A stretch of 64,000 nt of DNA. It comes from a bacterium. GTDB lineage: Bacteria > Hinthialibacterota > Hinthialibacteria > Hinthialibacterales > Hinthialibacteraceae. Positions 1 through 64,000 of this stretch are shown one piece after another (positions within the stretch are counted from its first letter, which is position 1; every line of letters starts with the position of its first letter). Position numbers and translations under genes: made by a program. The stretch lies in contig CAXXMV010000006.1 in NCBI GenBank assembly GCA_963662285.2, forward strand, positions 1,024,001-1,088,000, in the 5' to 3' direction. The notes beneath the pieces were generated by a model that saw nothing but the letters and a program-made list of their open reading frames with translations, had not been told where the DNA came from and made no database searches.

Positions 1-2
1 TC

Positions 3-743
3 CCCGCCATGAAGCGCTTGATGGATAGCATTGATATCGAAGCTGAACCGGGGATCGGAACCACCATTCGTCTCAGCAAGATGAAATCCAAATCGTCAAC
101 ATCCCTGGCCAAGAATATAGTCAGTTTCATCAATAACAAATTTACCGCTAAAAATAAGATTACTCTGTCTGAAGAACTGCGTAAACAGAATATGAACCTG
201 GTTCAGACTCTATCGCTTTATGAAGAGAAGAACGAGGAACTGCAAAAAAAGAACAAAGAACTTTTAGACTTAAAACAGCAACTTGAATTATCCAACGCAG
301 AACTCCAGGATCGATCTTCAGAACTACAGGATGCGCTTTTATCACTGGGCGACCGGACTAATGAACTCGAGGCGCAGAACCGGCGTTTTACCGCCGTCAT
401 GGAACAGGTTCCCGGCGGGGTGATTATCACGGACCGTTCCGGAGTTGTTACCAAAGCCAACCGGCGATTCTATACTCTGTTCGAGTTGGAAAATGAATTG
501 GTCGAAGATTTGAAAAAGGTGGATTGGTATTCGTTCTTATCCCGCTACAAGACTAGGGTCGACGAAGAATGGAGCAAAACGGCGGCTGCGTGGGACGATC
601 AGCGAACTCAAGTTCATACATTTACGCTGATAACTCAAACCGAGTCGCCTAAAAATATCATTTGCCGGATCGTCCCTATCCTTGATGATAATCAGAAATT
701 CCTGGGACGCATCTGGATATTTGAAACTCCCTGTGTAGGATAA
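3..743 (+). CDS. 5'-truncated RsbT/anti-sigma-type kinase (HATPase_c end) fused to a coiled coil and a PAS domain
   Basis: Frame is open to the window edge: (L)PAMKRLMDSIDIEAEPGIGTTIRLSK matches the C-terminal G2 box of RsbT/RsbW-like kinases. A heptad-rich coiled coil follows, then PAS-like GVIITDRSGVVTKANRRF...PILDDNQKFLGRIWIF. Confidence 0.7.
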   Translation, partial: PAMKRLMDSIDIEAEPGIGTTIRLSKMKSKSSTSLAKNIVSFINNKFTAKNKITLSEELRKQNMNLVQTLSLYEEKNEELQKKNKELLDLKQQLELSNAELQDRSSELQDALLSLGDRTNELEAQNRRFTAVMEQVPGGVIITDRSGVVTKANRRFYTLFELENELVEDLKKVDWYSFLSRYKTRVDEEWSKTAAAWDDQRTQVHTFTLITQTESPKNIICRIVPILDDNQKFLGRIWIFETPCVG

Positions 744-761
744 TTTTTGAACCTTGGAGTA

Positions 762-1868
762 TTACTCTATTTCGCTTAGCAGTTCAATTCGGGCGAAGCG
801 AGTGAGTAGAATATCAACTGTATTCTTTGATCCATTGGCGTCAAGTAAATCTACTGCCTGCTGGCTCAGTTTCTTTCTTTCCTCTCCATTTTTCAATAAT
901 TCTTCAATGCTCATTTTCAGCATATCGAAAGAATCTGCTATGGGAGTGACGCGAACGGCATTCTGTTTGAGAAACAACTGACAGGTTTTGATTTCTTTAT
1001 CTGTTCGCGGAGTGAGAATAACCGGTTTACCCATAGCTATAAGTTCGTAGATATTTAACCCAGGGCGTGCGATAACCAGACAGGTTTGGCGGATGGCGGT
1101 AATTCTGTCTGATAATGATGGAGAAATAAGCAGTTCTGCGTCACTGGAAAAGGCTTCTTTAAGTTGATCTGCTGAATTGGTGGATACATCAGCCAGTATT
1201 TTGATGGGAGATCGGGTCAAAGGTCGAACCGCATCCAGTATAGGAGATAAATCTTCTGGCGATGCATTGCCGGAAACCGCAATCAGAAGACGGTCTTCTG
1301 AAGGCGTTTCATTATTTTGCGAGAAATATTCATCCAGAATGGGAACGTATTGCAAACCGTGAATACAGTCGGCCATACAACTGGCTTGCGCTTCTATATT
1401 TTCAAAATCCGGCTGTGTAATCAAACCCGGCAATAATGCGGCATCTACTCTATTGGATGCAAATAATGAATCTGAATATGCATCCGCCAGCAGCGCGAAC
1501 AGGGATGTGTTTAAATCCGGTTGAAGCCGGGGAGGAGTAGTACAATCGGCGATTACAATATCGGCTGCAGAAACTTTTACGATTTCATTGAAAGTCAGCG
1601 GATTCCCATCGGGACGTGAATTGATCCATTGGATATTTCGTTTAGTTATCTCATCGGTTAGACCGCCGCACGCAAGACAGGACAAACTTACCGACTCGAT
1701 ATCGGCCTTACAAAACGCTTCAGCAAGCGCCAAACCCCGGATAACGCGCGCCGGTTGATCGCTATACGCTGCATCAATCCATATCATAACCGACTTTGGC
1801 AGAGGCGCTTTTTTTGTTTTTTTTGTTTTTTCTTTTCGATTTTTCTTGATTATTTTCCACAAAGCCAT
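762..1868 (-). CDS. PseG/SpsG-like GT-B fold protein (glycosyltransferase 28 C-terminal-like), degenerate active-site motif
   Basis: IWIDA...RGLALAEAF N-terminus, LLIAVSG, LVIARPGLNIYELIAMGKPVIL and LLDANGS follow the PseG/SpsG layout. The usual GxGH is replaced by QPARV. Confidence 0.6.
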   Translation of the reverse strand: MALWKIIKKNRKEKTKKTKKAPLPKSVMIWIDAAYSDQPARVIRGLALAEAFCKADIESVSLSCLACGGLTDEITKRNIQWINSRPDGNPLTFNEIVKVSAADIVIADCTTPPRLQPDLNTSLFALLADAYSDSLFASNRVDAALLPGLITQPDFENIEAQASCMADCIHGLQYVPILDEYFSQNNETPSEDRLLIAVSGNASPEDLSPILDAVRPLTRSPIKILADVSTNSADQLKEAFSSDAELLISPSLSDRITAIRQTCLVIARPGLNIYELIAMGKPVILTPRTDKEIKTCQLFLKQNAVRVTPIADSFDMLKMSIEELLKNGEERKKLSQQAVDLLDANGSKNTVDILLTRFARIELLSEIE

Positions 1869-2023
1869 TTGCAATTCCTTCTTTCTCTATAGCGATTCTC
1901 AAAATCCGGTGCGTTTATGATGTCGTTTAAGTTGTAAAAAATATGGAGCGCGGGCATCCTTGTTCGCATGAATCATATCTACCTATCACTCCGTTCGCAA
2001 TGACAGAGCTTTGACCTGGAGCA

Positions 2024-3520
2024 TTATGTTTCTATCCAGATTTTATCTCTGAGGTTTTTACGTGATATGGATGTGACACAGATTAGTTCATCCAGCGGTG
2101 GGAGGCTGAAATGAGGCGGATTATGATTACCATCACGGTTTATGATTCCCCAATGCTGTAAAACTTTTAGGGAAAACGAAAAATCCGGCTCAAAATCAGT
2201 TTGAAGGTGATCATGAATGAAATCCCGGGAGTATTTTTCTAACGCAGTTTGAGTAAGACCTTTCGGTTCTTTAGCGTGACAGGCCAAAACGGTGATTATC
2301 AATAAAGCTTCACGCTTAAGCACATTTTCGTAATCATCTACTAAATGGCTGATAGCTTTGGCGTTTCTGGCCAGAAGTCGCTTGAGCATATACCGGGCGT
2401 GCGAGTATTTTTGCTCGGTTTTTACAATGTTCATTTTATAAAAGATGCGGTATATTCCAAAAATGATAGGATTGAAAACCATAAACGCACGACGTAAACT
2501 CTTGGAAAAAATAGCTTTTCCGAGAGTTGGAATGGTGGCTGTGCCGGTAAAGCAGAGTTGGATGTATTCTTTGACGCCTAGAGATATTTCTGCGTTGGGG
2601 ATCAACAATTCCAAGTCGGTTGCCGGTATGTGGTGATAGACCAGAATTTGCAGGCGTTTCAATTGTTTAGATTCAACCAGACGTTCTTTCATGAATTCAT
2701 CCAGTGATTTGTCTTGCAGTTGACGCATTTTCTCCTGCACCATACGCTGAATGGCGCGCTTTCGCTTGACTACTGGCCTGGCAGTTTTTTTACTTTCTTC
2801 CTGCAGGTAAGGATGAAGTTCACGATGCATTTGCCGGGTGTTGAGCTGCGCCGGGCTTGGTTCATCTTTGTGATGATTATCTATATTGCCGTTATCGTTT
2901 TCATCTTTTTGTTCTTCATTTTGTTCAATATTCTCTCCAATGATAACCGTTAATTCTTCGAAAATTTCAACTGATTCGGGAGAGAGTAAAGAGGACACCC
3001 ATCTCTCTTTAGCATGTATCTTTTTAGCCATGGACCGAGTGAATGTTTCAGATTGTTCTGCTATATACGAACCTCTCACATAAAAGTTAAGAAACTCGAT
3101 ATTTTGCAGCCGGACGAAAATTTTCTCGTATGACATATCATGAAGAGATTGTTCAACGCTCTCAACAGATAGTTTTTTGTAATGAGAAAGATTAAGCAGC
3201 GTTTCGACCTGGTTAGTGACAAAATTCAAGTCATCGTGAAAGGATGAGTCGGTTAGATCCATGTTGTGTTTGAAGAATCTTTTAGTGAATCCTGGACCGC
3301 TCCAGCGTAGAAAGCGGGTCATGATCGAATCGGCGCGATGTTCTCCATCAAGAAAAACCATCGATTCAAGATTGAAGAGAAAATCTTCTAATTTATCTAA
3401 ATCCGGTGTATGACATGATTCCAATAAATGTTTGATTGTGATATTCCGTAGATCGTCGAATGCAATCGGCAGTATTCGCAGGGGCAATAAGTTGGATTGA
3501 TTTTTATCGACGTCATTCAT
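2024..3520 (-). CDS. DUF3754/TMEM143-like protein (divergent)
   Basis: HHIPATDLELLIPN resembles the family motif KNIPxADLEMLFPN. C-terminal KREALL...GLTQTALE...DFEPDFSFSLKVLQHWGII resembles the winged-helix-like end of the family. Confidence 0.55.
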   Translation of the reverse strand: MNDVDKNQSNLLPLRILPIAFDDLRNITIKHLLESCHTPDLDKLEDFLFNLESMVFLDGEHRADSIMTRFLRWSGPGFTKRFFKHNMDLTDSSFHDDLNFVTNQVETLLNLSHYKKLSVESVEQSLHDMSYEKIFVRLQNIEFLNFYVRGSYIAEQSETFTRSMAKKIHAKERWVSSLLSPESVEIFEELTVIIGENIEQNEEQKDENDNGNIDNHHKDEPSPAQLNTRQMHRELHPYLQEESKKTARPVVKRKRAIQRMVQEKMRQLQDKSLDEFMKERLVESKQLKRLQILVYHHIPATDLELLIPNAEISLGVKEYIQLCFTGTATIPTLGKAIFSKSLRRAFMVFNPIIFGIYRIFYKMNIVKTEQKYSHARYMLKRLLARNAKAISHLVDDYENVLKREALLIITVLACHAKEPKGLTQTALEKYSRDFIHDHLQTDFEPDFSFSLKVLQHWGIINRDGNHNPPHFSLPPLDELICVTSISRKNLRDKIWIET

Positions 3521-3890
3521 GGGTTTTCATATTCCAATAAAGTAGAATGAGTGAATAAATCGATTTAAATAATAATGCGTTTTCAGCCATATCATAATAA
3601 TATATAGTCTGTTTTATATGAAAGATGCATAGAGCGATTGTCAAAAATATGTTCGATTATTATCACGTTTGGTCTGAGAAAAAGAACATTGCTGCGTATG
3701 GCTGTTGCTTTAGACGCAGTTTCTGAGGGACATATTCTGTTGGGCGGGCGTAAAACCACTCTATGAGATATTGCTGAGTTAAGACTCCGTATGGGGATGG
3801 TGTTGAATATAGGCGGTAATTGCAGAAAGGACGCTGCTATTGGCGCCAATATTCAACTTTTATTTGAAGAATCGTTAAATAATGCTGCTG

Positions 3891-4808
3891 TCAGTGATGG
3901 TCTTCAACTGTAGTTTCAGGCGTAAGGTTTTCTGTGTTTTCCAGTATTTCATCAGGATTGGTGCGTCGTTTGATTTCATTGCGGATGGCGATAATCGGTC
4001 CCATCAAGATAAAGGCGAGCGTAAGCGCCAAGAGAACTGCTTTGAACCGCAGAACAGCGACGCAGAGAATCAATACAATGAATACATTGTATTGGTAGAT
4101 ATTCTTCTTTTCCACTTTACGAGCGGCTAAATCCGGATAGGGAATCGTGCTTACCATCAAGCCGGATAAACAGATCATCACAATATGAAGCGCTATACGG
4201 GAATACGCATTATCCAGCGGGAAGCCATATTCCAGACTTGCCAGCACTAAGGCCGCCAGAAAACACCCAGGAACAGGGCAGGGAAGGCCGACAAAGAACT
4301 CGCGCTTCTTCTTGCTGCCCATGGCTTGAATGTTGTATCTGGCAAGCCTTAAGGCGCTGCAAAGCGCATATATCAATACCAGCGAAGCTCCCAGGCGGTT
4401 CATATCTTTGTAAAGCATGGCATGAATCATGATGGGAGGCGCCACTCCAAAGGAGATTAAATCCGCTAATGAATCAAGCTGCACGCCAAAAGGAGAGGCG
4501 GCGCCGACTAAACGGGCTACTTTCCCGTCTATCATATCGAAAAAAACCGCCAAAAGTATTAGCATAGCGGCTATTTCGAATTTTTTGTCGAGCACGAATA
4601 AGACCGCTGCCACTCCACAGGCAATGTTAAGGCTGGTCAGCACATTGGGCAGCAAATGGATCAAATTGATGTTTTTATCACGAAAACGGGGACGCCTGAA
4701 ATGGACGCGCCGTGGTCTTGATGAACGAGTCGGATCATTTTGAAATGATTTACGATTTTTGTCCCGGTTCATTGAATCGCTTTGAGAATTATTGAGATTT
4801 TGTTCCAT
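3891..4808 (-). CDS. pssA: CDP-diacylglycerol--serine O-phosphatidyltransferase
   Basis: LPNVLT, the CDP-alcohol phosphotransferase motif DMIDGKVAR...FGVQLDSLADLISFGVAP, ALRLARYN, FVGLP and LMVSTIPY. Confidence 0.95.
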   Translation of the reverse strand: MEQNLNNSQSDSMNRDKNRKSFQNDPTRSSRPRRVHFRRPRFRDKNINLIHLLPNVLTSLNIACGVAAVLFVLDKKFEIAAMLILLAVFFDMIDGKVARLVGAASPFGVQLDSLADLISFGVAPPIMIHAMLYKDMNRLGASLVLIYALCSALRLARYNIQAMGSKKKREFFVGLPCPVPGCFLAALVLASLEYGFPLDNAYSRIALHIVMICLSGLMVSTIPYPDLAARKVEKKNIYQYNVFIVLILCVAVLRFKAVLLALTLAFILMGPIIAIRNEIKRRTNPDEILENTENLTPETTVEDHH

Positions 4809-4909
4809 AATTTTATAACTTAAATGATTTATTTTACTACGGCGCTTAAGCGCTTTGTTTTGTAAATAATCTTTTTTAGATTATCCTTGTTAAAGCATAT
4901 AAGAAGGTG

Positions 4910-5112
4910 GTCGCTATCAACCCTCTCCTAACCTCTCCCAATCTTGGGAGAGGAATGTTATCCAATGTGTTTTGTATAACTAAGTTATAACAATATAACT
5001 GGTTATATCTACAAAATCCCTCTCCCCCAACTTGGTGGATAATTTAAGAGGGGGTTGTTATCCAAGACCTTGGATTATCCAATTGAAATCATAATCGAAC
5101 TGCTTTTTTAGG
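4910..5112. repeat. ~200-bp intergenic BIME/MITE-like palindromic element, copy 1
   Basis: Aligns with 55771-55973: tatcaaccctctcctaa(c/a)ctctcccaatcttgggagaggaatgtta ... atataactggttatat ... ccctctcccccaa ... aagagggg ... gaactgct. Confidence 0.85.
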
Positions 5113-5204
5113 ATAACCAAGTTGTTGTTCTATATATGATACTGTTCTTTAAGAATAGGTAAATGGTTTTCTAACCGGGTATTAAGAGGATTCTTGGAAG
5201 AAGT

Positions 5205-5444
5205 CTACTCCAGACGCAAATTGATTTCCGCTAAAACCGCCGTACGTGCGCTGATGTATCCCGCCAGGATGCCGTCTTCAAAGTTAAATCTTGCATTACT
5301 CATTAATACGGCGAAATCCTGTGGATTGCGCAGGTCTTCGACTGTAATTCCAGGAACCGATTGGCGAGCGAGGTCGAATACCTTTTTGTGTTGATATTCG
5401 ACCAGTTCGTTTAATAATCTCAGTAATTCATCTTGAGTTAACAT
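5205..5444 (-). CDS. Small conserved hypothetical protein (79 aa)
   Basis: Protein-like composition with a TxEDLRNPQDF...FNFEDGILAG motif. Lies 18 bp downstream of the ATPase gene on the same strand. Confidence 0.7.
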   Translation of the reverse strand: MLTQDELLRLLNELVEYQHKKVFDLARQSVPGITVEDLRNPQDFAVLMSNARFNFEDGILAGYISARTAVLAEINLRLE

Positions 5445-5462
5445 TGCTTAACGGTTTCTTCC

Positions 5463-6956
5463 CTAGTTTAAAACCCGTCTAAGGATGCCGGATCGGTCGA
5501 TCCACTGGGCGCGGATCACGTCAAAATGAGAGCGTGCAATTTTCCAGCGTGGATCGTCTTCGGTCAGATCATTGGGCAGGTCTTTGACGTATTCCGAGAT
5601 CAAGGTTGAAAGGAAGCCGAATGCGTAACGCGGCGTGCCCAGGGTTGATAAGGTGTCCTTTAGATAAACGAAATCGAAATTATCCTCAAATATATCTGAT
5701 AGAGGGCGCATTTCTGAGTCTGGATTTTTGCAAATCGCCATTCGTGAATTGGCGATTTCGTACAGTTCCTGTCCGCTCCATTTCAGTTCGGAAACCAGGT
5801 TGGATTTATCCAGCCGCATGTGCTTCAGTTGTTCGGCGGTTGCATTGCGGTGGATGGCGTCCATCTCGATGGGAAGGAAGAGTTTTAATCCCAGGCGCGG
5901 ATATTGCAGCAACTTGATATCCAGCAGCTTTTCAACGAATTGCCGCATTAATGTTTCGTTGATGCTTAGCAGGGATGGTTCGTCAATCCGGTCCAGCATG
6001 ACGTATACGCCCTGGTAGCCGAACGATTCGAGGATATCCATAAAACGGTCCAACAAGTGATAACGGCCTGATTCATCCGTGCCGTTGGGTAAAATAAACT
6101 CTTTACGCTCCTTGTTGGAAAGACGGCTTAACAATGTTCCTAGATTGGATGAATTACGGGGCAGCACTTTTACGCTTCGTCCCGCCCAGGCCGATTGAGT
6201 TCGGGCCAGCAGGTAATCGAATAACCACCAGCCCCATGTTCCCGCTAGTCCAAGACCTCCCACGCTGTATAGCACTTTTTTGAAGAAGGTGGATTCCATC
6301 CCGGTATACCAGGGAACCAGCAATGTTGCGGCGCTGGCTAGAGTCAACAAGATGATAAACATCCACTTAAACATCGGGCGCCATGAGTAATGTTTGATTA
6401 TTTTTCGAAGACTTTGCATGGCTTCCGAGGTGGTTTTACGGTCGGAGTTGTAATATAGAGCGGCTAATGAGAGTAGGTAAACTTTTTGTTTGCGGGTCAT
6501 CTCTTTCGGAGCATTACCGCTATCCAGAATCTGATCGATAAACTTGGTTGAGCCTAAAGATAAGATGGCGTCGAGGTGATCGGATATTTTCCATCGCTTA
6601 ACCACGTCCTGCGATGCTTGCCGGTCATCAGCGCGGGCGCCGATTCTGCGGCGGAAAATGGAAAGAAATGGATTGAAATCGACGTATTCGATCAGGAAGA
6701 TTTTTTTCTCTGGATTCTCTTTATTGAATTGATCCAGTTTTCGTCCCATTACCAGACGTAATGCGCTTTTTCCGCTGCCTTTTTCTCCAAAAGCCACTGC
6801 CGGAGCGGCCATTTGGGGATTGCCATACATCCGGTCGAAACTCCAGTGCACCACTGAAGAATCCAACTCAGAAAGAATTATATCTTTATCCGCATCTTCA
6901 CAATTAAACGGATCATGCGCCATATTCCAGTGTTCCCGCCATTTTTGTGTAAACAT
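5463..6956 (-). CDS. P-loop NTPase with two transmembrane helices inserted between Walker A and Walker B (KAP-like topology)
   Basis: Walker A GEKGSGKS, hydrophobic pair WMFIILLTLASAATLLVPW / VLYSVGGLGLAGTWGWWLF, and Walker B-like VYVMLDRIDE. Confidence 0.7.
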   Translation of the reverse strand: MFTQKWREHWNMAHDPFNCEDADKDIILSELDSSVVHWSFDRMYGNPQMAAPAVAFGEKGSGKSALRLVMGRKLDQFNKENPEKKIFLIEYVDFNPFLSIFRRRIGARADDRQASQDVVKRWKISDHLDAILSLGSTKFIDQILDSGNAPKEMTRKQKVYLLSLAALYYNSDRKTTSEAMQSLRKIIKHYSWRPMFKWMFIILLTLASAATLLVPWYTGMESTFFKKVLYSVGGLGLAGTWGWWLFDYLLARTQSAWAGRSVKVLPRNSSNLGTLLSRLSNKERKEFILPNGTDESGRYHLLDRFMDILESFGYQGVYVMLDRIDEPSLLSINETLMRQFVEKLLDIKLLQYPRLGLKLFLPIEMDAIHRNATAEQLKHMRLDKSNLVSELKWSGQELYEIANSRMAICKNPDSEMRPLSDIFEDNFDFVYLKDTLSTLGTPRYAFGFLSTLISEYVKDLPNDLTEDDPRWKIARSHFDVIRAQWIDRSGILRRVLN

Positions 6957-7056
6957 ATTGATTCCTCGTAATATCCCTAATAGTGAACATAGGGATAGTG
7001 ATTTGTCTTTAGAGATTTATTACAAAGATAACGCGATTTTATCTTAATGGAAAGGA

Positions 7057-7908
7057 TTAGCAGCCTTCATTATAATTATGAGAATCAATTACTGTGGTTT
7101 TTTCATCGGTAGTGTCATTAATATCACTATTCGGTATCGTGAATTCAAATAGATTTTGTGATTTTTGGGGTTTTGAATACCCATAATATTTAATAGTACG
7201 TTTTTCGCTTCCCACCGAATCACGTTCATACATAAGGGTATGCTTACGGATAAAATAGGTTCGTTTAGTCCAATTGCCATAGTGATCTGAGTTTTGGTCG
7301 AAAGTTGTCCGTGAAATATAATCGTCAGTTTGCAACTTGCTTATGGGGATTGGATCAAACAGACCAAAGAATTTATCTTTATCTTCACTGCTTGAAGCGC
7401 CGTCAGGATAATATGTGATTGTTTGAATCAGGCGGTTTGATGAATCGTGTGTAAAGACGGTGCGTTGTTTGAATAGACCATCGGTATTGTAATAAACCTC
7501 TTCAGTCCGGTTGCCCTGTTCATCATAATTAAATGTGACGAGCGCCGGTTTGGCGGAGAGGGCGGCGAATTGGGGGTCTTTACTGCTGTAAGTGTATTCA
7601 ACCTGCTTCACCGGACCTTTAAGTCCATCCCGTTGCAGATCGTTGCCGCTGGTTCTTTCAAAGGCTTTGGGGCCATTAATCCAGAATAGTACTGTCATAA
7701 ATATGGTTATTGCGAATATTGCTTCAGCCACTGTCTTAAAGGTGATGCGTTGGCCGGGGTGGATGCGCCATGTCGGGGGATCGTCGCAAACCAGATCGTT
7801 ATATTCTTCAGGCTCATCTTCAAAATCGTTTTCGAAGTCATCTTCAACATTTTCTTCAAAATCATCTAGTGGTTCATTACTTGAAGTGAGTTCATTAATT
7901 TTGTTCAT
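7057..7908 (-). CDS. Membrane-anchored YD-repeat-like hypothetical protein
   Basis: Acidic N-terminus, one TM helix, then LKGPVKQVEY, YDEQGNRTEE and YGNWTKR...RTIKYY motifs typical of short YD-repeat proteins. Confidence 0.6.
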   Translation of the reverse strand: MNKINELTSSNEPLDDFEENVEDDFENDFEDEPEEYNDLVCDDPPTWRIHPGQRITFKTVAEAIFAITIFMTVLFWINGPKAFERTSGNDLQRDGLKGPVKQVEYTYSSKDPQFAALSAKPALVTFNYDEQGNRTEEVYYNTDGLFKQRTVFTHDSSNRLIQTITYYPDGASSSEDKDKFFGLFDPIPISKLQTDDYISRTTFDQNSDHYGNWTKRTYFIRKHTLMYERDSVGSEKRTIKYYGYSKPQKSQNLFEFTIPNSDINDTTDEKTTVIDSHNYNEGC

Positions 7909-8154
7909 GACATCAGTCTCCCCTATAGATGTATAAACATTCCCTTTTCGTTAACGATTAAACTACTATATCGTAACGAATTTAATAATAATGTCTATCA
8001 TGAATTTAGATTATGATAAATTTAATCTGCACGGCCTGAGTTTCTTTGATCTATTGCTATACTAGTATTCTTACAGATTATGAATAACTTGATAACCAAA
8101 TTCTCTTATCCTCGATTCAGGAAGTTGGGTTTAGGTTATCAGAGGTGGATTTTT

Positions 8155-8352
8155 GATGGGTCGATAAGACTGACCCATCCTACGCATAGGCTTTTTAGCG
8201 TCTATATCCCCTCTCCCCGCGGGAGAGGGCTAGGGTGAGGGGTGTTTGCAAAAAAACCGCGTCATCCCGTAGGGGCAATTCCCTTGTGGTTGCCCTGTCT
8301 TACGTTATCACCTTTGATTCCATAAAGTACCTTCTTCCCACGGGAGAGGGTT
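8155..8352. repeat. Cluster of REP-like palindromes upstream of leuC
   Basis: gatgggtc-N9-gacccatcctac (GTAG type, minus strand); ccctctccccgcgggagagggctagggtgagggg; gtaggggcaattcccttgtggttgccct; ccttcttcccacgggagaggg. Confidence 0.75.
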
Positions 8353-8381
8353 TTAGCATCCGTTGATTGGAGGAACAAGTC

Positions 8382-9680
8382 ATGGGTATGACTATCACAG
8401 AGAAGATTCTGGCCCGCCATGCAGGACGTGACTGCGTTACGCCAGGCGATAATGTCTGGGTCAATGTAGACGTCCTGATGACGCATGACGTTTGCGGTCC
8501 GGGAACCATCGGCGTTTTCAAGAAGAATTTCGGCCAGGACGCAAAGGTATGGGATAAGGAAAAAGTCGTCATTATTCCGGATCACTATATCTTTACTAAA
8601 GACGTCCACGCCAACCGCAATGTGGATATTCTCCGGGATTTCGTTAAAGAACAGGATATCAAATATTTCTATGATCCCGGTACGCCTAGTTATAAAGGCG
8701 TTTGCCATGTCGGTCTGCCTGAAGCCGGACATACGCGTCCCGGTGAAGTGCTATTCGGTACGGATTCTCACACCTGCACCCACGGCGCCTTCGGCGAATT
8801 CGCCACCGGTATAGGCAATACCGATGCCGGCTTCATCATGGGAACCGGTAAACTATGGGTCAAAGTTCCACCTACTATGCGCTTCGTTTTTGATGGAGAA
8901 CTTCCTTCCTACTTGATGGCCAAGGATTTAATTCTTCACGCAATAGGAGAGATAGGTTTTGATGGAGCGACATACCGCGCTATGGAATTCGCCGGAGACG
9001 GCGTTTACAGCCTTAATATGGAAGAACGCATGACGCTGTGCAACATGGCCATCGAAGCGGGCGGTAAGAACGGCATTATTCAGCCGGATGACGTCACAAC
9101 TGCTTATGTCAGCCAGCGAACAGAAAATAGTTTCGAGGTGGTTAAGGGTGATGCGGATGCAGAATATTTTGCCGAGTATGTGTTCAAAACGGCTGATATT
9201 CAACCAACCGTAGCCAAACCTCATTCTCCGGATAACCGCAGTACGGCAGCGGAACTGGAAGATGTAGAGATTACCCGCTCATATATAGGTTCATGCACTG
9301 GTGGTAAGATCACCGATTTCGAAGCGGCGGCGGAAATCCTTGACGGACAGACTTGCAAGGTCGATACATTCATCGTTCCGGCAACAGTGGAAGTTGAAAA
9401 GGTCTTGAAGGAAAAAACCTATAACGGTAAAACGCTGTACGCAATTTTTGAAGCGGCGGGCGCTCGAATCGGCCAGCCCTCATGCGCTGCATGTCTGGGC
9501 GGACCATCTGATACTTTCGGGCGGATGAATGGTCCCGGCGTATGCATCTCGACCACTAACCGTAATTTTCCGGGCCGGATGGGTTCAAAAGAATCACAGG
9601 TTTATCTCGCATCGCCATATACTGCGGCAGCTTCGGCTATAACTGGTCGCATCACTGATCCGAGAAAATATCTGGCGTAA
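8382..9680 (+). CDS. leuC: 3-isopropylmalate dehydratase large subunit
   Basis: MGMTITEKILA, IIPDH, GVCH, GTDSHTCTHGAFG, IGSCTGG, CAAC and STTNRNFPGRMG. RBS ggagga precedes ATG 8382. Confidence 0.93.
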   Translation: MGMTITEKILARHAGRDCVTPGDNVWVNVDVLMTHDVCGPGTIGVFKKNFGQDAKVWDKEKVVIIPDHYIFTKDVHANRNVDILRDFVKEQDIKYFYDPGTPSYKGVCHVGLPEAGHTRPGEVLFGTDSHTCTHGAFGEFATGIGNTDAGFIMGTGKLWVKVPPTMRFVFDGELPSYLMAKDLILHAIGEIGFDGATYRAMEFAGDGVYSLNMEERMTLCNMAIEAGGKNGIIQPDDVTTAYVSQRTENSFEVVKGDADAEYFAEYVFKTADIQPTVAKPHSPDNRSTAAELEDVEITRSYIGSCTGGKITDFEAAAEILDGQTCKVDTFIVPATVEVEKVLKEKTYNGKTLYAIFEAAGARIGQPSCAACLGGPSDTFGRMNGPGVCISTTNRNFPGRMGSKESQVYLASPYTAAASAITGRITDPRKYLA

Positions 9681-9698
9681 TAGAATAGGAGCAAAGTC

Positions 9699-10256
9699 AT
9701 GGACGATATAATACGAGGTAAAGCATTTGTATTAGGTGATGATATTGATACCGATCAGATTATTTCGGCTCATCACCTGGTTTATAAACTTGACGATGAA
9801 GATGAGTCAAAAAAATACGGCGAATACGCTTTGGCTGGAGTGCCTGAAGCGCAATCAGGGCTTCCCAAAGGTCATACTCCCTTTGTTAAAGAGGGCGAGT
9901 GGCGCTCAGAGTATCAGATTGTGATCGGCGGCAAAAATTTCGGCTGCGGCTCCAGCCGTGAACACGCCCCGTTTGCGCTTGATAAAGCGGGAGCAGTGGC
10001 GGTAGTGGCTGAATCCTATGCACGCATTTTCTTCCGCAATTGCGTTAATGGCGGATACCTGGTTCCATTTGAAACGACTGTTAGGCTGGTTGAAAAAATC
10101 GCAACCGGCGATGAGATTGAGATAGACGTCAAAGGTTCAACCATTAAAAAAATAGCTACTGGCGAGACATTCAAATTACATTCGCTAGGCGATGTAGAGC
10201 AGATTCTCCGCGCTGGAGACGTCTTCGCCTACGCCAAACAATCCGGCATGATGTAA
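9699..10256 (+). CDS. leuD: 3-isopropylmalate dehydratase small subunit
   Basis: GDDIDTDQII, GKNFGCGSSREHAP and AESYARIFFRN. Directly follows leuC, with RBS aggag. Confidence 0.93.
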   Translation: MDDIIRGKAFVLGDDIDTDQIISAHHLVYKLDDEDESKKYGEYALAGVPEAQSGLPKGHTPFVKEGEWRSEYQIVIGGKNFGCGSSREHAPFALDKAGAVAVVAESYARIFFRNCVNGGYLVPFETTVRLVEKIATGDEIEIDVKGSTIKKIATGETFKLHSLGDVEQILRAGDVFAYAKQSGMM

Positions 10257-10293
10257 TTTCATAAATAAGTATTTATTCGTTAATAATCAAAAC

Positions 10294-10326
10294 AAAACGG
10301 GGCTGCAAAGCCCCGTTTTTTTTTTA
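10294..10326 (+). terminator. Rho-independent terminator after leuCD
   Basis: aaaacggggct-gcaa-agccccgtttt followed by a T run. Confidence 0.85.
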
Positions 10327-10333
10327 TCCACTT

Positions 10334-10360
10334 GTAGGGTGCGCCTCTTGTGGGCGCCCG
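10334..10360 (+). repeat. GTAG-type REP-like palindrome
   Basis: gtagggtgcgcctcttgtgggcgccc, related to gtaggggcaattcccttgtggttgccct at about 8269. Confidence 0.6.
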
Positions 10361-10421
10361 AATCATCCAACACCATATTGTATCTAATCACCCGATAACC
10401 ATACAAATATGCCCGACGCGA

Positions 10422-10925
10422 CTAGTCATCCGAAAATTGTCGAGCAAATACCAAATTAAGCGGATGATTTTGAAAAGAAGATATTTTGATCTCAGAATCG
10501 ATATTATATTCCCCGGATTTAATTTCTATTTTTAATACATCCTTCAGTTTATCAGATGCTTCAAGTGTATATTCATCCGGACCTCCCACCGTGACTCCTG
10601 ATCCTCTAATCTGATTAAGTAGTTTTATTCTAGATTTATCACCAATGGCAATACGGTCAGCCATAATCAACACTTCGCAGGTTGAAATTCCAGATTTCAG
10701 ATCAGGTTCTATCTTGGCTTGACTCAGGCCGCCTTTTTCTGATAATCTAACGACTCTTTCTTCGAGAAATTTTATGTCAAGAAGATAAATAATGAGATTA
10801 TCGCCGTCATAGATTTTATTAACTTCGATATTAACTTTATCTTTTGGAATGGAAATCCGGGATTGATTGCAGGCCGCCAGTGATAGGATGATTATGGCCG
10901 AAAAAGTATATAGTAGTGATTTCAT
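10422..10925 (-). CDS. Hypothetical lipoprotein
   Basis: Signal peptide with lipobox LAAC. Confidence 0.75.
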   Translation of the reverse strand: MKSLLYTFSAIIILSLAACNQSRISIPKDKVNIEVNKIYDGDNLIIYLLDIKFLEERVVRLSEKGGLSQAKIEPDLKSGISTCEVLIMADRIAIGDKSRIKLLNQIRGSGVTVGGPDEYTLEASDKLKDVLKIEIKSGEYNIDSEIKISSFQNHPLNLVFARQFSDD

Positions 10926-11170
10926 TTATTAACATCCTTTCATTATATTAATAATAAAACAAGATGATTGTGGTTTTAACATTCATAAATAATATATAAA
11001 TAAGACGTAATTGCATCAATATTATTTAATCTGGAATGATTTCCACATTTGATTTGCAGGTAAATGCCTGATTTTTCTTTTGTTCCCTCAACAATTTAAG
11101 ATTCATCTATTATTATACTCATGAGCATAATTTATATTGCCTTTATATAGATAGTGAAGGAAATTTTTTC

Positions 11171-11563
11171 ATGGACAATAATGTAATAATGTCATTAATC
11201 ATCATCGGTGGATTCATCATTGCATCAGCTTTAATGATTTTTGTCCTGCTGAAGATGCGTTACGATAAGGCTTTATGTCAAGTTGATGATTATATGGATG
11301 AAATTGCGCAGTACATGGGAGAATCATGGCAGGCAATTGATAAACAAAATCCTCCAGAAAAAAAAAGTTACGTCTCAACTGTTCGTTTTCTGATACAAAG
11401 AAGCGGAAAAATAACCAAAATCGAGATAGTTGAACCTTCGGGATGGGAGGAAATGGATAAAAGCATCATAGAAGTTATCAACGAAAAAAGCCCGGTTGAA
11501 AGAATTCCAGAAGGTTATCCATACCCGACTGTTGAAATCGAGATGAGTTTCCACTATTCATAA
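11171..11563 (+). CDS. Short membrane-anchored TonB/TolA C-terminal domain protein
   Basis: N-terminal TM helix, then VRFLIQRSGKI...SGWEEMDKS...PEGYP...IEMSFHY, the TonB_C/TonB_2 pattern. Confidence 0.7.
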   Translation: MDNNVIMSLIIIGGFIIASALMIFVLLKMRYDKALCQVDDYMDEIAQYMGESWQAIDKQNPPEKKSYVSTVRFLIQRSGKITKIEIVEPSGWEEMDKSIIEVINEKSPVERIPEGYPYPTVEIEMSFHYS

Positions 11564-11600
11564 TGCTATAACTGCATTCATAGAATCCCATTTCTCTGCT

Positions 11601-12950
11601 CTAAAACATCATCCACATTTTGATTGGGGTGATTACTGGTTGATATTCAAACGCTCCGATGTCGATATATGAGGGAGCGCTTGATGTTGCATTGGGCGCC
11701 TCAGGCGCATCAAAACGTGAATTGCCGCTGAAATCATGATCTAATACGGCTTCTTCTCCCCATCCTGCGTCAATAGCGGGTGAACCGGAAAGCAGAGCGT
11801 AATTATTATCCGGCAGATTAACAAACATTGGATCAGCATTCTGGTTGCCGATTCCCTGATAAACAGAATCTCCTTTGATAATTGAATATCTTGCATCCAT
11901 GGTTGATCCTGGTTCCAGTTTTATAGAAGTCTGGTCATCCCGGCCCCAGATGATGGTATTGATCATCCTGGCATGAGCGGGATTCTGATGCATCCAGACG
12001 CCCCGGTCGCAATTGATGATAGTGTTGTTGATTACGGTGATATCAGCGCCGTTCTTGAATCCTATGCCGCTCTCGCAATTGATAATGACATTGTTAACTA
12101 TAATAGGATGAGCGTCTTTGTCGCCAGAAATTCCTATAGGATCGTTGCTGCCTCCCCGGCAGTTCATAACCAGGTTCCCCTCAACATAGGCGTCGCAGGT
12201 ATCAAGGTCGATGCCATCATCTTCGCTTCCCAGAAATACATTGTATCGTATGATGGGGCCAGGATTCTGTGTATCTCCTATATCTATCGCATCGCTATAG
12301 CCATAACGCTGCTCAAATGTATTGTATTCTACCAGTACGGCGCTATATGAGCCGTGTACGGCTTCGTTTTCTCCCGGTCCGAAGAGACAGCGTCTAATCA
12401 CCATGTTGGGAGAATGGTAACTCTCCGTGGCTTTAGCATTAAAATCATCCGGCCAGTCAGTCAATGTGCAACTATCTATAATTACTGAAGATGCGCATCT
12501 ATAGGCGTTTATCATACCAATCCGGTTACCTGAAGCGTGTGATCCGTGATTTACATAGCAATGCTTTAATAGTCCTGAGCCGTTTTCTTCAAAAGATATG
12601 GCGCCCCAGCGTTGTTCGCCATCTGAATCAATTTGAATAGGATGTTCAACTTCGCCGTTCATCTCTAATCGACCTAAAACAGTTATCACTACTCCTTCTT
12701 TGATCTTGATTTCTACTCCTGCAGCAACGGTTAGACTAGCATTACCAGCAATTAGAAGATCGCCATTAATAACCACTGGACCATCATTGGAATGCCATAA
12801 TTCATCTGTATCAATGACGCCGGAATGAAGATTTTGGGCATAAACTATGTTAGAAAAGAGAAATATGGATAAAAAAGCAGCAAAAAATGTTTTGTATGAT
12901 TGAAATCGGTATGAATTTTTGTTAGAATCATTAAATTTTCTAGGAATCAT
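11601..12950 (-). CDS. Secreted right-handed parallel beta-helix repeat protein
   Basis: Signal peptide (IVYA|Q), repeated DGIDLD/NNTIINC/GIGFK turns, and C-terminal DPMFV...LLSGSPAIDAG...DIGAFEY. Ends TPIKMWMMF. Confidence 0.85.
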   Translation of the reverse strand: MIPRKFNDSNKNSYRFQSYKTFFAAFLSIFLFSNIVYAQNLHSGVIDTDELWHSNDGPVVINGDLLIAGNASLTVAAGVEIKIKEGVVITVLGRLEMNGEVEHPIQIDSDGEQRWGAISFEENGSGLLKHCYVNHGSHASGNRIGMINAYRCASSVIIDSCTLTDWPDDFNAKATESYHSPNMVIRRCLFGPGENEAVHGSYSAVLVEYNTFEQRYGYSDAIDIGDTQNPGPIIRYNVFLGSEDDGIDLDTCDAYVEGNLVMNCRGGSNDPIGISGDKDAHPIIVNNVIINCESGIGFKNGADITVINNTIINCDRGVWMHQNPAHARMINTIIWGRDDQTSIKLEPGSTMDARYSIIKGDSVYQGIGNQNADPMFVNLPDNNYALLSGSPAIDAGWGEEAVLDHDFSGNSRFDAPEAPNATSSAPSYIDIGAFEYQPVITPIKMWMMF

Positions 12951-13091
12951 TTGGGTATCTTTCTCATTTTATATTGTGATGATCGGGATTAACTATATGA
13001 ATTTATCAAACATCAGATAATTTTGTCAGATCAAATTGATCTAATTATATGATTGTAGTTTTAAAGCAATGAATTAACTTGGGATAGTAAT

Positions 13092-14090
13092 ATGATTAAA
13101 ACTTCCAGAATATTGGAATGCTACCAGATAGAGTTGGTCGAGAAATTAGAAAGCCTGTTAGACGAGTTTTTCCGCGATATGATCAATAAAGGATTGAAAA
13201 GCTCTACAGCTGAGAGGCACGTGGCTAATGCAGAATTATTTCTTATTGAATATCATGCTTTTTATTTAATTGATGAAATTACCAATTTACGCAGTGAAAT
13301 GATTTATGATTTCCTGGGTCAATGGTATTTTCAGAAAGTACATCAACCGGGCAAGAAGGATTTGAATGGAATTATTGTTTCATTAAAGCGTTTTTTTTCT
13401 TTTGCATTAAAAAAGGGAATTTTACCTGAGGCAAATTGTTTAGAACTCAAGGCCGCGCTTTGCGATGATCAATATTTCACAAATAGGTTTGAGAAATATA
13501 AAAAAGACCCTGACGGCTTTATTTACCCGGAGAACCGGTCATCTTTTTTATGTAATGCAGATTCCCTTGACAGTGATGATCAAATCAAGGAATGCATTTC
13601 GGATGATATGATTAATAGTGTATTTAACGAACAAGAAAATGCCATTACCCTTGAAGAAATGATTGCCAAGTTGATTGAACGTTTCAAATCTTTTAAGCCT
13701 AAAAAAAATGTCTTATCAATATTAAAAAAAGAAATGCCCAAATTATCAAAAAAACCGACTCCATTTAATTCAGTATCCCAGGAAGAGCCTACTATCAATA
13801 CCTTAAAAGATCATTGCATGTCGTTGCATCGCGCTAATCATGTTTTTATACGATGGCTTGATAGATACAATTGTCAAATGTCTCATATCCCAACGGAAGC
13901 GATGACTGTTTGTATTGAATGCGATATGGTTTTAACCTCTCTTTTAGTGCGTTTTGATGTAGAGATGATTTCAAAAGAAGAGATAAAACTCGGGCATAAT
14001 CTTTTCGATATGATGGACAAAATGCTTTGGAACGCCCGTTTTCAGATAGCCCACATTTTAGGTCTAGACTTACGTACCCTTCATTTATAG
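13092..14090 (+). CDS. Hypothetical protein with an N-terminal integrase SAM-like (core-binding) domain and no catalytic domain
   Basis: KGLKSSTAERHVANAELFL...IYDFL...SLKRFFSFALKKG resembles Phage_int_SAM. No R-H-x-x-R-Y catalytic residues are evident. Confidence 0.5.
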   Translation: MIKTSRILECYQIELVEKLESLLDEFFRDMINKGLKSSTAERHVANAELFLIEYHAFYLIDEITNLRSEMIYDFLGQWYFQKVHQPGKKDLNGIIVSLKRFFSFALKKGILPEANCLELKAALCDDQYFTNRFEKYKKDPDGFIYPENRSSFLCNADSLDSDDQIKECISDDMINSVFNEQENAITLEEMIAKLIERFKSFKPKKNVLSILKKEMPKLSKKPTPFNSVSQEEPTINTLKDHCMSLHRANHVFIRWLDRYNCQMSHIPTEAMTVCIECDMVLTSLLVRFDVEMISKEEIKLGHNLFDMMDKMLWNARFQIAHILGLDLRTLHL

Positions 14091-14190
14091 TATCATCGCT
14101 CCATAATAAACAAATTATTATTCAATAGTAATATGATGTAAGTATTTGTTTATTAAAGTTTAAAAATCTATTAATTAAGGTCATTTATAT

Positions 14191-15450
14191 ATGTTTCCAA
14201 GTTTGTCATTCGCCCGGAAATCACTTGATCGTTTAGATTGTACAATCTCATTCCTAATTGGTTTTGGAGTGATTTTTTATGTTTATAGCGATTCCGTCAA
14301 TCGCCAATGGGATTTCCCGGTCTACTATCTGGCGGCGACAACCGTAGCGCAAGGCTCTAATCCTTATGATCCCGCAGCGCTGCAGGCTGCCTCGGATTCT
14401 ATTGAAGAAGTTGGCTATGGTGGTAGTTTGCCGTTTCTCTATCCACCACATTTGGCCAGAGTTATGTATCCACTATCTAAGGCTTCATTTTTCACCGCCT
14501 CGTTCTGGTGGATGCTTTTCAAGTGTATTGCCTTAGAATCTATAATATTTATGTCATTAATGTTGATCGGTCAGCCGATACATTTATTAGGATTAATACT
14601 GGCTCATATCGCAGCGCTGTTTTACCGCCCGGTATCACTCGATTTCAGCGCCGGCAACATTGCGTTATTCGAAGCATGCCTGGTTTTATTTGGATTAAAT
14701 GCATGGCGTTGTAATCGATTTACTATGGCTGGATTATTTACTATTCTAGGTTGTTCCATCAAAGGTACGCCTATCCTTATTTCTTTGTATCCACTACATT
14801 TACGTGAGTGGAGGTTAGTTAGGACTTTAACTGTATTCTCAGCTGTTTTTGGTGTTTATATGCTGTTTGATTGGAAATTATTCTTAAATTTCTTCGCTTT
14901 CTACCAGAGTCCGGAATGGGCTGTAATCTGGGATGAGCAGGTGCAGAGTTTCTATAATTGCTCTTCGGCAACAGTTATCCTTCGTACATTTTCAGATACA
15001 TATTTTGCAGAACCGATAATCCGTTTGCCCATATTGGCTACTATATTGATTCCTCTTTTTCCTCTTGTTATATTTGGACTTATGGCGGTATCTATCAAAA
15101 AAGCCCAATCTGTCGGTATCCAACATACCAACGGGATTTTGCTCAGTATGATTCTATGTGGAGTGCTTTTGCTTCCGCCCCGTCTGGCTGGATATACTTT
15201 AGTGTGGACTCTGTTCCCGGTTATGCATGTATGCTATAGCTGTTGGAATAGCAAGCAGATCTTGCCGTTTATAATTGTTTTAGCAGGACTTATGTTGGTA
15301 CAGTTAAACCTGCCTCCAAACCATGTTGCTGCTGGATTTACTCAGTTATTAATTGACAAAGATTTCTTTGGGTTGCTTTGTATTTTTACTGCAACAGTAC
15401 TATTGTGCATTAATTCAACCCGAATTAGCCGTAATTCTATAAAAACCTGA
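14191..15450 (+). CDS. Glycosyltransferase family 87 (DUF2029) polytopic membrane protein
   Basis: DFPVYYLAA...GSNPYD...PFLYPP, GN, IKGTP, and multiple TM helices. Confidence 0.8.
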   Translation: MFPSLSFARKSLDRLDCTISFLIGFGVIFYVYSDSVNRQWDFPVYYLAATTVAQGSNPYDPAALQAASDSIEEVGYGGSLPFLYPPHLARVMYPLSKASFFTASFWWMLFKCIALESIIFMSLMLIGQPIHLLGLILAHIAALFYRPVSLDFSAGNIALFEACLVLFGLNAWRCNRFTMAGLFTILGCSIKGTPILISLYPLHLREWRLVRTLTVFSAVFGVYMLFDWKLFLNFFAFYQSPEWAVIWDEQVQSFYNCSSATVILRTFSDTYFAEPIIRLPILATILIPLFPLVIFGLMAVSIKKAQSVGIQHTNGILLSMILCGVLLLPPRLAGYTLVWTLFPVMHVCYSCWNSKQILPFIIVLAGLMLVQLNLPPNHVAAGFTQLLIDKDFFGLLCIFTATVLLCINSTRISRNSIKT

Positions 15451-15479
15451 TAAAAAAGCGAAAAAATCACTATAAAAAA

Positions 15480-15506
15480 TACAGTTTGAACGTTATTTGT
15501 CGATAA
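15480..15506 (+). promoter_or_regulatory. Putative distal sigma28 (FliA) promoter
   Basis: TACAGTTT-N11-GTCGATAA versus consensus TAAAGTTT-N11-GCCGATAA. Confidence 0.5.
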
Positions 15507-15671
15507 TTATTTTATAATTGATTTGAGGAAAATATAAAAAAATTAATTTAATAAATCAGTAAATGTATTATTTTTGCATAAAACATTCATTATATTAAAG
15601 ATAAATGCAATAACCCATAAATAATATTAATGAAAATTAGAAAAGAAATTTAAAATAAGTTGCATTTAAGT

Positions 15672-15698
15672 TAAAGTTAGAAAATTAATTGCCGATAA
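15672..15698 (+). promoter_or_regulatory. sigma28 (FliA) promoter of flgM
   Basis: TAAA-N15-GCCGATAA, an exact consensus match, about 100 bp upstream of flgM. Confidence 0.85.
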
Positions 15699-15799
15699 TA
15701 GTTTTGGGGAATTAGGCATCGACCAAAATCTCCAATTGTGCTTTAATTACTTTTGAGGGTATATGAGTGGAATGCAGGGCGCATTCCGGGAGCTATATC

Positions 15800-16111
15800 A
15801 TGGTTGACATCGTTGGCATCAATAGTGCGCAAAATCACGCCAACCGGGTGACTGAGCGAGCATCGTCCAAGAATATTGGTACGAAAACGCGAGAGTCAAA
15901 TTCGTCTGCTCCTTCTTCGGGAGACCGCATTGAAATATCCGCAGGCGCAAAAGAAGCCAGTGCAGTGAGTCGTCTGATCGGCCTTGCGCAAGCGGAGCCG
16001 GATGTACGTCCGGAAGCGGTAGCTCAAGCAAGAGAAAAATTGGCCAGTGGCCAGTTTGAAGGTTTAGACGTATCTCGTAACGCCGCAAAGAAAATACTCG
16101 GAGTAGAATAA
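15800..16111 (+). CDS. flgM: Flagellar anti-sigma28 factor FlgM
   Basis: DRIEISAGA...EPDVRPEAVAQAREKLASGQF...AAKKIL matches the FlgM signature. RBS gggag precedes ATG 15800, and a sigma28 promoter lies upstream. Confidence 0.85.
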   Translation: MVDIVGINSAQNHANRVTERASSKNIGTKTRESNSSAPSSGDRIEISAGAKEASAVSRLIGLAQAEPDVRPEAVAQAREKLASGQFEGLDVSRNAAKKILGVE

Positions 16112-16147
16112 TCCTCTACGCTAACCGGAATCGTTAATTTAATTACG

Positions 16148-16180
16148 ATCCCCCGGAATAGTGCGGGGGATTTTGTATTT
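16148..16180 (+). terminator. Terminator after flgM
   Basis: atcccccg-N8-cgggggat followed by a T-rich tail. Confidence 0.7.
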
Positions 16181-16260
16181 TAAATTCCTTAATTTTTTTA
16201 CCAACTACGGATACAATAATATTCCTGTATAAGAAAGCAATAGTAAAAGGGGATTCATCT

Positions 16261-16998
16261 GTGATACGCAACGATTTACATGTTCATTCGGTTCAAAGTT
16301 TCTGTGGATTTCATACTATTCTTGAAATCGCTCAAATTGCTATCAGTAAAGGCGTTAAACTTGTCAATGTTTCCGATCATGGTTCCGGCCTTGGTAAGTT
16401 GATGAATTTTGGCGTGATAACCGACAAACGTCGGCTGCCTAATCCCGTAACATTACCGGATGGGTCGTCTATCACCATGCTGCGGGGCATCGAAGCCAAT
16501 ATTATGGATGTTGATGGAAATACGGATATCCCCGAAAAGTTCATCCCCTGGTTTGACGTGATAAGCATCGGTTTCCACTATTGCGGGTTGCCTCAAAATG
16601 GTTCAGAAGCGGATAACACCCGTGCTCTGGTTAACGCGCTTAAAAGATATCCTATAGATTTAATAACCCACCCGTGTATCTCAACTTATCCACTCGATTT
16701 GCCAACCATCATTGCATTATCCAAGGAATATGGCTTCGCTCTAGAAATCAATAACACCAACCTCAGGGTAGAGAAGACCAATGTCGATAGACTCAAGCAG
16801 ATGATTGAACTGGCGCTGGATCAAGGCGTAACGCTGGTTGAAACCTCCGACGGCCATACCTACACAGAGATCGGCGAGAACGAAAAAGTTGAACAACTGC
16901 TCAGTGAAATGGGACTCAACGGCGATGAGTTCCTGGTAAACCGTGATGACAGTAAACTGCAATCTTTCCTCGATCAAAGAAAAAAACTGCGGATTTAG
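16261..16998 (+). CDS. PHP-domain phosphoesterase (YcdX-like)
   Basis: DLHVHS, SDHG, GIEANI, GFH, ITHP, LEINN and SDGH metal-binding motifs. Confidence 0.88.
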   Translation: MIRNDLHVHSVQSFCGFHTILEIAQIAISKGVKLVNVSDHGSGLGKLMNFGVITDKRRLPNPVTLPDGSSITMLRGIEANIMDVDGNTDIPEKFIPWFDVISIGFHYCGLPQNGSEADNTRALVNALKRYPIDLITHPCISTYPLDLPTIIALSKEYGFALEINNTNLRVEKTNVDRLKQMIELALDQGVTLVETSDGHTYTEIGENEKVEQLLSEMGLNGDEFLVNRDDSKLQSFLDQRKKLRI

Positions 16999-17196
16999 AG
17001 AATTATGCCATCGTTCTCCTGTGGGATTGATTTATATATAAATGCATAGGCTTACAAAAAAACGATGGAATACGCTTGCGCTTTGTCCCATCTACCAAGC
17101 TGAATAATAGTTCCAATTTAATCCACGTTCAATCAATTTTTAATCTATGGATTTAGGCTTAAAAAATTTCTAAATTTTAAAAATTTAAAAAATGTG

Positions 17197-17243
17197 TTGA
17201 CAAAGATAATTATTTGGTTATGATTATAATCGTTAGCGCTAAC
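17197..17243 (+). promoter_or_regulatory. sigma70 promoter and palindromic operator candidate for the blaI-like operon
   Basis: TTGACA-N16-TATGAT, immediately followed by the perfect palindrome GTTAGCGCTAAC (17232-17243). Confidence 0.55.
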
Positions 17244-17268
17244 AACTAATCGTTTTTGAGGTGCAAGT

Positions 17269-17685
17269 ATGTCAAATCAACTTCCTGAAAATCTGAGTAC
17301 CGCCGAATGGAAAGTCATGAAAATTGTGTGGGAGTTGCAGTCATGCGCCGCGCGTGACGTGTATTCAATCACGCAGGAAAAATTCGGCTGGCAGCCAGTC
17401 ACAACCAAGACGGTCTTACGGCGGCTGGTCGATAAGAATCATCTTAAAACAAAACAGATTGGCAATAGTTACTTGTATGAACCCATCTCAACCATGAAAG
17501 ACACCATCTGCGATGCAGCGCAAGAACTGCTGGAAGACACTCCGACGAAGATGTCGGCATCGCTGATGTTTCACATGGTGAAGAAAGGGAATTTGAGCGG
17601 TAAGGATGCCCGCGAATTGAGGGATATGTTGGATCAATACATCGAAGGGGAGAACGATAATGGTGATGATGGAAACGCTATCTAA
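17269..17685 (+). CDS. BlaI/MecI/CopY family transcriptional repressor
   Basis: LSTAEWKVMKIVW...WQPVTTKTVLRRLVDK...YLYEP. Overlaps the downstream M56 gene. Confidence 0.93.
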   Translation: MSNQLPENLSTAEWKVMKIVWELQSCAARDVYSITQEKFGWQPVTTKTVLRRLVDKNHLKTKQIGNSYLYEPISTMKDTICDAAQELLEDTPTKMSASLMFHMVKKGNLSGKDARELRDMLDQYIEGENDNGDDGNAI

Positions 17686-19759
17686 GTTTGCCGAACACTG
17701 GATGGAGTTCATGCTCTTCCGTTCGTTAGATTTCACCTTGGCATTTGGTTTGATCGGTTTGGTATGGTTTTTCATCAACCGGCGTGTCAGTTCCCAGTTT
17801 GGTTATTTGCTATTTCTACTTGTGATACTCAAACTGGCTATCCCCCCTCAATTCTCATTGCCGAATCATTTTTCCTCTTTGAACAACACACCTGCAAAAA
17901 TTGGGGCGCCGGTTAATTTCGAGGGTTCAATGATAGATGGAGCCGTGGATGAAACCCGCAGCGGAGACGCTGTGGTTACAAAGCCGGAATCCGAATCGAA
18001 GGCGACGCTGCCAGTTTCCATTTCGATTCCAACTTTGTTAATGGCGATATGGGCATTCGGTATTATATGTTTTGGCATACGCCTGTTTTGGATTGAATGG
18101 AAATCCCTTTTCATGATCCGCAATACCATCCCATTGGACCCAACATGTATGTCAATTGATTTACAAGACCTGCAAAAACAAACTGGAATAAGGCGGAAAG
18201 TGAGTTGGGTAACCGGTGACTGGATCAAAACGCCAATCGCATACGGTATATTTCATCCTGTTGTCGCGGTACCCAAGCGGATGAATGACCATCATTCCCG
18301 CCAACAAATTCGGTTCATCCTGTTACATGAATTGGCGCATATCCAACGCTGGGATAGTTTGGTTTCCTTTATGCAAAACATCACACGAGTGCTGTTTTTC
18401 TTTCACCCGCTGGTTTGGTGGGTCAACAACATCATCGATCAACAGCGGGAGTATGCCTGTGACGATGCCGCGTTGCGATGGAGCAAAGCATCACGAAAGG
18501 AGTGTGGTGAGGGTTTTTTGGGATTGGTGATGCAGGTGAATGAACTGCCCGCCTTTGCGCCCTCCGCACTCGGATTTGTCGACTACAAAACGTTCATTAG
18601 GAGAAGACTCATGAGAATATTAGATAAAACCAGAACCTTGAAACAATTATCATTTTCTTCTTTATCCTTATTATTGATATTATCCGCGTTTGTCTCACTG
18701 TTCGGCGTGCAAGCTATTGCCCAGGGACTGCAATGGACGGAGCTCACCTCCACCACTCAACCCCCTCCACGCGTAAGATTCAAGATGGTCTATGACAGTC
18801 AGCGGGATCGCATCGTCTTGCACGGCGGATATCGTGAAGATATAAACTCGAATGGAACGATAGAAAGAGTTACTCTGTCAGATACCTGGGAATACGATGG
18901 CAATGAATGGCAATTGGTATCTGAAGATGGCCCTCAAATTTTATCTCATGCTATGGCGTATGATCCCATCCGTGGTGAAACAGTCTTGTTCGGCGGTATG
19001 ATTTGCATCGGAAAACATAGTTATATCTGTATGAGAGAAACATGGCGGTGGGATGGAAGCAATTGGTACAGTACAATCGATACATCAGGACCAATTGAGA
19101 GGTCAGACGCCGTGATGGAATTCGACCCGGAATCACAAAGTTTGATCTTGTATGGTGGAGTTGACGGAGCGACATTTTTTGACGCCTGGAGTTGGGATGG
19201 CAATACCTGGACCCAGCTTTCCGAAGAGGGTCCTCCTATAATAACACATAGTATTACGTATGATGAGAATCGAAAAAAACTAGTATCATTAAATGAGGTT
19301 GGCGCATATTTTGACGGAGAAACGGAGTATATGGTTGCAGGATATACAAACGTTATATCGGAATGGAATAACAACCAATGGATTCAGATTGAAGATGGTT
19401 CTATTCAACCCCGACCAATACCGCCAAGAGCCGGTAGTAGTTTTATATATCTTCCATTTATCAAAAAGATATTGTGCTATGGTGGTGGAAACCTTAAAAT
19501 GCTACTTGCTCCTCAAGATGAAGTTCAGGATGATGACTTTTGGACCTGGGATGAGGAACGCTGGGAACAAATCGAACTCTCTCCCAAGCCCGTCACACGG
19601 ATGGGGCATGGCGGGGTGTATGACTCCAAACGTGACCGCTTTGTGATATTCGGCGGCGTCACAGCGCAAGATGGCCAAGCCTATTACTTGGAAGATATGT
19701 GGTCGCTTTCTCTTAACCAACAAAGTAGTATTGATGCCAGGTTCTGGCAGGAATATTAG
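17660..19759 (+). CDS. BlaR1-like M56 metallopeptidase fused to a C-terminal Kelch beta-propeller
   Basis: HELAHIQRWD, FFHPLVWW and REYACDD mark the M56 domain. Kelch repeats follow (MVYDSQRDRIVLHGG, MAYDPIRGETVLFGG, YDSKRDRFVIFGG; DTWEYDG). Confidence 0.92.
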   Translation: MVMMETLSKFAEHWMEFMLFRSLDFTLAFGLIGLVWFFINRRVSSQFGYLLFLLVILKLAIPPQFSLPNHFSSLNNTPAKIGAPVNFEGSMIDGAVDETRSGDAVVTKPESESKATLPVSISIPTLLMAIWAFGIICFGIRLFWIEWKSLFMIRNTIPLDPTCMSIDLQDLQKQTGIRRKVSWVTGDWIKTPIAYGIFHPVVAVPKRMNDHHSRQQIRFILLHELAHIQRWDSLVSFMQNITRVLFFFHPLVWWVNNIIDQQREYACDDAALRWSKASRKECGEGFLGLVMQVNELPAFAPSALGFVDYKTFIRRRLMRILDKTRTLKQLSFSSLSLLLILSAFVSLFGVQAIAQGLQWTELTSTTQPPPRVRFKMVYDSQRDRIVLHGGYREDINSNGTIERVTLSDTWEYDGNEWQLVSEDGPQILSHAMAYDPIRGETVLFGGMICIGKHSYICMRETWRWDGSNWYSTIDTSGPIERSDAVMEFDPESQSLILYGGVDGATFFDAWSWDGNTWTQLSEEGPPIITHSITYDENRKKLVSLNEVGAYFDGETEYMVAGYTNVISEWNNNQWIQIEDGSIQPRPIPPRAGSSFIYLPFIKKILCYGGGNLKMLLAPQDEVQDDDFWTWDEERWEQIELSPKPVTRMGHGGVYDSKRDRFVIFGGVTAQDGQAYYLEDMWSLSLNQQSSIDARFWQEY

Positions 19760-19788
19760 CCATTAGACACTGTAATCTATTCAGTAAC

Positions 19789-19866
19789 GTAGAGTGGGGC
19801 GCGCTTTTTAATCCACCGAATCGATTAGTAATTATCGGTGGATCATAAAAAGCAGCCCCACTCTAC
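19789..19866. repeat. 78-bp GTAG-type long hairpin repeat, copy 1
   Basis: gtagagtggggc..gcttttta.atccaccga-loop-tcggtggat..taaaaagc.gccccactctac. Close copy at 23286-23361. Confidence 0.85.
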
Positions 19867-19870
19867 TTGG

Positions 19871-20063
19871 TTAATGAATCCGGTTGTTTATCCATAGTTC
19901 GATGGGTTGGAAATCAGAACTCCAATTTGCTCCCATTAGATCGATATCCCCATCGACATCGGCGGTTTGCAACCCATGAATGACGCATTCGATTTTGGGT
20001 ATGATAATGTGTTCCGTCCAGGCGTTTTTTTTGCCTGCTTGGTAACTTCATACCATGAGAAAT
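19871..20063 (-). pseudogene. Decayed fragment of the 3' end of the FG-GAP gene (23366-24520)
   Basis: Matches about 23366-23445 joined to about 23604-23721. One FG-GAP repeat is deleted in frame (LQTADVDGD|IDLMG), a 1-nt deletion in a T run causes a frameshift, and there is no start codon. Confidence 0.85.
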
Positions 20064-20118
20064 AACACGGTTTCTATAGTGGCTAAGGAATATAACCGAA
20101 TTTTTTCATAGTTATATC

Positions 20119-23100
20119 TCACTTTACTAGAATGGTTGCAATCTCCCACGGCTTGAGGTTGATCTGCACAGCATTGTCCAGAACGGATAGTTCATTCAAC
20201 ACATCTTCTACGCCATTGCAAAGAAATGAGGAATGGATGGTCGCCAAAGCAGGTGCGTGTAATACAGCCTCTGTTGTTTGCCCGTTCATTTCACGCAGCC
20301 GGACAATATATCCATCTTCATACTCAGCGCGTTTGAATCCGCTGATAACCACCGAACCGGGTTTGACTGAAATCATTGAATCCACTGCATTGCGTTCAGC
20401 GTTGGTCCAATTACGCCCGAATTGTAATGCTTCGGAATTTGAAATACTTTGACTGGAAGTCAATGCAAATCTAAATGTATACTTGCCCGCTTGACCCGCC
20501 CGGTAGTTGGTGAACCAATAATTATTCATCGGGTAGGCGAAAACATGTCCGTTGCGAATGGGTAGTTCCTCCAACCATTTGTTGGAATTGATATCCTGCA
20601 AGTTAATCAAGGGCGCGTCGTAGGTTACGAACAGGGCATCATAACCGTCGTTGCGAACGCGCAACCAGTTTTGTAGTGTAAACCAATCTTTGCATGAGCC
20701 AGGAAGCCAATCGCGTCCCGCCCGGACTACTGCGTTTGCCACCGCATAATCAATCTGAGGATTAACGCCTGCTAGAGGAAACGCGATATAGACGCCCTCT
20801 TTTTCGGTAGTGTATTTCTTCTGTATGTCATATTTAAATGCAATCGCTTTGCGTGCATCGTCGAAGTTTAAAGTCAATTTAATTTCAGGAAAAAGTTCAT
20901 GCGACCAATAGAGAACAACGCCATTTCTACTATTTTCGATTCCCTCGAACTTGGGGACCGAAAATTCGTAAGGCGGTTGTTCGTTCCGCGCATAGATCAA
21001 TTGACCAAGTAAATAGGTCGATTGGGAATCAATAAGTTCCTGATTGGTCTCTTTATCGATAATGTTTTTGATTCCCCCTTGTTCAAGGTCGAAGGTAATA
21101 TCATACCGCGCTCCCACCAAACGCTCGCCTTGTAATGACCACTCAGGCTTTGTTCTTTCATCAATGGGGATATGTTGACGTGCGATGTTGAGCAGAGGCT
21201 CAATTTTTTGTTGCGCGCGAAGCGCAAACTCTGATTTGATGCGATACTGTTCCAGCACTTCGGGCAGGTTTGGTTGGCTGACAGAATTGTGAGCGCCCCA
21301 GGTATGCTCGTTATAAAGCATGATGTTATGCCATATATCGGCAAATAATTTTCTGAAATCTTCTTGAATAATACCTTTCGCGTGTAAACCGGTTATCAGC
21401 ATCTCCGCCAAAAGTGCATTTTGCTGATTCTGTCGATTTATCGTCGTTTCACGTGCGGTTGAACCGGCGCCATCTTCCCAATACGGCCCTCCGTCACCCC
21501 TTGCTACCTTGAGGTTTTCTCCGTATTTTTCTTCAAACGAAGAAAACCATTCGGTGTTGGTCGTGAAGACGATTTTCGGGTATTCGTATTTCTTATTCCA
21601 GGCGCGAACCGTAATGGGCAACTGCTCCGTTAAACTGCGATTGTCTCCATAGGCGCCGTGGATATGGATTGCATCGTAGGGATAATCTTCTCGTTCATAC
21701 GAACGCAGCAAGTCAGGGATGCGTTGTTCCGCAGTTGAAAGGGATGAACCTTTTTGGCCGTCTGCCGACCAGGCATCTGTTAGTCCTATGGCGCCCGCTC
21801 CTGCGTAATGGTCATGGAAATAGGCCAGTATTTTTGAGCCGTCAGGTCCCTCCCACCATGTCGGCGATTGCTTATAGAGTCCTCCCCTAAGCAATGGCGC
21901 CCGGGTGGTATTGATCCCCATGCTGAGATATTTAACGCCGCTTGATCGCAGCACAGTGGGAAGCGACCAGATATGAGAGGGTGCGTCTGTTAACGTCGCG
22001 CTGCCAAAAATGAAATCATGCTCTTTGCTCAATTGTTTAGAATAATATAGAGAACGGAATGACTCTTCATCGCTCAAAAGTCCTGTCAGCAAGTTGCTGT
22101 AGATTGCTTCCACTTCGATTTTTCCTTCACGAGCCTTGTTGAAGAAATATTCGATCAGTTCAGGCGCACGTGATTTGATCCAACCTTCCATGACATAGGT
22201 AGACTCTATGCTCCAGACGAATTCAGGATACTTGTCAATAAACTCCAATGCCATGTCGTTGCTTTTACGATGAACCTCCATCGCTTCGTCCTGAAGGTGC
22301 GTGTAGCCAATATCGACATGCGCCTGCGGAACTACCGATATAGTCCATTTGCGTGAAGGAGTGACGGGGAACTCTCCAGTAAAGATCACATCCTTCTTGT
22401 GTAAAATCTCGATTTTTACATGGTCTTCCTGCTGGATTTCCGGAATCGTGATATCCCGCTTGTTGGCTCCTAGCGCAGTTACTTTGAATGGATGCGTAAA
22501 GGTCTCTCCGTTCATATGTATACGCGTCTTCAGTTCTTTTAAGAGCCGGGTTGTCACAAACGAAAGCCTGGCTTTTTGTTTGAGCGAACCTTTTGTTTTA
22601 ACAAATAGCGGCAGAGATTCAAACTCGACAGACTGTAATGCCAAAGCATCTGGTTGCGCTTCTGCAGTATGAACAAGCCGTATCGAATCCCAGAGTAACC
22701 AACAACTCATTGATTCAAAAGCTATACTATTTTCCCCTCGGCGCAGGTCTTTCGCAAACAGAGGCATGTCAATTTGAAAAGGCTTCCCCAGCGCAAAATC
22801 AAGATAACCATTCATGTGACCACCAGAAGGAAAGCCAATTGGAGACCTTGCTCCATTGATATCAACAAACATGCCCTGTGGTTGATTGGGGTGATAACCG
22901 ACCAAACGAATTTGTAGAAGGTAGACGCCTTCGGGTTCAGGATCGCATTCAAACTCAATGACAAACTTATTTTTACGAGAACCGCCCCAACTATCCCCGG
23001 GTCCGGGCTGCATCCCGCTCCACCCGGTATCAGGTGAGGAAGAACCAACCCGATAGCAAACGTCATTTGGGAATGTTTTCAGGTACGCATTGGGTTCTTT

Positions 23101-23232
23101 CGCAATTGCGAATTCTGCATTGCTGCCATCTTCTTCCCCGATCATCCAGATTATTTCTTCGCTGAATGTCGACATGGAATGACATGAAAAAAAGAGCACG
23201 GCGCCTAGTAAAATTCTTGTTTGGTTCGTCAT
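20119..23232 (-). CDS. Secreted glycoside hydrolase family 38-like (alpha-mannosidase-type) with an N-terminal PL4 domain III/CBM-like module
   Basis: AHVDIGYT, LYNEHTWG, YWEDGAGS and KRAE...YIVRLRE...LKPWEIAT. N-terminal IWMIGEEDGSNAEF...WDSIRL module and a signal peptide. Confidence 0.85.
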   Translation of the reverse strand: MTNQTRILLGAVLFFSCHSMSTFSEEIIWMIGEEDGSNAEFAIAKEPNAYLKTFPNDVCYRVGSSSPDTGWSGMQPGPGDSWGGSRKNKFVIEFECDPEPEGVYLLQIRLVGYHPNQPQGMFVDINGARSPIGFPSGGHMNGYLDFALGKPFQIDMPLFAKDLRRGENSIAFESMSCWLLWDSIRLVHTAEAQPDALALQSVEFESLPLFVKTKGSLKQKARLSFVTTRLLKELKTRIHMNGETFTHPFKVTALGANKRDITIPEIQQEDHVKIEILHKKDVIFTGEFPVTPSRKWTISVVPQAHVDIGYTHLQDEAMEVHRKSNDMALEFIDKYPEFVWSIESTYVMEGWIKSRAPELIEYFFNKAREGKIEVEAIYSNLLTGLLSDEESFRSLYYSKQLSKEHDFIFGSATLTDAPSHIWSLPTVLRSSGVKYLSMGINTTRAPLLRGGLYKQSPTWWEGPDGSKILAYFHDHYAGAGAIGLTDAWSADGQKGSSLSTAEQRIPDLLRSYEREDYPYDAIHIHGAYGDNRSLTEQLPITVRAWNKKYEYPKIVFTTNTEWFSSFEEKYGENLKVARGDGGPYWEDGAGSTARETTINRQNQQNALLAEMLITGLHAKGIIQEDFRKLFADIWHNIMLYNEHTWGAHNSVSQPNLPEVLEQYRIKSEFALRAQQKIEPLLNIARQHIPIDERTKPEWSLQGERLVGARYDITFDLEQGGIKNIIDKETNQELIDSQSTYLLGQLIYARNEQPPYEFSVPKFEGIENSRNGVVLYWSHELFPEIKLTLNFDDARKAIAFKYDIQKKYTTEKEGVYIAFPLAGVNPQIDYAVANAVVRAGRDWLPGSCKDWFTLQNWLRVRNDGYDALFVTYDAPLINLQDINSNKWLEELPIRNGHVFAYPMNNYWFTNYRAGQAGKYTFRFALTSSQSISNSEALQFGRNWTNAERNAVDSMISVKPGSVVISGFKRAEYEDGYIVRLREMNGQTTEAVLHAPALATIHSSFLCNGVEDVLNELSVLDNAVQINLKPWEIATILVK

Positions 23233-23285
23233 ATTGAATATCCCTAAATCGAATGTTTTTTAGTTCCTCGTAAAAATCAGGTACC

Positions 23286-23361
23286 GTAAGGTGGGCGTGC
23301 TTTTTGATCCACCAATCGATTAGTAATTATCGGTGGATCATAAAAAGCAACCCCACTCTAC
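23286..23361. repeat. GTAG-type long hairpin repeat, copy 2
   Basis: gtaaggtgggcgtgctttttgatccacc-loop-ggtggatcataaaaagcaaccccactctac. Confidence 0.85.
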
Positions 23362-23365
23362 TTGG

Positions 23366-24520
23366 TTAACGAATCCGGTTGTTTATCCATAATTCGATGG
23401 GTTGGAAATCTGAACTCCAATTGGCGCCCATTAGATCGATGTCTCCGTCGCCATCAATATCAGCGGCTTGGATGTAGTGTGAGCCTTTGGTTGATATTAC
23501 TTGTTTTTGCCATATTTGGCCGTTGGATTTATTGAATAATACGGCCACTTCGTCTGGATCTTCTCCCTGGTGCATTTCTGAGTAGATCACATCCATCGAA
23601 CCATCCCCATCGACATCGGCGGTTTGCAACCCATGAATCACGCATTCGATTTTGGGTATGATAATGTGTTCCTTCCAGGTGTCTTGTTTTGCCTGCTTGG
23701 GAACCTCATACCACGAGAAATGGTAGTATTGCGTCTTCAGTTCTGAAGGCGACAGCACAACATCAAGCCGACCATCAGCATTGATATCAGCGCAATCTAC
23801 TGTTGAATTGGGGTGATATTCGGCATATTCGTGCGATATCCATTTACCTGTTTTGCTGTCGGAATTCTCAAACCATAAACCATTGATAATCACATCTAAA
23901 TCATTATCCCTATCGATATCAGCCAGTTCGATCCCTTCGCCATCCGGGCATTTTAGAACCTGTTCTCTCCATCGGTCAGGAGCTTCCTGATACCAGAGAT
24001 GTATGGTTTTGCCCAAGGGAGCGCCGAAAGCGGATTGATTACGGGTGGCGATATCCAAATCTCCATCGCCATCCAGATCGCCCAGTTCCACATCATGGGT
24101 GGGATGATCCGCAATTTGATGTATCTTCCATGAAGGCGTTTGTTTGATGGTTTTGCCGGGATTTTCATACCAGAACAGGCCGCCGATGACAATATCCAGG
24201 TCGCCGTCGTTGTCGATATCGCCCGCTTCGGCGTCGACAGTATTATAACCTCCATCGACGATGGGGAATTTTTTCCAATCGGGATAGCAATACCAAACCA
24301 ATGGACCTTTTTGACCTGCTATTATAATGTCTAGTTTTCCATCTCCATTGAGATCAGCCAATAGCTTAGCCCAGGGATTCAGTGGGCCTTTTGCATCTAC
24401 CACAATACGCTCGAAAGGAACCATAGCCTTTGATTCTTCGGTATTTGCTATAAGGCCTGAGGTGAACAACGAAATAATAATTGCCCAATACATTGATTTT
24501 ACAATGGTTATATTTTTCAT
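23366..24520 (-). CDS. Secreted FG-GAP/VCBS repeat beta-propeller protein
   Basis: Seven DxNGDGxxD / DxDxDGDxD repeats and a signal peptide. Confidence 0.9.
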   Translation of the reverse strand: MKNITIVKSMYWAIIISLFTSGLIANTEESKAMVPFERIVVDAKGPLNPWAKLLADLNGDGKLDIIIAGQKGPLVWYCYPDWKKFPIVDGGYNTVDAEAGDIDNDGDLDIVIGGLFWYENPGKTIKQTPSWKIHQIADHPTHDVELGDLDGDGDLDIATRNQSAFGAPLGKTIHLWYQEAPDRWREQVLKCPDGEGIELADIDRDNDLDVIINGLWFENSDSKTGKWISHEYAEYHPNSTVDCADINADGRLDVVLSPSELKTQYYHFSWYEVPKQAKQDTWKEHIIIPKIECVIHGLQTADVDGDGSMDVIYSEMHQGEDPDEVAVLFNKSNGQIWQKQVISTKGSHYIQAADIDGDGDIDLMGANWSSDFQPIELWINNRIR

Positions 24521-24559
24521 GAAATTCGTGAAAACTCACTTTTTTGATTAATAAATCAA

Positions 24560-25675
24560 TTATTTCTCATAAAACCACTTAATTGGAATGGATCTGAATA
24601 CCAGATCGGTTTTGGCGAAATTGGGATTGCCCTTTTTCCAATGGTAATAGGTCAGTAAAACATTCTCACCGGATAAAGAGATGCTGGTGTAGGCGTATCC
24701 GCTATCGGGGTCATTTTCTATATTTTTGAAATTCCGCCAGGTTTTCCCGCCGTCGCTGCTGATGGCGGATGTCAGGGGGGTGCGTTTTTGCCAATTGGCT
24801 TTGTTTCCCAGGGGATTATTGTTCCAGATAATTAAAATATCGGAACTATCCGGCACTCTTATTGTGGTTGCTGGAGAGGCTGGCGAGACCAATGTCATTG
24901 GAGTTGCTTCTGTCCAGTTGTTTCCCCGGTCATAACTGAAACTCTGATATACGAAACCCAGACTGGTTCTGATATTCATCAAGACGGAGCCATCGGCGCG
25001 TTGCACAAGACCGGGTTCCATTACGGGCGAATCATCAAAACTAACCTGTCCATTTCCCTTAAACCAGGTTTTACCTTCATCATCCGAGATATAGCAGAAA
25101 CCTACCTGATTCTTGCTCTCTTTGCTGATATCCGGACAGTAGGCGATTGGCGCCAGGATGCGCCCTTTTTTCAGTTGAATAGCGCGGGCGTTATTCATGA
25201 TGAAATAACCCATGCCTTGGGTGATGCGCAGAGGCTTAGACCAGGTTTTGGCCTCATCAGCGCTTTCTCGGACGAATAGTTGCAGGTCGTTTGAAGCGTT
25301 TTTCTGTAAGAAGAAAAAGAGAATTTTGCCGGAGCGCAACCTCAGAAATGAGATGCTCATGACATTTTGCTTGCCGATGTTCTCTTGGATAATAAACTCT
25401 TCGCCCCAGGTTAGGCCTTTATCGTTGCTGAATTTAGCTGCAATATCAGCGGTGGCGTGGTCGGATCTGCCGACGAACTTGCTCCAGGCCAGCAGCAACC
25501 TTCCATCCTTCAGTTCAATTATATCACCTTCGCTATTGCGCAGGTTCTCGTCAGAACTAGGGCAAACTACGCTGCGGAATGGCTCGTTGGAAGATGCATC
25601 CGCCATGCAATTCATTATAAAACCAAAGGTTAGCATGGATAGCAATAAAACATTTATATACTTGCGGGAACTCAT
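24560..25675 (-). CDS. Sialidase family (BNR/Asp-box) protein
   Basis: Asp-boxes SNDKGLTW, SADEAKTW, SDDEGKTW, SYDRGNNW and SSDGGKTW, plus RTPL and YAYTS. Signal peptide present. Confidence 0.9.
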   Translation of the reverse strand: MSSRKYINVLLLSMLTFGFIMNCMADASSNEPFRSVVCPSSDENLRNSEGDIIELKDGRLLLAWSKFVGRSDHATADIAAKFSNDKGLTWGEEFIIQENIGKQNVMSISFLRLRSGKILFFFLQKNASNDLQLFVRESADEAKTWSKPLRITQGMGYFIMNNARAIQLKKGRILAPIAYCPDISKESKNQVGFCYISDDEGKTWFKGNGQVSFDDSPVMEPGLVQRADGSVLMNIRTSLGFVYQSFSYDRGNNWTEATPMTLVSPASPATTIRVPDSSDILIIWNNNPLGNKANWQKRTPLTSAISSDGGKTWRNFKNIENDPDSGYAYTSISLSGENVLLTYYHWKKGNPNFAKTDLVFRSIPIKWFYEK

Positions 25676-25736
25676 TTTTTATACAATTCTCCTTAACGTT
25701 GTTATATCTAAGTTGTTTATAATTAAATATATACAA

Positions 25737-26276
25737 TCATGGCCCCCAGATATCAATATCTCCCAGGCTGATCAAACCGTTGGTCATATCGTAGGGGAAG
25801 CCATAATCCAGCACTTTGTTAGGACCATAGGAACGGATATGCCAGGCTAGCCCGCCTGGAACCGATAAATTAATATTAGCCGATGTCTGACGGTCGCCCA
25901 GAGAGGAGTGATAGTCGGACCTGAACCAGGCTTCTTCTGATTCACGTTCGACATAATGGAAATACATATAGCGGTTAGCTCCATCAGTAGATGTAGCGAA
26001 AATGTCATAAGGTAATGTCGTGATATATGCAAAGGGCGAAGTTAACCTTTGTAATCTAGGGTAAGCCCAGTTGCTGGGAGGATAATGATTGTTGTCAAGC
26101 CGGTATTGCTCCAGCGCATTGCCCTGCGCTTTGATGTCGCCATAGATTCGAGCCACTTTGGCGCGGGTTTGAGCGTTGAGAAAGTTAGGAACAGCGATGG
26201 CGGCCAGAATCCCGATGATGGCGACCACAATCAGAAGTTCGATCAAGGTAAAAGATTTTTTCTTAGCGTGAGTCAT
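25737..26276 (-). CDS. Prepilin-type N-terminal cleavage/methylation (GspG-like pseudopilin) protein
   Basis: KKS|FTLIELLIVVAIIGILAAIAVPNFL, ALEQYRLDNNHYP, and C-terminal SYGPN...PYDMTNGLISLGDI. Confidence 0.92.
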   Translation of the reverse strand: MTHAKKKSFTLIELLIVVAIIGILAAIAVPNFLNAQTRAKVARIYGDIKAQGNALEQYRLDNNHYPPSNWAYPRLQRLTSPFAYITTLPYDIFATSTDGANRYMYFHYVERESEEAWFRSDYHSSLGDRQTSANINLSVPGGLAWHIRSYGPNKVLDYGFPYDMTNGLISLGDIDIWGP

Positions 26277-26427
26277 TATTACTACCTCCGGTCAAATAAT
26301 ATTAAAATAACAAAATTATGATTCAATACGAATTTGAGTATTTTGAAAAATTTAGTCAATTTCTTGTCTGAATCATGATACCCTGGATTAGCAGGATATA
26401 CAGGATTTTTTATCGTCAGTATTCTTT

Positions 26428-27525
26428 CTATTTTAATGGATTAAACCATAAATCAATGGGTTTTTTGACGCCTTGCGGTTTGAATGGCAGGGCGATTTTT
26501 TGGCCTAGTCCTGCTGATTGATAACCAGCCAATATCGCTTCCATTACTACCCGGCCATCTTCTCCAGTGGCTTTTGGTTCTTCTTTTCCCCTGACGCACC
26601 GGGCGAAATGATGAAATTCCTGGGGAAATCCATAATTCCATAGTTCTTCAAAAACCGGCCAAGTCCAGCCTTTGGTGGTCGGGGCTTTCTCAACTGCATA
26701 GCCGAAGCCGTATTCACTATAGGTTGGTAGAGCGTTGCCCATGTGCAGATCAGCGTAAGTCACGCCGCCTTCTCCATATACCTCGATGCGGTCTTCCATA
26801 CCTCCCCTACGCGCCCAGCTGTTTTCTACGAAACCAACTGCATTGTTTTCAAATTCGATAATGCATAGGGCGTTATCATCTGCTTTGGTAAGTTCTTTGT
26901 GGACATAAGTCCCCATTTGGCAGAGAACGTTCTTTATTTTAGGACGATCCAGGAACCAATAGCAGAAGGCGATGCCATGACATCCCAAGTCAAAAAATGA
27001 TCCGCCGCCTGATTTATCTATATCCCAGAACCAAGGCGCATGGGGTCCGAAGTGCTTTTCGCATTGTTTGATCATATAAAGTTTGCCGAAGGCGCCCTGA
27101 TCGGCCATTTCCTTGGCTTTGACGTATTTGGGAGTGAAGAACAGTTCTTCAGCGTACATTAAGAGAACGCCTTGCTTCTGGCAGACGTCTATCATCTCAT
27201 CGGCTTCTTCAAGCGTCATGCACAGCGGCTTCTCGCAAACAACGTGTTTTCCTGCGTTGGCGCAATCAATGGTCATTTGGGCGTGAAGAACGTTAGGGGC
27301 GGAGATGGTGACCATCTCAATATCTTTTTCTCTGAGCATGTCGCGGTAATCGTGAAATACTCGTGGTATTTTATAGCGCTCAGCCAGTTTTTCAGCATTA
27401 CCCGGAGTTGGCGAGGCGACAGCGACAACCTCTGCTTCTTCGGGCATTAATTGGAATGATGCGGCATGGATATCAGCTTGGAATTGAGAACCTATGATTC
27501 CAACTTTAACCTTTCCAATAGGCAT
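26428..27525 (-). CDS. Gfo/Idh/MocA family oxidoreductase (cytoplasmic)
   Basis: VGIIGS, GKHVVCEKP and GGGSFFDLGCH. Confidence 0.92.
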   Translation of the reverse strand: MPIGKVKVGIIGSQFQADIHAASFQLMPEEAEVVAVASPTPGNAEKLAERYKIPRVFHDYRDMLREKDIEMVTISAPNVLHAQMTIDCANAGKHVVCEKPLCMTLEEADEMIDVCQKQGVLLMYAEELFFTPKYVKAKEMADQGAFGKLYMIKQCEKHFGPHAPWFWDIDKSGGGSFFDLGCHGIAFCYWFLDRPKIKNVLCQMGTYVHKELTKADDNALCIIEFENNAVGFVENSWARRGGMEDRIEVYGEGGVTYADLHMGNALPTYSEYGFGYAVEKAPTTKGWTWPVFEELWNYGFPQEFHHFARCVRGKEEPKATGEDGRVVMEAILAGYQSAGLGQKIALPFKPQGVKKPIDLWFNPLK

Positions 27526-27696
27526 GATAACTCTCCATTAACAATAACATTAGATTAATTGTTGAGATAATCTAAGACAATAATATTGCTATGATCCCAT
27601 AAATATGTAAATATAGTCTAGGTTAGTGAGGTTGCTTTACATGAATCCATTCCATTTTTAAAATAGATGCCTGTCAGAAAAATAAGGATAATAATT

Positions 27697-28971
27697 ATGT
27701 CAAAACCAGATCGCCGTGATTTTTTGAAATCATCAGTATTGTTGACGACGATATCAGCTGCTTCGACAAAACGAGTGTTTGGTGCCAATGAGCGGCTTAG
27801 GGTAGGTTTCATCGGTTTAGGAGGGCGGGGCAGTTGGCTGCATCGTTTAACCATGCGTCATATAGAAGATCACAATGATGCTGAAATCGTCGCCCTGTGC
27901 GATGTCTACGCCAAAAGGCTCGATCAGGCTCATCAGCGTAGCCCGGAAGCCAAGACTTATGTGCATCATCAGGAGTTACTCAACCGTAACGATCTGGATG
28001 CAGTCTTTATCGCCACGCCGGATCATTGGCATGCGCCCATAACGCTTATGGCTATGGAAAAAGGCCTGGATGTATATTGCGAAAAACCCATGACGCTCTA
28101 TTGGGAAGAGGCCAAAGAGGTAGCCAAAAAAGCGCAGGAACTGAAGCGCGTCTTGCAAGTCGGAGTGCAGGCATTGTCTTGGAGCAAATGGCGTAAAGCC
28201 AAAGAGATTATTGATAAAGGTATGCTGGGGCAGGTGGTTTGCTGCCAGGGCACCTATAGCCGGAATGCTCCGGGCGGAGACTGGAACTGGGATATTGATC
28301 CAAAGGCCGGACCGGATGGTAAAGGATTGGATCATATCGATTGGAAGCAATGGCTTGGTTCGGCTCAGCAGAGATCATTTGATGGGGATCGATTTTTCAG
28401 GTTCCGTAAGTATTGGGATTATTCCGGCGGTATAGCAACTGACCTTCATTATCATACTGTAGCGCCATTTCATCTGGCGGTTAAAAATGAACATCCCACC
28501 CGCGTAGTCGGAATGGGAGGAATCTGGGTGCATAATGACGGACGAGAAGTTCCTGATACATTCTTGACCGCCGCCGATTATCCATCGAAATATTCCCTGA
28601 CGGTTCAATCATCTCAGGCCAATGAAGTTGGATTAAGAACTCTGATCAGAGGGGAAAAAGCAACTCTGTACTGTGGAGCGGATTGGGAAGGCGAATCCTA
28701 CGGGAGTTTGAAAGTGACGCCTGAGAAACCATTCAAACAGGAATTCGTTTCACGTTGGAGCAAAGATGAATATATTATCCCGGATATCAAAGACGAAGGC
28801 GATGATAAACATGTCGATAATTTCTTTGCGTGCATCAAAAGCCGTGAATTACCCAACTGTCATGCCGACCTGGCCTTCAAGGTCATAACAACCATCGCCC
28901 TTTCAGTGCGCTCTTACCGTGAAGGCAAGATGTTTTATTATGATCCACAAAAGGAGATAGTGACTGGTTGA
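27697..28971 (+). CDS. Tat-exported Gfo/Idh/MocA family oxidoreductase
   Basis: Twin-arginine DRRDFLK, then GFIGLGGRG, IATPDHWH, DVYCEKP and FRKYWDYSGG. Confidence 0.92.
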   Translation: MSKPDRRDFLKSSVLLTTISAASTKRVFGANERLRVGFIGLGGRGSWLHRLTMRHIEDHNDAEIVALCDVYAKRLDQAHQRSPEAKTYVHHQELLNRNDLDAVFIATPDHWHAPITLMAMEKGLDVYCEKPMTLYWEEAKEVAKKAQELKRVLQVGVQALSWSKWRKAKEIIDKGMLGQVVCCQGTYSRNAPGGDWNWDIDPKAGPDGKGLDHIDWKQWLGSAQQRSFDGDRFFRFRKYWDYSGGIATDLHYHTVAPFHLAVKNEHPTRVVGMGGIWVHNDGREVPDTFLTAADYPSKYSLTVQSSQANEVGLRTLIRGEKATLYCGADWEGESYGSLKVTPEKPFKQEFVSRWSKDEYIIPDIKDEGDDKHVDNFFACIKSRELPNCHADLAFKVITTIALSVRSYREGKMFYYDPQKEIVTG

Positions 28972-28974
28972 AAG

Positions 28975-29592
28975 TTACAAATTACATAACACAGGATTGT
29001 AAACATTATCGGGCTTGAAATCCTGAATTATGTAGGTGGAGTTTTGGGGGATATGGGTGCGGATTTTGTCCAGGTCATCTTGGGTGAGCAGGGAATTGAC
29101 GTTGGTGGTGCGGAACTGATGCGGGATTCCGCTTTGAGCTATTACGGTGATGCTCTGTTGGATTAATTCAGTGTTGATTTTAACTCCAGCCAGGCGTTCG
29201 TATGATTCCAGGGGGGCTTTGATATCCATAGCTATGTAATCGAGCAGGTTATCGTGTATCAGTTTTTCGATAATGTCGGGGCGGCTGCCGTTAGTATCAA
29301 GTTTGATTTTGAATCCCATTGATTTGCATGAGCGTATGAAATCTGGTAAATCAGGTTGAAGGGTAGGTTCGCCGCCGCTGATAACTAAGGCGTCTAACTT
29401 TTTGGATTTGGCTTTTAACTCGGATAGAATTTTTGTTTGGGGGATCAAGTTACTCTCTAAATTATCAGCAGGAATCAGCGATCCGTTATGGCAGAAGGGA
29501 CAGCGGAAATTGCAGCCCTGGGTGAATACTATGGCCGCAATTTCGCCGGGATAATCGCTTAAGGTAAACGGATCGAATCCACCGATTTTCAT
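28975..29592 (-). CDS. nrdG: Anaerobic ribonucleoside-triphosphate reductase activating protein (radical SAM)
   Basis: GCNFRCPFCHN, SGGEPT, KLDTNG and AMDIKAP. Overlaps the nrdD stop by 4 bp. Confidence 0.92.
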   Translation of the reverse strand: MKIGGFDPFTLSDYPGEIAAIVFTQGCNFRCPFCHNGSLIPADNLESNLIPQTKILSELKAKSKKLDALVISGGEPTLQPDLPDFIRSCKSMGFKIKLDTNGSRPDIIEKLIHDNLLDYIAMDIKAPLESYERLAGVKINTELIQQSITVIAQSGIPHQFRTTNVNSLLTQDDLDKIRTHIPQNSTYIIQDFKPDNVYNPVLCNL

Positions 29593-31739
29593 GATTGTTT
29601 TGTCACTTGATAATGCTTGCGCATTGTGAATTCGGTCTGCTTGCCTTCATTCCACTGGTTGACCGGACGTAGATAGCCGACCACGCGTGAATAAATTTCC
29701 GTTGTGGCGCCGCATTCAGGGCATTGGCTTACTTCGCCTTTCAAATACCCATGCGTGGGGCAGATGGAAAAAGAAGGCGTCAGGGTGAAATAGGGCAGGC
29801 TGTACATTTCGCAAACCTTCTTGACGAATGATTTCACCGCCTGTGGATCGGGCGCCGCTTCGCCCAGAAAAATATGCTGCACGGTTCCCCCGGTATAGCG
29901 CGTCTGGATGGGGTCTTGTAAATCAAGAACGTTGAAAATATCATCCGAATAATTAACCGGGAGCTGGCTGGAATTGGTATAGATCGGTTTGGCGCCTTCA
30001 GTGACCGCTTCATCATTGGCGAAGCGGACGCCGGGGTATCTCTTCTGATCTAAACGCGCCAGTCGGTAGCCAGTGCTTTCGGCGGGAGTGGCTTCCAGGT
30101 TATAGAGGTTGCCGGTCTCTTCCTGAAAGGCCAGCAGCCGTTCTCTCATATAATCCAGAACTCTTGTTGCAAAGGCGGTTCCTTCGGGCGTACCGATATC
30201 CTTGTTTAGCAAATTGAGGCAGGCTTCATTCATGCCATTCAAGCCGATGGTGGAAAAATGGTTATGCCAGAAAGTATCATGGCGTTGTTTGACTAAGCGT
30301 AGATAGTAACGGGTGTAGGGATACAGGTTTTTGTCGGTAAAGTTTTCCAGAACTTTACGCTTAGTCTCCAAGCTGGTGCGGGCTGTTTCCATTAGGCGGT
30401 CGAGGCGTTTGATGAAATCATCCTCACTGGTCGCCAAGTGTCCCAAGCGCGGCATGTTGATAGTGACTACGCCAATCGATCCGGTCAGCGGATTGGCGCC
30501 GAATAATCCCCCACCGCGTTTTTCCAGGGTGCGAAGATCAAGACGAAGACGGCAGCACATGGAACGGGCGTCGTCTGGTGACATGTCGGAATTGATGAAA
30601 TTAGCAAAATAAGGGATGCCGTATTTCGCCGTAATATCCCACAGGCGATCCAGTTCGGGATTATCCCAATCGAAATCTGAAGCGATGTTGTAGGTCGGAA
30701 TGGGGAAACTGAAAACCCGTCCCTTGGCGTCGCCTTCTGCCAGAACTTCGAGGAAGGCTTGGTTGAGAATATTCATCTCATGCTGGAAATCGCCATATAC
30801 TTCATCCAGTTGCTGGCCGGAATGTATGACGCTCTCATTGGCCAGAGTTGATGGGACTTTGAGATCAAGGGTCAAATTGGTGAATGGCGTCTGAAAACCA
30901 ACGCGGGTTGGAACATTGACATTGAAGACGAATTCCTGCAGCGCCTGTTTGACTCCTTTGTAATCCAATCTATCATAGCGAATGAACGGCGCCAGTAATG
31001 TGTCGAAATTAGAAAAGGCCTGCGCTCCCGCTGCTTCGCCTTGCAGGGTATAGAAGAAGTTGACGATCTGTCCCAGGGCGGTGCGGAAATGCTTGGCGGG
31101 TAGGCTTTCGACTTTGCCCGGCGCTCCGGTGAATCCTGAGCGTAGTAAATCCTGTAGATCCCAGCCAACGCAATATACGGATAGGATTCCCAAATCGTGA
31201 ATATGGAAATCGCCGGAATTATGCGCCTCGCGAATATCGGGAGTATAAATCTTATTCAGCCAGTAAGTACGGCTGACTTCGCTGGATATATAGTTATTTA
31301 ATCCCTGGAGGGAATAGGCCATATTGCTGTTTTCCTGCACATTCCAATCCAGTTTCTCCAGATAACGGTCAATCAGGTCTAAGTCGGCTTTGGCCGCCAT
31401 TTCTCGGATTCGCGCATGTTGGTCGCGGTAAAGGATGTAGGCTTTGGCGGTTTTCTTGAAAGGCGAGGCCAGTAAAACTTCTTCGACGACATCCTGAATC
31501 TGTTCAACATTGGGGATTTCATCCTGCACAATCAATTGAGCCAGGGCGAGAACCCTGATGGTGAGTTGCCAGGCGATATCATCAGAGAATTCACCTGAAG
31601 CATGTCCTGATTTAAGGATTGCTTTAGTGATTTTCTTTATGTCAAAGTCACATAAGCGGCCATCCCGCTTGTAAATCTGAGTGAATGCGGAATTAGATTG
31701 ATTGGTGGTTTGTTCTGATGCCCCAAAGGTTGTGACCAT
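29589..31739 (-). CDS. nrdD: Class III anaerobic ribonucleoside-triphosphate reductase with N-terminal ATP cone
   Basis: KRDGR...VEQIQDVVE ATP cone, HIHDL, SMCCRLR, NLEATPAEST, CPTHG..CPECG zinc site and YSRVVGYL glycyl-radical loop. RBS aaggag precedes ATG 31739. Confidence 0.96.
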   Translation of the reverse strand: MVTTFGASEQTTNQSNSAFTQIYKRDGRLCDFDIKKITKAILKSGHASGEFSDDIAWQLTIRVLALAQLIVQDEIPNVEQIQDVVEEVLLASPFKKTAKAYILYRDQHARIREMAAKADLDLIDRYLEKLDWNVQENSNMAYSLQGLNNYISSEVSRTYWLNKIYTPDIREAHNSGDFHIHDLGILSVYCVGWDLQDLLRSGFTGAPGKVESLPAKHFRTALGQIVNFFYTLQGEAAGAQAFSNFDTLLAPFIRYDRLDYKGVKQALQEFVFNVNVPTRVGFQTPFTNLTLDLKVPSTLANESVIHSGQQLDEVYGDFQHEMNILNQAFLEVLAEGDAKGRVFSFPIPTYNIASDFDWDNPELDRLWDITAKYGIPYFANFINSDMSPDDARSMCCRLRLDLRTLEKRGGGLFGANPLTGSIGVVTINMPRLGHLATSEDDFIKRLDRLMETARTSLETKRKVLENFTDKNLYPYTRYYLRLVKQRHDTFWHNHFSTIGLNGMNEACLNLLNKDIGTPEGTAFATRVLDYMRERLLAFQEETGNLYNLEATPAESTGYRLARLDQKRYPGVRFANDEAVTEGAKPIYTNSSQLPVNYSDDIFNVLDLQDPIQTRYTGGTVQHIFLGEAAPDPQAVKSFVKKVCEMYSLPYFTLTPSFSICPTHGYLKGEVSQCPECGATTEIYSRVVGYLRPVNQWNEGKQTEFTMRKHYQVTKQS

Positions 31740-32020
31740 AATATATCTCCTTGATATATAAGGAATAAGACAGTTCAATTTCATGAAAACCAAATATTAA
31801 ATAAGTAAGTAAAGAGATTAAATCCAAACTGATTTAAGTGTTAATCCATAGGGGGAAATGGAAGAAATGAATAATACCAGCTGGTCTAGTAATAAAGAGT
31901 ACATACCAATAAGGCTTCAACACTCTAAATAATAGACAACGATATTAATCAAACCGCCTCTTTCCCTCGAAAGATACGATTAACCTTAACGCAAAGTGGT
32001 TTCACAAGCGTCAGGATACA

Positions 32021-32212
32021 GATTGTTGGCAGGTCTTCGGACTTGTAGGCTTTAAGAATGGTTAGGTTTTCTAATCCCCACTGCTTCCCGGTTTATATAT
32101 AAACCAGTGCTTTACTGTGGGTTTCGTTCCTACATACCGCTGCGGGGCAGTTCCAGATTTTCACAGGATTCCCTCTTATGAAGCATCAATATGCTTCGAA
32201 CCAACAACGGTA
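32021..32212 (-). ncRNA. Cobalamin (B12) riboswitch upstream of nrdDG
   Basis: Minus strand reads GGTTC...AAGAGGGAATCCTGTGAAAATCTGGAACTGCCCCGCAGCGGT...GCACTGG..CCGGGAAG...AAGTCCGAAGACCTGCC (B12 box). P1 pairing gttgttgg/ccaacaat. Confidence 0.93.
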
Positions 32213-32259
32213 TACATTATATAGGGTATTTATTGTATGTCAACCACAAAATATAGTAT
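32212..32259 (-). promoter_or_regulatory. sigma70 promoter overlapped by tandem NrdR boxes
   Basis: Minus-strand TTGACA (32243-32238)-N16-TATAAT (32221-32216). Boxes atacattatatagggt (32212-32227) and ccacaaaatatagtat (32244-32259) are 32 bp apart and resemble acaCwAtATaTwGtg. Confidence 0.8.
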
Positions 32260-32269
32260 TTTAGGTTGA

Positions 32270-33706
32270 TCAAGTGGCGGCGAGCGCAAGTTGAGGGCAG
32301 AGGATATCGATAACATCTGCTGCGGAGTATGATAATTCTCCTTCTTTGAGAAAGCGAGTTACCAAGGATAGTTCAATGCCGGTAGTAATAATAGCTTTTT
32401 CCAAATACCCGCTGGAGCGCATTTGAGCTAAGCCGATGCCAGCGAGAAGACCGTTGCAAAGGCATTTGCGGCCTTCTAATTCTTTGGGATCGCCGGATTT
32501 TCTGATGAAATTATCAGCCGGTTCAGCCGGGCAGCGATAGATGATTTTATCGTCATCCTGTTTAACTGGAGTGCGTAGAAATCCTAAATCGCAAATCCTG
32601 GGTCTAGCCTCATAGACCTTTTGATCGGAAACGGTATCGTCCATCTGGAAAACCTTAAACGGATATCCTGTGGGAGATGCTTTCGGATCAGTGAAGACTT
32701 TGGCTTTACCTTCAACAATCATTTGAATGATTTTCTTCTTATAATCATTTCTGATGCCGGATTCATTGCAAAAGGCGAATGGCGTGCCGATTTGCACTCC
32801 CTTGGCGCCCTGGTCAAGCGCTTCCTGAACTTTGGCTGGTTCGCCATAAGACCCAGCTAACCAGAAAGGTAAACCAAGTTTGCTTATCTTTTCAATATCG
32901 ATGAAATCCTTATCGCCATAGATTGGTTCACCCTTTGCATCAATATTCAGTTTCCCACGTGGAGGAGCATTATGGCCTCCGGCGCAAGCTTTCTCGATGA
33001 TGAAGCCATCGACTTTGCCGGTTGATTTTCGTTTGAGAGATATTGCCAGTGTTGCTGATGAGACGATAGCCAGGAATTTAGGGCGTTCGAGTGGTTTTGG
33101 CAAATCGCCGATGACATCTTTTGGTTTGAAAGTCATCTGGAATTTGTCATCGGCGTCAGCATTTTCAACGTGGATGCGAATGGATGCTTCTTTGTGGTCT
33201 ACATATTTATCCAGAACGCCGGGGATTTCGCGTGGTATGCCGGCGCCCATAATGACGTAATCTATCCCGGCCAACATGGCGCCATAAATAGAGGCGAGAT
33301 TGGGGAGTTGAATTTTTTCTAATAAATTAATCCCGACAGGATTGTTGTGACCTTCTTTGGCGAGAAATACTTCGCAGAAATTACCAACAACAGTTAACTG
33401 AAGTCGTTCCTTTAGACTATTGAGGTTATACATCGGCAATGTTTTGAAACTTTGTTTCTCTTTTTTACCGTCTTTAATGAAGTATTTTTTATAGATCCAT
33501 TGAGCAATATCCTGATTAGGAAAATGATCCAAAGCGCGTTTTATATGTCCGCCAAAGTCTCCGAGTTGCAGACGCCTGGTTAAGACTGTATCTAGAAAAG
33601 TACCGGAAATAACGCCTAGTTGATTTAACTTAGAAACTGCGTTGGCAAGCACCCAGTTCGATACGCCTACGCCCATACCGCCTTGAATGATGACAGGATA
33701 ACTCAT
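32270..33706 (-). CDS. Nitronate monooxygenase / FabK-like FMN oxidoreductase
   Basis: IIQGGMGVGVS, MGAGIP, AGGHNAPPRG, GVQIGTPF, SPTGYPFKV and CLCNGL. Confidence 0.88.
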   Translation of the reverse strand: MSYPVIIQGGMGVGVSNWVLANAVSKLNQLGVISGTFLDTVLTRRLQLGDFGGHIKRALDHFPNQDIAQWIYKKYFIKDGKKEKQSFKTLPMYNLNSLKERLQLTVVGNFCEVFLAKEGHNNPVGINLLEKIQLPNLASIYGAMLAGIDYVIMGAGIPREIPGVLDKYVDHKEASIRIHVENADADDKFQMTFKPKDVIGDLPKPLERPKFLAIVSSATLAISLKRKSTGKVDGFIIEKACAGGHNAPPRGKLNIDAKGEPIYGDKDFIDIEKISKLGLPFWLAGSYGEPAKVQEALDQGAKGVQIGTPFAFCNESGIRNDYKKKIIQMIVEGKAKVFTDPKASPTGYPFKVFQMDDTVSDQKVYEARPRICDLGFLRTPVKQDDDKIIYRCPAEPADNFIRKSGDPKELEGRKCLCNGLLAGIGLAQMRSSGYLEKAIITTGIELSLVTRFLKEGELSYSAADVIDILCPQLALAAT

Positions 33707-33980
33707 GTGATTTTGTAATTTCCTTTATCGGGTATATCGCCTATAAATACTTAGAACTTTTTTAGTCAATCTTTGTTTCATTAAAGTCAAGGAATCTAAA
33801 TATAGATAACCTATTTATACCCGAAGGAACTTGTGTTACTGCGAGTAAATAATATTTTTTAATACACCTCATATATCCAAGTTAGGTACAAATAAACGAA
33901 TATACGATTAGAAGAAGATTTTAACCGTAATTTTAAAGCATAAAAGCCCTGTTAAAGAAGAGAAGCCCTTATTAGAGAGT

Positions 33981-34760
33981 TTAACTCTTTTCTCCGGGAA
34001 TATTCAAAAAACCTGGTTTGACAGGAATTGGAGGTATATTTGCTTCCAAGATAGATGGTTTGAGGTAATTCTTCAAGTAAAAACCGGGATTTCTTGTTTC
34101 TGGAAACTTGTCACTTAAACCAATGATTCTGTCTAGAGAAATATAATAGCGGAAAGCGAGAAAAGAAACTAACTGAAACAGTGATTTTTCCTGTTCTTCA
34201 GAAACCATAGTTTTATCGTAATTACCTAGTAAAGCAATAGTTAGATAACCATCCAGGTCCATTTGTTCTTTGGAACGTCTGGATAAACGCTTCAAGAGAA
34301 TTTCTTCTTGTGGAATATCGCCGGATCTAAAGGTAAATGAGTCTTCTTTATGCAATTCAGCCGGGATACTTTCTTCCCGTCCAACAAATATCTTACCGGT
34401 TGGTTCAATGAAGAAATGGAAAGGTAAATCGCCGCCGCCGTGTTTTTTCTCATATCTTTTTAAGAGGTTTGACATATAGGTTAATGCGGTTTCGCCAGAG
34501 TAATCTGCGCCGGTATCCATTATAACAATGCCTTTTACCTTGTGGCTGCTGAAAGAGCCTGATGGGAGTTCGCCAAGTGACGCCCTTGGGATTGATCTGG
34601 GCTGAATTGGTTTATCGTGAAACATCTCGACTAAACCGTATTTATCATCAAGAGACACGCATGATGATAAGAGAAAGATTGGTAAAAGCAACATAACATT
34701 TTTGATATTCAGGTAGGATAACATTTTTGTTTTATAGGGCTTAGGTACAAGATAATTCAT
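33981..34760 (-). CDS. Lipoprotein with an Amidase_2/PGRP fold, predicted catalytically inactive
   Basis: Lipobox LSSC, then GIVIMDT, DLPFHFFIEPTGKIFVGR, IALLGNYD, IIGLSD and TRNPG aligning to the amidase_2 motifs. Confidence 0.75.
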   Translation of the reverse strand: MNYLVPKPYKTKMLSYLNIKNVMLLLPIFLLSSCVSLDDKYGLVEMFHDKPIQPRSIPRASLGELPSGSFSSHKVKGIVIMDTGADYSGETALTYMSNLLKRYEKKHGGGDLPFHFFIEPTGKIFVGREESIPAELHKEDSFTFRSGDIPQEEILLKRLSRRSKEQMDLDGYLTIALLGNYDKTMVSEEQEKSLFQLVSFLAFRYYISLDRIIGLSDKFPETRNPGFYLKNYLKPSILEANIPPIPVKPGFLNIPGEKS

Positions 34761-34955
34761 AAGATTACTTTCTGATTTAGTATATTCATTATTGATGAAT
34801 AGAATTTTACCAGAGGTTTTACCGCTGGTTTTATAATTCTATAAGAAATATTCCTAATAATATAGATATACTATAGAATCGTTTATGTCACAAGCATTAC
34901 AAAAATATAGTAAGATAATCAGCAAAGAGGTATCAACCAATCATGTTGAACTCAT

Positions 34956-35384
34956 CTAAGAGGCGCCTGATCGTCCTTCGGTGTTTTGGTGGTTTGAAGA
35001 TTTGATTTCGGCGCGCAACTGGTCTAATTCATTGTTTAATAAAGTTATCTCTTGTATAGCATCTTTCAACTTAAATGAGAAATCTGTGATTTTTACGGAA
35101 AACTGTAAATTCATCAGAAGCAGGAAAAAAATTGCCAGGAATAAAACCGCCGAAGTTGTCATGCCAGCCCCTATGAATTTAGTAAACCATTCCAGGTAAG
35201 GATATAACCATAAAAATGAGATGGCAAAGACGCCGATGGCTATCCAGATGGCGGAGTATTGTTCCAAGATTTTCCTGCGCCGCACCAATTCGATAATGAT
35301 GCATAACAGGATTAGACCAGATGTTATTATGAAGATTTGCTGGCGTAAAGGAATTTCAAGGCTATTCATTTTAATATTCTCCAC
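34956..35384 (-). CDS. DUF2304 family membrane protein
   Basis: IIELVRRRKILEQYSAIW, three TM helices, and a SVKIT...IQEITLL coiled coil. Confidence 0.85.
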   Translation of the reverse strand: MENIKMNSLEIPLRQQIFIITSGLILLCIIIELVRRRKILEQYSAIWIAIGVFAISFLWLYPYLEWFTKFIGAGMTTSAVLFLAIFFLLLMNLQFSVKITDFSFKLKDAIQEITLLNNELDQLRAEIKSSNHQNTEGRSGAS

Positions 35385-35416
35385 AAATTTTTGTGATCAA
35401 GAGAAACTTTTCGATT

Positions 35417-37798
35417 TTACAGTTCCGCCTTAGGCGATAGCGTAATAGCGATTCTATTGTTATCCGAGATGTTAACTCCGGTTTTACACGCCGGAAAAAT
35501 TAAGCGGAAAAGGCATCCCTTGGCTGGAAGATTTTCAACTTCGATTTTTCCTGCATGGCTGTCTATGATCTGATGTACAAGAGATAATCCTAGTCCGGTT
35601 CCTCTATCTTTTGATGTATAAAAGGGATCGAAAATCTTATCAATTTGTTCAGGCGTAATGCCTTGACCCTGATCTTCAATATCAATGGCGATTTCACCGG
35701 ATGAATAGGGATAGGCTCGTAATGTGATTTTTCCCCCATCCGGCATGGCTTCTTGAGCGTTAATGAATAGATTCAGGAAAGCCTGCCTGCATAGATTGAC
35801 GTCAACCGCTATTTGAGGAAGGTCATCAGCGCATTGCGTAGTTAGAGTATATGATTCATTGTCCTGCTGTTTATCGAAATATTCTTCCATCAAGCGCAAT
35901 AGTTCATCAACGGGTAACGTTTCCAGGTTAGGCGAAGGAGGGCGGGCGAAGACGAGAAAATCGTTAACCACGCGAGACAAACGGCGCACTTCGCCCACGA
36001 TGAACTCTGATAAACCTTCTTCACCAGGTTGATCGCCAAAGCGGTTGCGCAGCAGTTCGGCTGAACCTTGAATGATTCCCAGCGGGTTGCGTATTTCATG
36101 CGCCAATCCAGCCGACATGCGTCCCAGAGCTGCCAGGCGGTCTTGCCGACGCACTTGTTCTTCCAGGTGTCGTATAGTAGTTAAATCATGAAAAGTAACC
36201 ACTAATCGTTTCAATTCGTCTTTTTCAAGCACAGGAACAAGGCTTACCTGCAAGGAAAGGATGCTATCACCGCATTCATAGAGGATTTCATTTTCCTGTT
36301 TGGAAATTTTATGATGCAAAGTATATGTGACCAGATTGGTGAAAGAGGAACTTTCAATGACGTCGCTAATATGCTTGTCTTTCCAATCCGAGATTTGCAG
36401 GATGCGTTCTCCAACCTGATTGATGTGGCTGATTTGGCCTTCCTGGCTGATGCTCATCACGCCGGTATTGATATTTGCAAGGATGCTTTGAAGAAAATGC
36501 TGAGTCTCAGCCAATTCGAGGTTGCTGAATTCCAATTCATCGGTTTTATCACGTAGTTGGGCTATTTGGTGTTGTATTCTGGCTGCAAGTTGGTTGAAAG
36601 TTGAACTGAGCAGGCGTTGTTCTTCCGTACCCTGTTTTTTCACGCGAACGTCGAAGTCGCCTTCCGCCATGCATCGGGCCGCTCCGGCAAGTTCATTGAT
36701 TGGTTTAGAGATGGTTCTAGCAAAAAGAACTGCTGCAATTACGATGATTATCAATGTAACTCCATAAGCCACTGTGAGCGAATAACCGATAATACCAAGA
36801 ATACTGGTTATGGGGATGCCTAAAGCGATGATGGCGCTTAGTTCATGCCGATGATTAACGACGGGGAGTAATTTCATCTGCATGGGAACAGTGGTTATGG
36901 CTTCGGCGCTGTTATCTGGAGGCGGCTCATGATCCTTTTGTAGAGATATAGGCGTCAGGCGGAATCGAGCAGGCCATCCGGTATCGTCGGGATCAATTTG
37001 CACTCTATCGATATTTATTTCCTGAAATTCTTTATAAGGTTCAAAGCCGAATAATCTGGCGATTTGATCCCCGGTTAAATAATTCTCAAATAGTTTTGGC
37101 TGAGGATAAAGAAGAACCGGCTGAGGATCATATCTTTTGACATTGAGAACCGGAGGACGTAATGGATCGTCGGGGAACTTTTCGATAAGAAGCGTTTTTA
37201 AGAATAAACCTCCAATGGTTTTAATCTCAGAGATATGTTCTCCCTTAACAATATCCTGGATTGCATAGCAATAGAGTTTATTGTTCTCTTCATATAACAA
37301 TCCCTTGTTTGCCCATTTTTTCATATCCTGATAAGGTTTGTTAGGAAATAATTGTATAGGATATTGTGGATACTTTAATGTTCGTTGTCTGAGTGAATCA
37401 GTATCCCTTTTCCACAATTGAGGATTCGATTGCCATAATGCTCGTTTCCAATTCTCAGGTACTTTCTTCCACAATTCCTCTTCCCAAAAATTAATATTTG
37501 TTAAAACGTTTGTATCATCCAGCGATTCGGATAATTCCAATAACTCCACTAGATTGGGGCGTGTTGCAAAACGTTCCTGTAAGTATTGCGCAAGAGGTAA
37601 GAGAACTTCGGTTCCTGGAACACTTCGGTGAAAATTTATATCCCGCAAAATTTCATCAGCGGTTTTCTCCAGCCATTGGGTGCGTACTTTTTGATTGCGA
37701 ATCTGGAGAGTGTAATAAGAGACTAAAGCGAGGGGGCACATCGCTATAATAGCGACGCCGAGGAAAGCGGCAATAAGTCTGCTTCTCAATCGTTTCAT
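35417..37798 (-). CDS. Membrane sensor histidine kinase (periplasmic sensor-HAMP-PAS-HisKA-HATPase, NtrB-like)
   Basis: GLAHEIRNPL, NLFINAQEAM, DQGQGI, FDPFYTSK and GTGLGL. HAMP ISKPINEL and two TM helices. Confidence 0.95.
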   Translation of the reverse strand: MKRLRSRLIAAFLGVAIIAMCPLALVSYYTLQIRNQKVRTQWLEKTADEILRDINFHRSVPGTEVLLPLAQYLQERFATRPNLVELLELSESLDDTNVLTNINFWEEELWKKVPENWKRALWQSNPQLWKRDTDSLRQRTLKYPQYPIQLFPNKPYQDMKKWANKGLLYEENNKLYCYAIQDIVKGEHISEIKTIGGLFLKTLLIEKFPDDPLRPPVLNVKRYDPQPVLLYPQPKLFENYLTGDQIARLFGFEPYKEFQEINIDRVQIDPDDTGWPARFRLTPISLQKDHEPPPDNSAEAITTVPMQMKLLPVVNHRHELSAIIALGIPITSILGIIGYSLTVAYGVTLIIIVIAAVLFARTISKPINELAGAARCMAEGDFDVRVKKQGTEEQRLLSSTFNQLAARIQHQIAQLRDKTDELEFSNLELAETQHFLQSILANINTGVMSISQEGQISHINQVGERILQISDWKDKHISDVIESSSFTNLVTYTLHHKISKQENEILYECGDSILSLQVSLVPVLEKDELKRLVVTFHDLTTIRHLEEQVRRQDRLAALGRMSAGLAHEIRNPLGIIQGSAELLRNRFGDQPGEEGLSEFIVGEVRRLSRVVNDFLVFARPPSPNLETLPVDELLRLMEEYFDKQQDNESYTLTTQCADDLPQIAVDVNLCRQAFLNLFINAQEAMPDGGKITLRAYPYSSGEIAIDIEDQGQGITPEQIDKIFDPFYTSKDRGTGLGLSLVHQIIDSHAGKIEVENLPAKGCLFRLIFPACKTGVNISDNNRIAITLSPKAEL

Positions 37799-37960
37799 AG
37801 TCTCTGGAACGCGTTTAATACCTTTTCAATAATTAAAGCGGAACAATCAAATACGCCATATTATACCAAATTAAACATTTGTTTCGCCCTCTTTGGTGAG
37901 GAAATGCGAAAAAGAAATTAAACAATGGGGGAATATAAACAGTTATTTGTATAATTAGTA

Positions 37961-39025
37961 TTATTGCCAGACGCCCGGGATGATTTCATTGCATTTAGGA
38001 CATGCGCCATTGGTTACATTATTTTGACTGACGCGGAAGCCGCATCGCTCAACTAATAGCGCATTGCATTTAGGGCAATAGGTGTTTTCCCATTCAGGCG
38101 CATGTCCATGAACGTTACCCACATAGACGAAGCGTAATCCTGCTTCTTTGCCGATATTGCCCGCATTTAGCAGAGTTTTTAGTCGAGTATTTCCTACGCC
38201 ATACATTTTATAATTCTCGTGAAACGCGGTTACATGCCAGGGGATATTCTTATCGACCGAAGCGATGAAACGGGCGATATCACGCAACTCCGCTGTTGAG
38301 TCATTCAACTCAGGAACCACGAGGGTCACTATCTCCACCCAGAAATTGTTCTGGTGCAGCAGGCCAATGGTTTGCAGAACCGATTCAAGCGAGCCGCCCA
38401 TTTTCTGGTAACTTCTGGGTTGGAAACATTTTAAGTCAACCTTGAAGCCATCCACCCACGGTTTGAGATACTGGATAATTTCAGGCGTTCCGTTGCCATT
38501 GGAAACGTAGGAAGTGTGGAGTCCAAGCTGTTTGGCATGGCGGAATATTTCGACTGCCCATTCGGATGTGATCAGCGGCTCATTATAAGTGCTGGTAACG
38601 GTTTTAGCGCCGCATCGTATTGTCAGATCAACCATTGCTTCGGCTGTGATAAGGCGGATTCCTCCTCCGGCGTTTTCATCGCGAATGGCTTGTGAGGTTT
38701 GCCAGTTTTGGCAAAATGAACAGTGCAGGTTGCAGCCCATCATGCCAAAACTCATGGCGTCGGTTCCCGGCATGAAATGGAAGAAAGGTTTTTTTTCTAT
38801 CGGATCGCAGTTGTAACCCGCTGTGTAACCAAATGGAACCTTCAATTGGCCATTTTGATTGAATCTAACTTTACAGACGCCGGATCGATTATTCTTGATC
38901 AAACAGCGGATGCCGCAAGCGTGACAACGGATGGCGTTATCTTTCTCTGGTGTGAATAATATTCCATTGCTTACGTGTTGGGCTAGTTGTTTTTCCAGTG
39001 TTATAGAATCTGATTGTTCATTCAT
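37961..39025 (-). CDS. amrS: AmmeMemoRadiSam system radical SAM enzyme
   Basis: CHACGIRC..GVCKVR, DPIEKKPFFHF, GCNLHCSFCQNW, TYNEP, PWHVTAFH, YVGNV and ENTYCPKC. Confidence 0.9.
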   Translation of the reverse strand: MNEQSDSITLEKQLAQHVSNGILFTPEKDNAIRCHACGIRCLIKNNRSGVCKVRFNQNGQLKVPFGYTAGYNCDPIEKKPFFHFMPGTDAMSFGMMGCNLHCSFCQNWQTSQAIRDENAGGGIRLITAEAMVDLTIRCGAKTVTSTYNEPLITSEWAVEIFRHAKQLGLHTSYVSNGNGTPEIIQYLKPWVDGFKVDLKCFQPRSYQKMGGSLESVLQTIGLLHQNNFWVEIVTLVVPELNDSTAELRDIARFIASVDKNIPWHVTAFHENYKMYGVGNTRLKTLLNAGNIGKEAGLRFVYVGNVHGHAPEWENTYCPKCNALLVERCGFRVSQNNVTNGACPKCNEIIPGVWQ

Positions 39026-39119
39026 GACAATATTTTATGCGATTATAAAATAATTTTCCAGAAGGGCTTTACCAAAGCTTAAAGAGTTGTAATATCTTGA
39101 CGTTAGAAAAAAGCAGTAT

Positions 39120-39207
39120 GCCGGAGTGGTGGAATTGGTAGACGCGCTAGGTTCAGGACCTAGTGTCCTTTTTGGACGTGGGAGTTCGACTCTCCCCTTC
39201 GGCACCA
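39120..39207 (+). tRNA. tRNA-Leu (anticodon CAG)
   Basis: GCCGGAG/CTTCGGC acceptor stem, GGAATTGGTAGAC D-loop, CTAGG-TTCAGGA-CCTAG anticodon arm, long variable arm, GTTCGA T-loop and encoded CCA. Confidence 0.97.
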
Positions 39208-39354
39208 TTTAAATAACTTAATATGCTTGACATACAATCATATCTTTCCAATCCCCCAAATAACTATTTCAAATTCTAAAAACAACTGGTTATATTGTTT
39301 TCCGTTGTTTCCACTTTTAGGCTTAAGGATTTTTGGCGCCAACGATGAATCCTA

Positions 39355-42300
39355 TTACTCGTAAGTGAGTATCAGTTTCCAACTTTCAAGAACAGGATTT
39401 CCTTCTCCTAACCAGTCTTCAAGCATAAGCGTCCATTCACCTAGTGATCTTTCGGACGGTACATCTTCGTCGAGAATATAAATCCACATACCTTGTTTCG
39501 TTCCAGGTACTGCATCGAAGAAGTCGTACCATTCACCCGATGGCAATACCAGATTAATAATTATTTCTTCCCATTCCGAACACGTGACTGTAATTTCCGC
39601 TCTGAAATGCGTAAGAACACGATCAGTTGTACAGTTAATCACGCGTGTTAGTGTATCGAGTTCAAATGTATTTAAATCAAGAGATGGAATGGGTACGCCC
39701 GCCTGGTCTTCGAGTATCTCCGATTGGGGGCCTGTTGAGGGCGGCGGAGTGGGAGTCGGAGTCCAGGGTTTAGGTGTTGGCGTCCTTGTCGGGATTCTTG
39801 TTGGCGTAGCAAGTTTGGTCGGGGTAGGAGTGTTCGGTTTTGGTATCAGGATACTGGTTGGCGTTGGGTATAACATTGATGGAGAATCGCTAAACATAGA
39901 AGCGGAGAACGAAGCGCCCGGCTCCATGATAAAGGCTTCCATACGATCAATCAGTACAAGGCTGCTGCCTCCCGCGCCTCCAGCGACCTGGATAAAGGGC
40001 GTGATCCACTCACAGGCATCGGGCTGATACACCACACAAATACGCCCTTCTCGATCAACGTAACTGGATGAATTAGCGAGTTGAGTCAAAGCAAGGGAAC
40101 CATCAACGTTAATTTGTTTGAGAACGTCTCCCTTAAGAGCTCCCATAAAGATAGATGCATTAGGTGAATTTGCCCGTAGAGTCGTCCGGATTAGCGCAGA
40201 GCATCCTTTGGAGTTTATCGCTGTCTCTGCTAATAGGTAGATTATTTCATTATTGTTAACCAGAAGGCCTATTCCTTTTCCATCGTTCGAGGAGGGAATC
40301 TGGTTTGCTGAAATAGAATACTGTGGAATAACTGCTCCTGGTGCAGCGCCGCCAAATCCGCCGGGAATCTCTACCCAGGAGTTTGAGGCCAAGGTCGATC
40401 CATTGAATTCATAAACGACTGACGGTTGTGGTTGGTTTCCTGAAAGGCTCCCTCCTGATATTGGATTCGGTTGGTTACTGAACATGGAAGAGCAGAACGA
40501 ATAATCGCTATGCATCACAAAAACTTCCACTCGATCAATCATCACATTGGTTGTACCCTCCGTTTTTCCAGCGACCTGGATAAAGGGCGTAATCGACCCA
40601 CCGGAATCGGGTTGATAAACTACGCAAATCTGACCTTCTTTATTAACGAAATTGGATGCGCTTGCACATTGATCATATGCAATCGAACCATCCATTTGAC
40701 CTTTCAGGACGCCCAAAACAACTGATGCGTCGGGCGCGTTAGCGCGCAAAGTCATCCGGATAAGGGCGGGTAGGCCGCCTGCGTCTATAGTCGTTTGCGT
40801 TAATAAAAATGCGACTTCGTTCGGCTTAACAAGCACGGCAAGCCCTTTATTGTCCACTGATGATGGAATCTGATCTCCGGTGATGGGGAAGCATGGGAAA
40901 ATCGATCCCGACGCGGCGCTACCGAAACCGCCGGGAATCTCTCCCCATCCGTTGGCTTCCAAGGTTGCCTGGTTGAACTCAAAAACGGCCTTCGGCTGAG
41001 GGGCTTCTCCAGGTATGACAGCTTCTTTTGGCGTTGGCGTCATTGTATGCGTCGGCGTGGGGCGTTTCGTTGGTGTGCGTGTCGGAGTGAAGGTGCGCGT
41101 CGGAGTGAATGTGCGTGTCGGTGTGGGGGTTGAAGGCTCGACATTTGTTATGGGCATTGGAACGATCTTTAGATTGTCAAACTCCAATTGTTGAGCATAT
41201 AGTTGGATTCCTACATATCCTTTTTGGTATTCGTGATCGACGCCAGAGATAGTCAATCCATCATCCCGTGTAAACTTGAATAAACCGTCTTTGACTTCTA
41301 ACGTCAAATGCATTCTTGTCTGTTCGGGATATGGTATATAGTCATCCTTCAAAAATGAGATCAATTGGTACCAGGGTGTATTATCACTGAATCGTTTGGA
41401 AATCTTTAAGAAGGGTCCGTCGACCCCATCAAGAGAATTCTGCGGCCAAATATCATTGATCATTATTACGCGGTAGTGACGGTCTGTGCCTGTATAAGCC
41501 CAAACTAGTCCAATCCCATCATCGTCATTGGCAACGGTATCAATCTCAAGCCGGAAATTCGTAAACTGCTGTTTTTTATAGATGAGAAATGTCCCCATAA
41601 GGCATGTGTCGTCAACATTACCCCAAATATTAGAACCTTGATAAAGTGCATAGCCGTCAAGCCCCAATTGGCTCTTACGGATCTCCCATGTAGGTGGTTC
41701 CGAAAAACCCAACGATACATCAGTGATAACCTGCCAACCATTAAGGCTTCGATCCTCAAAATTGAAAATGATCGATTCTTCCCCGGATGGAAGTGGTGTG
41801 GGTGTCTTAGTCGGCGTGAATGTCCGCGTCGGTGTTGGAGGCGCAGGATCTGAGTCAGATTCGATCAGTACACGGAATGTATAATTCCAAGGCTTGTTTT
41901 TATCTGCAGGGGCGGTATATCCAAAATTCTCCAAATACAACAAAATTTTGTAAGTTCCGGCAGAGAGTTGAAAGCGTCCGGTGGCCTTCTCATTCGGATT
42001 GGCAATGACTTTTGATGAATTGAGTGATGGAAGATAGGCGACTTCTGAGTTATCATCTGCGTCGAAGATCGTTCCACCAATAGCCGTACCTCCTTCCGTG
42101 TGTCCTGTCAGGGTGGTATCGATCCAACTGTCCGAGTTGAGTTTCAGCGTGTACCAGTCTCTCATATCCATTTGTGCGGGATCGACGGAATAATCTTTAT
42201 ACCCCAAGTGCCCATGGTTGCCTCCGCTACTGATATTCGGGGCGCCCGCTGCATTATCAGTGGATGCGGGGTCATCCGGTATCGGGTCCTGCTTGTAGTT

Positions 42301-42792
42301 GGTTCGCAAGGTGTATTCCCATTTGCCGTAGTGACAACCCTGGTAGTAAAAGATGTATACACAAATATAGTACTGCCCGGCCTTCAGGCGGATTTCTTTC
42401 TCTCTGATTTCGCCAGCTCTGGCATCAACAGCGCCTAATGTATTATCAGAGAAATATTTACCGCTTTGGCCCCAGATCGAAAATCCTATCCAACACCCGT
42501 TCTCTGTATAGGCGGAGAGAGTGGTTGTGAGCCAACCATCCTCCGGTATATTGAATACATACCAATCGCGCTTATCATCAATTGGGGGGGTGCTATACTC
42601 GTTAACTTCCAAATCGTCGCTAAATGATGAGCCAACATTCATAGTATTGGCAAAAGCTCGATCATCATCCGCTTCCGCCTGTCCGAAAGTTTGCATGCCG
42701 CCCATAAGAATGATGATTGCCGTAAGCGTTGAAACGAAAATAAATCTCGAGGTTATCCAGAAAAAAAGAACCGTTCTCATGCGAAAATTCAT
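39355..42792 (-). CDS. Large secreted mosaic protein: two PPC-like domains, a lectin/TSP-C-like beta-sandwich, Pro/Thr linkers, a tandem duplicated ~175-aa domain and a C-terminal proprotein-convertase P-like domain
   Basis: DKRDWYVF/DMRDWYTL PPC-like repeats; DDDGIGLVW...GYVGIQL...FDNLKI; TPTRTF repeats; twice FEFN..TL..N.W.EIPGGFG...ITPFIQVAG...IDR.E.F; terminal LVLPSG...GEWTLMLED...LESWKLIL. Confidence 0.75.
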   Translation of the reverse strand: MNFRMRTVLFFWITSRFIFVSTLTAIIILMGGMQTFGQAEADDDRAFANTMNVGSSFSDDLEVNEYSTPPIDDKRDWYVFNIPEDGWLTTTLSAYTENGCWIGFSIWGQSGKYFSDNTLGAVDARAGEIREKEIRLKAGQYYICVYIFYYQGCHYGKWEYTLRTNYKQDPIPDDPASTDNAAGAPNISSGGNHGHLGYKDYSVDPAQMDMRDWYTLKLNSDSWIDTTLTGHTEGGTAIGGTIFDADDNSEVAYLPSLNSSKVIANPNEKATGRFQLSAGTYKILLYLENFGYTAPADKNKPWNYTFRVLIESDSDPAPPTPTRTFTPTKTPTPLPSGEESIIFNFEDRSLNGWQVITDVSLGFSEPPTWEIRKSQLGLDGYALYQGSNIWGNVDDTCLMGTFLIYKKQQFTNFRLEIDTVANDDDGIGLVWAYTGTDRHYRVIMINDIWPQNSLDGVDGPFLKISKRFSDNTPWYQLISFLKDDYIPYPEQTRMHLTLEVKDGLFKFTRDDGLTISGVDHEYQKGYVGIQLYAQQLEFDNLKIVPMPITNVEPSTPTPTRTFTPTRTFTPTRTPTKRPTPTHTMTPTPKEAVIPGEAPQPKAVFEFNQATLEANGWGEIPGGFGSAASGSIFPCFPITGDQIPSSVDNKGLAVLVKPNEVAFLLTQTTIDAGGLPALIRMTLRANAPDASVVLGVLKGQMDGSIAYDQCASASNFVNKEGQICVVYQPDSGGSITPFIQVAGKTEGTTNVMIDRVEVFVMHSDYSFCSSMFSNQPNPISGGSLSGNQPQPSVVYEFNGSTLASNSWVEIPGGFGGAAPGAVIPQYSISANQIPSSNDGKGIGLLVNNNEIIYLLAETAINSKGCSALIRTTLRANSPNASIFMGALKGDVLKQINVDGSLALTQLANSSSYVDREGRICVVYQPDACEWITPFIQVAGGAGGSSLVLIDRMEAFIMEPGASFSASMFSDSPSMLYPTPTSILIPKPNTPTPTKLATPTRIPTRTPTPKPWTPTPTPPPSTGPQSEILEDQAGVPIPSLDLNTFELDTLTRVINCTTDRVLTHFRAEITVTCSEWEEIIINLVLPSGEWYDFFDAVPGTKQGMWIYILDEDVPSERSLGEWTLMLEDWLGEGNPVLESWKLILTYE

Positions 42793-42964
42793 GATAGGCC
42801 TCCATTGGCTTCCAGTGTTTCACACTTACTGGATAGTATATGGATTTGATATTTTTTGTGGGCTGAAAATGCAGGCAGGTTAGTTTTGGTACTATAGGAG
42901 GACAGAGGCATGCTTGAATCCTCTGAGTAAGCGTCTCCAGAAGCAGCCCTATTATATTTACAAA

Positions 42965-42994
42965 ATTATGATCCTATTTAGGATGGAATGTCAA
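42965..42994 (-). promoter_or_regulatory. sigma70-like promoter with an internal palindrome upstream of the mosaic protein gene
   Basis: Minus-strand TTGACA-N18-CATAAT. ATCCTA-TT-TAGGAT (42971-42984) lies in the spacer. Confidence 0.45.
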
Positions 42995-43057
42995 CAGTTC
43001 TCCCCTTATTATGCCAAGATATATGCCTTTTAACTATTAAGTAAGGGGATAGGATAT

Positions 43058-44563
43058 TCATTCGGCCAGGCTGTTAGGTAAGACTATTTGGTAATGATCC
43101 AGCAAAGTTCCTTCGGCCAGGTATAATCCTAAGATTGCTTTTCTAAGGTCAATTTGAGCATCGCTTTCATCCAGTTGAGATGCGATTAAATCCCGCTGCG
43201 TTGTAAGAACTAAAAGATTGGTTGATTTACCGACGCGGAATTTTTCCAATTCAGCTTGATATTTCGCTTTCTGAAGATGAGTGGCTCTTTGCGTGGCGGA
43301 AATTTGCCGTTTGGCGCGAATCAGTTCGGCGGAGGCCATACGAACATCAAGTTCAACCAATTGTTTGAAATTATCATAAGCGATTTGGGCTTTTTCCTTG
43401 TTATTAATAACGCGGGCATGACGGGCTTTAGCGGCGCGGTTTCCCAAAGGCATGGAGAATGAAAATCCCGTACGGGCGTCATAATTCTCTTCTATGATTT
43501 TGCTAAAGGAATTATTAAATGAATCTGCATATCCGGTTTTGCCCAGGGTAATAAAAAAATCGAGTTGCGGCAACAAACCGTTTTTGGTTCTTACAAGTTG
43601 AATATCCTGTGTTTCTATTTCAATGCGAGCCTGATATAGGTCAGGCCGAGTCGAACAAGCGACGGCAATATGTTTTTCTATGGAGCCTTCATCGAATTCA
43701 TCGATGTCGGGTGAATTCGTCAACTGGACATCTAAATCCCAGAAATCATTCAAGGGAGGATTAATGGATTGAAGAAGACGCAAGGTCGATTTATGTATAG
43801 CGCTCTGAGCGTCGATGACTGATTTTTCCCGGAGAGCCACTTCACCTTCAGCAGCAGCCAGATCAATTTCTGCAAGTTCGCCAACTTCTATACGGTCTTT
43901 GGTCTCCTGAAGTTGTTTTTCGGCAAGTTCCATGGAAGTGGTATGAATGCGTAATTCTTCTTTAGCTGAAAGAAGGTTCCAATAATTTTCTTCTACCTGG
44001 GCGATGAGAGCCAGGATAAATCCCCGTAATTCGTACAGGGATAATTCAAGGTTTTTTTCCGCAAGATGAACTCCCACCAGATTGGTATTTTCACCGAATC
44101 CCTTTAAGGCCGGTATTATAATATCGGCGCCTAAACGGGAAGAAAACAACTTGGTGTAAACATTCGATTCGCGTTCTGTGGTTGATAATCCAAACTCCAT
44201 TTCCACGCCAATGGGTAAGCGTTTTGATACGCCGGTAGAGGAGTCGTACTGCCGGTTGGTCACAGACCGGAATTCTCCAACGCCAGAAGATCGTTGTCCA
44301 TCGGAGTCAGAAAAAGTGAAACCTGTATTAAGGGATGAATCAAAAGAAGCCTGTTCTTCGCTGACAAAAGTACGGGCCGTCTCCAGTCCATATTTTTCTA
44401 CCGATAAAGAGCGGTTGTTTTCCAGAGCCATCACAATACTCTCCCGTACAGTGAGTTGCAGTGTGGAGGATGAGGTCGGCGCATCGGCGTCCGTCCAGGC
44501 GAGTTCAAGGATGCTTAACAGTAAACAGAGAACAATTATAAGATGGATAGGTTTGTTATTCAT
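43058..44563 (-). CDS. TolC family outer membrane efflux protein
   Basis: LTVRESIVMALENN, YWNLL, LLPQLDF, PLGNRAA and EKFRVGKST. Third gene of the efflux operon. Confidence 0.92.
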   Translation of the reverse strand: MNNKPIHLIIVLCLLLSILELAWTDADAPTSSSTLQLTVRESIVMALENNRSLSVEKYGLETARTFVSEEQASFDSSLNTGFTFSDSDGQRSSGVGEFRSVTNRQYDSSTGVSKRLPIGVEMEFGLSTTERESNVYTKLFSSRLGADIIIPALKGFGENTNLVGVHLAEKNLELSLYELRGFILALIAQVEENYWNLLSAKEELRIHTTSMELAEKQLQETKDRIEVGELAEIDLAAAEGEVALREKSVIDAQSAIHKSTLRLLQSINPPLNDFWDLDVQLTNSPDIDEFDEGSIEKHIAVACSTRPDLYQARIEIETQDIQLVRTKNGLLPQLDFFITLGKTGYADSFNNSFSKIIEENYDARTGFSFSMPLGNRAAKARHARVINNKEKAQIAYDNFKQLVELDVRMASAELIRAKRQISATQRATHLQKAKYQAELEKFRVGKSTNLLVLTTQRDLIASQLDESDAQIDLRKAILGLYLAEGTLLDHYQIVLPNSLAE

Positions 44564-44594
44564 TTTTCCTTGCCAGGTATCAAAGTAGTGAAAT

Positions 44595-47500
44595 TTATTC
44601 AGGTTGTAAGTTTATATCCTTTTTTCGTTCGAACATTAAATAGAAGATGGGAATAATAACTAATGTAATGATACTCGAACTGAGCAATCCCCCAATTACT
44701 ACCCGCGCCATTGGCGCCTGCACTTCGCCGCCTTCACCCAAGCCCAGCGCCAAAGGAAGCAATCCTACTGCGGTAGTTAATGTGGTCATCAGAATGGGGC
44801 GTAACCGGCGGCGTGCGCTTTCTTCTATGGCTTCCAGAATAGGCATACCATCCCGGCGTCGTAACAGGTTTGTGTAATCCACCAGGATAATTGCATTATT
44901 TACCACAATCCCGACCAGCATAATACAGCCGATAAACGATTGCAGGTTGAAGGTGGTATCGGTAATGATAAGCGTTATAACAACGCCGATAGTAGCAAGT
45001 GGAATAGCGAACATGACCACAAAAGGATCTATCAGCGATTCGAATTGCGATGCCATGACCATATAAACCAATAAAATAGCCAGGCAAAATCCGAATAATA
45101 GTTCCTTAAAGGACTTTTGTTGTTCTTCGTAATCGCCGCTGGGTTGAATCTCAAAATCAGCCGGTTTGGGAATGGCGTCAATTCGCTTTTTTATATCACC
45201 AATCACCGAACCTAAATCCCGGTCAGCTATATTGCCGGACACGGTTATAGTTCTTTGTTGATCCTCGCGTTCAATCTGAACCGGACCTTCACGTCTTTCG
45301 ATATTGACCACATTTTTGAGAACGATGCTTTTGCCTTGCGCATTGGCGACCGTCATATCGAGTACATCCGCAATCGCAAGCCGGTCGGTCTCCTTCAATC
45401 GAACCAGGATTTTGTATTCATCCCCGCCTTCACGAAACATCGTCGAACTGGTTCCGGAAAGGCTGGTTTCAATGGCGCTTGCAATCCGTGAGACCGAAAG
45501 CCCTAATGCAGAAGCTTTGGCGCGGTCAATGCGAACTATTTCTTCCGGTTGACCTTCTTCACGGCTGATACGAACATCCGTGATGCCTTCCACTTGCTCC
45601 ATCTCATCTTTTACCCTTAAGGCCAATTGTCTCGCTATATCCAAGTCATATCCCCTGACTTGAACTTCCGCCGCTTCTTCTCCTCCAGCAATCATTCGCA
45701 ACAGGAATAGGCCCTGGCCTTCACGCACGCGAATCACGATACCGGGAATATGTTCTAATAATGGACGTAAATCCTGGCATACTTTCGCACTGGATCGAAA
45801 ACGTTGACCGACTGGAACCAATGTTGCGCGCACCTCGCCGACATGTCCTCCTGAACCGCCTCTACCACTGGCGCCAACGCGGGTGTATATTACGGTTGCT
45901 TCGGGTATGGCTTCTCGGACGATTTTCTCTATTTCCTGGAATGTTGCATCAACCACCTCAATCCGCGTCCCGACCGCCATTTCTCCGCTTACCCGAACCT
46001 CCGATTCATCGGCTTTAGGCATCAATTCCACACCGACTTTACCGGTCATCCAGATACTTCCACCCAAGAGGATAAGCACCAGAAGAATTACTATATAACG
46101 AAAGCGAATGGCTGTATGCAGAAAAATAATGTATTCGCGTTCCAGAAAAGACATGAATTTATTGTTGTGGTTTTGAGCGGTTTTCTTCTGAATTTTAAGA
46201 AAGCGTGATGACAAGACAGGGATAAGAGTAAGCGCAACCACCAGCGAACAGAATAACGCAAAAACCACTACCACCGCCAATTGCCTGAAGGTGACGCCAG
46301 ACATTCCTCTGACGAACAGAACTGGTAAAAAAACGACGATAGTCGTCAGAGTACTGGCGAAGATCGCAGTTGATACTTCTTCCGTCCCCAGTAGCGCTGC
46401 ATTGAACTTTTTCTTCCCGCTCTCCAGGTGACGGTAAATATTTTCCAGTACGACGATGGCGCTATCAACCAGCATCCCCACTCCAAGCGCCAGTCCCCCA
46501 AAGGTCATGATATTTAAGGTAAAACCGCAAAAATACATCAACGCAAATGTGGCCATGATCGAGATGGGGATGGCAACGAAGATCACAAATGTACTGCGGA
46601 TATTCCGTAAAAATAAATAGAGAATCACAATTGACAAAAGCGCTCCATAAAAAGCGGCGTTTCTGACATTGCCAATCGCCCGCTTAATATATAGCGAACT
46701 GTCCAGAGTCGGGAAAACATGTAATTGAGGAAAATCTTCATTAATGCGATCAATTTCAGCAAGAGCGGCTTCTGCAACTTGAACGGTATTGCTGCCGGAT
46801 TGTTTATTTATCGCCATTCTCAAAACAGGTACTCCGCCTGAGCGGTAAATGTATGTGATCTCTTCATAAGAATCAGTGACCGTTCCAATATCTTTCAACA
46901 GAATAGGAACAGCATCGCGCATCTGAACAACTGTGTTTTTAATTTCGTCCAGGGTTTGATATTCACCTTCGGTGCGAACCTGCGATTCGAGATACCCCTC
47001 ATCCACTTTTCCGGCGGGTAGATTAATATTTTCCATACGCAAGGCATTCAAAACCGTATCCAGGGACATATCAAGGGAGGTTAATTTATGGCTATCCAAG
47101 TCAACATGAATTTCTCTTCGTAATCCACCGCGAACATCAACCGCAGCGACGCCGGGGATGCGTTCCAGACGGGATTTCACTTGATGCTCGACTACATCGC
47201 GTAATTCAACAGGGTCTAATTTGCCGGAAACGCCAAGATAGAGCACTGGAAATGAGGATAAATCGAATTTGTAAATTCGAGGGGAATCAGAATCTTCCGG
47301 CAGATGATCGCGGATTCTATCCACACGCGTTCTAACATCATTAGCAGCATCATCAATATCTATGCCCCAGACGAAACTTACTCGAACCCGGCTATTGCCT
47401 TCAGAAGAAGTCGAAATTATTTTTTCCACTCCCTGAATTGAACTTACAGCTTCTTCGACTGGCCGGGTAATCAGTTGCTCCATCTCTTTTGGACCAACGT

Positions 47501-47657
47501 TGGCGTATTCTGTGGCGACAGTAATACTAGGCCAGGTAATATCAGGCATTAAATCAATAGGTAAACGCATGAAGGAGATGATTCCAAACAGAATCACCAT
47601 GATAAAAAACATGAAAGTTGTTATGGGACGATTGACAGCGAAATGAGAAATTTTCAT
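44595..47657 (-). CDS. RND efflux transporter permease (AcrB/AcrD/AcrF family)
   Basis: LPIDLMPDI, GMLVDSAIVVLENI, GIVVNNAIILVD and RLRPILMTTLTT. Confidence 0.96.
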   Translation of the reverse strand: MKISHFAVNRPITTFMFFIMVILFGIISFMRLPIDLMPDITWPSITVATEYANVGPKEMEQLITRPVEEAVSSIQGVEKIISTSSEGNSRVRVSFVWGIDIDDAANDVRTRVDRIRDHLPEDSDSPRIYKFDLSSFPVLYLGVSGKLDPVELRDVVEHQVKSRLERIPGVAAVDVRGGLRREIHVDLDSHKLTSLDMSLDTVLNALRMENINLPAGKVDEGYLESQVRTEGEYQTLDEIKNTVVQMRDAVPILLKDIGTVTDSYEEITYIYRSGGVPVLRMAINKQSGSNTVQVAEAALAEIDRINEDFPQLHVFPTLDSSLYIKRAIGNVRNAAFYGALLSIVILYLFLRNIRSTFVIFVAIPISIMATFALMYFCGFTLNIMTFGGLALGVGMLVDSAIVVLENIYRHLESGKKKFNAALLGTEEVSTAIFASTLTTIVVFLPVLFVRGMSGVTFRQLAVVVVFALFCSLVVALTLIPVLSSRFLKIQKKTAQNHNNKFMSFLEREYIIFLHTAIRFRYIVILLVLILLGGSIWMTGKVGVELMPKADESEVRVSGEMAVGTRIEVVDATFQEIEKIVREAIPEATVIYTRVGASGRGGSGGHVGEVRATLVPVGQRFRSSAKVCQDLRPLLEHIPGIVIRVREGQGLFLLRMIAGGEEAAEVQVRGYDLDIARQLALRVKDEMEQVEGITDVRISREEGQPEEIVRIDRAKASALGLSVSRIASAIETSLSGTSSTMFREGGDEYKILVRLKETDRLAIADVLDMTVANAQGKSIVLKNVVNIERREGPVQIEREDQQRTITVSGNIADRDLGSVIGDIKKRIDAIPKPADFEIQPSGDYEEQQKSFKELLFGFCLAILLVYMVMASQFESLIDPFVVMFAIPLATIGVVITLIITDTTFNLQSFIGCIMLVGIVVNNAIILVDYTNLLRRRDGMPILEAIEESARRRLRPILMTTLTTAVGLLPLALGLGEGGEVQAPMARVVIGGLLSSSIITLVIIPIFYLMFERKKDINLQPE

Positions 47658-47667
47658 CCAGTTTTTC

Positions 47668-48813
47668 CTATTTATCTTTGGATGTATTAACTACAATGGA
47701 ATCTCCATCACTTAAAAGGTGTTGCCCCATAACAATAACTTGCTCACAGGGCTGTTCGCTGGTTATTTCAGTTAATTGGGGATTAGAAATTCCTTTGGTG
47801 ATTGGAATAAATCTGGTGGTGGTTTGGTTGGCATCCGGAACAAAGACGCCCAGCTGGGTTTCTCTTTTAACAATGGCATGGCTAGGCGCCAGCATGACAT
47901 TTTTACGGATGCCATATTGAATTCGAACTCTTGCGAACATACCAGGCTTGAGAAGCAGGTGTGAGTTTTCAAATTCGATCTCTGTCTCTGCGGTTCTGGT
48001 GTCAGGGTCGAGAATAGGAGCGATGCGGGTCACTTCTCCTTCGAAAATCTGATTGGGATAGGCATCCACCTTTAGAATTGCTTTCAAACCAATCAGAACT
48101 TTGGCGTAATCACGCTCAACCACGCTGATAACCGTTTTTACCACAGACATATTTGCTAAAGAGACAATGGGAGTTGATGCAGACATCATGGCGCCTTCAT
48201 CAACATAACGTTTTCCGACAAATCCGGTGATTGGAGAATTGATTTGGGTATAGGAGAGCCTGGTTTGCGCCGCTCGAAGGGCAGCTTCCTGTTGAGTGAT
48301 GCTGGCTTCCGCCACTCTTTTACGTCCCAGAAATTTGGCCACTTCCGATTCAGAGGTCTCCAGCTCGGTTTCTGCGGCCACTTTTCTTTGGCGGAGAGTT
48401 TTGATGCGTTCCAGCTCGTTTTGAGCAGTAGCAACCGAGGTATTGATCTCTTCAAGCGCGGCTCTTGCCACTAATAATCTGGCTTTGGCCTCATCAACTT
48501 CATTTTTGATCTCTTCATCATCCAAAGTCGCCAATAATTGGCCTTGCTCAACTTTATCGCCGAGATCAACATAAATCTTATTGACCAGACCGGAGATTTT
48601 AGGAGACACGGAAACTTCGGCATTTCCCGCTAAGGCGCCGGTAAATTCCGCTGTATCTTCAATGTCTCCAATGGTAATATTTTCGCATATTACAGCAATT
48701 GGCGTTTTGCCCCGTTTTAACGATTTTTCTTTAGATGATGCGAATAAAATGAGTTTCCATATTACAAGAGCCGCTAAAACTAGAACAAATGATATCAGAA
48801 TAATTTTTCTCAT
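47668..48813 (-). CDS. RND efflux periplasmic adaptor (membrane fusion protein)
   Basis: VSPKISG..V..GDKV..GQLLA, coiled hairpin, SPITGFV, DPDTRT and LKPGMFA. Confidence 0.94.
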   Translation of the reverse strand: MRKIILISFVLVLAALVIWKLILFASSKEKSLKRGKTPIAVICENITIGDIEDTAEFTGALAGNAEVSVSPKISGLVNKIYVDLGDKVEQGQLLATLDDEEIKNEVDEAKARLLVARAALEEINTSVATAQNELERIKTLRQRKVAAETELETSESEVAKFLGRKRVAEASITQQEAALRAAQTRLSYTQINSPITGFVGKRYVDEGAMMSASTPIVSLANMSVVKTVISVVERDYAKVLIGLKAILKVDAYPNQIFEGEVTRIAPILDPDTRTAETEIEFENSHLLLKPGMFARVRIQYGIRKNVMLAPSHAIVKRETQLGVFVPDANQTTTRFIPITKGISNPQLTEITSEQPCEQVIVMGQHLLSDGDSIVVNTSKDK

Positions 48814-49426
48814 GATTTTCCGGATAATATAGAATTTAATTGTTTCATATCAGAATGAAAAGGATCAAAATATTAGTCATAAATGTTCAAGCAATTGTTC
48901 CTTTAAACCTTTTATTCAAAGATATTTGAATATTCTTCTATAGAGTGATTTTCATAATAATGTTCTGATTCGTGATCCGAAAATCCAGAAAAGATTGGTT
49001 TTTCAAAGAGCAAACATATTAATAAACGAATATAATTTTGATAATCGCTCTAGAATTTAATGCCACCTGAATAATAAGACTGAGCTGACCTCCAGGTCTA
49101 GTACTCCAGAAGGTTCTTTTTAAGTAAAATCAGGGTGTATAGTTTTATGTTTATTTATGGGTCGGTTTTAAGAGATATTCTTTTAATTACCTTAGGTTAA
49201 GCGCTAAAATATGCATTATTTTGTTTTTGATTAATGGCTTCCCTTTACATTAGGAAAAAAATATGCCCAAATAGATAATATAAATCACTATATTAATATA
49301 TTCTGGTAGATATCATAAATCATCCATAATTATTAATTATTAAATCCTCCCTTTGTAGAGGGGAATCTGCGTATTTTTTTATTACTTAAACCTCAATGAG
49401 GAATCTTAAAAATAGTAAAGGGGAAT

Positions 49427-50203
49427 ATGTCTATGAAAAAGATGTTAGGTCTAGTAGTTCTATGTGCTTGTATGCTTCTTTTAGTTACAGGAGTTGAGGC
49501 GCAAGTGGTCAAAGAGATTAATTTCTCTGCAGCTGAAGGTTATGTGGACGGATTGCTGATTGGACAGCCAGCCAATAGTGATTCAAAGTGGACTGCTGCC
49601 AGCGAAGCCCAGGGTGTGGATACTTTTATGGTAGAGAACGAAGCCATGCTCGTTCATCCTGATGGAACAGGAACGATTTGGCTTAATATCAGTTTCCCGG
49701 TCCAACATACCGGTTTTCTTACCGCTACCTGGGATTGGCAATATTTTGGACCACCGGAAAAGCATATGGATTTAGGTTTTACAATCGGCGATTTAGCCAA
49801 TTACCTGGTCGATGGCGATCCATACACCGTGTTTAACGAACAAAGCGCCATCACCCGCATGGGCGATCTTATCGATGCTCGAAACGGCGATTGGGTCGGC
49901 GGCGGCAGTTGGGAATCAGCGAATGGCGTTGAATACCGGGATGGAGTATTGGTTCATATGCGCATGGTCGTTGACATCCAAGAATGGTATTTTGACATCT
50001 ACGCACAAAGAGATGGTGAAGAGGAAGCTTTGGTGGCGGATGATTTTCTTTTCCGTCGCGCAACTTCAGGAGAAACCGATGGAGTGAATGGGATAACCTT
50101 GTGGTTGAATGGCGGCGATCCTGAAACCAGCGTTGTTCTGGATAACATTCTCCTGGTCGGTCCTGAACCAATCGCGTCTGTTGATAGTTGGGATTTATTT
50201 TAA
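49427..50203 (+). CDS. Secreted acidic beta-sandwich-like hypothetical protein
   Basis: Sec signal (VEA|Q), beta-rich acidic mature region ending LDNILL..PEPIASVDSWDLF. RBS aagggg upstream. Confidence 0.8.
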   Translation: MSMKKMLGLVVLCACMLLLVTGVEAQVVKEINFSAAEGYVDGLLIGQPANSDSKWTAASEAQGVDTFMVENEAMLVHPDGTGTIWLNISFPVQHTGFLTATWDWQYFGPPEKHMDLGFTIGDLANYLVDGDPYTVFNEQSAITRMGDLIDARNGDWVGGGSWESANGVEYRDGVLVHMRMVVDIQEWYFDIYAQRDGEEEALVADDFLFRRATSGETDGVNGITLWLNGGDPETSVVLDNILLVGPEPIASVDSWDLF

Positions 50204-50272
50204 TCCTTCATTCCATAAAAAATATTATTTAGATGGAATGATGTTAGATTGATCTTAAGAGTATTGGATTAT

Positions 50273-50303
50273 CCGGGACGCAACTCAACAGGCTGCGTCC
50301 CGG
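50273..50303. terminator. Hairpin between convergent genes
   Basis: ccgggacgca-N11-tgcgtcccgg perfect 10-bp stem. No strong T tail. Confidence 0.5.
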
Positions 50304-50310
50304 TTGTAGT

Positions 50311-51699
50311 TTATAGGTTATTTTTTTGCGTCAGGATTGGATAAGCAGGTGACGGCGTATACGCTTTTTCAAAGATGTCTTCAATCTGTGAAACGATATG
50401 GGGATGTTGATGAGCGATGTTGTCTGATTCGCTGATATCGTTTTTTAGATCGTATAATTCAATAGGCGAACCAATGCCATTGCGGATGCCTTTCCAGTCT
50501 CCCATGCGGGCTGCTTGCAAGTATTTTTTTCTGGCGTGTCCATAATCCCAATAGAGATATTTGTGTTGTTGCTTTTGTTCTTTTCCAAGCAGGGAAGGGA
50601 GGATGGATATTCCATCGATGTTATCGGGAGCGTCAGTTCCCGCCAGTTCAGCCAAGGTTGGCATGATATCCCAAAAGGCAAAGGGCTGGTGGTTGGAATG
50701 ATTGGCTGGTACATGACCAGGCCACCGAACGATCATTGGTATCCTGATTCCCCCTTCGTACATTGAACGTTTTGCGCCCCGCAGTGGTCCGGCGCTATTA
50801 AAGAACGATGGTTTGTGTAAAGCCTCAACCGATGGCCCGTTATCGCTGGTGAAAAACAGAATGGTGTTATTGTCGATGTTTAATTCTTTCAACCGTTTTA
50901 AGATGCGTCCAACGTCGCGATCCATCCGCGTCACCATAGCGGCGTAATTTTTTTCGACCTGCGGCCAATCACGGCTGCTGTATGGTTCGTCGCTGGGCAC
51001 GATTTGTGAGTCGGGCGAATCCTCTGGATAATCCGACCAATGGGGGATGGTGTAAGCCAGATACAGAAAGAATGGTTTCTCTTTTGATTCATCGATAAAG
51101 TTTAAGGCGCGATCTGTGAAAAGGTCATGGGTGTATTCTTGTTTCTGTTCACCCCGGTTTCCTGAGAGTAGTTTGATGCGGTCATTATCCCAGAGGTAAT
51201 CTGGATAGTAGAAATGCGCCTGATCCTGATCTAAGTGACCGAACCAGTCATCGAATCCCTGATCGTTGGGTTTGCCTTCTGATCCATGAACGCCCAGGCT
51301 CCATTTACCAACGCATCCGGTTCGATATCCGGCTTGGCGCAGCACTTCAGCAATAGTGATATCAGAATCAAGCAGGAAGGTTCCGTGAGGGATATTGTCG
51401 CGCAGCCGACTATGTCCATTATGCATTCCTGTCATCAAGCAGCATCGTGATGGAGCGCATACTGTGGAACCGGCGTAAGTCTGCGTGCATCGCGTTCCCT
51501 CAAGCGCCATCTGGTCGATGCAGGGCGTTTGAATCATTTTCTGACCATAACAGCCCAGGTCGCCATATCCTAAATCATCCGCCATTATGAAAATGATGTT
51601 TGGTTTGTTTTTGGAATCAGCGAAAGCATTATTGGGGTATGGGATTGAATTCAATAGTAGAGATGACGCTGCGCCGGATAAGAAAGTTCTACGTTTCAT
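50311..51699 (-). CDS. Tat-exported arylsulfatase (S1 family, Cys-type)
   Basis: KRRTFLS, PNIIFIMADDLGYGD, CAPSR, GKW, FTSDNG, YEGGIRIP and ELYDL. Confidence 0.95.
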   Translation of the reverse strand: MKRRTFLSGAASSLLLNSIPYPNNAFADSKNKPNIIFIMADDLGYGDLGCYGQKMIQTPCIDQMALEGTRCTQTYAGSTVCAPSRCCLMTGMHNGHSRLRDNIPHGTFLLDSDITIAEVLRQAGYRTGCVGKWSLGVHGSEGKPNDQGFDDWFGHLDQDQAHFYYPDYLWDNDRIKLLSGNRGEQKQEYTHDLFTDRALNFIDESKEKPFFLYLAYTIPHWSDYPEDSPDSQIVPSDEPYSSRDWPQVEKNYAAMVTRMDRDVGRILKRLKELNIDNNTILFFTSDNGPSVEALHKPSFFNSAGPLRGAKRSMYEGGIRIPMIVRWPGHVPANHSNHQPFAFWDIMPTLAELAGTDAPDNIDGISILPSLLGKEQKQQHKYLYWDYGHARKKYLQAARMGDWKGIRNGIGSPIELYDLKNDISESDNIAHQHPHIVSQIEDIFEKAYTPSPAYPILTQKNNL

Positions 51700-52042
51700 G
51701 TACTTCTCCAAAAATAAAATTTAACGAAAAAGTTAGAAGGGCATAATCTATAACTTAAAAGAATACACTTGAAAAAGAATTATATATCACAGATATGCCG
51801 TTGACGTAAGAATGACTGACATTTATCTATTATTTTTCAATATTAGAGGTAAAACAGAATGTTTGCTTGACAAAAGGGTGAATATATGGGAGATTGAGTA
51901 TTCCAATTATTTGGAACTTTATGTTTTGCCTTGGCATCTTCAGGGATTTGGAAACTGTATTTGATAAAAATACGTTTCCTGACTCACTTGAACGAACAAA
52001 TCGCTCAAGATTAAACCAACCGATTTAACAGGAGATGATATT

Positions 52043-52135
52043 ATGGCGAAAAAGGACAAAGATAAGAAGGATAAGAAAAAAGACAAGAAGAAAGATAAAA
52101 AAAAGAACAAGAAGAAAGACAAGAAGAAAAAGTAA
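52043..52135 (+). CDS. 30-aa Lys/Asp-rich small protein MAKKDKDKKDKKKDKKKDKKKNKKKDKKKK (below the ORF-track cutoff)
   Basis: RBS aggag upstream of ATG 52043 and TAA at 52133-52135. Synonymous codons vary (aaa/aag, gac/gat) while the KKKD period is kept. Upstream TTGACA (51867) and a downstream terminator. Confidence 0.75.
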   Translation: MAKKDKDKKDKKKDKKKDKKKNKKKDKKKK

Positions 52136-52223
52136 CTAGAATTTGTTGAATGAATCACAGTGCAGTTACGGTTGCGTATATTGCAGACTTCTTATGGTAG
52201 ACTAAAACATATTTAGAATCCCA

Positions 52224-52252
52224 GGAGAGATTTTCGGTCTCTCTTTTTTTTT
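52224..52252 (+). terminator. Rho-independent terminator downstream of the K/D peptide
   Basis: gagaga-ttttcgg-tctctc followed by nine T. Confidence 0.7.
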
Positions 52253-52270
52253 GTTTAAGATACATGAACT

Positions 52271-52618
52271 TTATGCTGCGGGACAGGCGACTTTTTTCCA
52301 GATTTCTTCCTGATCCCGGCAGTTGTCCGATAATACGAATGGAGTGACAGTGGCGTCATTGCGTTTCATGGTCATATTGCGGTACTGGTTTAAGCAATAG
52401 GCCGGTAGATCAACAGTGATTTCGCTGTGTGGAGGGATTTCCAGTTCGGTATTTTCTGCCAGAGCGGCGTTTTGCAGCCCCATAGAAGGAAGCAGGATTT
52501 CAAAGCAACGCCCTTTTTCCAAAAAAATAGTTTGCGGTTCAGCAGTTGGATTTTCTAACTCAAGATGGACGGATAGAAAAGGAGGAATCATTTTATTAAT
52601 CCTTTTGGTTTGAATCAT
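52271..52618 (-). CDS. Hypothetical protein (115 aa, small beta-sandwich with a PAYCLN motif)
   Basis: LENPTAEPQTIFLEKG..QN..IPPHS..LPAYCLN..QEEIW. Overlaps the upstream gene by 23 bp. Confidence 0.65.
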   Translation of the reverse strand: MIQTKRINKMIPPFLSVHLELENPTAEPQTIFLEKGRCFEILLPSMGLQNAALAENTELEIPPHSEITVDLPAYCLNQYRNMTMKRNDATVTPFVLSDNCRDQEEIWKKVACPAA

Positions 52619-53723
52619 GTTTTTGAGATAGATGATATTGAGGCCAGATCATTCGTTTTGGCCTTTGGTTCATCTGTGGTAAATCAGGCGACTGGTATGA
52701 TCCCTCAATCCATGCATTTTTAAGAATGACGCGGCTATTGTTCATTGCTTCCGGTAAACTTCCCACTCGAACCGATGGATAAAAATGGAGTGAATTGGCG
52801 TTGTGAATTTCAAAACTGTCATCTCCATCACGCCAACCGGATATTAGATTTACATCTTTGTTGCATGCTATAAGTAATGAGCGTCCCCCAACGGTTTTGC
52901 CTTTATCCTTCTTGCGTCCGATGGGAACGTCTTGATATGCGCGACGGCTAATATCTTCAGCTTTTTCTTCCTTTAGAATATTAATAATATTTTTAGTCGG
53001 TTCCATGGAAATTCTTTGCCCGGGCAAAGGCAGGTTGATGACGTTATCCAGTTGCTTGCGTTCTTTTTTTACTTCTGGAGGTAAGTTATCTTCTTCTTTA
53101 TCAAGGTATTCCAATGCATGACGAGTGGGCCGGTTTATGAGGCGCTCCAGGTTCTCTTCGAATTGCGTCATCCAAGCTGTTTCCGGTTCGCGCACCACGG
53201 CGCATTGACCCTCCTTAAAGAATGGATAGAAGCATGTGCTTTTGAATTCTTTACGGAGAAATGAAAGGCTATTCCATAATTCTTCATCAATCAGGAATAA
53301 TGGGCCGCCTAGTTGATAGATTGCTGAGTCGATCTGGTTGGTATCCAGCACCTGAGTATTATTTCCATAGGTTATATAAAATAGAAGTGGAAAATGTCCT
53401 ATTTTGGGAACTATGATTTCAGTCCACTTGCGCATGACTTCTATGGCGATTTTCTCGTCCGGTACATTCTGCTGATTGAGTTGGCAGATGAGTTTTTTTT
53501 CTGATGAGATTAATACAGTGCATAGCGCGTCTGGATTTTGGCCTATAGCTTGACGCAGACTTTTGCATCTATCCTGCATCCATGATTTTGGATCAGCATC
53601 AGCGAGAAAGTCGTTTAGTCTATCTTCTGAATAACGGGAAACAATAAATACGGTTAATATTGCTGACATATTCCAACCTTCTATACTACAGTCTTCCAAC
53701 ACAAAAGAATCCATATTGTACAT
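52596..53723 (-). CDS. Hypothetical cytoplasmic protein (375 aa)
   Basis: Long ORF with normal composition, no recognised motif and no signal peptide. Start uncertain. Confidence 0.65.
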   Translation of the reverse strand: MYNMDSFVLEDCSIEGWNMSAILTVFIVSRYSEDRLNDFLADADPKSWMQDRCKSLRQAIGQNPDALCTVLISSEKKLICQLNQQNVPDEKIAIEVMRKWTEIIVPKIGHFPLLFYITYGNNTQVLDTNQIDSAIYQLGGPLFLIDEELWNSLSFLRKEFKSTCFYPFFKEGQCAVVREPETAWMTQFEENLERLINRPTRHALEYLDKEEDNLPPEVKKERKQLDNVINLPLPGQRISMEPTKNIINILKEEKAEDISRRAYQDVPIGRKKDKGKTVGGRSLLIACNKDVNLISGWRDGDDSFEIHNANSLHFYPSVRVGSLPEAMNNSRVILKNAWIEGSYQSPDLPQMNQRPKRMIWPQYHLSQKHDSNQKD

Positions 53724-53825
53724 GCATTACATCTACGTACAAAATAGTATTTAATTAAGAGAAACAAATCGATATCATTCAAGAATATGTTATTACGAAT
53801 TGGATTTGTAAAATAGAGTAGTCTA

Positions 53826-55742
53826 CTATTTTCCCGGCCAATCCCAATTTACTAAATCATCGCTCCAGGCCATCCCCATACTGGCATAACCATGCGCGCC
53901 TATTGCCTTTAGTCCATCTTTTGAACTGCCGTGAAAGAACATGACGCACTTTCCTATAGTTGGATTATCCCGTAGATCAACCACTGTCGCCGCAGTTAAT
54001 CTGCCTTGCGCCCAGGGCCATTGTTTTTGCCCCAGGGTAATGAGTTGAACGTCATCGCCCCACTGTTCTATGTTTTGGGACCGTTTGACGCCAATGCCAT
54101 TTTGAGGTGAATGGAACATGATGAATTCTTCATAGTCTTTGAGGACCGTTACATTTTCTCCAGCTTTTCTATGACCCGCGTATGTCCAGTTTTTCAGGTC
54201 ATACGAATATGAGAGGCTGACGCCGTTTTGTTTGTAGAAACACCACCACTTGCCATCGGCGTCTTGAAACAGGTAGGGATCAATCATACGTCCCATATCT
54301 TCAACTGGAATATCAGCGCCCTTAACCGCTAATAATTCAGGTTGAGACCATTGTTCTAAATCATTGCTGCGCATGATCCAGATGCGTGATGTTTGATTGC
54401 CCCATTTTTCCAGATTGGGCGTGGGGTAGGTTTGCAGGCAGATTAACCATTGATTATCAAAGCGGATGATATTTCCCGGACTGGAATAATTCAGATCACG
54501 GTCGCGGGGCGTGATAGTGCGGGGAAAAGTCCAATGGATCAGGTCGCGGCTTTTGCTGTAGGCCGTCATATTATAATAACCGCCATCCGCAGTTGATTCT
54601 GATAGGGTGAAATATAGATAGAAGGTTTGGTTGTGATAGACCACCGCCGGATCGCGGTAAGCGAATTTGGAGTCTCCCTGGAAAATTATGGGAGAGGTTA
54701 TATCACTCCAGCTAATTTTTGGGGGTAGTTTATGGTCAGATGGTTTTACGCCAGTCTTATGTCCATTGAAACCAATTGGATTTGGATTGTATTCGCCGAT
54801 CAAATCCACATTAGATTTTTCTGGGATATCTTTTTCCATGCCCAGACCCCAATAGCATGCGTTTACTATAAGGCGTCTGAAACCTTCGTTTTTAAAATCA
54901 TCTCCATGTCCCATGGTAGAAGTGAATACTCTTGATTCTTTCCCTTTGGCGCCGGTATATGTCTTGGCCCAGGCAACGGGAACTAGTTCTTTATCAGAAT
55001 TGGGGGGATCATTTGGATTCATACCGGTTAAAACTTGACCCATGATAAGTGGTTGGCAATCACCGTTTAAGGTTGTGATTCCATAAACATCTGAAGGTCC
55101 CCAGATATCCCGGCAACCTTTGACAATTGGGTGTTGCTCCATCCCTTCAGCAATATGGCCGCGCGTGCTTTCTACTTGATGGCTGCCATAGTGTTTGATC
55201 CATGTTTCCCCCAGGATTTGCCGACCGAATCCGCCATAGAAGTCGTTTCCTTTATATCTGTAATCATATCTGATATAGGTTTTACTATTGTCATCAATCT
55301 TGAAAGCAGCTACCGTCGGTCTTATGCCGATCATGGGTTTTCCGGAGTTGGTGTAATCAACAATGCATTTCATCTGTTCATCGGGTAAATCCCGGAAGCG
55401 GATAAAAATGATCATCAAATCGGCGGATTGGAGAAGATCAAGCCCAGGTATATTGTCGCTCTGATAAGGATTTATGGTTCCATCCTTACGGTCTATAGCG
55501 AAGAGCACCGTGCATTTGAATCCATGACGCAGCGCCAGAATTTTGGCTAATTGGGGCATTGATTCTTCTGATCGATATTCCTCATCGCCTGTAACCAAGA
55601 CGATATGCTTGCCATTTCCCGCGCCGTTGGCGCCTTCAAACGAAATCCATTGATCAGCCGCCTGGGTCTGGTGAATCAAGTAAAAAAAGGTTCCGGTGAA
55701 TAACCAGAACCAGATAGATATCTTAATGTAATACTGTTTCAT
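53826..55742 (-). CDS. Secreted fusion of a ThuA-like domain and a five-bladed beta-propeller glycoside hydrolase-like domain
   Basis: KHIVLVTGDEEYRSEE..RVFTSTMGH (ThuA-like), then AYRDPAV, YSSPGN, RMIDPYL and AWSDDLVNW (GH43/32/130-like). Confidence 0.8.
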   Translation of the reverse strand: MKQYYIKISIWFWLFTGTFFYLIHQTQAADQWISFEGANGAGNGKHIVLVTGDEEYRSEESMPQLAKILALRHGFKCTVLFAIDRKDGTINPYQSDNIPGLDLLQSADLMIIFIRFRDLPDEQMKCIVDYTNSGKPMIGIRPTVAAFKIDDNSKTYIRYDYRYKGNDFYGGFGRQILGETWIKHYGSHQVESTRGHIAEGMEQHPIVKGCRDIWGPSDVYGITTLNGDCQPLIMGQVLTGMNPNDPPNSDKELVPVAWAKTYTGAKGKESRVFTSTMGHGDDFKNEGFRRLIVNACYWGLGMEKDIPEKSNVDLIGEYNPNPIGFNGHKTGVKPSDHKLPPKISWSDITSPIIFQGDSKFAYRDPAVVYHNQTFYLYFTLSESTADGGYYNMTAYSKSRDLIHWTFPRTITPRDRDLNYSSPGNIIRFDNQWLICLQTYPTPNLEKWGNQTSRIWIMRSNDLEQWSQPELLAVKGADIPVEDMGRMIDPYLFQDADGKWWCFYKQNGVSLSYSYDLKNWTYAGHRKAGENVTVLKDYEEFIMFHSPQNGIGVKRSQNIEQWGDDVQLITLGQKQWPWAQGRLTAATVVDLRDNPTIGKCVMFFHGSSKDGLKAIGAHGYASMGMAWSDDLVNWDWPGK

Positions 55743-55770
55743 TATAATAAGGTCTTTCTATTAAAATTGC

Positions 55771-55973
55771 GTCGTTATCAACCCTCTCCTAAACTCTCCC
55801 AATCTTGGGAGAGGAATGTTAGACTAAAGTGTTTAGTATGACTAAGTCAAAATTATATAACTGGTTATATGCCAAAACCCCTCTCCCCCAAGCATGGGTG
55901 AGAATTCAAGAGGGGATTGTTATATGAATCCTTTTCATAAATAATCAAAATCCTAATTGAACTGCTGTTCAGG
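55771..55973. repeat. ~200-bp intergenic BIME/MITE-like palindromic element, copy 2
   Basis: Same orientation and module order as 4910-5112. Confidence 0.85.
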
Positions 55974-55982
55974 GGATTATGA

Positions 55983-57296
55983 TTATACCTCAAGTTTCCA
56001 TGGTTTGCGGTAAGGTCTTCTGAGCCATGAATTCAGTTCTGGGTGGTTGGTGATTCTCTCATTTTCGCCATCCCATACCAGGCGCTCGCCCGTTCTGTAG
56101 GCAATGCTGCCTAAATGGCAGATATTGGATGCTTTATGACATACTTCCACATCGCAGACGCAACGTTCGCGCGTTTTTAATTTTGTCAGGAAATCCATGA
56201 CATGCCGAGTATTCATGTCCAGGTGATCTACCGTTTTATCTATGGCTGGGGTTCCCTTACCGAAAGGTTCTTTTTCCGGCCAGACGATAAGCCGGTCGCG
56301 ATCCAGGAAAAGAGTCCCTTTTGATCCATAGAATTCAATGCCGTATCCGTCCCAGGTGGCCATTTTAGGTTGATGAGGTGGATCAAAAGCATTGCCGGAG
56401 CGGAGGGTGAACTCAACCAGGCAATCTTTGAATTTGAAGATAGTATCCAGCGTGTCGGGCGTTTCGGAGCAATCGGTGAAGAAGAATTTCCCACCCTCAG
56501 CGGATATGGAAAGCGGGTCGCTCTGCTGTATGCCCCATAGAACGATGTCTAGCTGATGGACTCCCCAATCTGTCATCCAACCGCCGTCGGTATCCCAGAA
56601 CCAGCGGAAACCGCCGTGGCATCTTTGGGGGAAATAGGGACGTTTGGGTAATGGTCCCAGCCAGAAATCCCAATCCAGTTCCTTGGGTGGTTCGGTAAAC
56701 CTGGCTTGTCCCATGCCTTGGGGATTATTATTACGCAGGCTCCAGCTTTTGGCTTTTTGGATATTACCTATGTAGCCTTCATGTAGTAACTTGACGCCTT
56801 CCTGGAAATTTTCGGCGGAATGAGATTGGGTTCCGCATTGCACCACGCGGTTGTATTTCCGGGCTGCTTTGATCATCTGCTGACCTTCCCAAACTGTAAC
56901 AGCCAAGGCTTTTTCGCAGTAGATATCCAACCCCGCTTTGCAGGCATCGACGAATGGCAGTGCATGCCAATGGGGAGGCGTGGCGATGATAACCGCATCT
57001 AATCCTTTATGTTCTAAAAGGTTACGATAATCCTTATAGGTTTTGACGTCTTCGCCTCCGGCGAGTTCCTGTCCTACTTTAAGACGATTCTGGTCAATAT
57101 CGCATACTGCCAGGAAATTAGCGTCGCATTTGAGGAATTCACGAATAAGGTCTTTTCCCCGGCCGCTGCATCCAATTAAACCAACATTAACCTGCTCATT
57201 GGCTCCCAGTACATTGATGGCTGGCGCTGAAGCCAGAAAAACGGAAGCGCCGGTTGCAACCCGGTTAAATTGTCTCCGTGAAATATCGTTATTCAT
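55983..57296 (-). CDS. Tat-exported Gfo/Idh/MocA family oxidoreductase
   Basis: ISRRQF, GLIGCSGRG, IATPPHWH, DIYCEK and FRWFWD..GG.MTDWGVH. Confidence 0.92.
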   Translation of the reverse strand: MNNDISRRQFNRVATGASVFLASAPAINVLGANEQVNVGLIGCSGRGKDLIREFLKCDANFLAVCDIDQNRLKVGQELAGGEDVKTYKDYRNLLEHKGLDAVIIATPPHWHALPFVDACKAGLDIYCEKALAVTVWEGQQMIKAARKYNRVVQCGTQSHSAENFQEGVKLLHEGYIGNIQKAKSWSLRNNNPQGMGQARFTEPPKELDWDFWLGPLPKRPYFPQRCHGGFRWFWDTDGGWMTDWGVHQLDIVLWGIQQSDPLSISAEGGKFFFTDCSETPDTLDTIFKFKDCLVEFTLRSGNAFDPPHQPKMATWDGYGIEFYGSKGTLFLDRDRLIVWPEKEPFGKGTPAIDKTVDHLDMNTRHVMDFLTKLKTRERCVCDVEVCHKASNICHLGSIAYRTGERLVWDGENERITNHPELNSWLRRPYRKPWKLEV

Positions 57297-57449
57297 TATT
57301 TTCTCCCAATAATTAAATGTAATCGATTATCAAGTTATTTTATTTCCTTAAATCTACAGCAATGCATTACCCCTGAATAGATGAAAAGAGTGAATTTTTT
57401 CATAATCTCTCTAATCATAACAATCAAATAATACAAAGTTTTTTTAATT

Positions 57450-57466
57450 TGGGCATAGAGGTTGCA
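57450..57466 (+). promoter_or_regulatory. sigma54 (-24/-12) promoter of flgKL
   Basis: TGGGCATAGAGGTTGCA gives GG-N10-GC with TTGCA, about 100 bp upstream of the flgK ATG. Confidence 0.7.
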
Positions 57467-57567
57467 ATATATCCAATAAATCCTCTTTCCAGGCAAGAGA
57501 ATCGGCAAAATTTGCCGGTTTTTGCCTGTGTAATATGGATAAATAATCCGAAAAACTGGATGAAGAC

Positions 57568-60500
57568 ATGGTTACCCTCTTTGGAATACTAAATGTTGGC
57601 GCTCGTGGATTGAGCGCAGCTCAATCCGGGCTTAATACCGCAGGTAATAATGTCGCCAACGTTAACAATGAAGCATATTCACGCCAACGGATTGTTCAGA
57701 CTACGATCGATCCGATCATGTTTCCCAATGGAGCGGCAGGGCAGGGAGTAAGCGTCGTAACCATTGAACGTATTAGAGATATGCTTTTGGAAACTCAGAT
57801 CAATAATGCGACCAGTGATAAGAATTTCAATGAACAACTGAATTCGATTATTGATCGAATCGGATCAATAATGAATGATCCATTGACTACGATATCCGAT
57901 ACTTCGAATAACAGCTCAAATGGAGGGCTGAATAATCTTTTATCCAATTTTTTTGATGCTTTCCATGAACTAACAAATTCTCCGGAAGCGCCTGAAGTCC
58001 GTTCAGCTGTGGTGGAAAGCGCGCGAACATTAGCAGAGTCATTTTCTTCCATCGCGAACGATTTTGGCTCATTGCGTAGTGACCTTAATGAACAAGTAAA
58101 ATTTTATACAGCGGAAATAAACCAAAAAACGCAGGAGATTGCCAGTCTAAATGAAAGGATTGCGGCGGCGGAGGGAGGCAGCAAGGTAAATGCCAATGAT
58201 TTTCATGACCGGCGCGATAAACTAGTTACAGAACTCTCAGAAATTGTTCCGATAAAAGTTATTGATAATCCTAATGGGACAATAAACGTCTCAATTGCCG
58301 GCCAAGCTGTTGTAGATAATGTCAATGCCACAATGCTCCAATTAGAAAGCGTTGATACTGAGAACCTTGATATCGTCAGTATTCGCATCGGCGCAGGGGG
58401 CATGGATGTCATAGATAAAGATATCAGAAACGGAAAACTGGGCGCCATCCTTGACGCCCGCGACCGTCTTGTGCCATCTCTTCAGGATCAGATTGATGAA
58501 TTAGCTCGCGGCGTTATGTATGAAGTAAATAAAATTCACTGTGGTTCTTCCGGCGTTGAGGGATATGACAAAGTCACCAGTAACTTTGATTTTCCGCAAG
58601 GTGCTGAAGATGAGGATAGTATAATAACGCTGGATCGAATTTTCAATAATCCGGTATTATCCAGTAGGAAAAGCATAGGTAATAGTCCATACCCGGTGCA
58701 AAATGGAACGTTCTCCATCAGGGTGGCGGATGAAGATAATAAGGCTCGTGATGTTTTTGATGTAAATATTAACGTCGAAGACACCTTGAATGATATAGTT
58801 GAACGTATAGACCGCAGTGATGGTGTAGTAAGCAGCGTTCGTTCATCACTGAAGTTTGATCCGGTTTATATTGCAAAGGTGCAGGGTAATTTAGGAGCGG
58901 ATGCAACTGAATTGCCTGGCGCAATTGCTTCGTTTGCGTCATTAGAAGGGAAGCCAATTGCAGAGGCAGCAGGTGATTATACCTTCGATATTCGTCTGCG
59001 GAATCCAGCGGGAAGTGAAGTGGATTCCGACCCGAATACGAGTGGCATTAATCCCTTTACGGTTACGATCAACAGCGCAATGACGCTGCAAGAGGTGGCC
59101 GCTGAAATACAGAATACCGGCGCCGGTAGAATCCGTGCGCAATTAGTAACCAGTACTACTGATCCCGATAGTACCGTTTTGCGGATAGAGGCAATTGAGA
59201 GAGGCGCCACAATCTCTTTTGAAAATGATAATTCCGGAATTGTCCAAGGTTTTGACTTTCCTATAACTGATCCATCTGTTCCCTTGATTGGCGGCAATGC
59301 GACAAAAACGCAAACCGTTTTTACCGGAGACTCAGCGGACTCTTTGCTGGGAGCGGGCGGCCCGAATTTTAACACAGTTTACGCCGGACCTCCTCCGACT
59401 ATTATCGGCGAAGGCAGTTTTGATTTTGTTATAGTTGATAACAATAATATTCCCGTCATGCATACCATTGACATTGCGGCGGCTGGCGTGAATACGCTGG
59501 ATGAACTGGCTGCGCAAATGGAGGGATTTGATAACAATATCAATGTGGAAATTACAGCCGATAATGAATTCATCATTACAGCTGATAATAATCGCTCATT
59601 CTTTTTCCGCAATGATACCACCGGTCTGGTGGAAGCGATGGGCTTTTCTGAAATTGATGGATTCGGAAAGATAGGCGACCAGCCATTTCAGGAAGGCAGT
59701 TTCGAAATAATAGTTGCGGAAAAAGATGGTAAAGTTACTCATATAGTTGAGGTTCCGGTTCAAGCGGATTCATCCAAAACGGGCGGTGTTTTTACGCTTA
59801 ACGATATTGTTGAGCAGATAAATCGCACAACTAGTGATTATAGCGCTCCTTTAAGGGCTTCTATCGTGAGCGATCCAAGCGACCCAACTAAAAATCAATT
59901 GCAAATTAAATCAGAAGAAGGTTATGAATTTACATTTCGCAGTGACGACAGCCTTCTTCTTTCCGCGCTAGGTTTTACAAATGGTCCGGTTTTGGCCGCA
60001 ACCGGAGATAATCCGATACTAGGCGCGGATCAGACTATATCGATTGGAGATTCAATCGGCGGCATCGTGCGGGCGCAGATTATAAACAACGATATCATAG
60101 AGATTTCAACTACGGATAATGATCAAATAACCTTTGTTGGTGATAGCAGTTATTTCCTGGCAGCTGTCGGCATCAATTCGTTGTTCAATGGAACTGATGC
60201 GTTATCAATGGAAATAAACCAGGATATAAAGAAAAATAATAATCTACTGGGAGCTTCGAAAGACGGTGCACGGGGAAATAACGAATCAGCGTTGGCTATA
60301 GCGCAATTGCAAGACAAGATTGTTATCGACAAGATGACGCTGAACGAGTTTTACCGCTCAGCAGTAGCCAGTCTGGGCAACGAGGGAAGCCGCACCAGAC
60401 AGTTTCTTCAAACGACTGAAGATATCCTGCGCGAACTGGAAACATTGCGCGAACAAAATTCCGGAGTATCTCTGGATGAGGAATCTCTCAATATTATCCG

Positions 60501-60588
60501 TTTTCAACAAGCCTATCAGGCATCAGCGCGTTTTATCTCCACAATCGATGGCCTGATTGATGTAATCATCAATCAAATAGGCGCCTAA
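57568..60588 (+). CDS. flgK: Flagellar hook-associated protein 1, greatly extended (1006 aa)
   Basis: GLSAAQSGLNTAGNNVANVNNEAYSRQR, IERIRD and ANDFHDRRD. C-terminal SGVSLDEE..NIIRFQQAYQASARFI. Confidence 0.93.
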   Translation: MVTLFGILNVGARGLSAAQSGLNTAGNNVANVNNEAYSRQRIVQTTIDPIMFPNGAAGQGVSVVTIERIRDMLLETQINNATSDKNFNEQLNSIIDRIGSIMNDPLTTISDTSNNSSNGGLNNLLSNFFDAFHELTNSPEAPEVRSAVVESARTLAESFSSIANDFGSLRSDLNEQVKFYTAEINQKTQEIASLNERIAAAEGGSKVNANDFHDRRDKLVTELSEIVPIKVIDNPNGTINVSIAGQAVVDNVNATMLQLESVDTENLDIVSIRIGAGGMDVIDKDIRNGKLGAILDARDRLVPSLQDQIDELARGVMYEVNKIHCGSSGVEGYDKVTSNFDFPQGAEDEDSIITLDRIFNNPVLSSRKSIGNSPYPVQNGTFSIRVADEDNKARDVFDVNINVEDTLNDIVERIDRSDGVVSSVRSSLKFDPVYIAKVQGNLGADATELPGAIASFASLEGKPIAEAAGDYTFDIRLRNPAGSEVDSDPNTSGINPFTVTINSAMTLQEVAAEIQNTGAGRIRAQLVTSTTDPDSTVLRIEAIERGATISFENDNSGIVQGFDFPITDPSVPLIGGNATKTQTVFTGDSADSLLGAGGPNFNTVYAGPPPTIIGEGSFDFVIVDNNNIPVMHTIDIAAAGVNTLDELAAQMEGFDNNINVEITADNEFIITADNNRSFFFRNDTTGLVEAMGFSEIDGFGKIGDQPFQEGSFEIIVAEKDGKVTHIVEVPVQADSSKTGGVFTLNDIVEQINRTTSDYSAPLRASIVSDPSDPTKNQLQIKSEEGYEFTFRSDDSLLLSALGFTNGPVLAATGDNPILGADQTISIGDSIGGIVRAQIINNDIIEISTTDNDQITFVGDSSYFLAAVGINSLFNGTDALSMEINQDIKKNNNLLGASKDGARGNNESALAIAQLQDKIVIDKMTLNEFYRSAVASLGNEGSRTRQFLQTTEDILRELETLREQNSGVSLDEESLNIIRFQQAYQASARFISTIDGLIDVIINQIGA

Positions 60589-60603
60589 TTAAGGTGAATT
60601 ATC

Positions 60604-63333
60604 ATGGTTCGAATTACGCAAAATCTAATAAGCGACCGGACGTTATTCAATCTTCAGCGAGGTATCAAGAGGTATACTGATGCTCAGAATGTTGTATCTA
60701 CCGGACAGAGGATCACCAAGCCGGTGGATGATCCTATCGGCTTCCCGGTAGCGTTGAATCTTCGATCTTCGATTCAGCAGGGGCGCAGTTTTCAACGCAA
60801 TGTGGAATCGGCTCGTGGTAATCTTGAGTTGACTGAAACCACCATGAATAGTTTGACTGAGACGCTGCAAAGCATACGCAGTTTAAGCGTGCAAGGTGGA
60901 AACAGTATTGATCCTAATGCCCGGATTTCCATTGCTGAACAAATAGCGGAATTATACGGACATATCTATGATCTATCCAATACTGATTACAAAGGCCAAT
61001 CAATCTTTGGCGGCAGCGTTACTGATGGAAACGCTTTTAGCGTAAAAGATAATGCGATTATTTATAATGGCGATGATTTTGAACGAAACATGATGATCAG
61101 CAAGAATGCGCAAATCACCAATAACCTGAATGGCTTCGATACCTTCCTGCATACTCCTAACCAGATCACCGGAGCAGTGAGCATTGAAGATGTTTCCGCG
61201 CCTTTATATCAACAATTAAGCAAAGCCAATCCCAATTTCACCAATCTTCCTGCGGTGACTGATGGTCCTCAGGGAGCGTTGGTTGATCCGTCGCCCAATC
61301 CGAACAATAGCCCTACTGAATTGCCCAACCAGTATGCCTCGTTTGAAATATATGGTAATGAAATTCGCGTTGATATTTCAACCGATTCGCTGGAAGATGT
61401 TGTTGATCGAATTAATGTGCAAGTAGAGGATGTCACTGCCAGCATTAATGAACGGAACCAGTTGGTAATTACATCAAAAAGAACCGATGGACTTGACTTA
61501 AGTGATGGTGAACGGCAACTGGGTTTTGAACCGGATACTCCCAATGGCTTAAATTTATTGAGCGCCTTGGGGATGAATCGGGTAGTGGAAAGTTCGCGTC
61601 CGCTAACCCGTGGGTATCCCGCAACCGATCCGATTACTGATGGAACTATCAGTCCCGCTCCAGCCAGGGGCGGAGTAAGCGTAAAGAATAGTTCTTTTCT
61701 TTTTGCGGGAACCAATAATGGTCCTTATGATAATCCTGCTGTTCCTTTCGGAGATAACCTGGCAATAACCAATATCGATTCTGAAGGGAATGACGCCTAT
61801 CTCGCCAATGGCGATCCTGATTTTATTAATGAACTGGAAGCGATTCGGATTACTATTGATGACGAGGTGATTGATATCGACTTACGCGCATTAACGGAAG
61901 GTCGCGATTTCGATGCAGTGGTTGGTAATGATGACGATATGCCTGGTTCGACGGTAGAGGATCTACTGGAACTTATAAATAATCATCCCGCCCTTAAAGG
62001 GAGAGCGACAGCGTATATCAATGCAGACCAAAGCGGGATCAGTTTATCCGCAACCAGCAGTACTGATGTGTTTAAGGTGGATAACGTTCGCAAATTATTT
62101 GGCCGCGACATAACTCAGAGTGTCGCCATTGACGCCGTAACCAGTGATGTTACGGTGACCGACGCCGGAAGAATTTCAATGGATACCAAACTGGATGATC
62201 TGCCCGGCGCATTGGTCGATCCGGTTGACGGTAGTTTGGGAGTGCGCCGTGATGCGCCGCCTCCAATAGGCAGTGAGCCTAATCCAAACCGGGGATTAAT
62301 CGCCATTTCCAATGATGGAGATAATGTCGGCATCGATCTGCAGGATGCAGAAACTATCGGTGATGTGATTCGGGCTATTAATGATTCAAAAGTCGGCGTT
62401 GAAGCGCGCATCAATGAAAGCGGAACCGGCATCAATATTGTTTCTCTTCGAGCTGGTGAGGGTGAGTTGAGCATCGTCGACATGTTTGACGGAACTCTGG
62501 CCCGTGATTTAGGTTTGTTCAGTCCTCCAGCGCCGGTCCGGGTGCAATCCAGTGCTGGTTTAGCTGAAACCGACATTCTGGGCGCCTCATTCGGGACTAT
62601 GTCGAATGGTTCGTTTGATATAGAAGTGCGTGATGGAGCTGGAAGAACGCTTGATACATACACCATTGACGCCACTACCACGGATACCATAGAGAGCCTG
62701 GTGAAGAAAATTGATGAGTCGGATGGCAAAGCCGGGCCGGGCGGCGGTTTGATCTCAGCCTATTATAGCGGCGGCGAAATAAATATCGTCAGTAATTATG
62801 ATGGTCATGTAATTGTTATAGATCCAGCCAATGATACAACTGGAACCGACGCCGCTTCACGGATAACCAATCTGCTGGATATTGATGCTTATACATTTAC
62901 TCTTGAAACTGATACGCCAGCCACGGCTTATGAAAGCAAACAGAATACTGCTTCGATTATGGGAATCAGCGCCGATGGCGATGTTAATGAAATAGAAGAA
63001 CAGAATATTTTTAATACTGTAAAAAGCCTTGAAAATGCTCTCCGGCAAGATGACACGGAGGGGATTTCGCAAGCATTAACCAATATTGATAAAGACCTGG
63101 AAGCGATTCTTAATAAACGAACCACTCTGGGCGCTCGAATCAACCGCCTGGACGCAACCTCAGCTAATTTGCAGGATGGCGAAGATTTTATGCGCCAGGA
63201 ACTATCCAGCATTGAAGATGCGGATTTGGCCGCATCGGTCTCAGAAATGACCTTGGCGCAGAATGCCTTCAATGCGGCGCTATCAGCGTCATCAAACGTG
63301 ATCCAACAGTCGTTGATGGATTTTCTTCGGTAG
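60604..63333 (+). CDS. flgL: Flagellar hook-associated protein 3, greatly extended (909 aa)
   Basis: MVRITQN..STGQRITKPVDDP, IFGG, IYNGD and C-terminal LGARINRL..SSIEDADLA..SLMDFLR. Directly after flgK. Confidence 0.92.
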   Translation: MVRITQNLISDRTLFNLQRGIKRYTDAQNVVSTGQRITKPVDDPIGFPVALNLRSSIQQGRSFQRNVESARGNLELTETTMNSLTETLQSIRSLSVQGGNSIDPNARISIAEQIAELYGHIYDLSNTDYKGQSIFGGSVTDGNAFSVKDNAIIYNGDDFERNMMISKNAQITNNLNGFDTFLHTPNQITGAVSIEDVSAPLYQQLSKANPNFTNLPAVTDGPQGALVDPSPNPNNSPTELPNQYASFEIYGNEIRVDISTDSLEDVVDRINVQVEDVTASINERNQLVITSKRTDGLDLSDGERQLGFEPDTPNGLNLLSALGMNRVVESSRPLTRGYPATDPITDGTISPAPARGGVSVKNSSFLFAGTNNGPYDNPAVPFGDNLAITNIDSEGNDAYLANGDPDFINELEAIRITIDDEVIDIDLRALTEGRDFDAVVGNDDDMPGSTVEDLLELINNHPALKGRATAYINADQSGISLSATSSTDVFKVDNVRKLFGRDITQSVAIDAVTSDVTVTDAGRISMDTKLDDLPGALVDPVDGSLGVRRDAPPPIGSEPNPNRGLIAISNDGDNVGIDLQDAETIGDVIRAINDSKVGVEARINESGTGINIVSLRAGEGELSIVDMFDGTLARDLGLFSPPAPVRVQSSAGLAETDILGASFGTMSNGSFDIEVRDGAGRTLDTYTIDATTTDTIESLVKKIDESDGKAGPGGGLISAYYSGGEINIVSNYDGHVIVIDPANDTTGTDAASRITNLLDIDAYTFTLETDTPATAYESKQNTASIMGISADGDVNEIEEQNIFNTVKSLENALRQDDTEGISQALTNIDKDLEAILNKRTTLGARINRLDATSANLQDGEDFMRQELSSIEDADLAASVSEMTLAQNAFNAALSASSNVIQQSLMDFLR

Positions 63334-63360
63334 AATTGCTTGGTATTTATTAATCCATTA

Positions 63361-63389
63361 TCCGGCAATAAGAAAATCATATTGCCGGA
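63361..63389. terminator. Hairpin between convergent flgL and the TPR gene
   Basis: tccggcaata-N9-tattgccgga perfect 10-bp stem. Confidence 0.6.
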
Positions 63390-63426
63390 TTTGTTATTCT
63401 GATTAACGGGGAATCACATTAGGCGA

Positions 63427-63747
63427 CTACATTTTACCCATGCTAAGATGGCGTGAAGCATTCATGGCTTCTTCCGCTTCGGGAATCATGCCTTTTTTAA
63501 CGAACACGCGCGACAGGTTGGTATAAACCAGCGGTTCATGCGAATCAAATTCCGCTGCTTTTTTCGCTGCTTCCAATGCGTTATCAAAATCTTCCATTTG
63601 TTGATATGCAATAGAGATGGCCAGATAAATCTCTCCATCATTGGAGTCTTCTTCTAAGGCTTTTTTATATAGCTCAATGGCTTCTTCGTTTTTGCCTTCG
63701 TCGAAGAGATCGAGTCCCTTGCTGTATAATTCTTCTTTGGCTCCCAT
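63427..63747 (-). CDS. Small tetratricopeptide repeat protein
   Basis: TPR pattern LYSKGL..EAIELYKKALE, YLAIS..ALEAAKKA, YTNLS..EAEEA. RBS aggag precedes ATG 63747. Confidence 0.85.
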   Translation of the reverse strand: MGAKEELYSKGLDLFDEGKNEEAIELYKKALEEDSNDGEIYLAISIAYQQMEDFDNALEAAKKAAEFDSHEPLVYTNLSRVFVKKGMIPEAEEAMNASRHLSMGKM

Positions 63748-64000
63748 GATCACTCCTGGATTTTATTTATTAGTTTGTGCGTCAAATATTATCTCTTGCT
63801 TATTATATATATTGTAACACGCAAATCATTGTAGCACGTTCATAATGAAATTCGATTGATGTTTGCACAGTTTGTTATTTTTTGAAGGTCTTACGTCGAA
63901 ATAATTCGTTTTTATTTTCAAATATTTTAGGATTCTGAAGTACATGGTTTTTCAGGATTTTCCTGCACGAGAGATTAAAATTATCAGAAGAAGCGTACTT

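Follow-up and report, generated by a model that had tools for sequence, protein, structure and literature searches.

A short C-terminal tail on unrelated exported proteins of the Hinthialibacterota: a candidate sorting or docking tag

Why would exported proteins of unrelated fold end in the same few residues? The question is raised by a stretch of 64,000 nucleotides from a genome of the phylum OLB16/Hinthialibacterota, here called the window. An earlier note on this DNA proposed that three of its proteins share one C-terminal tail: a beta-helix protein (P0001), a BlaR1-Kelch membrane protein (P0002) and a beta-sandwich protein (P0003). Several bacterial sorting pathways have been discovered through portable terminal tags. 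The phylum is uncultured and degrades polymers.

The proposal stands for two of the three proteins. P0001 (11601..12950, minus strand) translates to an exported right-handed beta-helix protein of 449 aa with Pfam matches to Beta_helix and NosD, and has a hydrophobic N-terminus, ...FFAAFLSIFLFSNIVYA|Q. Its tail reads ...ITPIKMWMMF-COOH (11604..11633, minus strand; T at -9, I at -7, W at -4, M at -2, F at -1) and scores 18.3 bits on a position-specific scoring matrix (PSSM) made from the genome. P0003 (49427..50203, plus strand) translates to an exported beta-sandwich protein of 258 aa whose relatives retain the tail. After a GPEP linker it ends in ...IASVDSWDLF-COOH (50171..50200, plus strand; V at -7, W at -4, L at -2, F at -1), which scores 14.9 bits. 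P0002 (17660..19759, plus strand; Pfam Peptidase_M56 and Kelch) ends in ...IDARFWQEY, scores -13.6 bits and has W..Y alone in common with the others. It is non-canonical as a member. The three C-termini had been read correctly, except that P0002 carries three Ser (...SLNQQSSIDARFWQEY). Two of the 44 called genes in the window are tagged, and the remaining ones have no positive score.

Genome-wide, the tail is common. Genes were called with our own crude caller, which yields 5476, and the motif was scored with our own 10-residue PSSM, where the choice of seed sequences makes W invariant by definition. The consensus is T-x-[VI]-x-[DNE]-W-x-[LIM]-[YFH]-COOH. It is found on 170 of the 5476 called proteins (about 3% of the proteome), exactly at the end in 147 and followed by one or two extra residues in 23. 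With a threshold of at least 12 bits, the 147 exactly terminal matches compare with about 0.05 expected over the whole genome. The simpler pattern W..[FY] ends 120 proteins (5476 genes), where composition or the internal rate predicts 6.7 to 7.2. Matches of at least 14 bits lie at 0 residues (147), 1 residue (16), 2 residues (1) or more than 50 residues (10) from the C-terminus. Since about 19 internal matches are estimated to arise by chance, the motif counts as strictly terminal.

The variable gap of two to four residues before the Trp that the earlier note had allowed for is not seen. Spacing is fixed: T sits at -9, V/I at -7, D/N/E at -5, W at -4, L/I/M at -2 and Y/F/H at -1. Position -1 is Y or F in 117 of the 147 exact tails, -3 is mostly S, E or M, and -5 is mostly D, N or E. 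Conservation begins only at -9 or -10. The sequence logo has no membrane helix or basic cluster, and no hydrophobic stretch after W-x-L-Y.

Could all this be an artefact, whether of chance or composition, of errors in gene calling, or of a DNA repeat or terminator that happens to be translated? The pattern was chosen post hoc from one window, and with about seven W..[FY] ends expected by chance genome-wide, the BlaR1-Kelch protein is perhaps one of them. The excess of exact terminal matches given above argues against an artefact. The tail also uses synonymous codons as the genome at large does, and pairwise identity in the tail DNA is 0.39 at third codon positions versus 0.54 at the first two. 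What repeats is therefore the protein sequence, and a DNA element is excluded. Furthermore, a C-terminus is independent of the choice of start codon, and the tail is conserved over 35 genomes while reversed-pattern controls stay near zero. Artefact is rejected as an explanation, and we give it next to no probability.

A strict DNA pattern for the tail is present in 33 of the 35 genomes of the phylum. The remaining two are positive with a looser pattern, one of them through a variant with Arg at -3, so there is no tag-negative phylum genome for profiling. The 378 outside genomes have at most one match each, similar to the reversed-pattern control. Four genomes with homologues of the cargo, three from Verrucomicrobiota and one from Phycisphaeraceae, gave zero matches. 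The labels on homologues lead to OLB16/Hinthialibacterota. The tag is lineage-specific, as had been suggested, and conserved phylum-wide; the similar endings that the earlier note had mentioned for related candidate phyla did not turn up in any genome searched. No description of the tag turned up in the literature searched. The main text of the phylum's founding paper has 0 occurrences of 'secretion', 'C-terminal' and 'sorting' (PMC9324843).

The carriers look exported. A signal-peptide-like start is seen in 151 of 170 tagged proteins versus 1493 of the 5306 untagged ones, an odds ratio of 20 (Fisher p 1e-59). The calls come from our own crude hydrophobicity heuristic, which flags 28% of all untagged proteins. 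This bears out the expected enrichment among exported proteins. Most carriers look soluble, because a lipobox-like motif occurs in only 4 of 170. An RR-type motif likewise occurs in 4 of 170, one of them convincing, which is uninformative on Tat versus Sec.

With the tail removed, the carriers fall into 88 BLAST components, 69 of which are singletons. A random 60 of the 163 carriers of at most 1300 aa (out of 170) were compared with Pfam and NCBIfam. The families in this sample include WD40, FG-GAP, S8 peptidase, CotH with lamin-tail, CBM9, LamG, esterase, phosphatase and others, and 24 of the 60 have no Pfam family. Carbohydrate-binding and degradative modules are plentiful; there are also families that are usually periplasmic, such as Peripla_BP_6 and AmpH-like proteins, which is a point against the sorting reading. 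Pairs of paralogues exist where the untagged copy terminates immediately upstream of the tail site. The tag is portable between unrelated folds.

AlphaFold2 models predict that the tail is exposed and outside the fold in both window carriers, in keeping with its earlier placement after the last folded domain. The P0001 model (pLDDT 92) is confident to about residue 440; its last nine residues average a pLDDT of 58 and form no strand of the beta-helix. In the P0003 model (pLDDT 84) the last strand spans residues 235-245, and residues 250-258 average a pLDDT of 44 with no strand.

P0003 has no Pfam or NCBIfam match, and 16 of its 19 aligned relatives terminate exactly in the tag, after a linker whose length differs inside this one family. 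In keeping with a portable tag, homologues of P0003 in Verrucomicrobiota have another module at the C-terminus, and a weak Phycisphaeraceae relative has a PEP-CTERM-like tail at its end. Of the 42 proteins in the P0001 family, only 20 finish with W..[FYH] followed by no more than two residues, although the Trp column is at least 90% conserved; this tells against the sorting reading. P0062, a distant homologue, has the T9SS tail domain PF18962 in place of the tag.

In NCBIfam naming, a choice-of-anchor domain is one that lies directly upstream of a C-terminal sorting signal. P0001 shows this order, with the tail in the place of the signal. A choice-of-anchor Q domain (NF041518; 38.2 bits, cut-off 25) covers its residues 373-437 (11640..11834, minus strand), immediately before the tail, and ends 12 residues from the C-terminus. 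The genome search agrees with the protein search on its location. There are three such domains in the genome, and the tag directly follows two of them.

To our knowledge, every known C-terminal tag on Sec-exported cargo is a folded domain or else a tripartite signal that a sortase-like enzyme cleaves. The tag does resemble the tripartite signals (LPXTG, PEP-CTERM, GlyGly-CTERM) in being portable, restricted to a lineage, placed on diverse exported cargo and found after choice-of-anchor domains. The architecture is another matter. PEP-CTERM, the exosortase signal, consists of a motif, a membrane helix and a basic cluster, whereas here the protein stops at W-x-L-Y. The tripartite LPXTG signal of sortase differs likewise, as the tag has neither helix nor basic cluster, and GlyGly-CTERM (rhombosortase) and other tripartite signals share neither architecture nor NCBIfam model with it. 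Nothing suggests sortase-type cleavage, since the tail lacks the helix and the basic cluster.

Model searches agree that the tag fits no defined sorting signal, as the earlier note had thought. Known NCBIfam sorting-signal models match 0 of the 60 sampled carriers and 0 of 22 isolated tails. Exosortase (PF09721) has no match at E <=0.01 in this 92.5%-complete genome, and neither sortase (PF04203) nor the T9SS tail domain TIGR04183 has a match in it. TIGR04183/PF18962 are found in 0 of the 60 carriers, and the WxL domain (PF13731) has no Pfam match among these 60 either. The T9SS domain is similar in that it marks Sec-exported cargo to cross the outer membrane, and it holds the same position in the P0001 homologue, but it is a folded domain of about 70-100 aa where the tag is ten residues.

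Other systems are alike in part. Ghigo and Wandersman reportedly described, in 1994, an extreme C-terminal motif of T1SS proteases and lipases with acidic, then hydrophobic residues. This too must be extreme C-terminal, and its order recalls [DNE]-W-x-[LI]-[YF], yet T1SS substrates have no signal peptide and leave straight from the cytoplasm, while 151 of 170 carriers here start signal-peptide-like by the crude heuristic. The beta-signal of outer membrane proteins (OMPs) is read by BAM, and OMP C-termini are read by the PDZ domain of DegS. A terminal aromatic is common to both, but BAM carriers are beta-barrels and these are soluble folds; the beta-signal is hydrophobic at -3 and -5, where the tag is polar. 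Work by Brinster in 2007 is said to describe the WxL cell-wall binding domain of Lactobacillales. It shares a W-x-L tripeptide near the C-terminus of surface proteins and non-covalent attachment, but it belongs to monoderm bacteria, is about 150-200 aa long and contains two WxL motifs, against 10 conserved residues here. Among eukaryotic C-terminal signals are PTS1 (-SKL), read by the TPR domain of PEX5, and KDEL. These are very short, uncleaved C-terminal addresses with a soluble or membrane receptor; as they belong to another domain of life, with other compartments and sequences, this is analogy only.

The closest parallel may be in type IVb pili (T4bP). The secretion signal of CofJ is reportedly read by the minor pilin CofB. 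A terminal peptide of TcpF with key aromatic residues binds the minor pilin TcpB (PMC9565799). Signals of the TcpF/CofJ type are short, flexible terminal peptides of Sec-exported soluble proteins. Their aromatics are decisive, and the reading is done non-covalently by a pilin-class protein that belongs to a type IV filament machine with a secretin. The tag has the same features of predicted flexibility, key aromatics and probable Sec-type export, but is C-terminal. The TcpF/CofJ signal is N-terminal with one cargo per system, where here some 170 cargos are involved, and the cargo gene lies beside pilin genes, as is so for 25 of the 170 tagged genes.

GspG-like prepilins are in fact the most enriched family beside tagged genes genome-wide. 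Those 25 immediate neighbours (15%) compare with a permutation mean of 6.7 and a maximum of 15 in 500. Among controls, such a neighbour is present for 73 of 1492 signal-peptide-like genes that lack the tag, and for 4 of 90 untagged paralogues (Fisher p 0.012). In one operon a pilin gene precedes a cargo gene; this arrangement persists at 10 of 15 family-level loci, and 20 of 20 complete orthologues retain the tail. The 8 secretins and three T2SS-like clusters of the genome also fit this route. The link to pseudopilins that had been raised as a possibility therefore has modest statistical support. The window's own GspG-like prepilin gene (25737..26276, minus strand; Pfam N_methyl and weak T2SSG), one of 109 paralogues, has no tagged neighbour.

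Other data speak against pseudopilins. Only 15% of tagged genes have the pilin-like neighbour, and 0 of 100 genes in the seven secretin regions are tagged. On the family tree, the pilins that adjoin tagged genes lie dispersed, as the 25 positives need 25 changes where shuffling gives a mean of 22.6, and no dedicated pilin subfamily for tagged cargo was seen. Large pilin-like expansions also occur in PVC phyla without the tag. A complex prediction of residues 22-347 of the operon cargo with residues 26-202 of the GspG-like protein, on our own alignments, scored 0.00 in two runs, and nothing is drawn from it.

On balance the tail is probably a portable address label, that is, a sorting or docking tag that acts after export. 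The earlier reading as a sorting or anchoring tag is supported in this form, with sorting as the inferred part, and those checks that could have told against it came out negative. From the sequence data we infer a sorting role, a destination for the cargo and a receptor. A signal peptide would bring the cargo to the periplasm, where a receptor would bind the flexible and exposed C-terminal decapeptide non-covalently, probably in a groove that takes it up as an extended strand. Binding would then send the cargo over the outer membrane or onto the cell surface. A point against this is that the free carboxylate does not seem to be read in a fixed register, because 23 of 170 tails run on for one or two residues.

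Which machine would do this? The leading candidate, put forward tentatively, is a pseudopilin-secretin machine, one of those in the genome that resemble type II secretion. The tail might dock on a pseudopilin, much as the TcpF peptide docks on TcpB. A more specific version, that the tail is a linear, transferable signal which loads about 170 periplasmic cargos onto pseudopilins or another part of the pseudopilin-secretin machine throughout the phylum, strikes us as rather doubtful. Other receptor candidates were considered. A TPR-secretin fusion (C8:420422-423595) was dropped, as it has a strong relative in the tag-free outside genome G069; its TPR part is present in 34 of 35 phylum genomes. 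Enrichment among neighbours yields no other plausible receptor; the next families, WD40-like and BNR-like, are themselves cargo-like.

It is also conceivable, though we would not favour it, that the tail only docks and drives no export. Enzymes and binding proteins would then be tethered by it, either within the periplasm or at the cell surface, to a scaffold, to an outer-membrane protein or to a glycan of the envelope, by a logic like that of cohesin-dockerin or WxL domains. The abundance of carbohydrate-binding and degradative modules in the cargo suits this, as do the W and Y aromatics, which are typical of glycan and peptide-groove contacts. So do the tolerance of extra terminal residues and the Verrucomicrobiota homologues of P0003, where a different, folded C-terminal module replaces the tail. 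The BlaR1-Kelch family, anchored in the inner membrane, has a W..Y end in 3 of 4 members seen, which again fits docking. A 10-residue peptide is small for stable glycan binding, however, and no repeated receptor domain or scaffold was found among the enriched neighbours.

A further reading is that the tail serves quality control or signalling, and that a periplasmic PDZ protease (Prc/Ctp/DegS-like) would recognise it in turnover, in maturation or in the sensing of envelope stress. The W..Y end on a BlaR1-type sensor protease would suit this. DegS is activated by aromatic peptides at C-termini, Prc is directed to non-polar ones, and about 8 proteins with PDZ matches are encoded. This remains unlikely: PDZ proteases are universal while the tag is restricted to a single phylum, conservation extends to -9, beyond the usual PDZ ligand of 4-6 residues, and 23 of 170 tails continue past the aromatic. 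Nor is there a clear reason for a degradation tag, conserved among orthologues, on some 3% of the proteome, mostly enzymes and binding modules. Still less probable is that the tail serves the structure of the carriers themselves, as a latch, as a strand for oligomerisation or as an aid to folding, and needs no outside receptor. The alternating pattern does fit a beta-strand, and strand exchange between subunits would be invisible to monomer models. But the decapeptide is shared by at least 88 unrelated sequence groups, is modelled unpacked and with low confidence on two different folds, follows a linker of variable length within one family, and is dispensable for folding in paralogues.

Under the sorting or docking reading, the tag points to a receptor that is so far undescribed, because a ten-residue, helix-free tag on about 3% of the proteome is conserved across a phylum and the genome has no exosortase, sortase or T9SS tail domain match. 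The list of tagged proteins is a catalogue of the phylum's probable surface and secreted proteins, and the tail peptide is a small handle with which to fish out the receptor. Substrate recognition by type II secretion-class machines has long been an unsolved problem. If a pseudopilin-secretin machine is the receptor, the tag would be a linear signal of a kind that is rare among exporters of this class; if pseudopilins are what the tail loads cargo onto, substrate recognition would be directly testable with a peptide.

The end of P0002 is kept in one close orthologue, and a paralogue in the same genome lacks it. If this membrane-anchored protein is a relaxed member of the set, export cannot be all that the tail signals. 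In another genome, a 33%-identical paralogue has the end ...LWTLY.

The assembly that holds the window (C6:1024001-1088000) measures 7.29 Mb in 8 contigs. Gene calling relied on dicodon log-likelihoods, with overlapping calls removed greedily, and produced 5476 genes that take up 88% of the genome. The choice of start codon has no effect on a C-terminus. In this set, W..[FY] ends 120 proteins, compared with an expectation of 6.7 to 7.2. The logo of these 120 ends is sharp, with T at position -9 in 79, V or I at -7 in 108, D, N or E at -5 in 80, W at -4, S, E or M at -3, L or I at -2 in 91, and Y or F at -1. Upstream lies a stretch rich in G, P and E. The spacing is fixed, where the earlier note had allowed two to four variable residues.

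With an iterated 10-residue PSSM, 147 proteins match at 12 bits or better right at the C-terminus, against 0.05 expected from the internal rate. Another 23 have one or two residues after the motif, most often E, D, N or Q. When the threshold is raised to 14 bits, 147 matches lie at distance 0 from the end, 16 at distance 1, one at distance 2 and 10 at more than 50 residues. The null rate gives an estimate of about 19 chance internal matches, so with 10 seen, internal copies are not enriched. The 170 carriers of the tag are a lower bound, since degenerate tails (W changed to F or Y, or one trailing R, E or K) occur among the paralogues counted as untagged.

Signal-peptide-like starts are found in 151 of the 170 carriers and in 1493 of the 5306 other proteins (odds ratio 20, Fisher p 1e-59), as called by a crude heuristic that flags too much, including 28% of the background. 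The proposed enrichment of the tail on signal-peptide proteins is borne out by these calls, and several of the 19 carriers missed have visibly hydrophobic N-termini. A lipobox-like motif occurs in just 4 of the 170. A later membrane-like segment is present in 6 of the 147 with an exact tail and in none of the 23 with extra residues. Without their tails, the carriers form 88 single-linkage BLAST components, including 69 singletons and one group of 53 linked by common repeats.

A random 60 of the 163 carriers of at most 1300 aa (170 in total) were compared to Pfam and NCBIfam. Pfam finds WD40, FG-GAP, S8 and S9 peptidases, beta-lactamase-family proteins, CotH with a lamin-tail domain, CBM9, LamG, Peripla_BP_6, GDSL and carboxyl-esterases, tyrosine phosphatase with LRR, BNR and CAP, and assigns no family to 24 of the 60. 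Many large secreted proteins of this genome, at many loci, end in ...GFR[VL]..., which may be the end of FGE/SUMF1-type domains.

That the tail fits no known sorting signal holds up as far as the searches reach. NCBIfam sorting-signal models match none of the 60 sampled carriers and none of 22 isolated 40-residue tails, and no exosortase, T9SS tail domain or sortase was matched in the genome, which is 92.5% complete. The choice_anch names denote domains just before C-terminal sorting signals, which differ between lineages. One of these, choice_anch_Q, covers residues 373-437 of P0001, the exported beta-helix protein, at 38 bits (cut-off 25). The genome has three copies, two directly before the tag and the third internal. 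PF18962, the T9SS tail domain, is present in a distant homologue of P0001 (26% identity, 85% coverage). The closest working analogue of the tag is the terminal peptide of TcpF, which PMC9565799 describes as read by the minor pilin TcpB. No description of the tag itself was found in the literature searched.

The tail is a property of the phylum. A strict DNA pattern, T-x-V-x-x-W-x-[LIM...]-Y followed by TAA or TGA, has 28 matches in the own genome, against none for a reversed-pattern control, and is present in 33 of 35 phylum genomes, including all 18 high-quality ones. In the remaining two, of 77% and 84% completeness, a looser pattern does find the tail, with 5 matches vs 1 in the control and 8 vs 0. 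The second of these, G028 of family f6, uses a different form, [VI]-x-x-W-R-[LV]-[YF]; 7 of its 8 looser matches have Arg at -3. This variant could help to find a reader that co-varies with it.

A wider survey covered 401 genomes at least 90% complete. All 23 in the phylum are positive, with 2-28 strict matches each. Among the 378 outside, 7 have a single match and none has more, while the reversed control is positive in 13. The similar endings that the earlier note mentioned for related candidate phyla did not turn up in the genomes searched. The strict pattern also has no match in three Verrucomicrobiota genomes and one Phycisphaeraceae genome, all with cargo homologues. Labels of homologues suggest OLB16/Hinthialibacterota as the name of the phylum. 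A homologue of P0003, the exported beta-sandwich protein, is found at 75% identity in MAG SURF_12, placed in the OLB16 lineage in text of PMC10066038. One P0001 homologue is labelled Candidatus Hinthialibacter; a statement in PMC9324843 equates OLB16 with Ca. Hinthialibacterota.

The tail is best explained as a label that serves in sorting or docking after export and is read non-covalently. Synonymous codons at its T, V, L and Y follow genome usage, and identity between tails is 0.39 at third codon positions vs 0.54 at first and second. The repeat of the tail is selected at the protein level, and it is scarcely conceivable as an artefact. An intrinsic structural role is very improbable. Several paralogue pairs can be aligned up to the tail, where one copy ends. 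In the P0003 family the tag stands exactly at the end in 16 of 19 sequences, after a linker of variable length; one of the other three has residues past it, and two have a C-terminal module of about 60-90 aa instead. P0003 homologues at 17 loci of species genomes include 12 that end in the tag, two from Verrucomicrobiota with the module in its place, and one weak Phycisphaeraceae relative with a PEP-CTERM-like tail. For P0001 the AlphaFold2 model (pLDDT 92) keeps high confidence up to about residue 440, with a mean pLDDT of 58 over the final nine residues. In the P0003 model the last strand is 235-245, residues 246-258 are strandless, and 250-258 have a mean pLDDT of 44. Being outside the last strand or of low pLDDT, the tails are therefore not an integral strand of the fold in either model. 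The replacement module of the Verrucomicrobiota-type P0003 homologues (L072, L075; P0017, P0022), to which no family was assigned, has the core ...GTLQ.A...GP[WY]..V..., and most copies end ...FYR....

Export or surface delivery of tagged cargo is somewhat favoured, and within it a T2SS-like route is a tentative possibility. Beside tagged genes, the most enriched family comprises 109 GspG-like prepilin genes, and a member is the immediate neighbour of 25 of 170 tagged genes (permutation mean 6.7, SD 2.5, maximum 15 in 500). This compares with 73 of 1492 for other genes that the crude heuristic calls signal-peptide-like, and 4 of 90 for untagged signal-peptide-like paralogues (Fisher p 0.012 against the tagged). 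In most pairs the two genes run in the same direction, and the junction is short or overlapping. In one pair, at C6:1705046-1706733, a pilin gene precedes the gene of a 347-aa tagged protein. Orthologues of this cargo occur in 20 of the 35 genomes, and the 20 complete ones all keep the tail. The upstream pilin is present at 10 of 15 family-level loci; of the remaining five, two are cut by contig ends. Against the pilin link, pilin neighbours are lacking for 85% of tagged genes, the tag-adjacent pilins are scattered over the family tree, and none of the 100 genes of seven secretin regions is tagged. The TPR part of a TPR-secretin fusion, found in 34 of 35 phylum genomes, also occurs in one outside genome, and this relative counts against the link too. 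Docking only, without export driven by the tail, is rather unlikely, and PDZ-type quality control is improbable.

The genome has 8 secretin genes. Among the 63 of 100 region genes scanned for domains are three T2SS-like clusters, a Tad locus, a T4P-like locus, twin small secretins and the TPR-secretin fusion. The T2SS-like cluster at C1:558001-574000 (L107) has a split secretin, with N-domains and pore on separate genes; that at C6:870001-888000 (L109) has a 975-aa secretin with six Secretin_N repeats. The TPR-secretin (G000:C8:420422-423595, L113) is 1057 aa long and has its TPR array at the N-terminus; its gene lies next to those of a PilM/PilN fusion and a cohesin-domain protein. In the window, an operon at 20119-26276 (minus) starts with a GspG-like prepilin gene (25737-26276; Pfam N_methyl, weak T2SSG), followed by BNR_2 sialidase-like, FG-GAP and GH38 proteins, the last with a CBM-like domain. 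None of its genes is tagged.

Two of the 44 genes called in the window are tagged. P0001 (11601-12950, minus; Pfam Beta_helix/NosD) ends ...ITPIKMWMMF and scores 18.3 bits, and P0003 (49427-50203; no Pfam or NCBIfam family) ends ...IASVDSWDLF and scores 14.9 bits. The third example of the earlier note, P0002 (17660-19759; Pfam BlaR1 M56 peptidase and Kelch), ends ...SSIDARFWQEY, scores -13.6 bits and shares only W..Y. The three ends read as first reported, except that the P0002 tail has three Ser. The closest orthologue of P0002 ends ...SSIDAKLWQMY. A paralogue from another genome, at 33% identity, ends ...LWTLY, and that of the own genome lacks such an end. The P0002 end, which sits on a periplasmic domain anchored in the inner membrane, may be a relaxed relative of the tag. 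In that case the reader would act in the periplasm, and docking would gain in likelihood over pure export.

At its start, the BlaR1(M56)-Kelch gene overlaps with a small gene of 138 aa (17269-19759, plus), a pairing reminiscent of BlaI-BlaR1. The sensor domain here is a Kelch propeller, not a penicillin-binding domain. Directly upstream of P0003 lies an ordinary RND efflux operon (43058-48813, minus), with outer-membrane factor, AcrB-type pump and HlyD-type adaptor. At 39355-42792 (minus) a 1144-aa protein has a signal-peptide-like start and no Pfam family. The flagellar hook-associated proteins at 57568-63333 (plus) are unusually long, at 1006 aa for the FlgK-like and 909 aa for the flagellin/FlgL-like protein.
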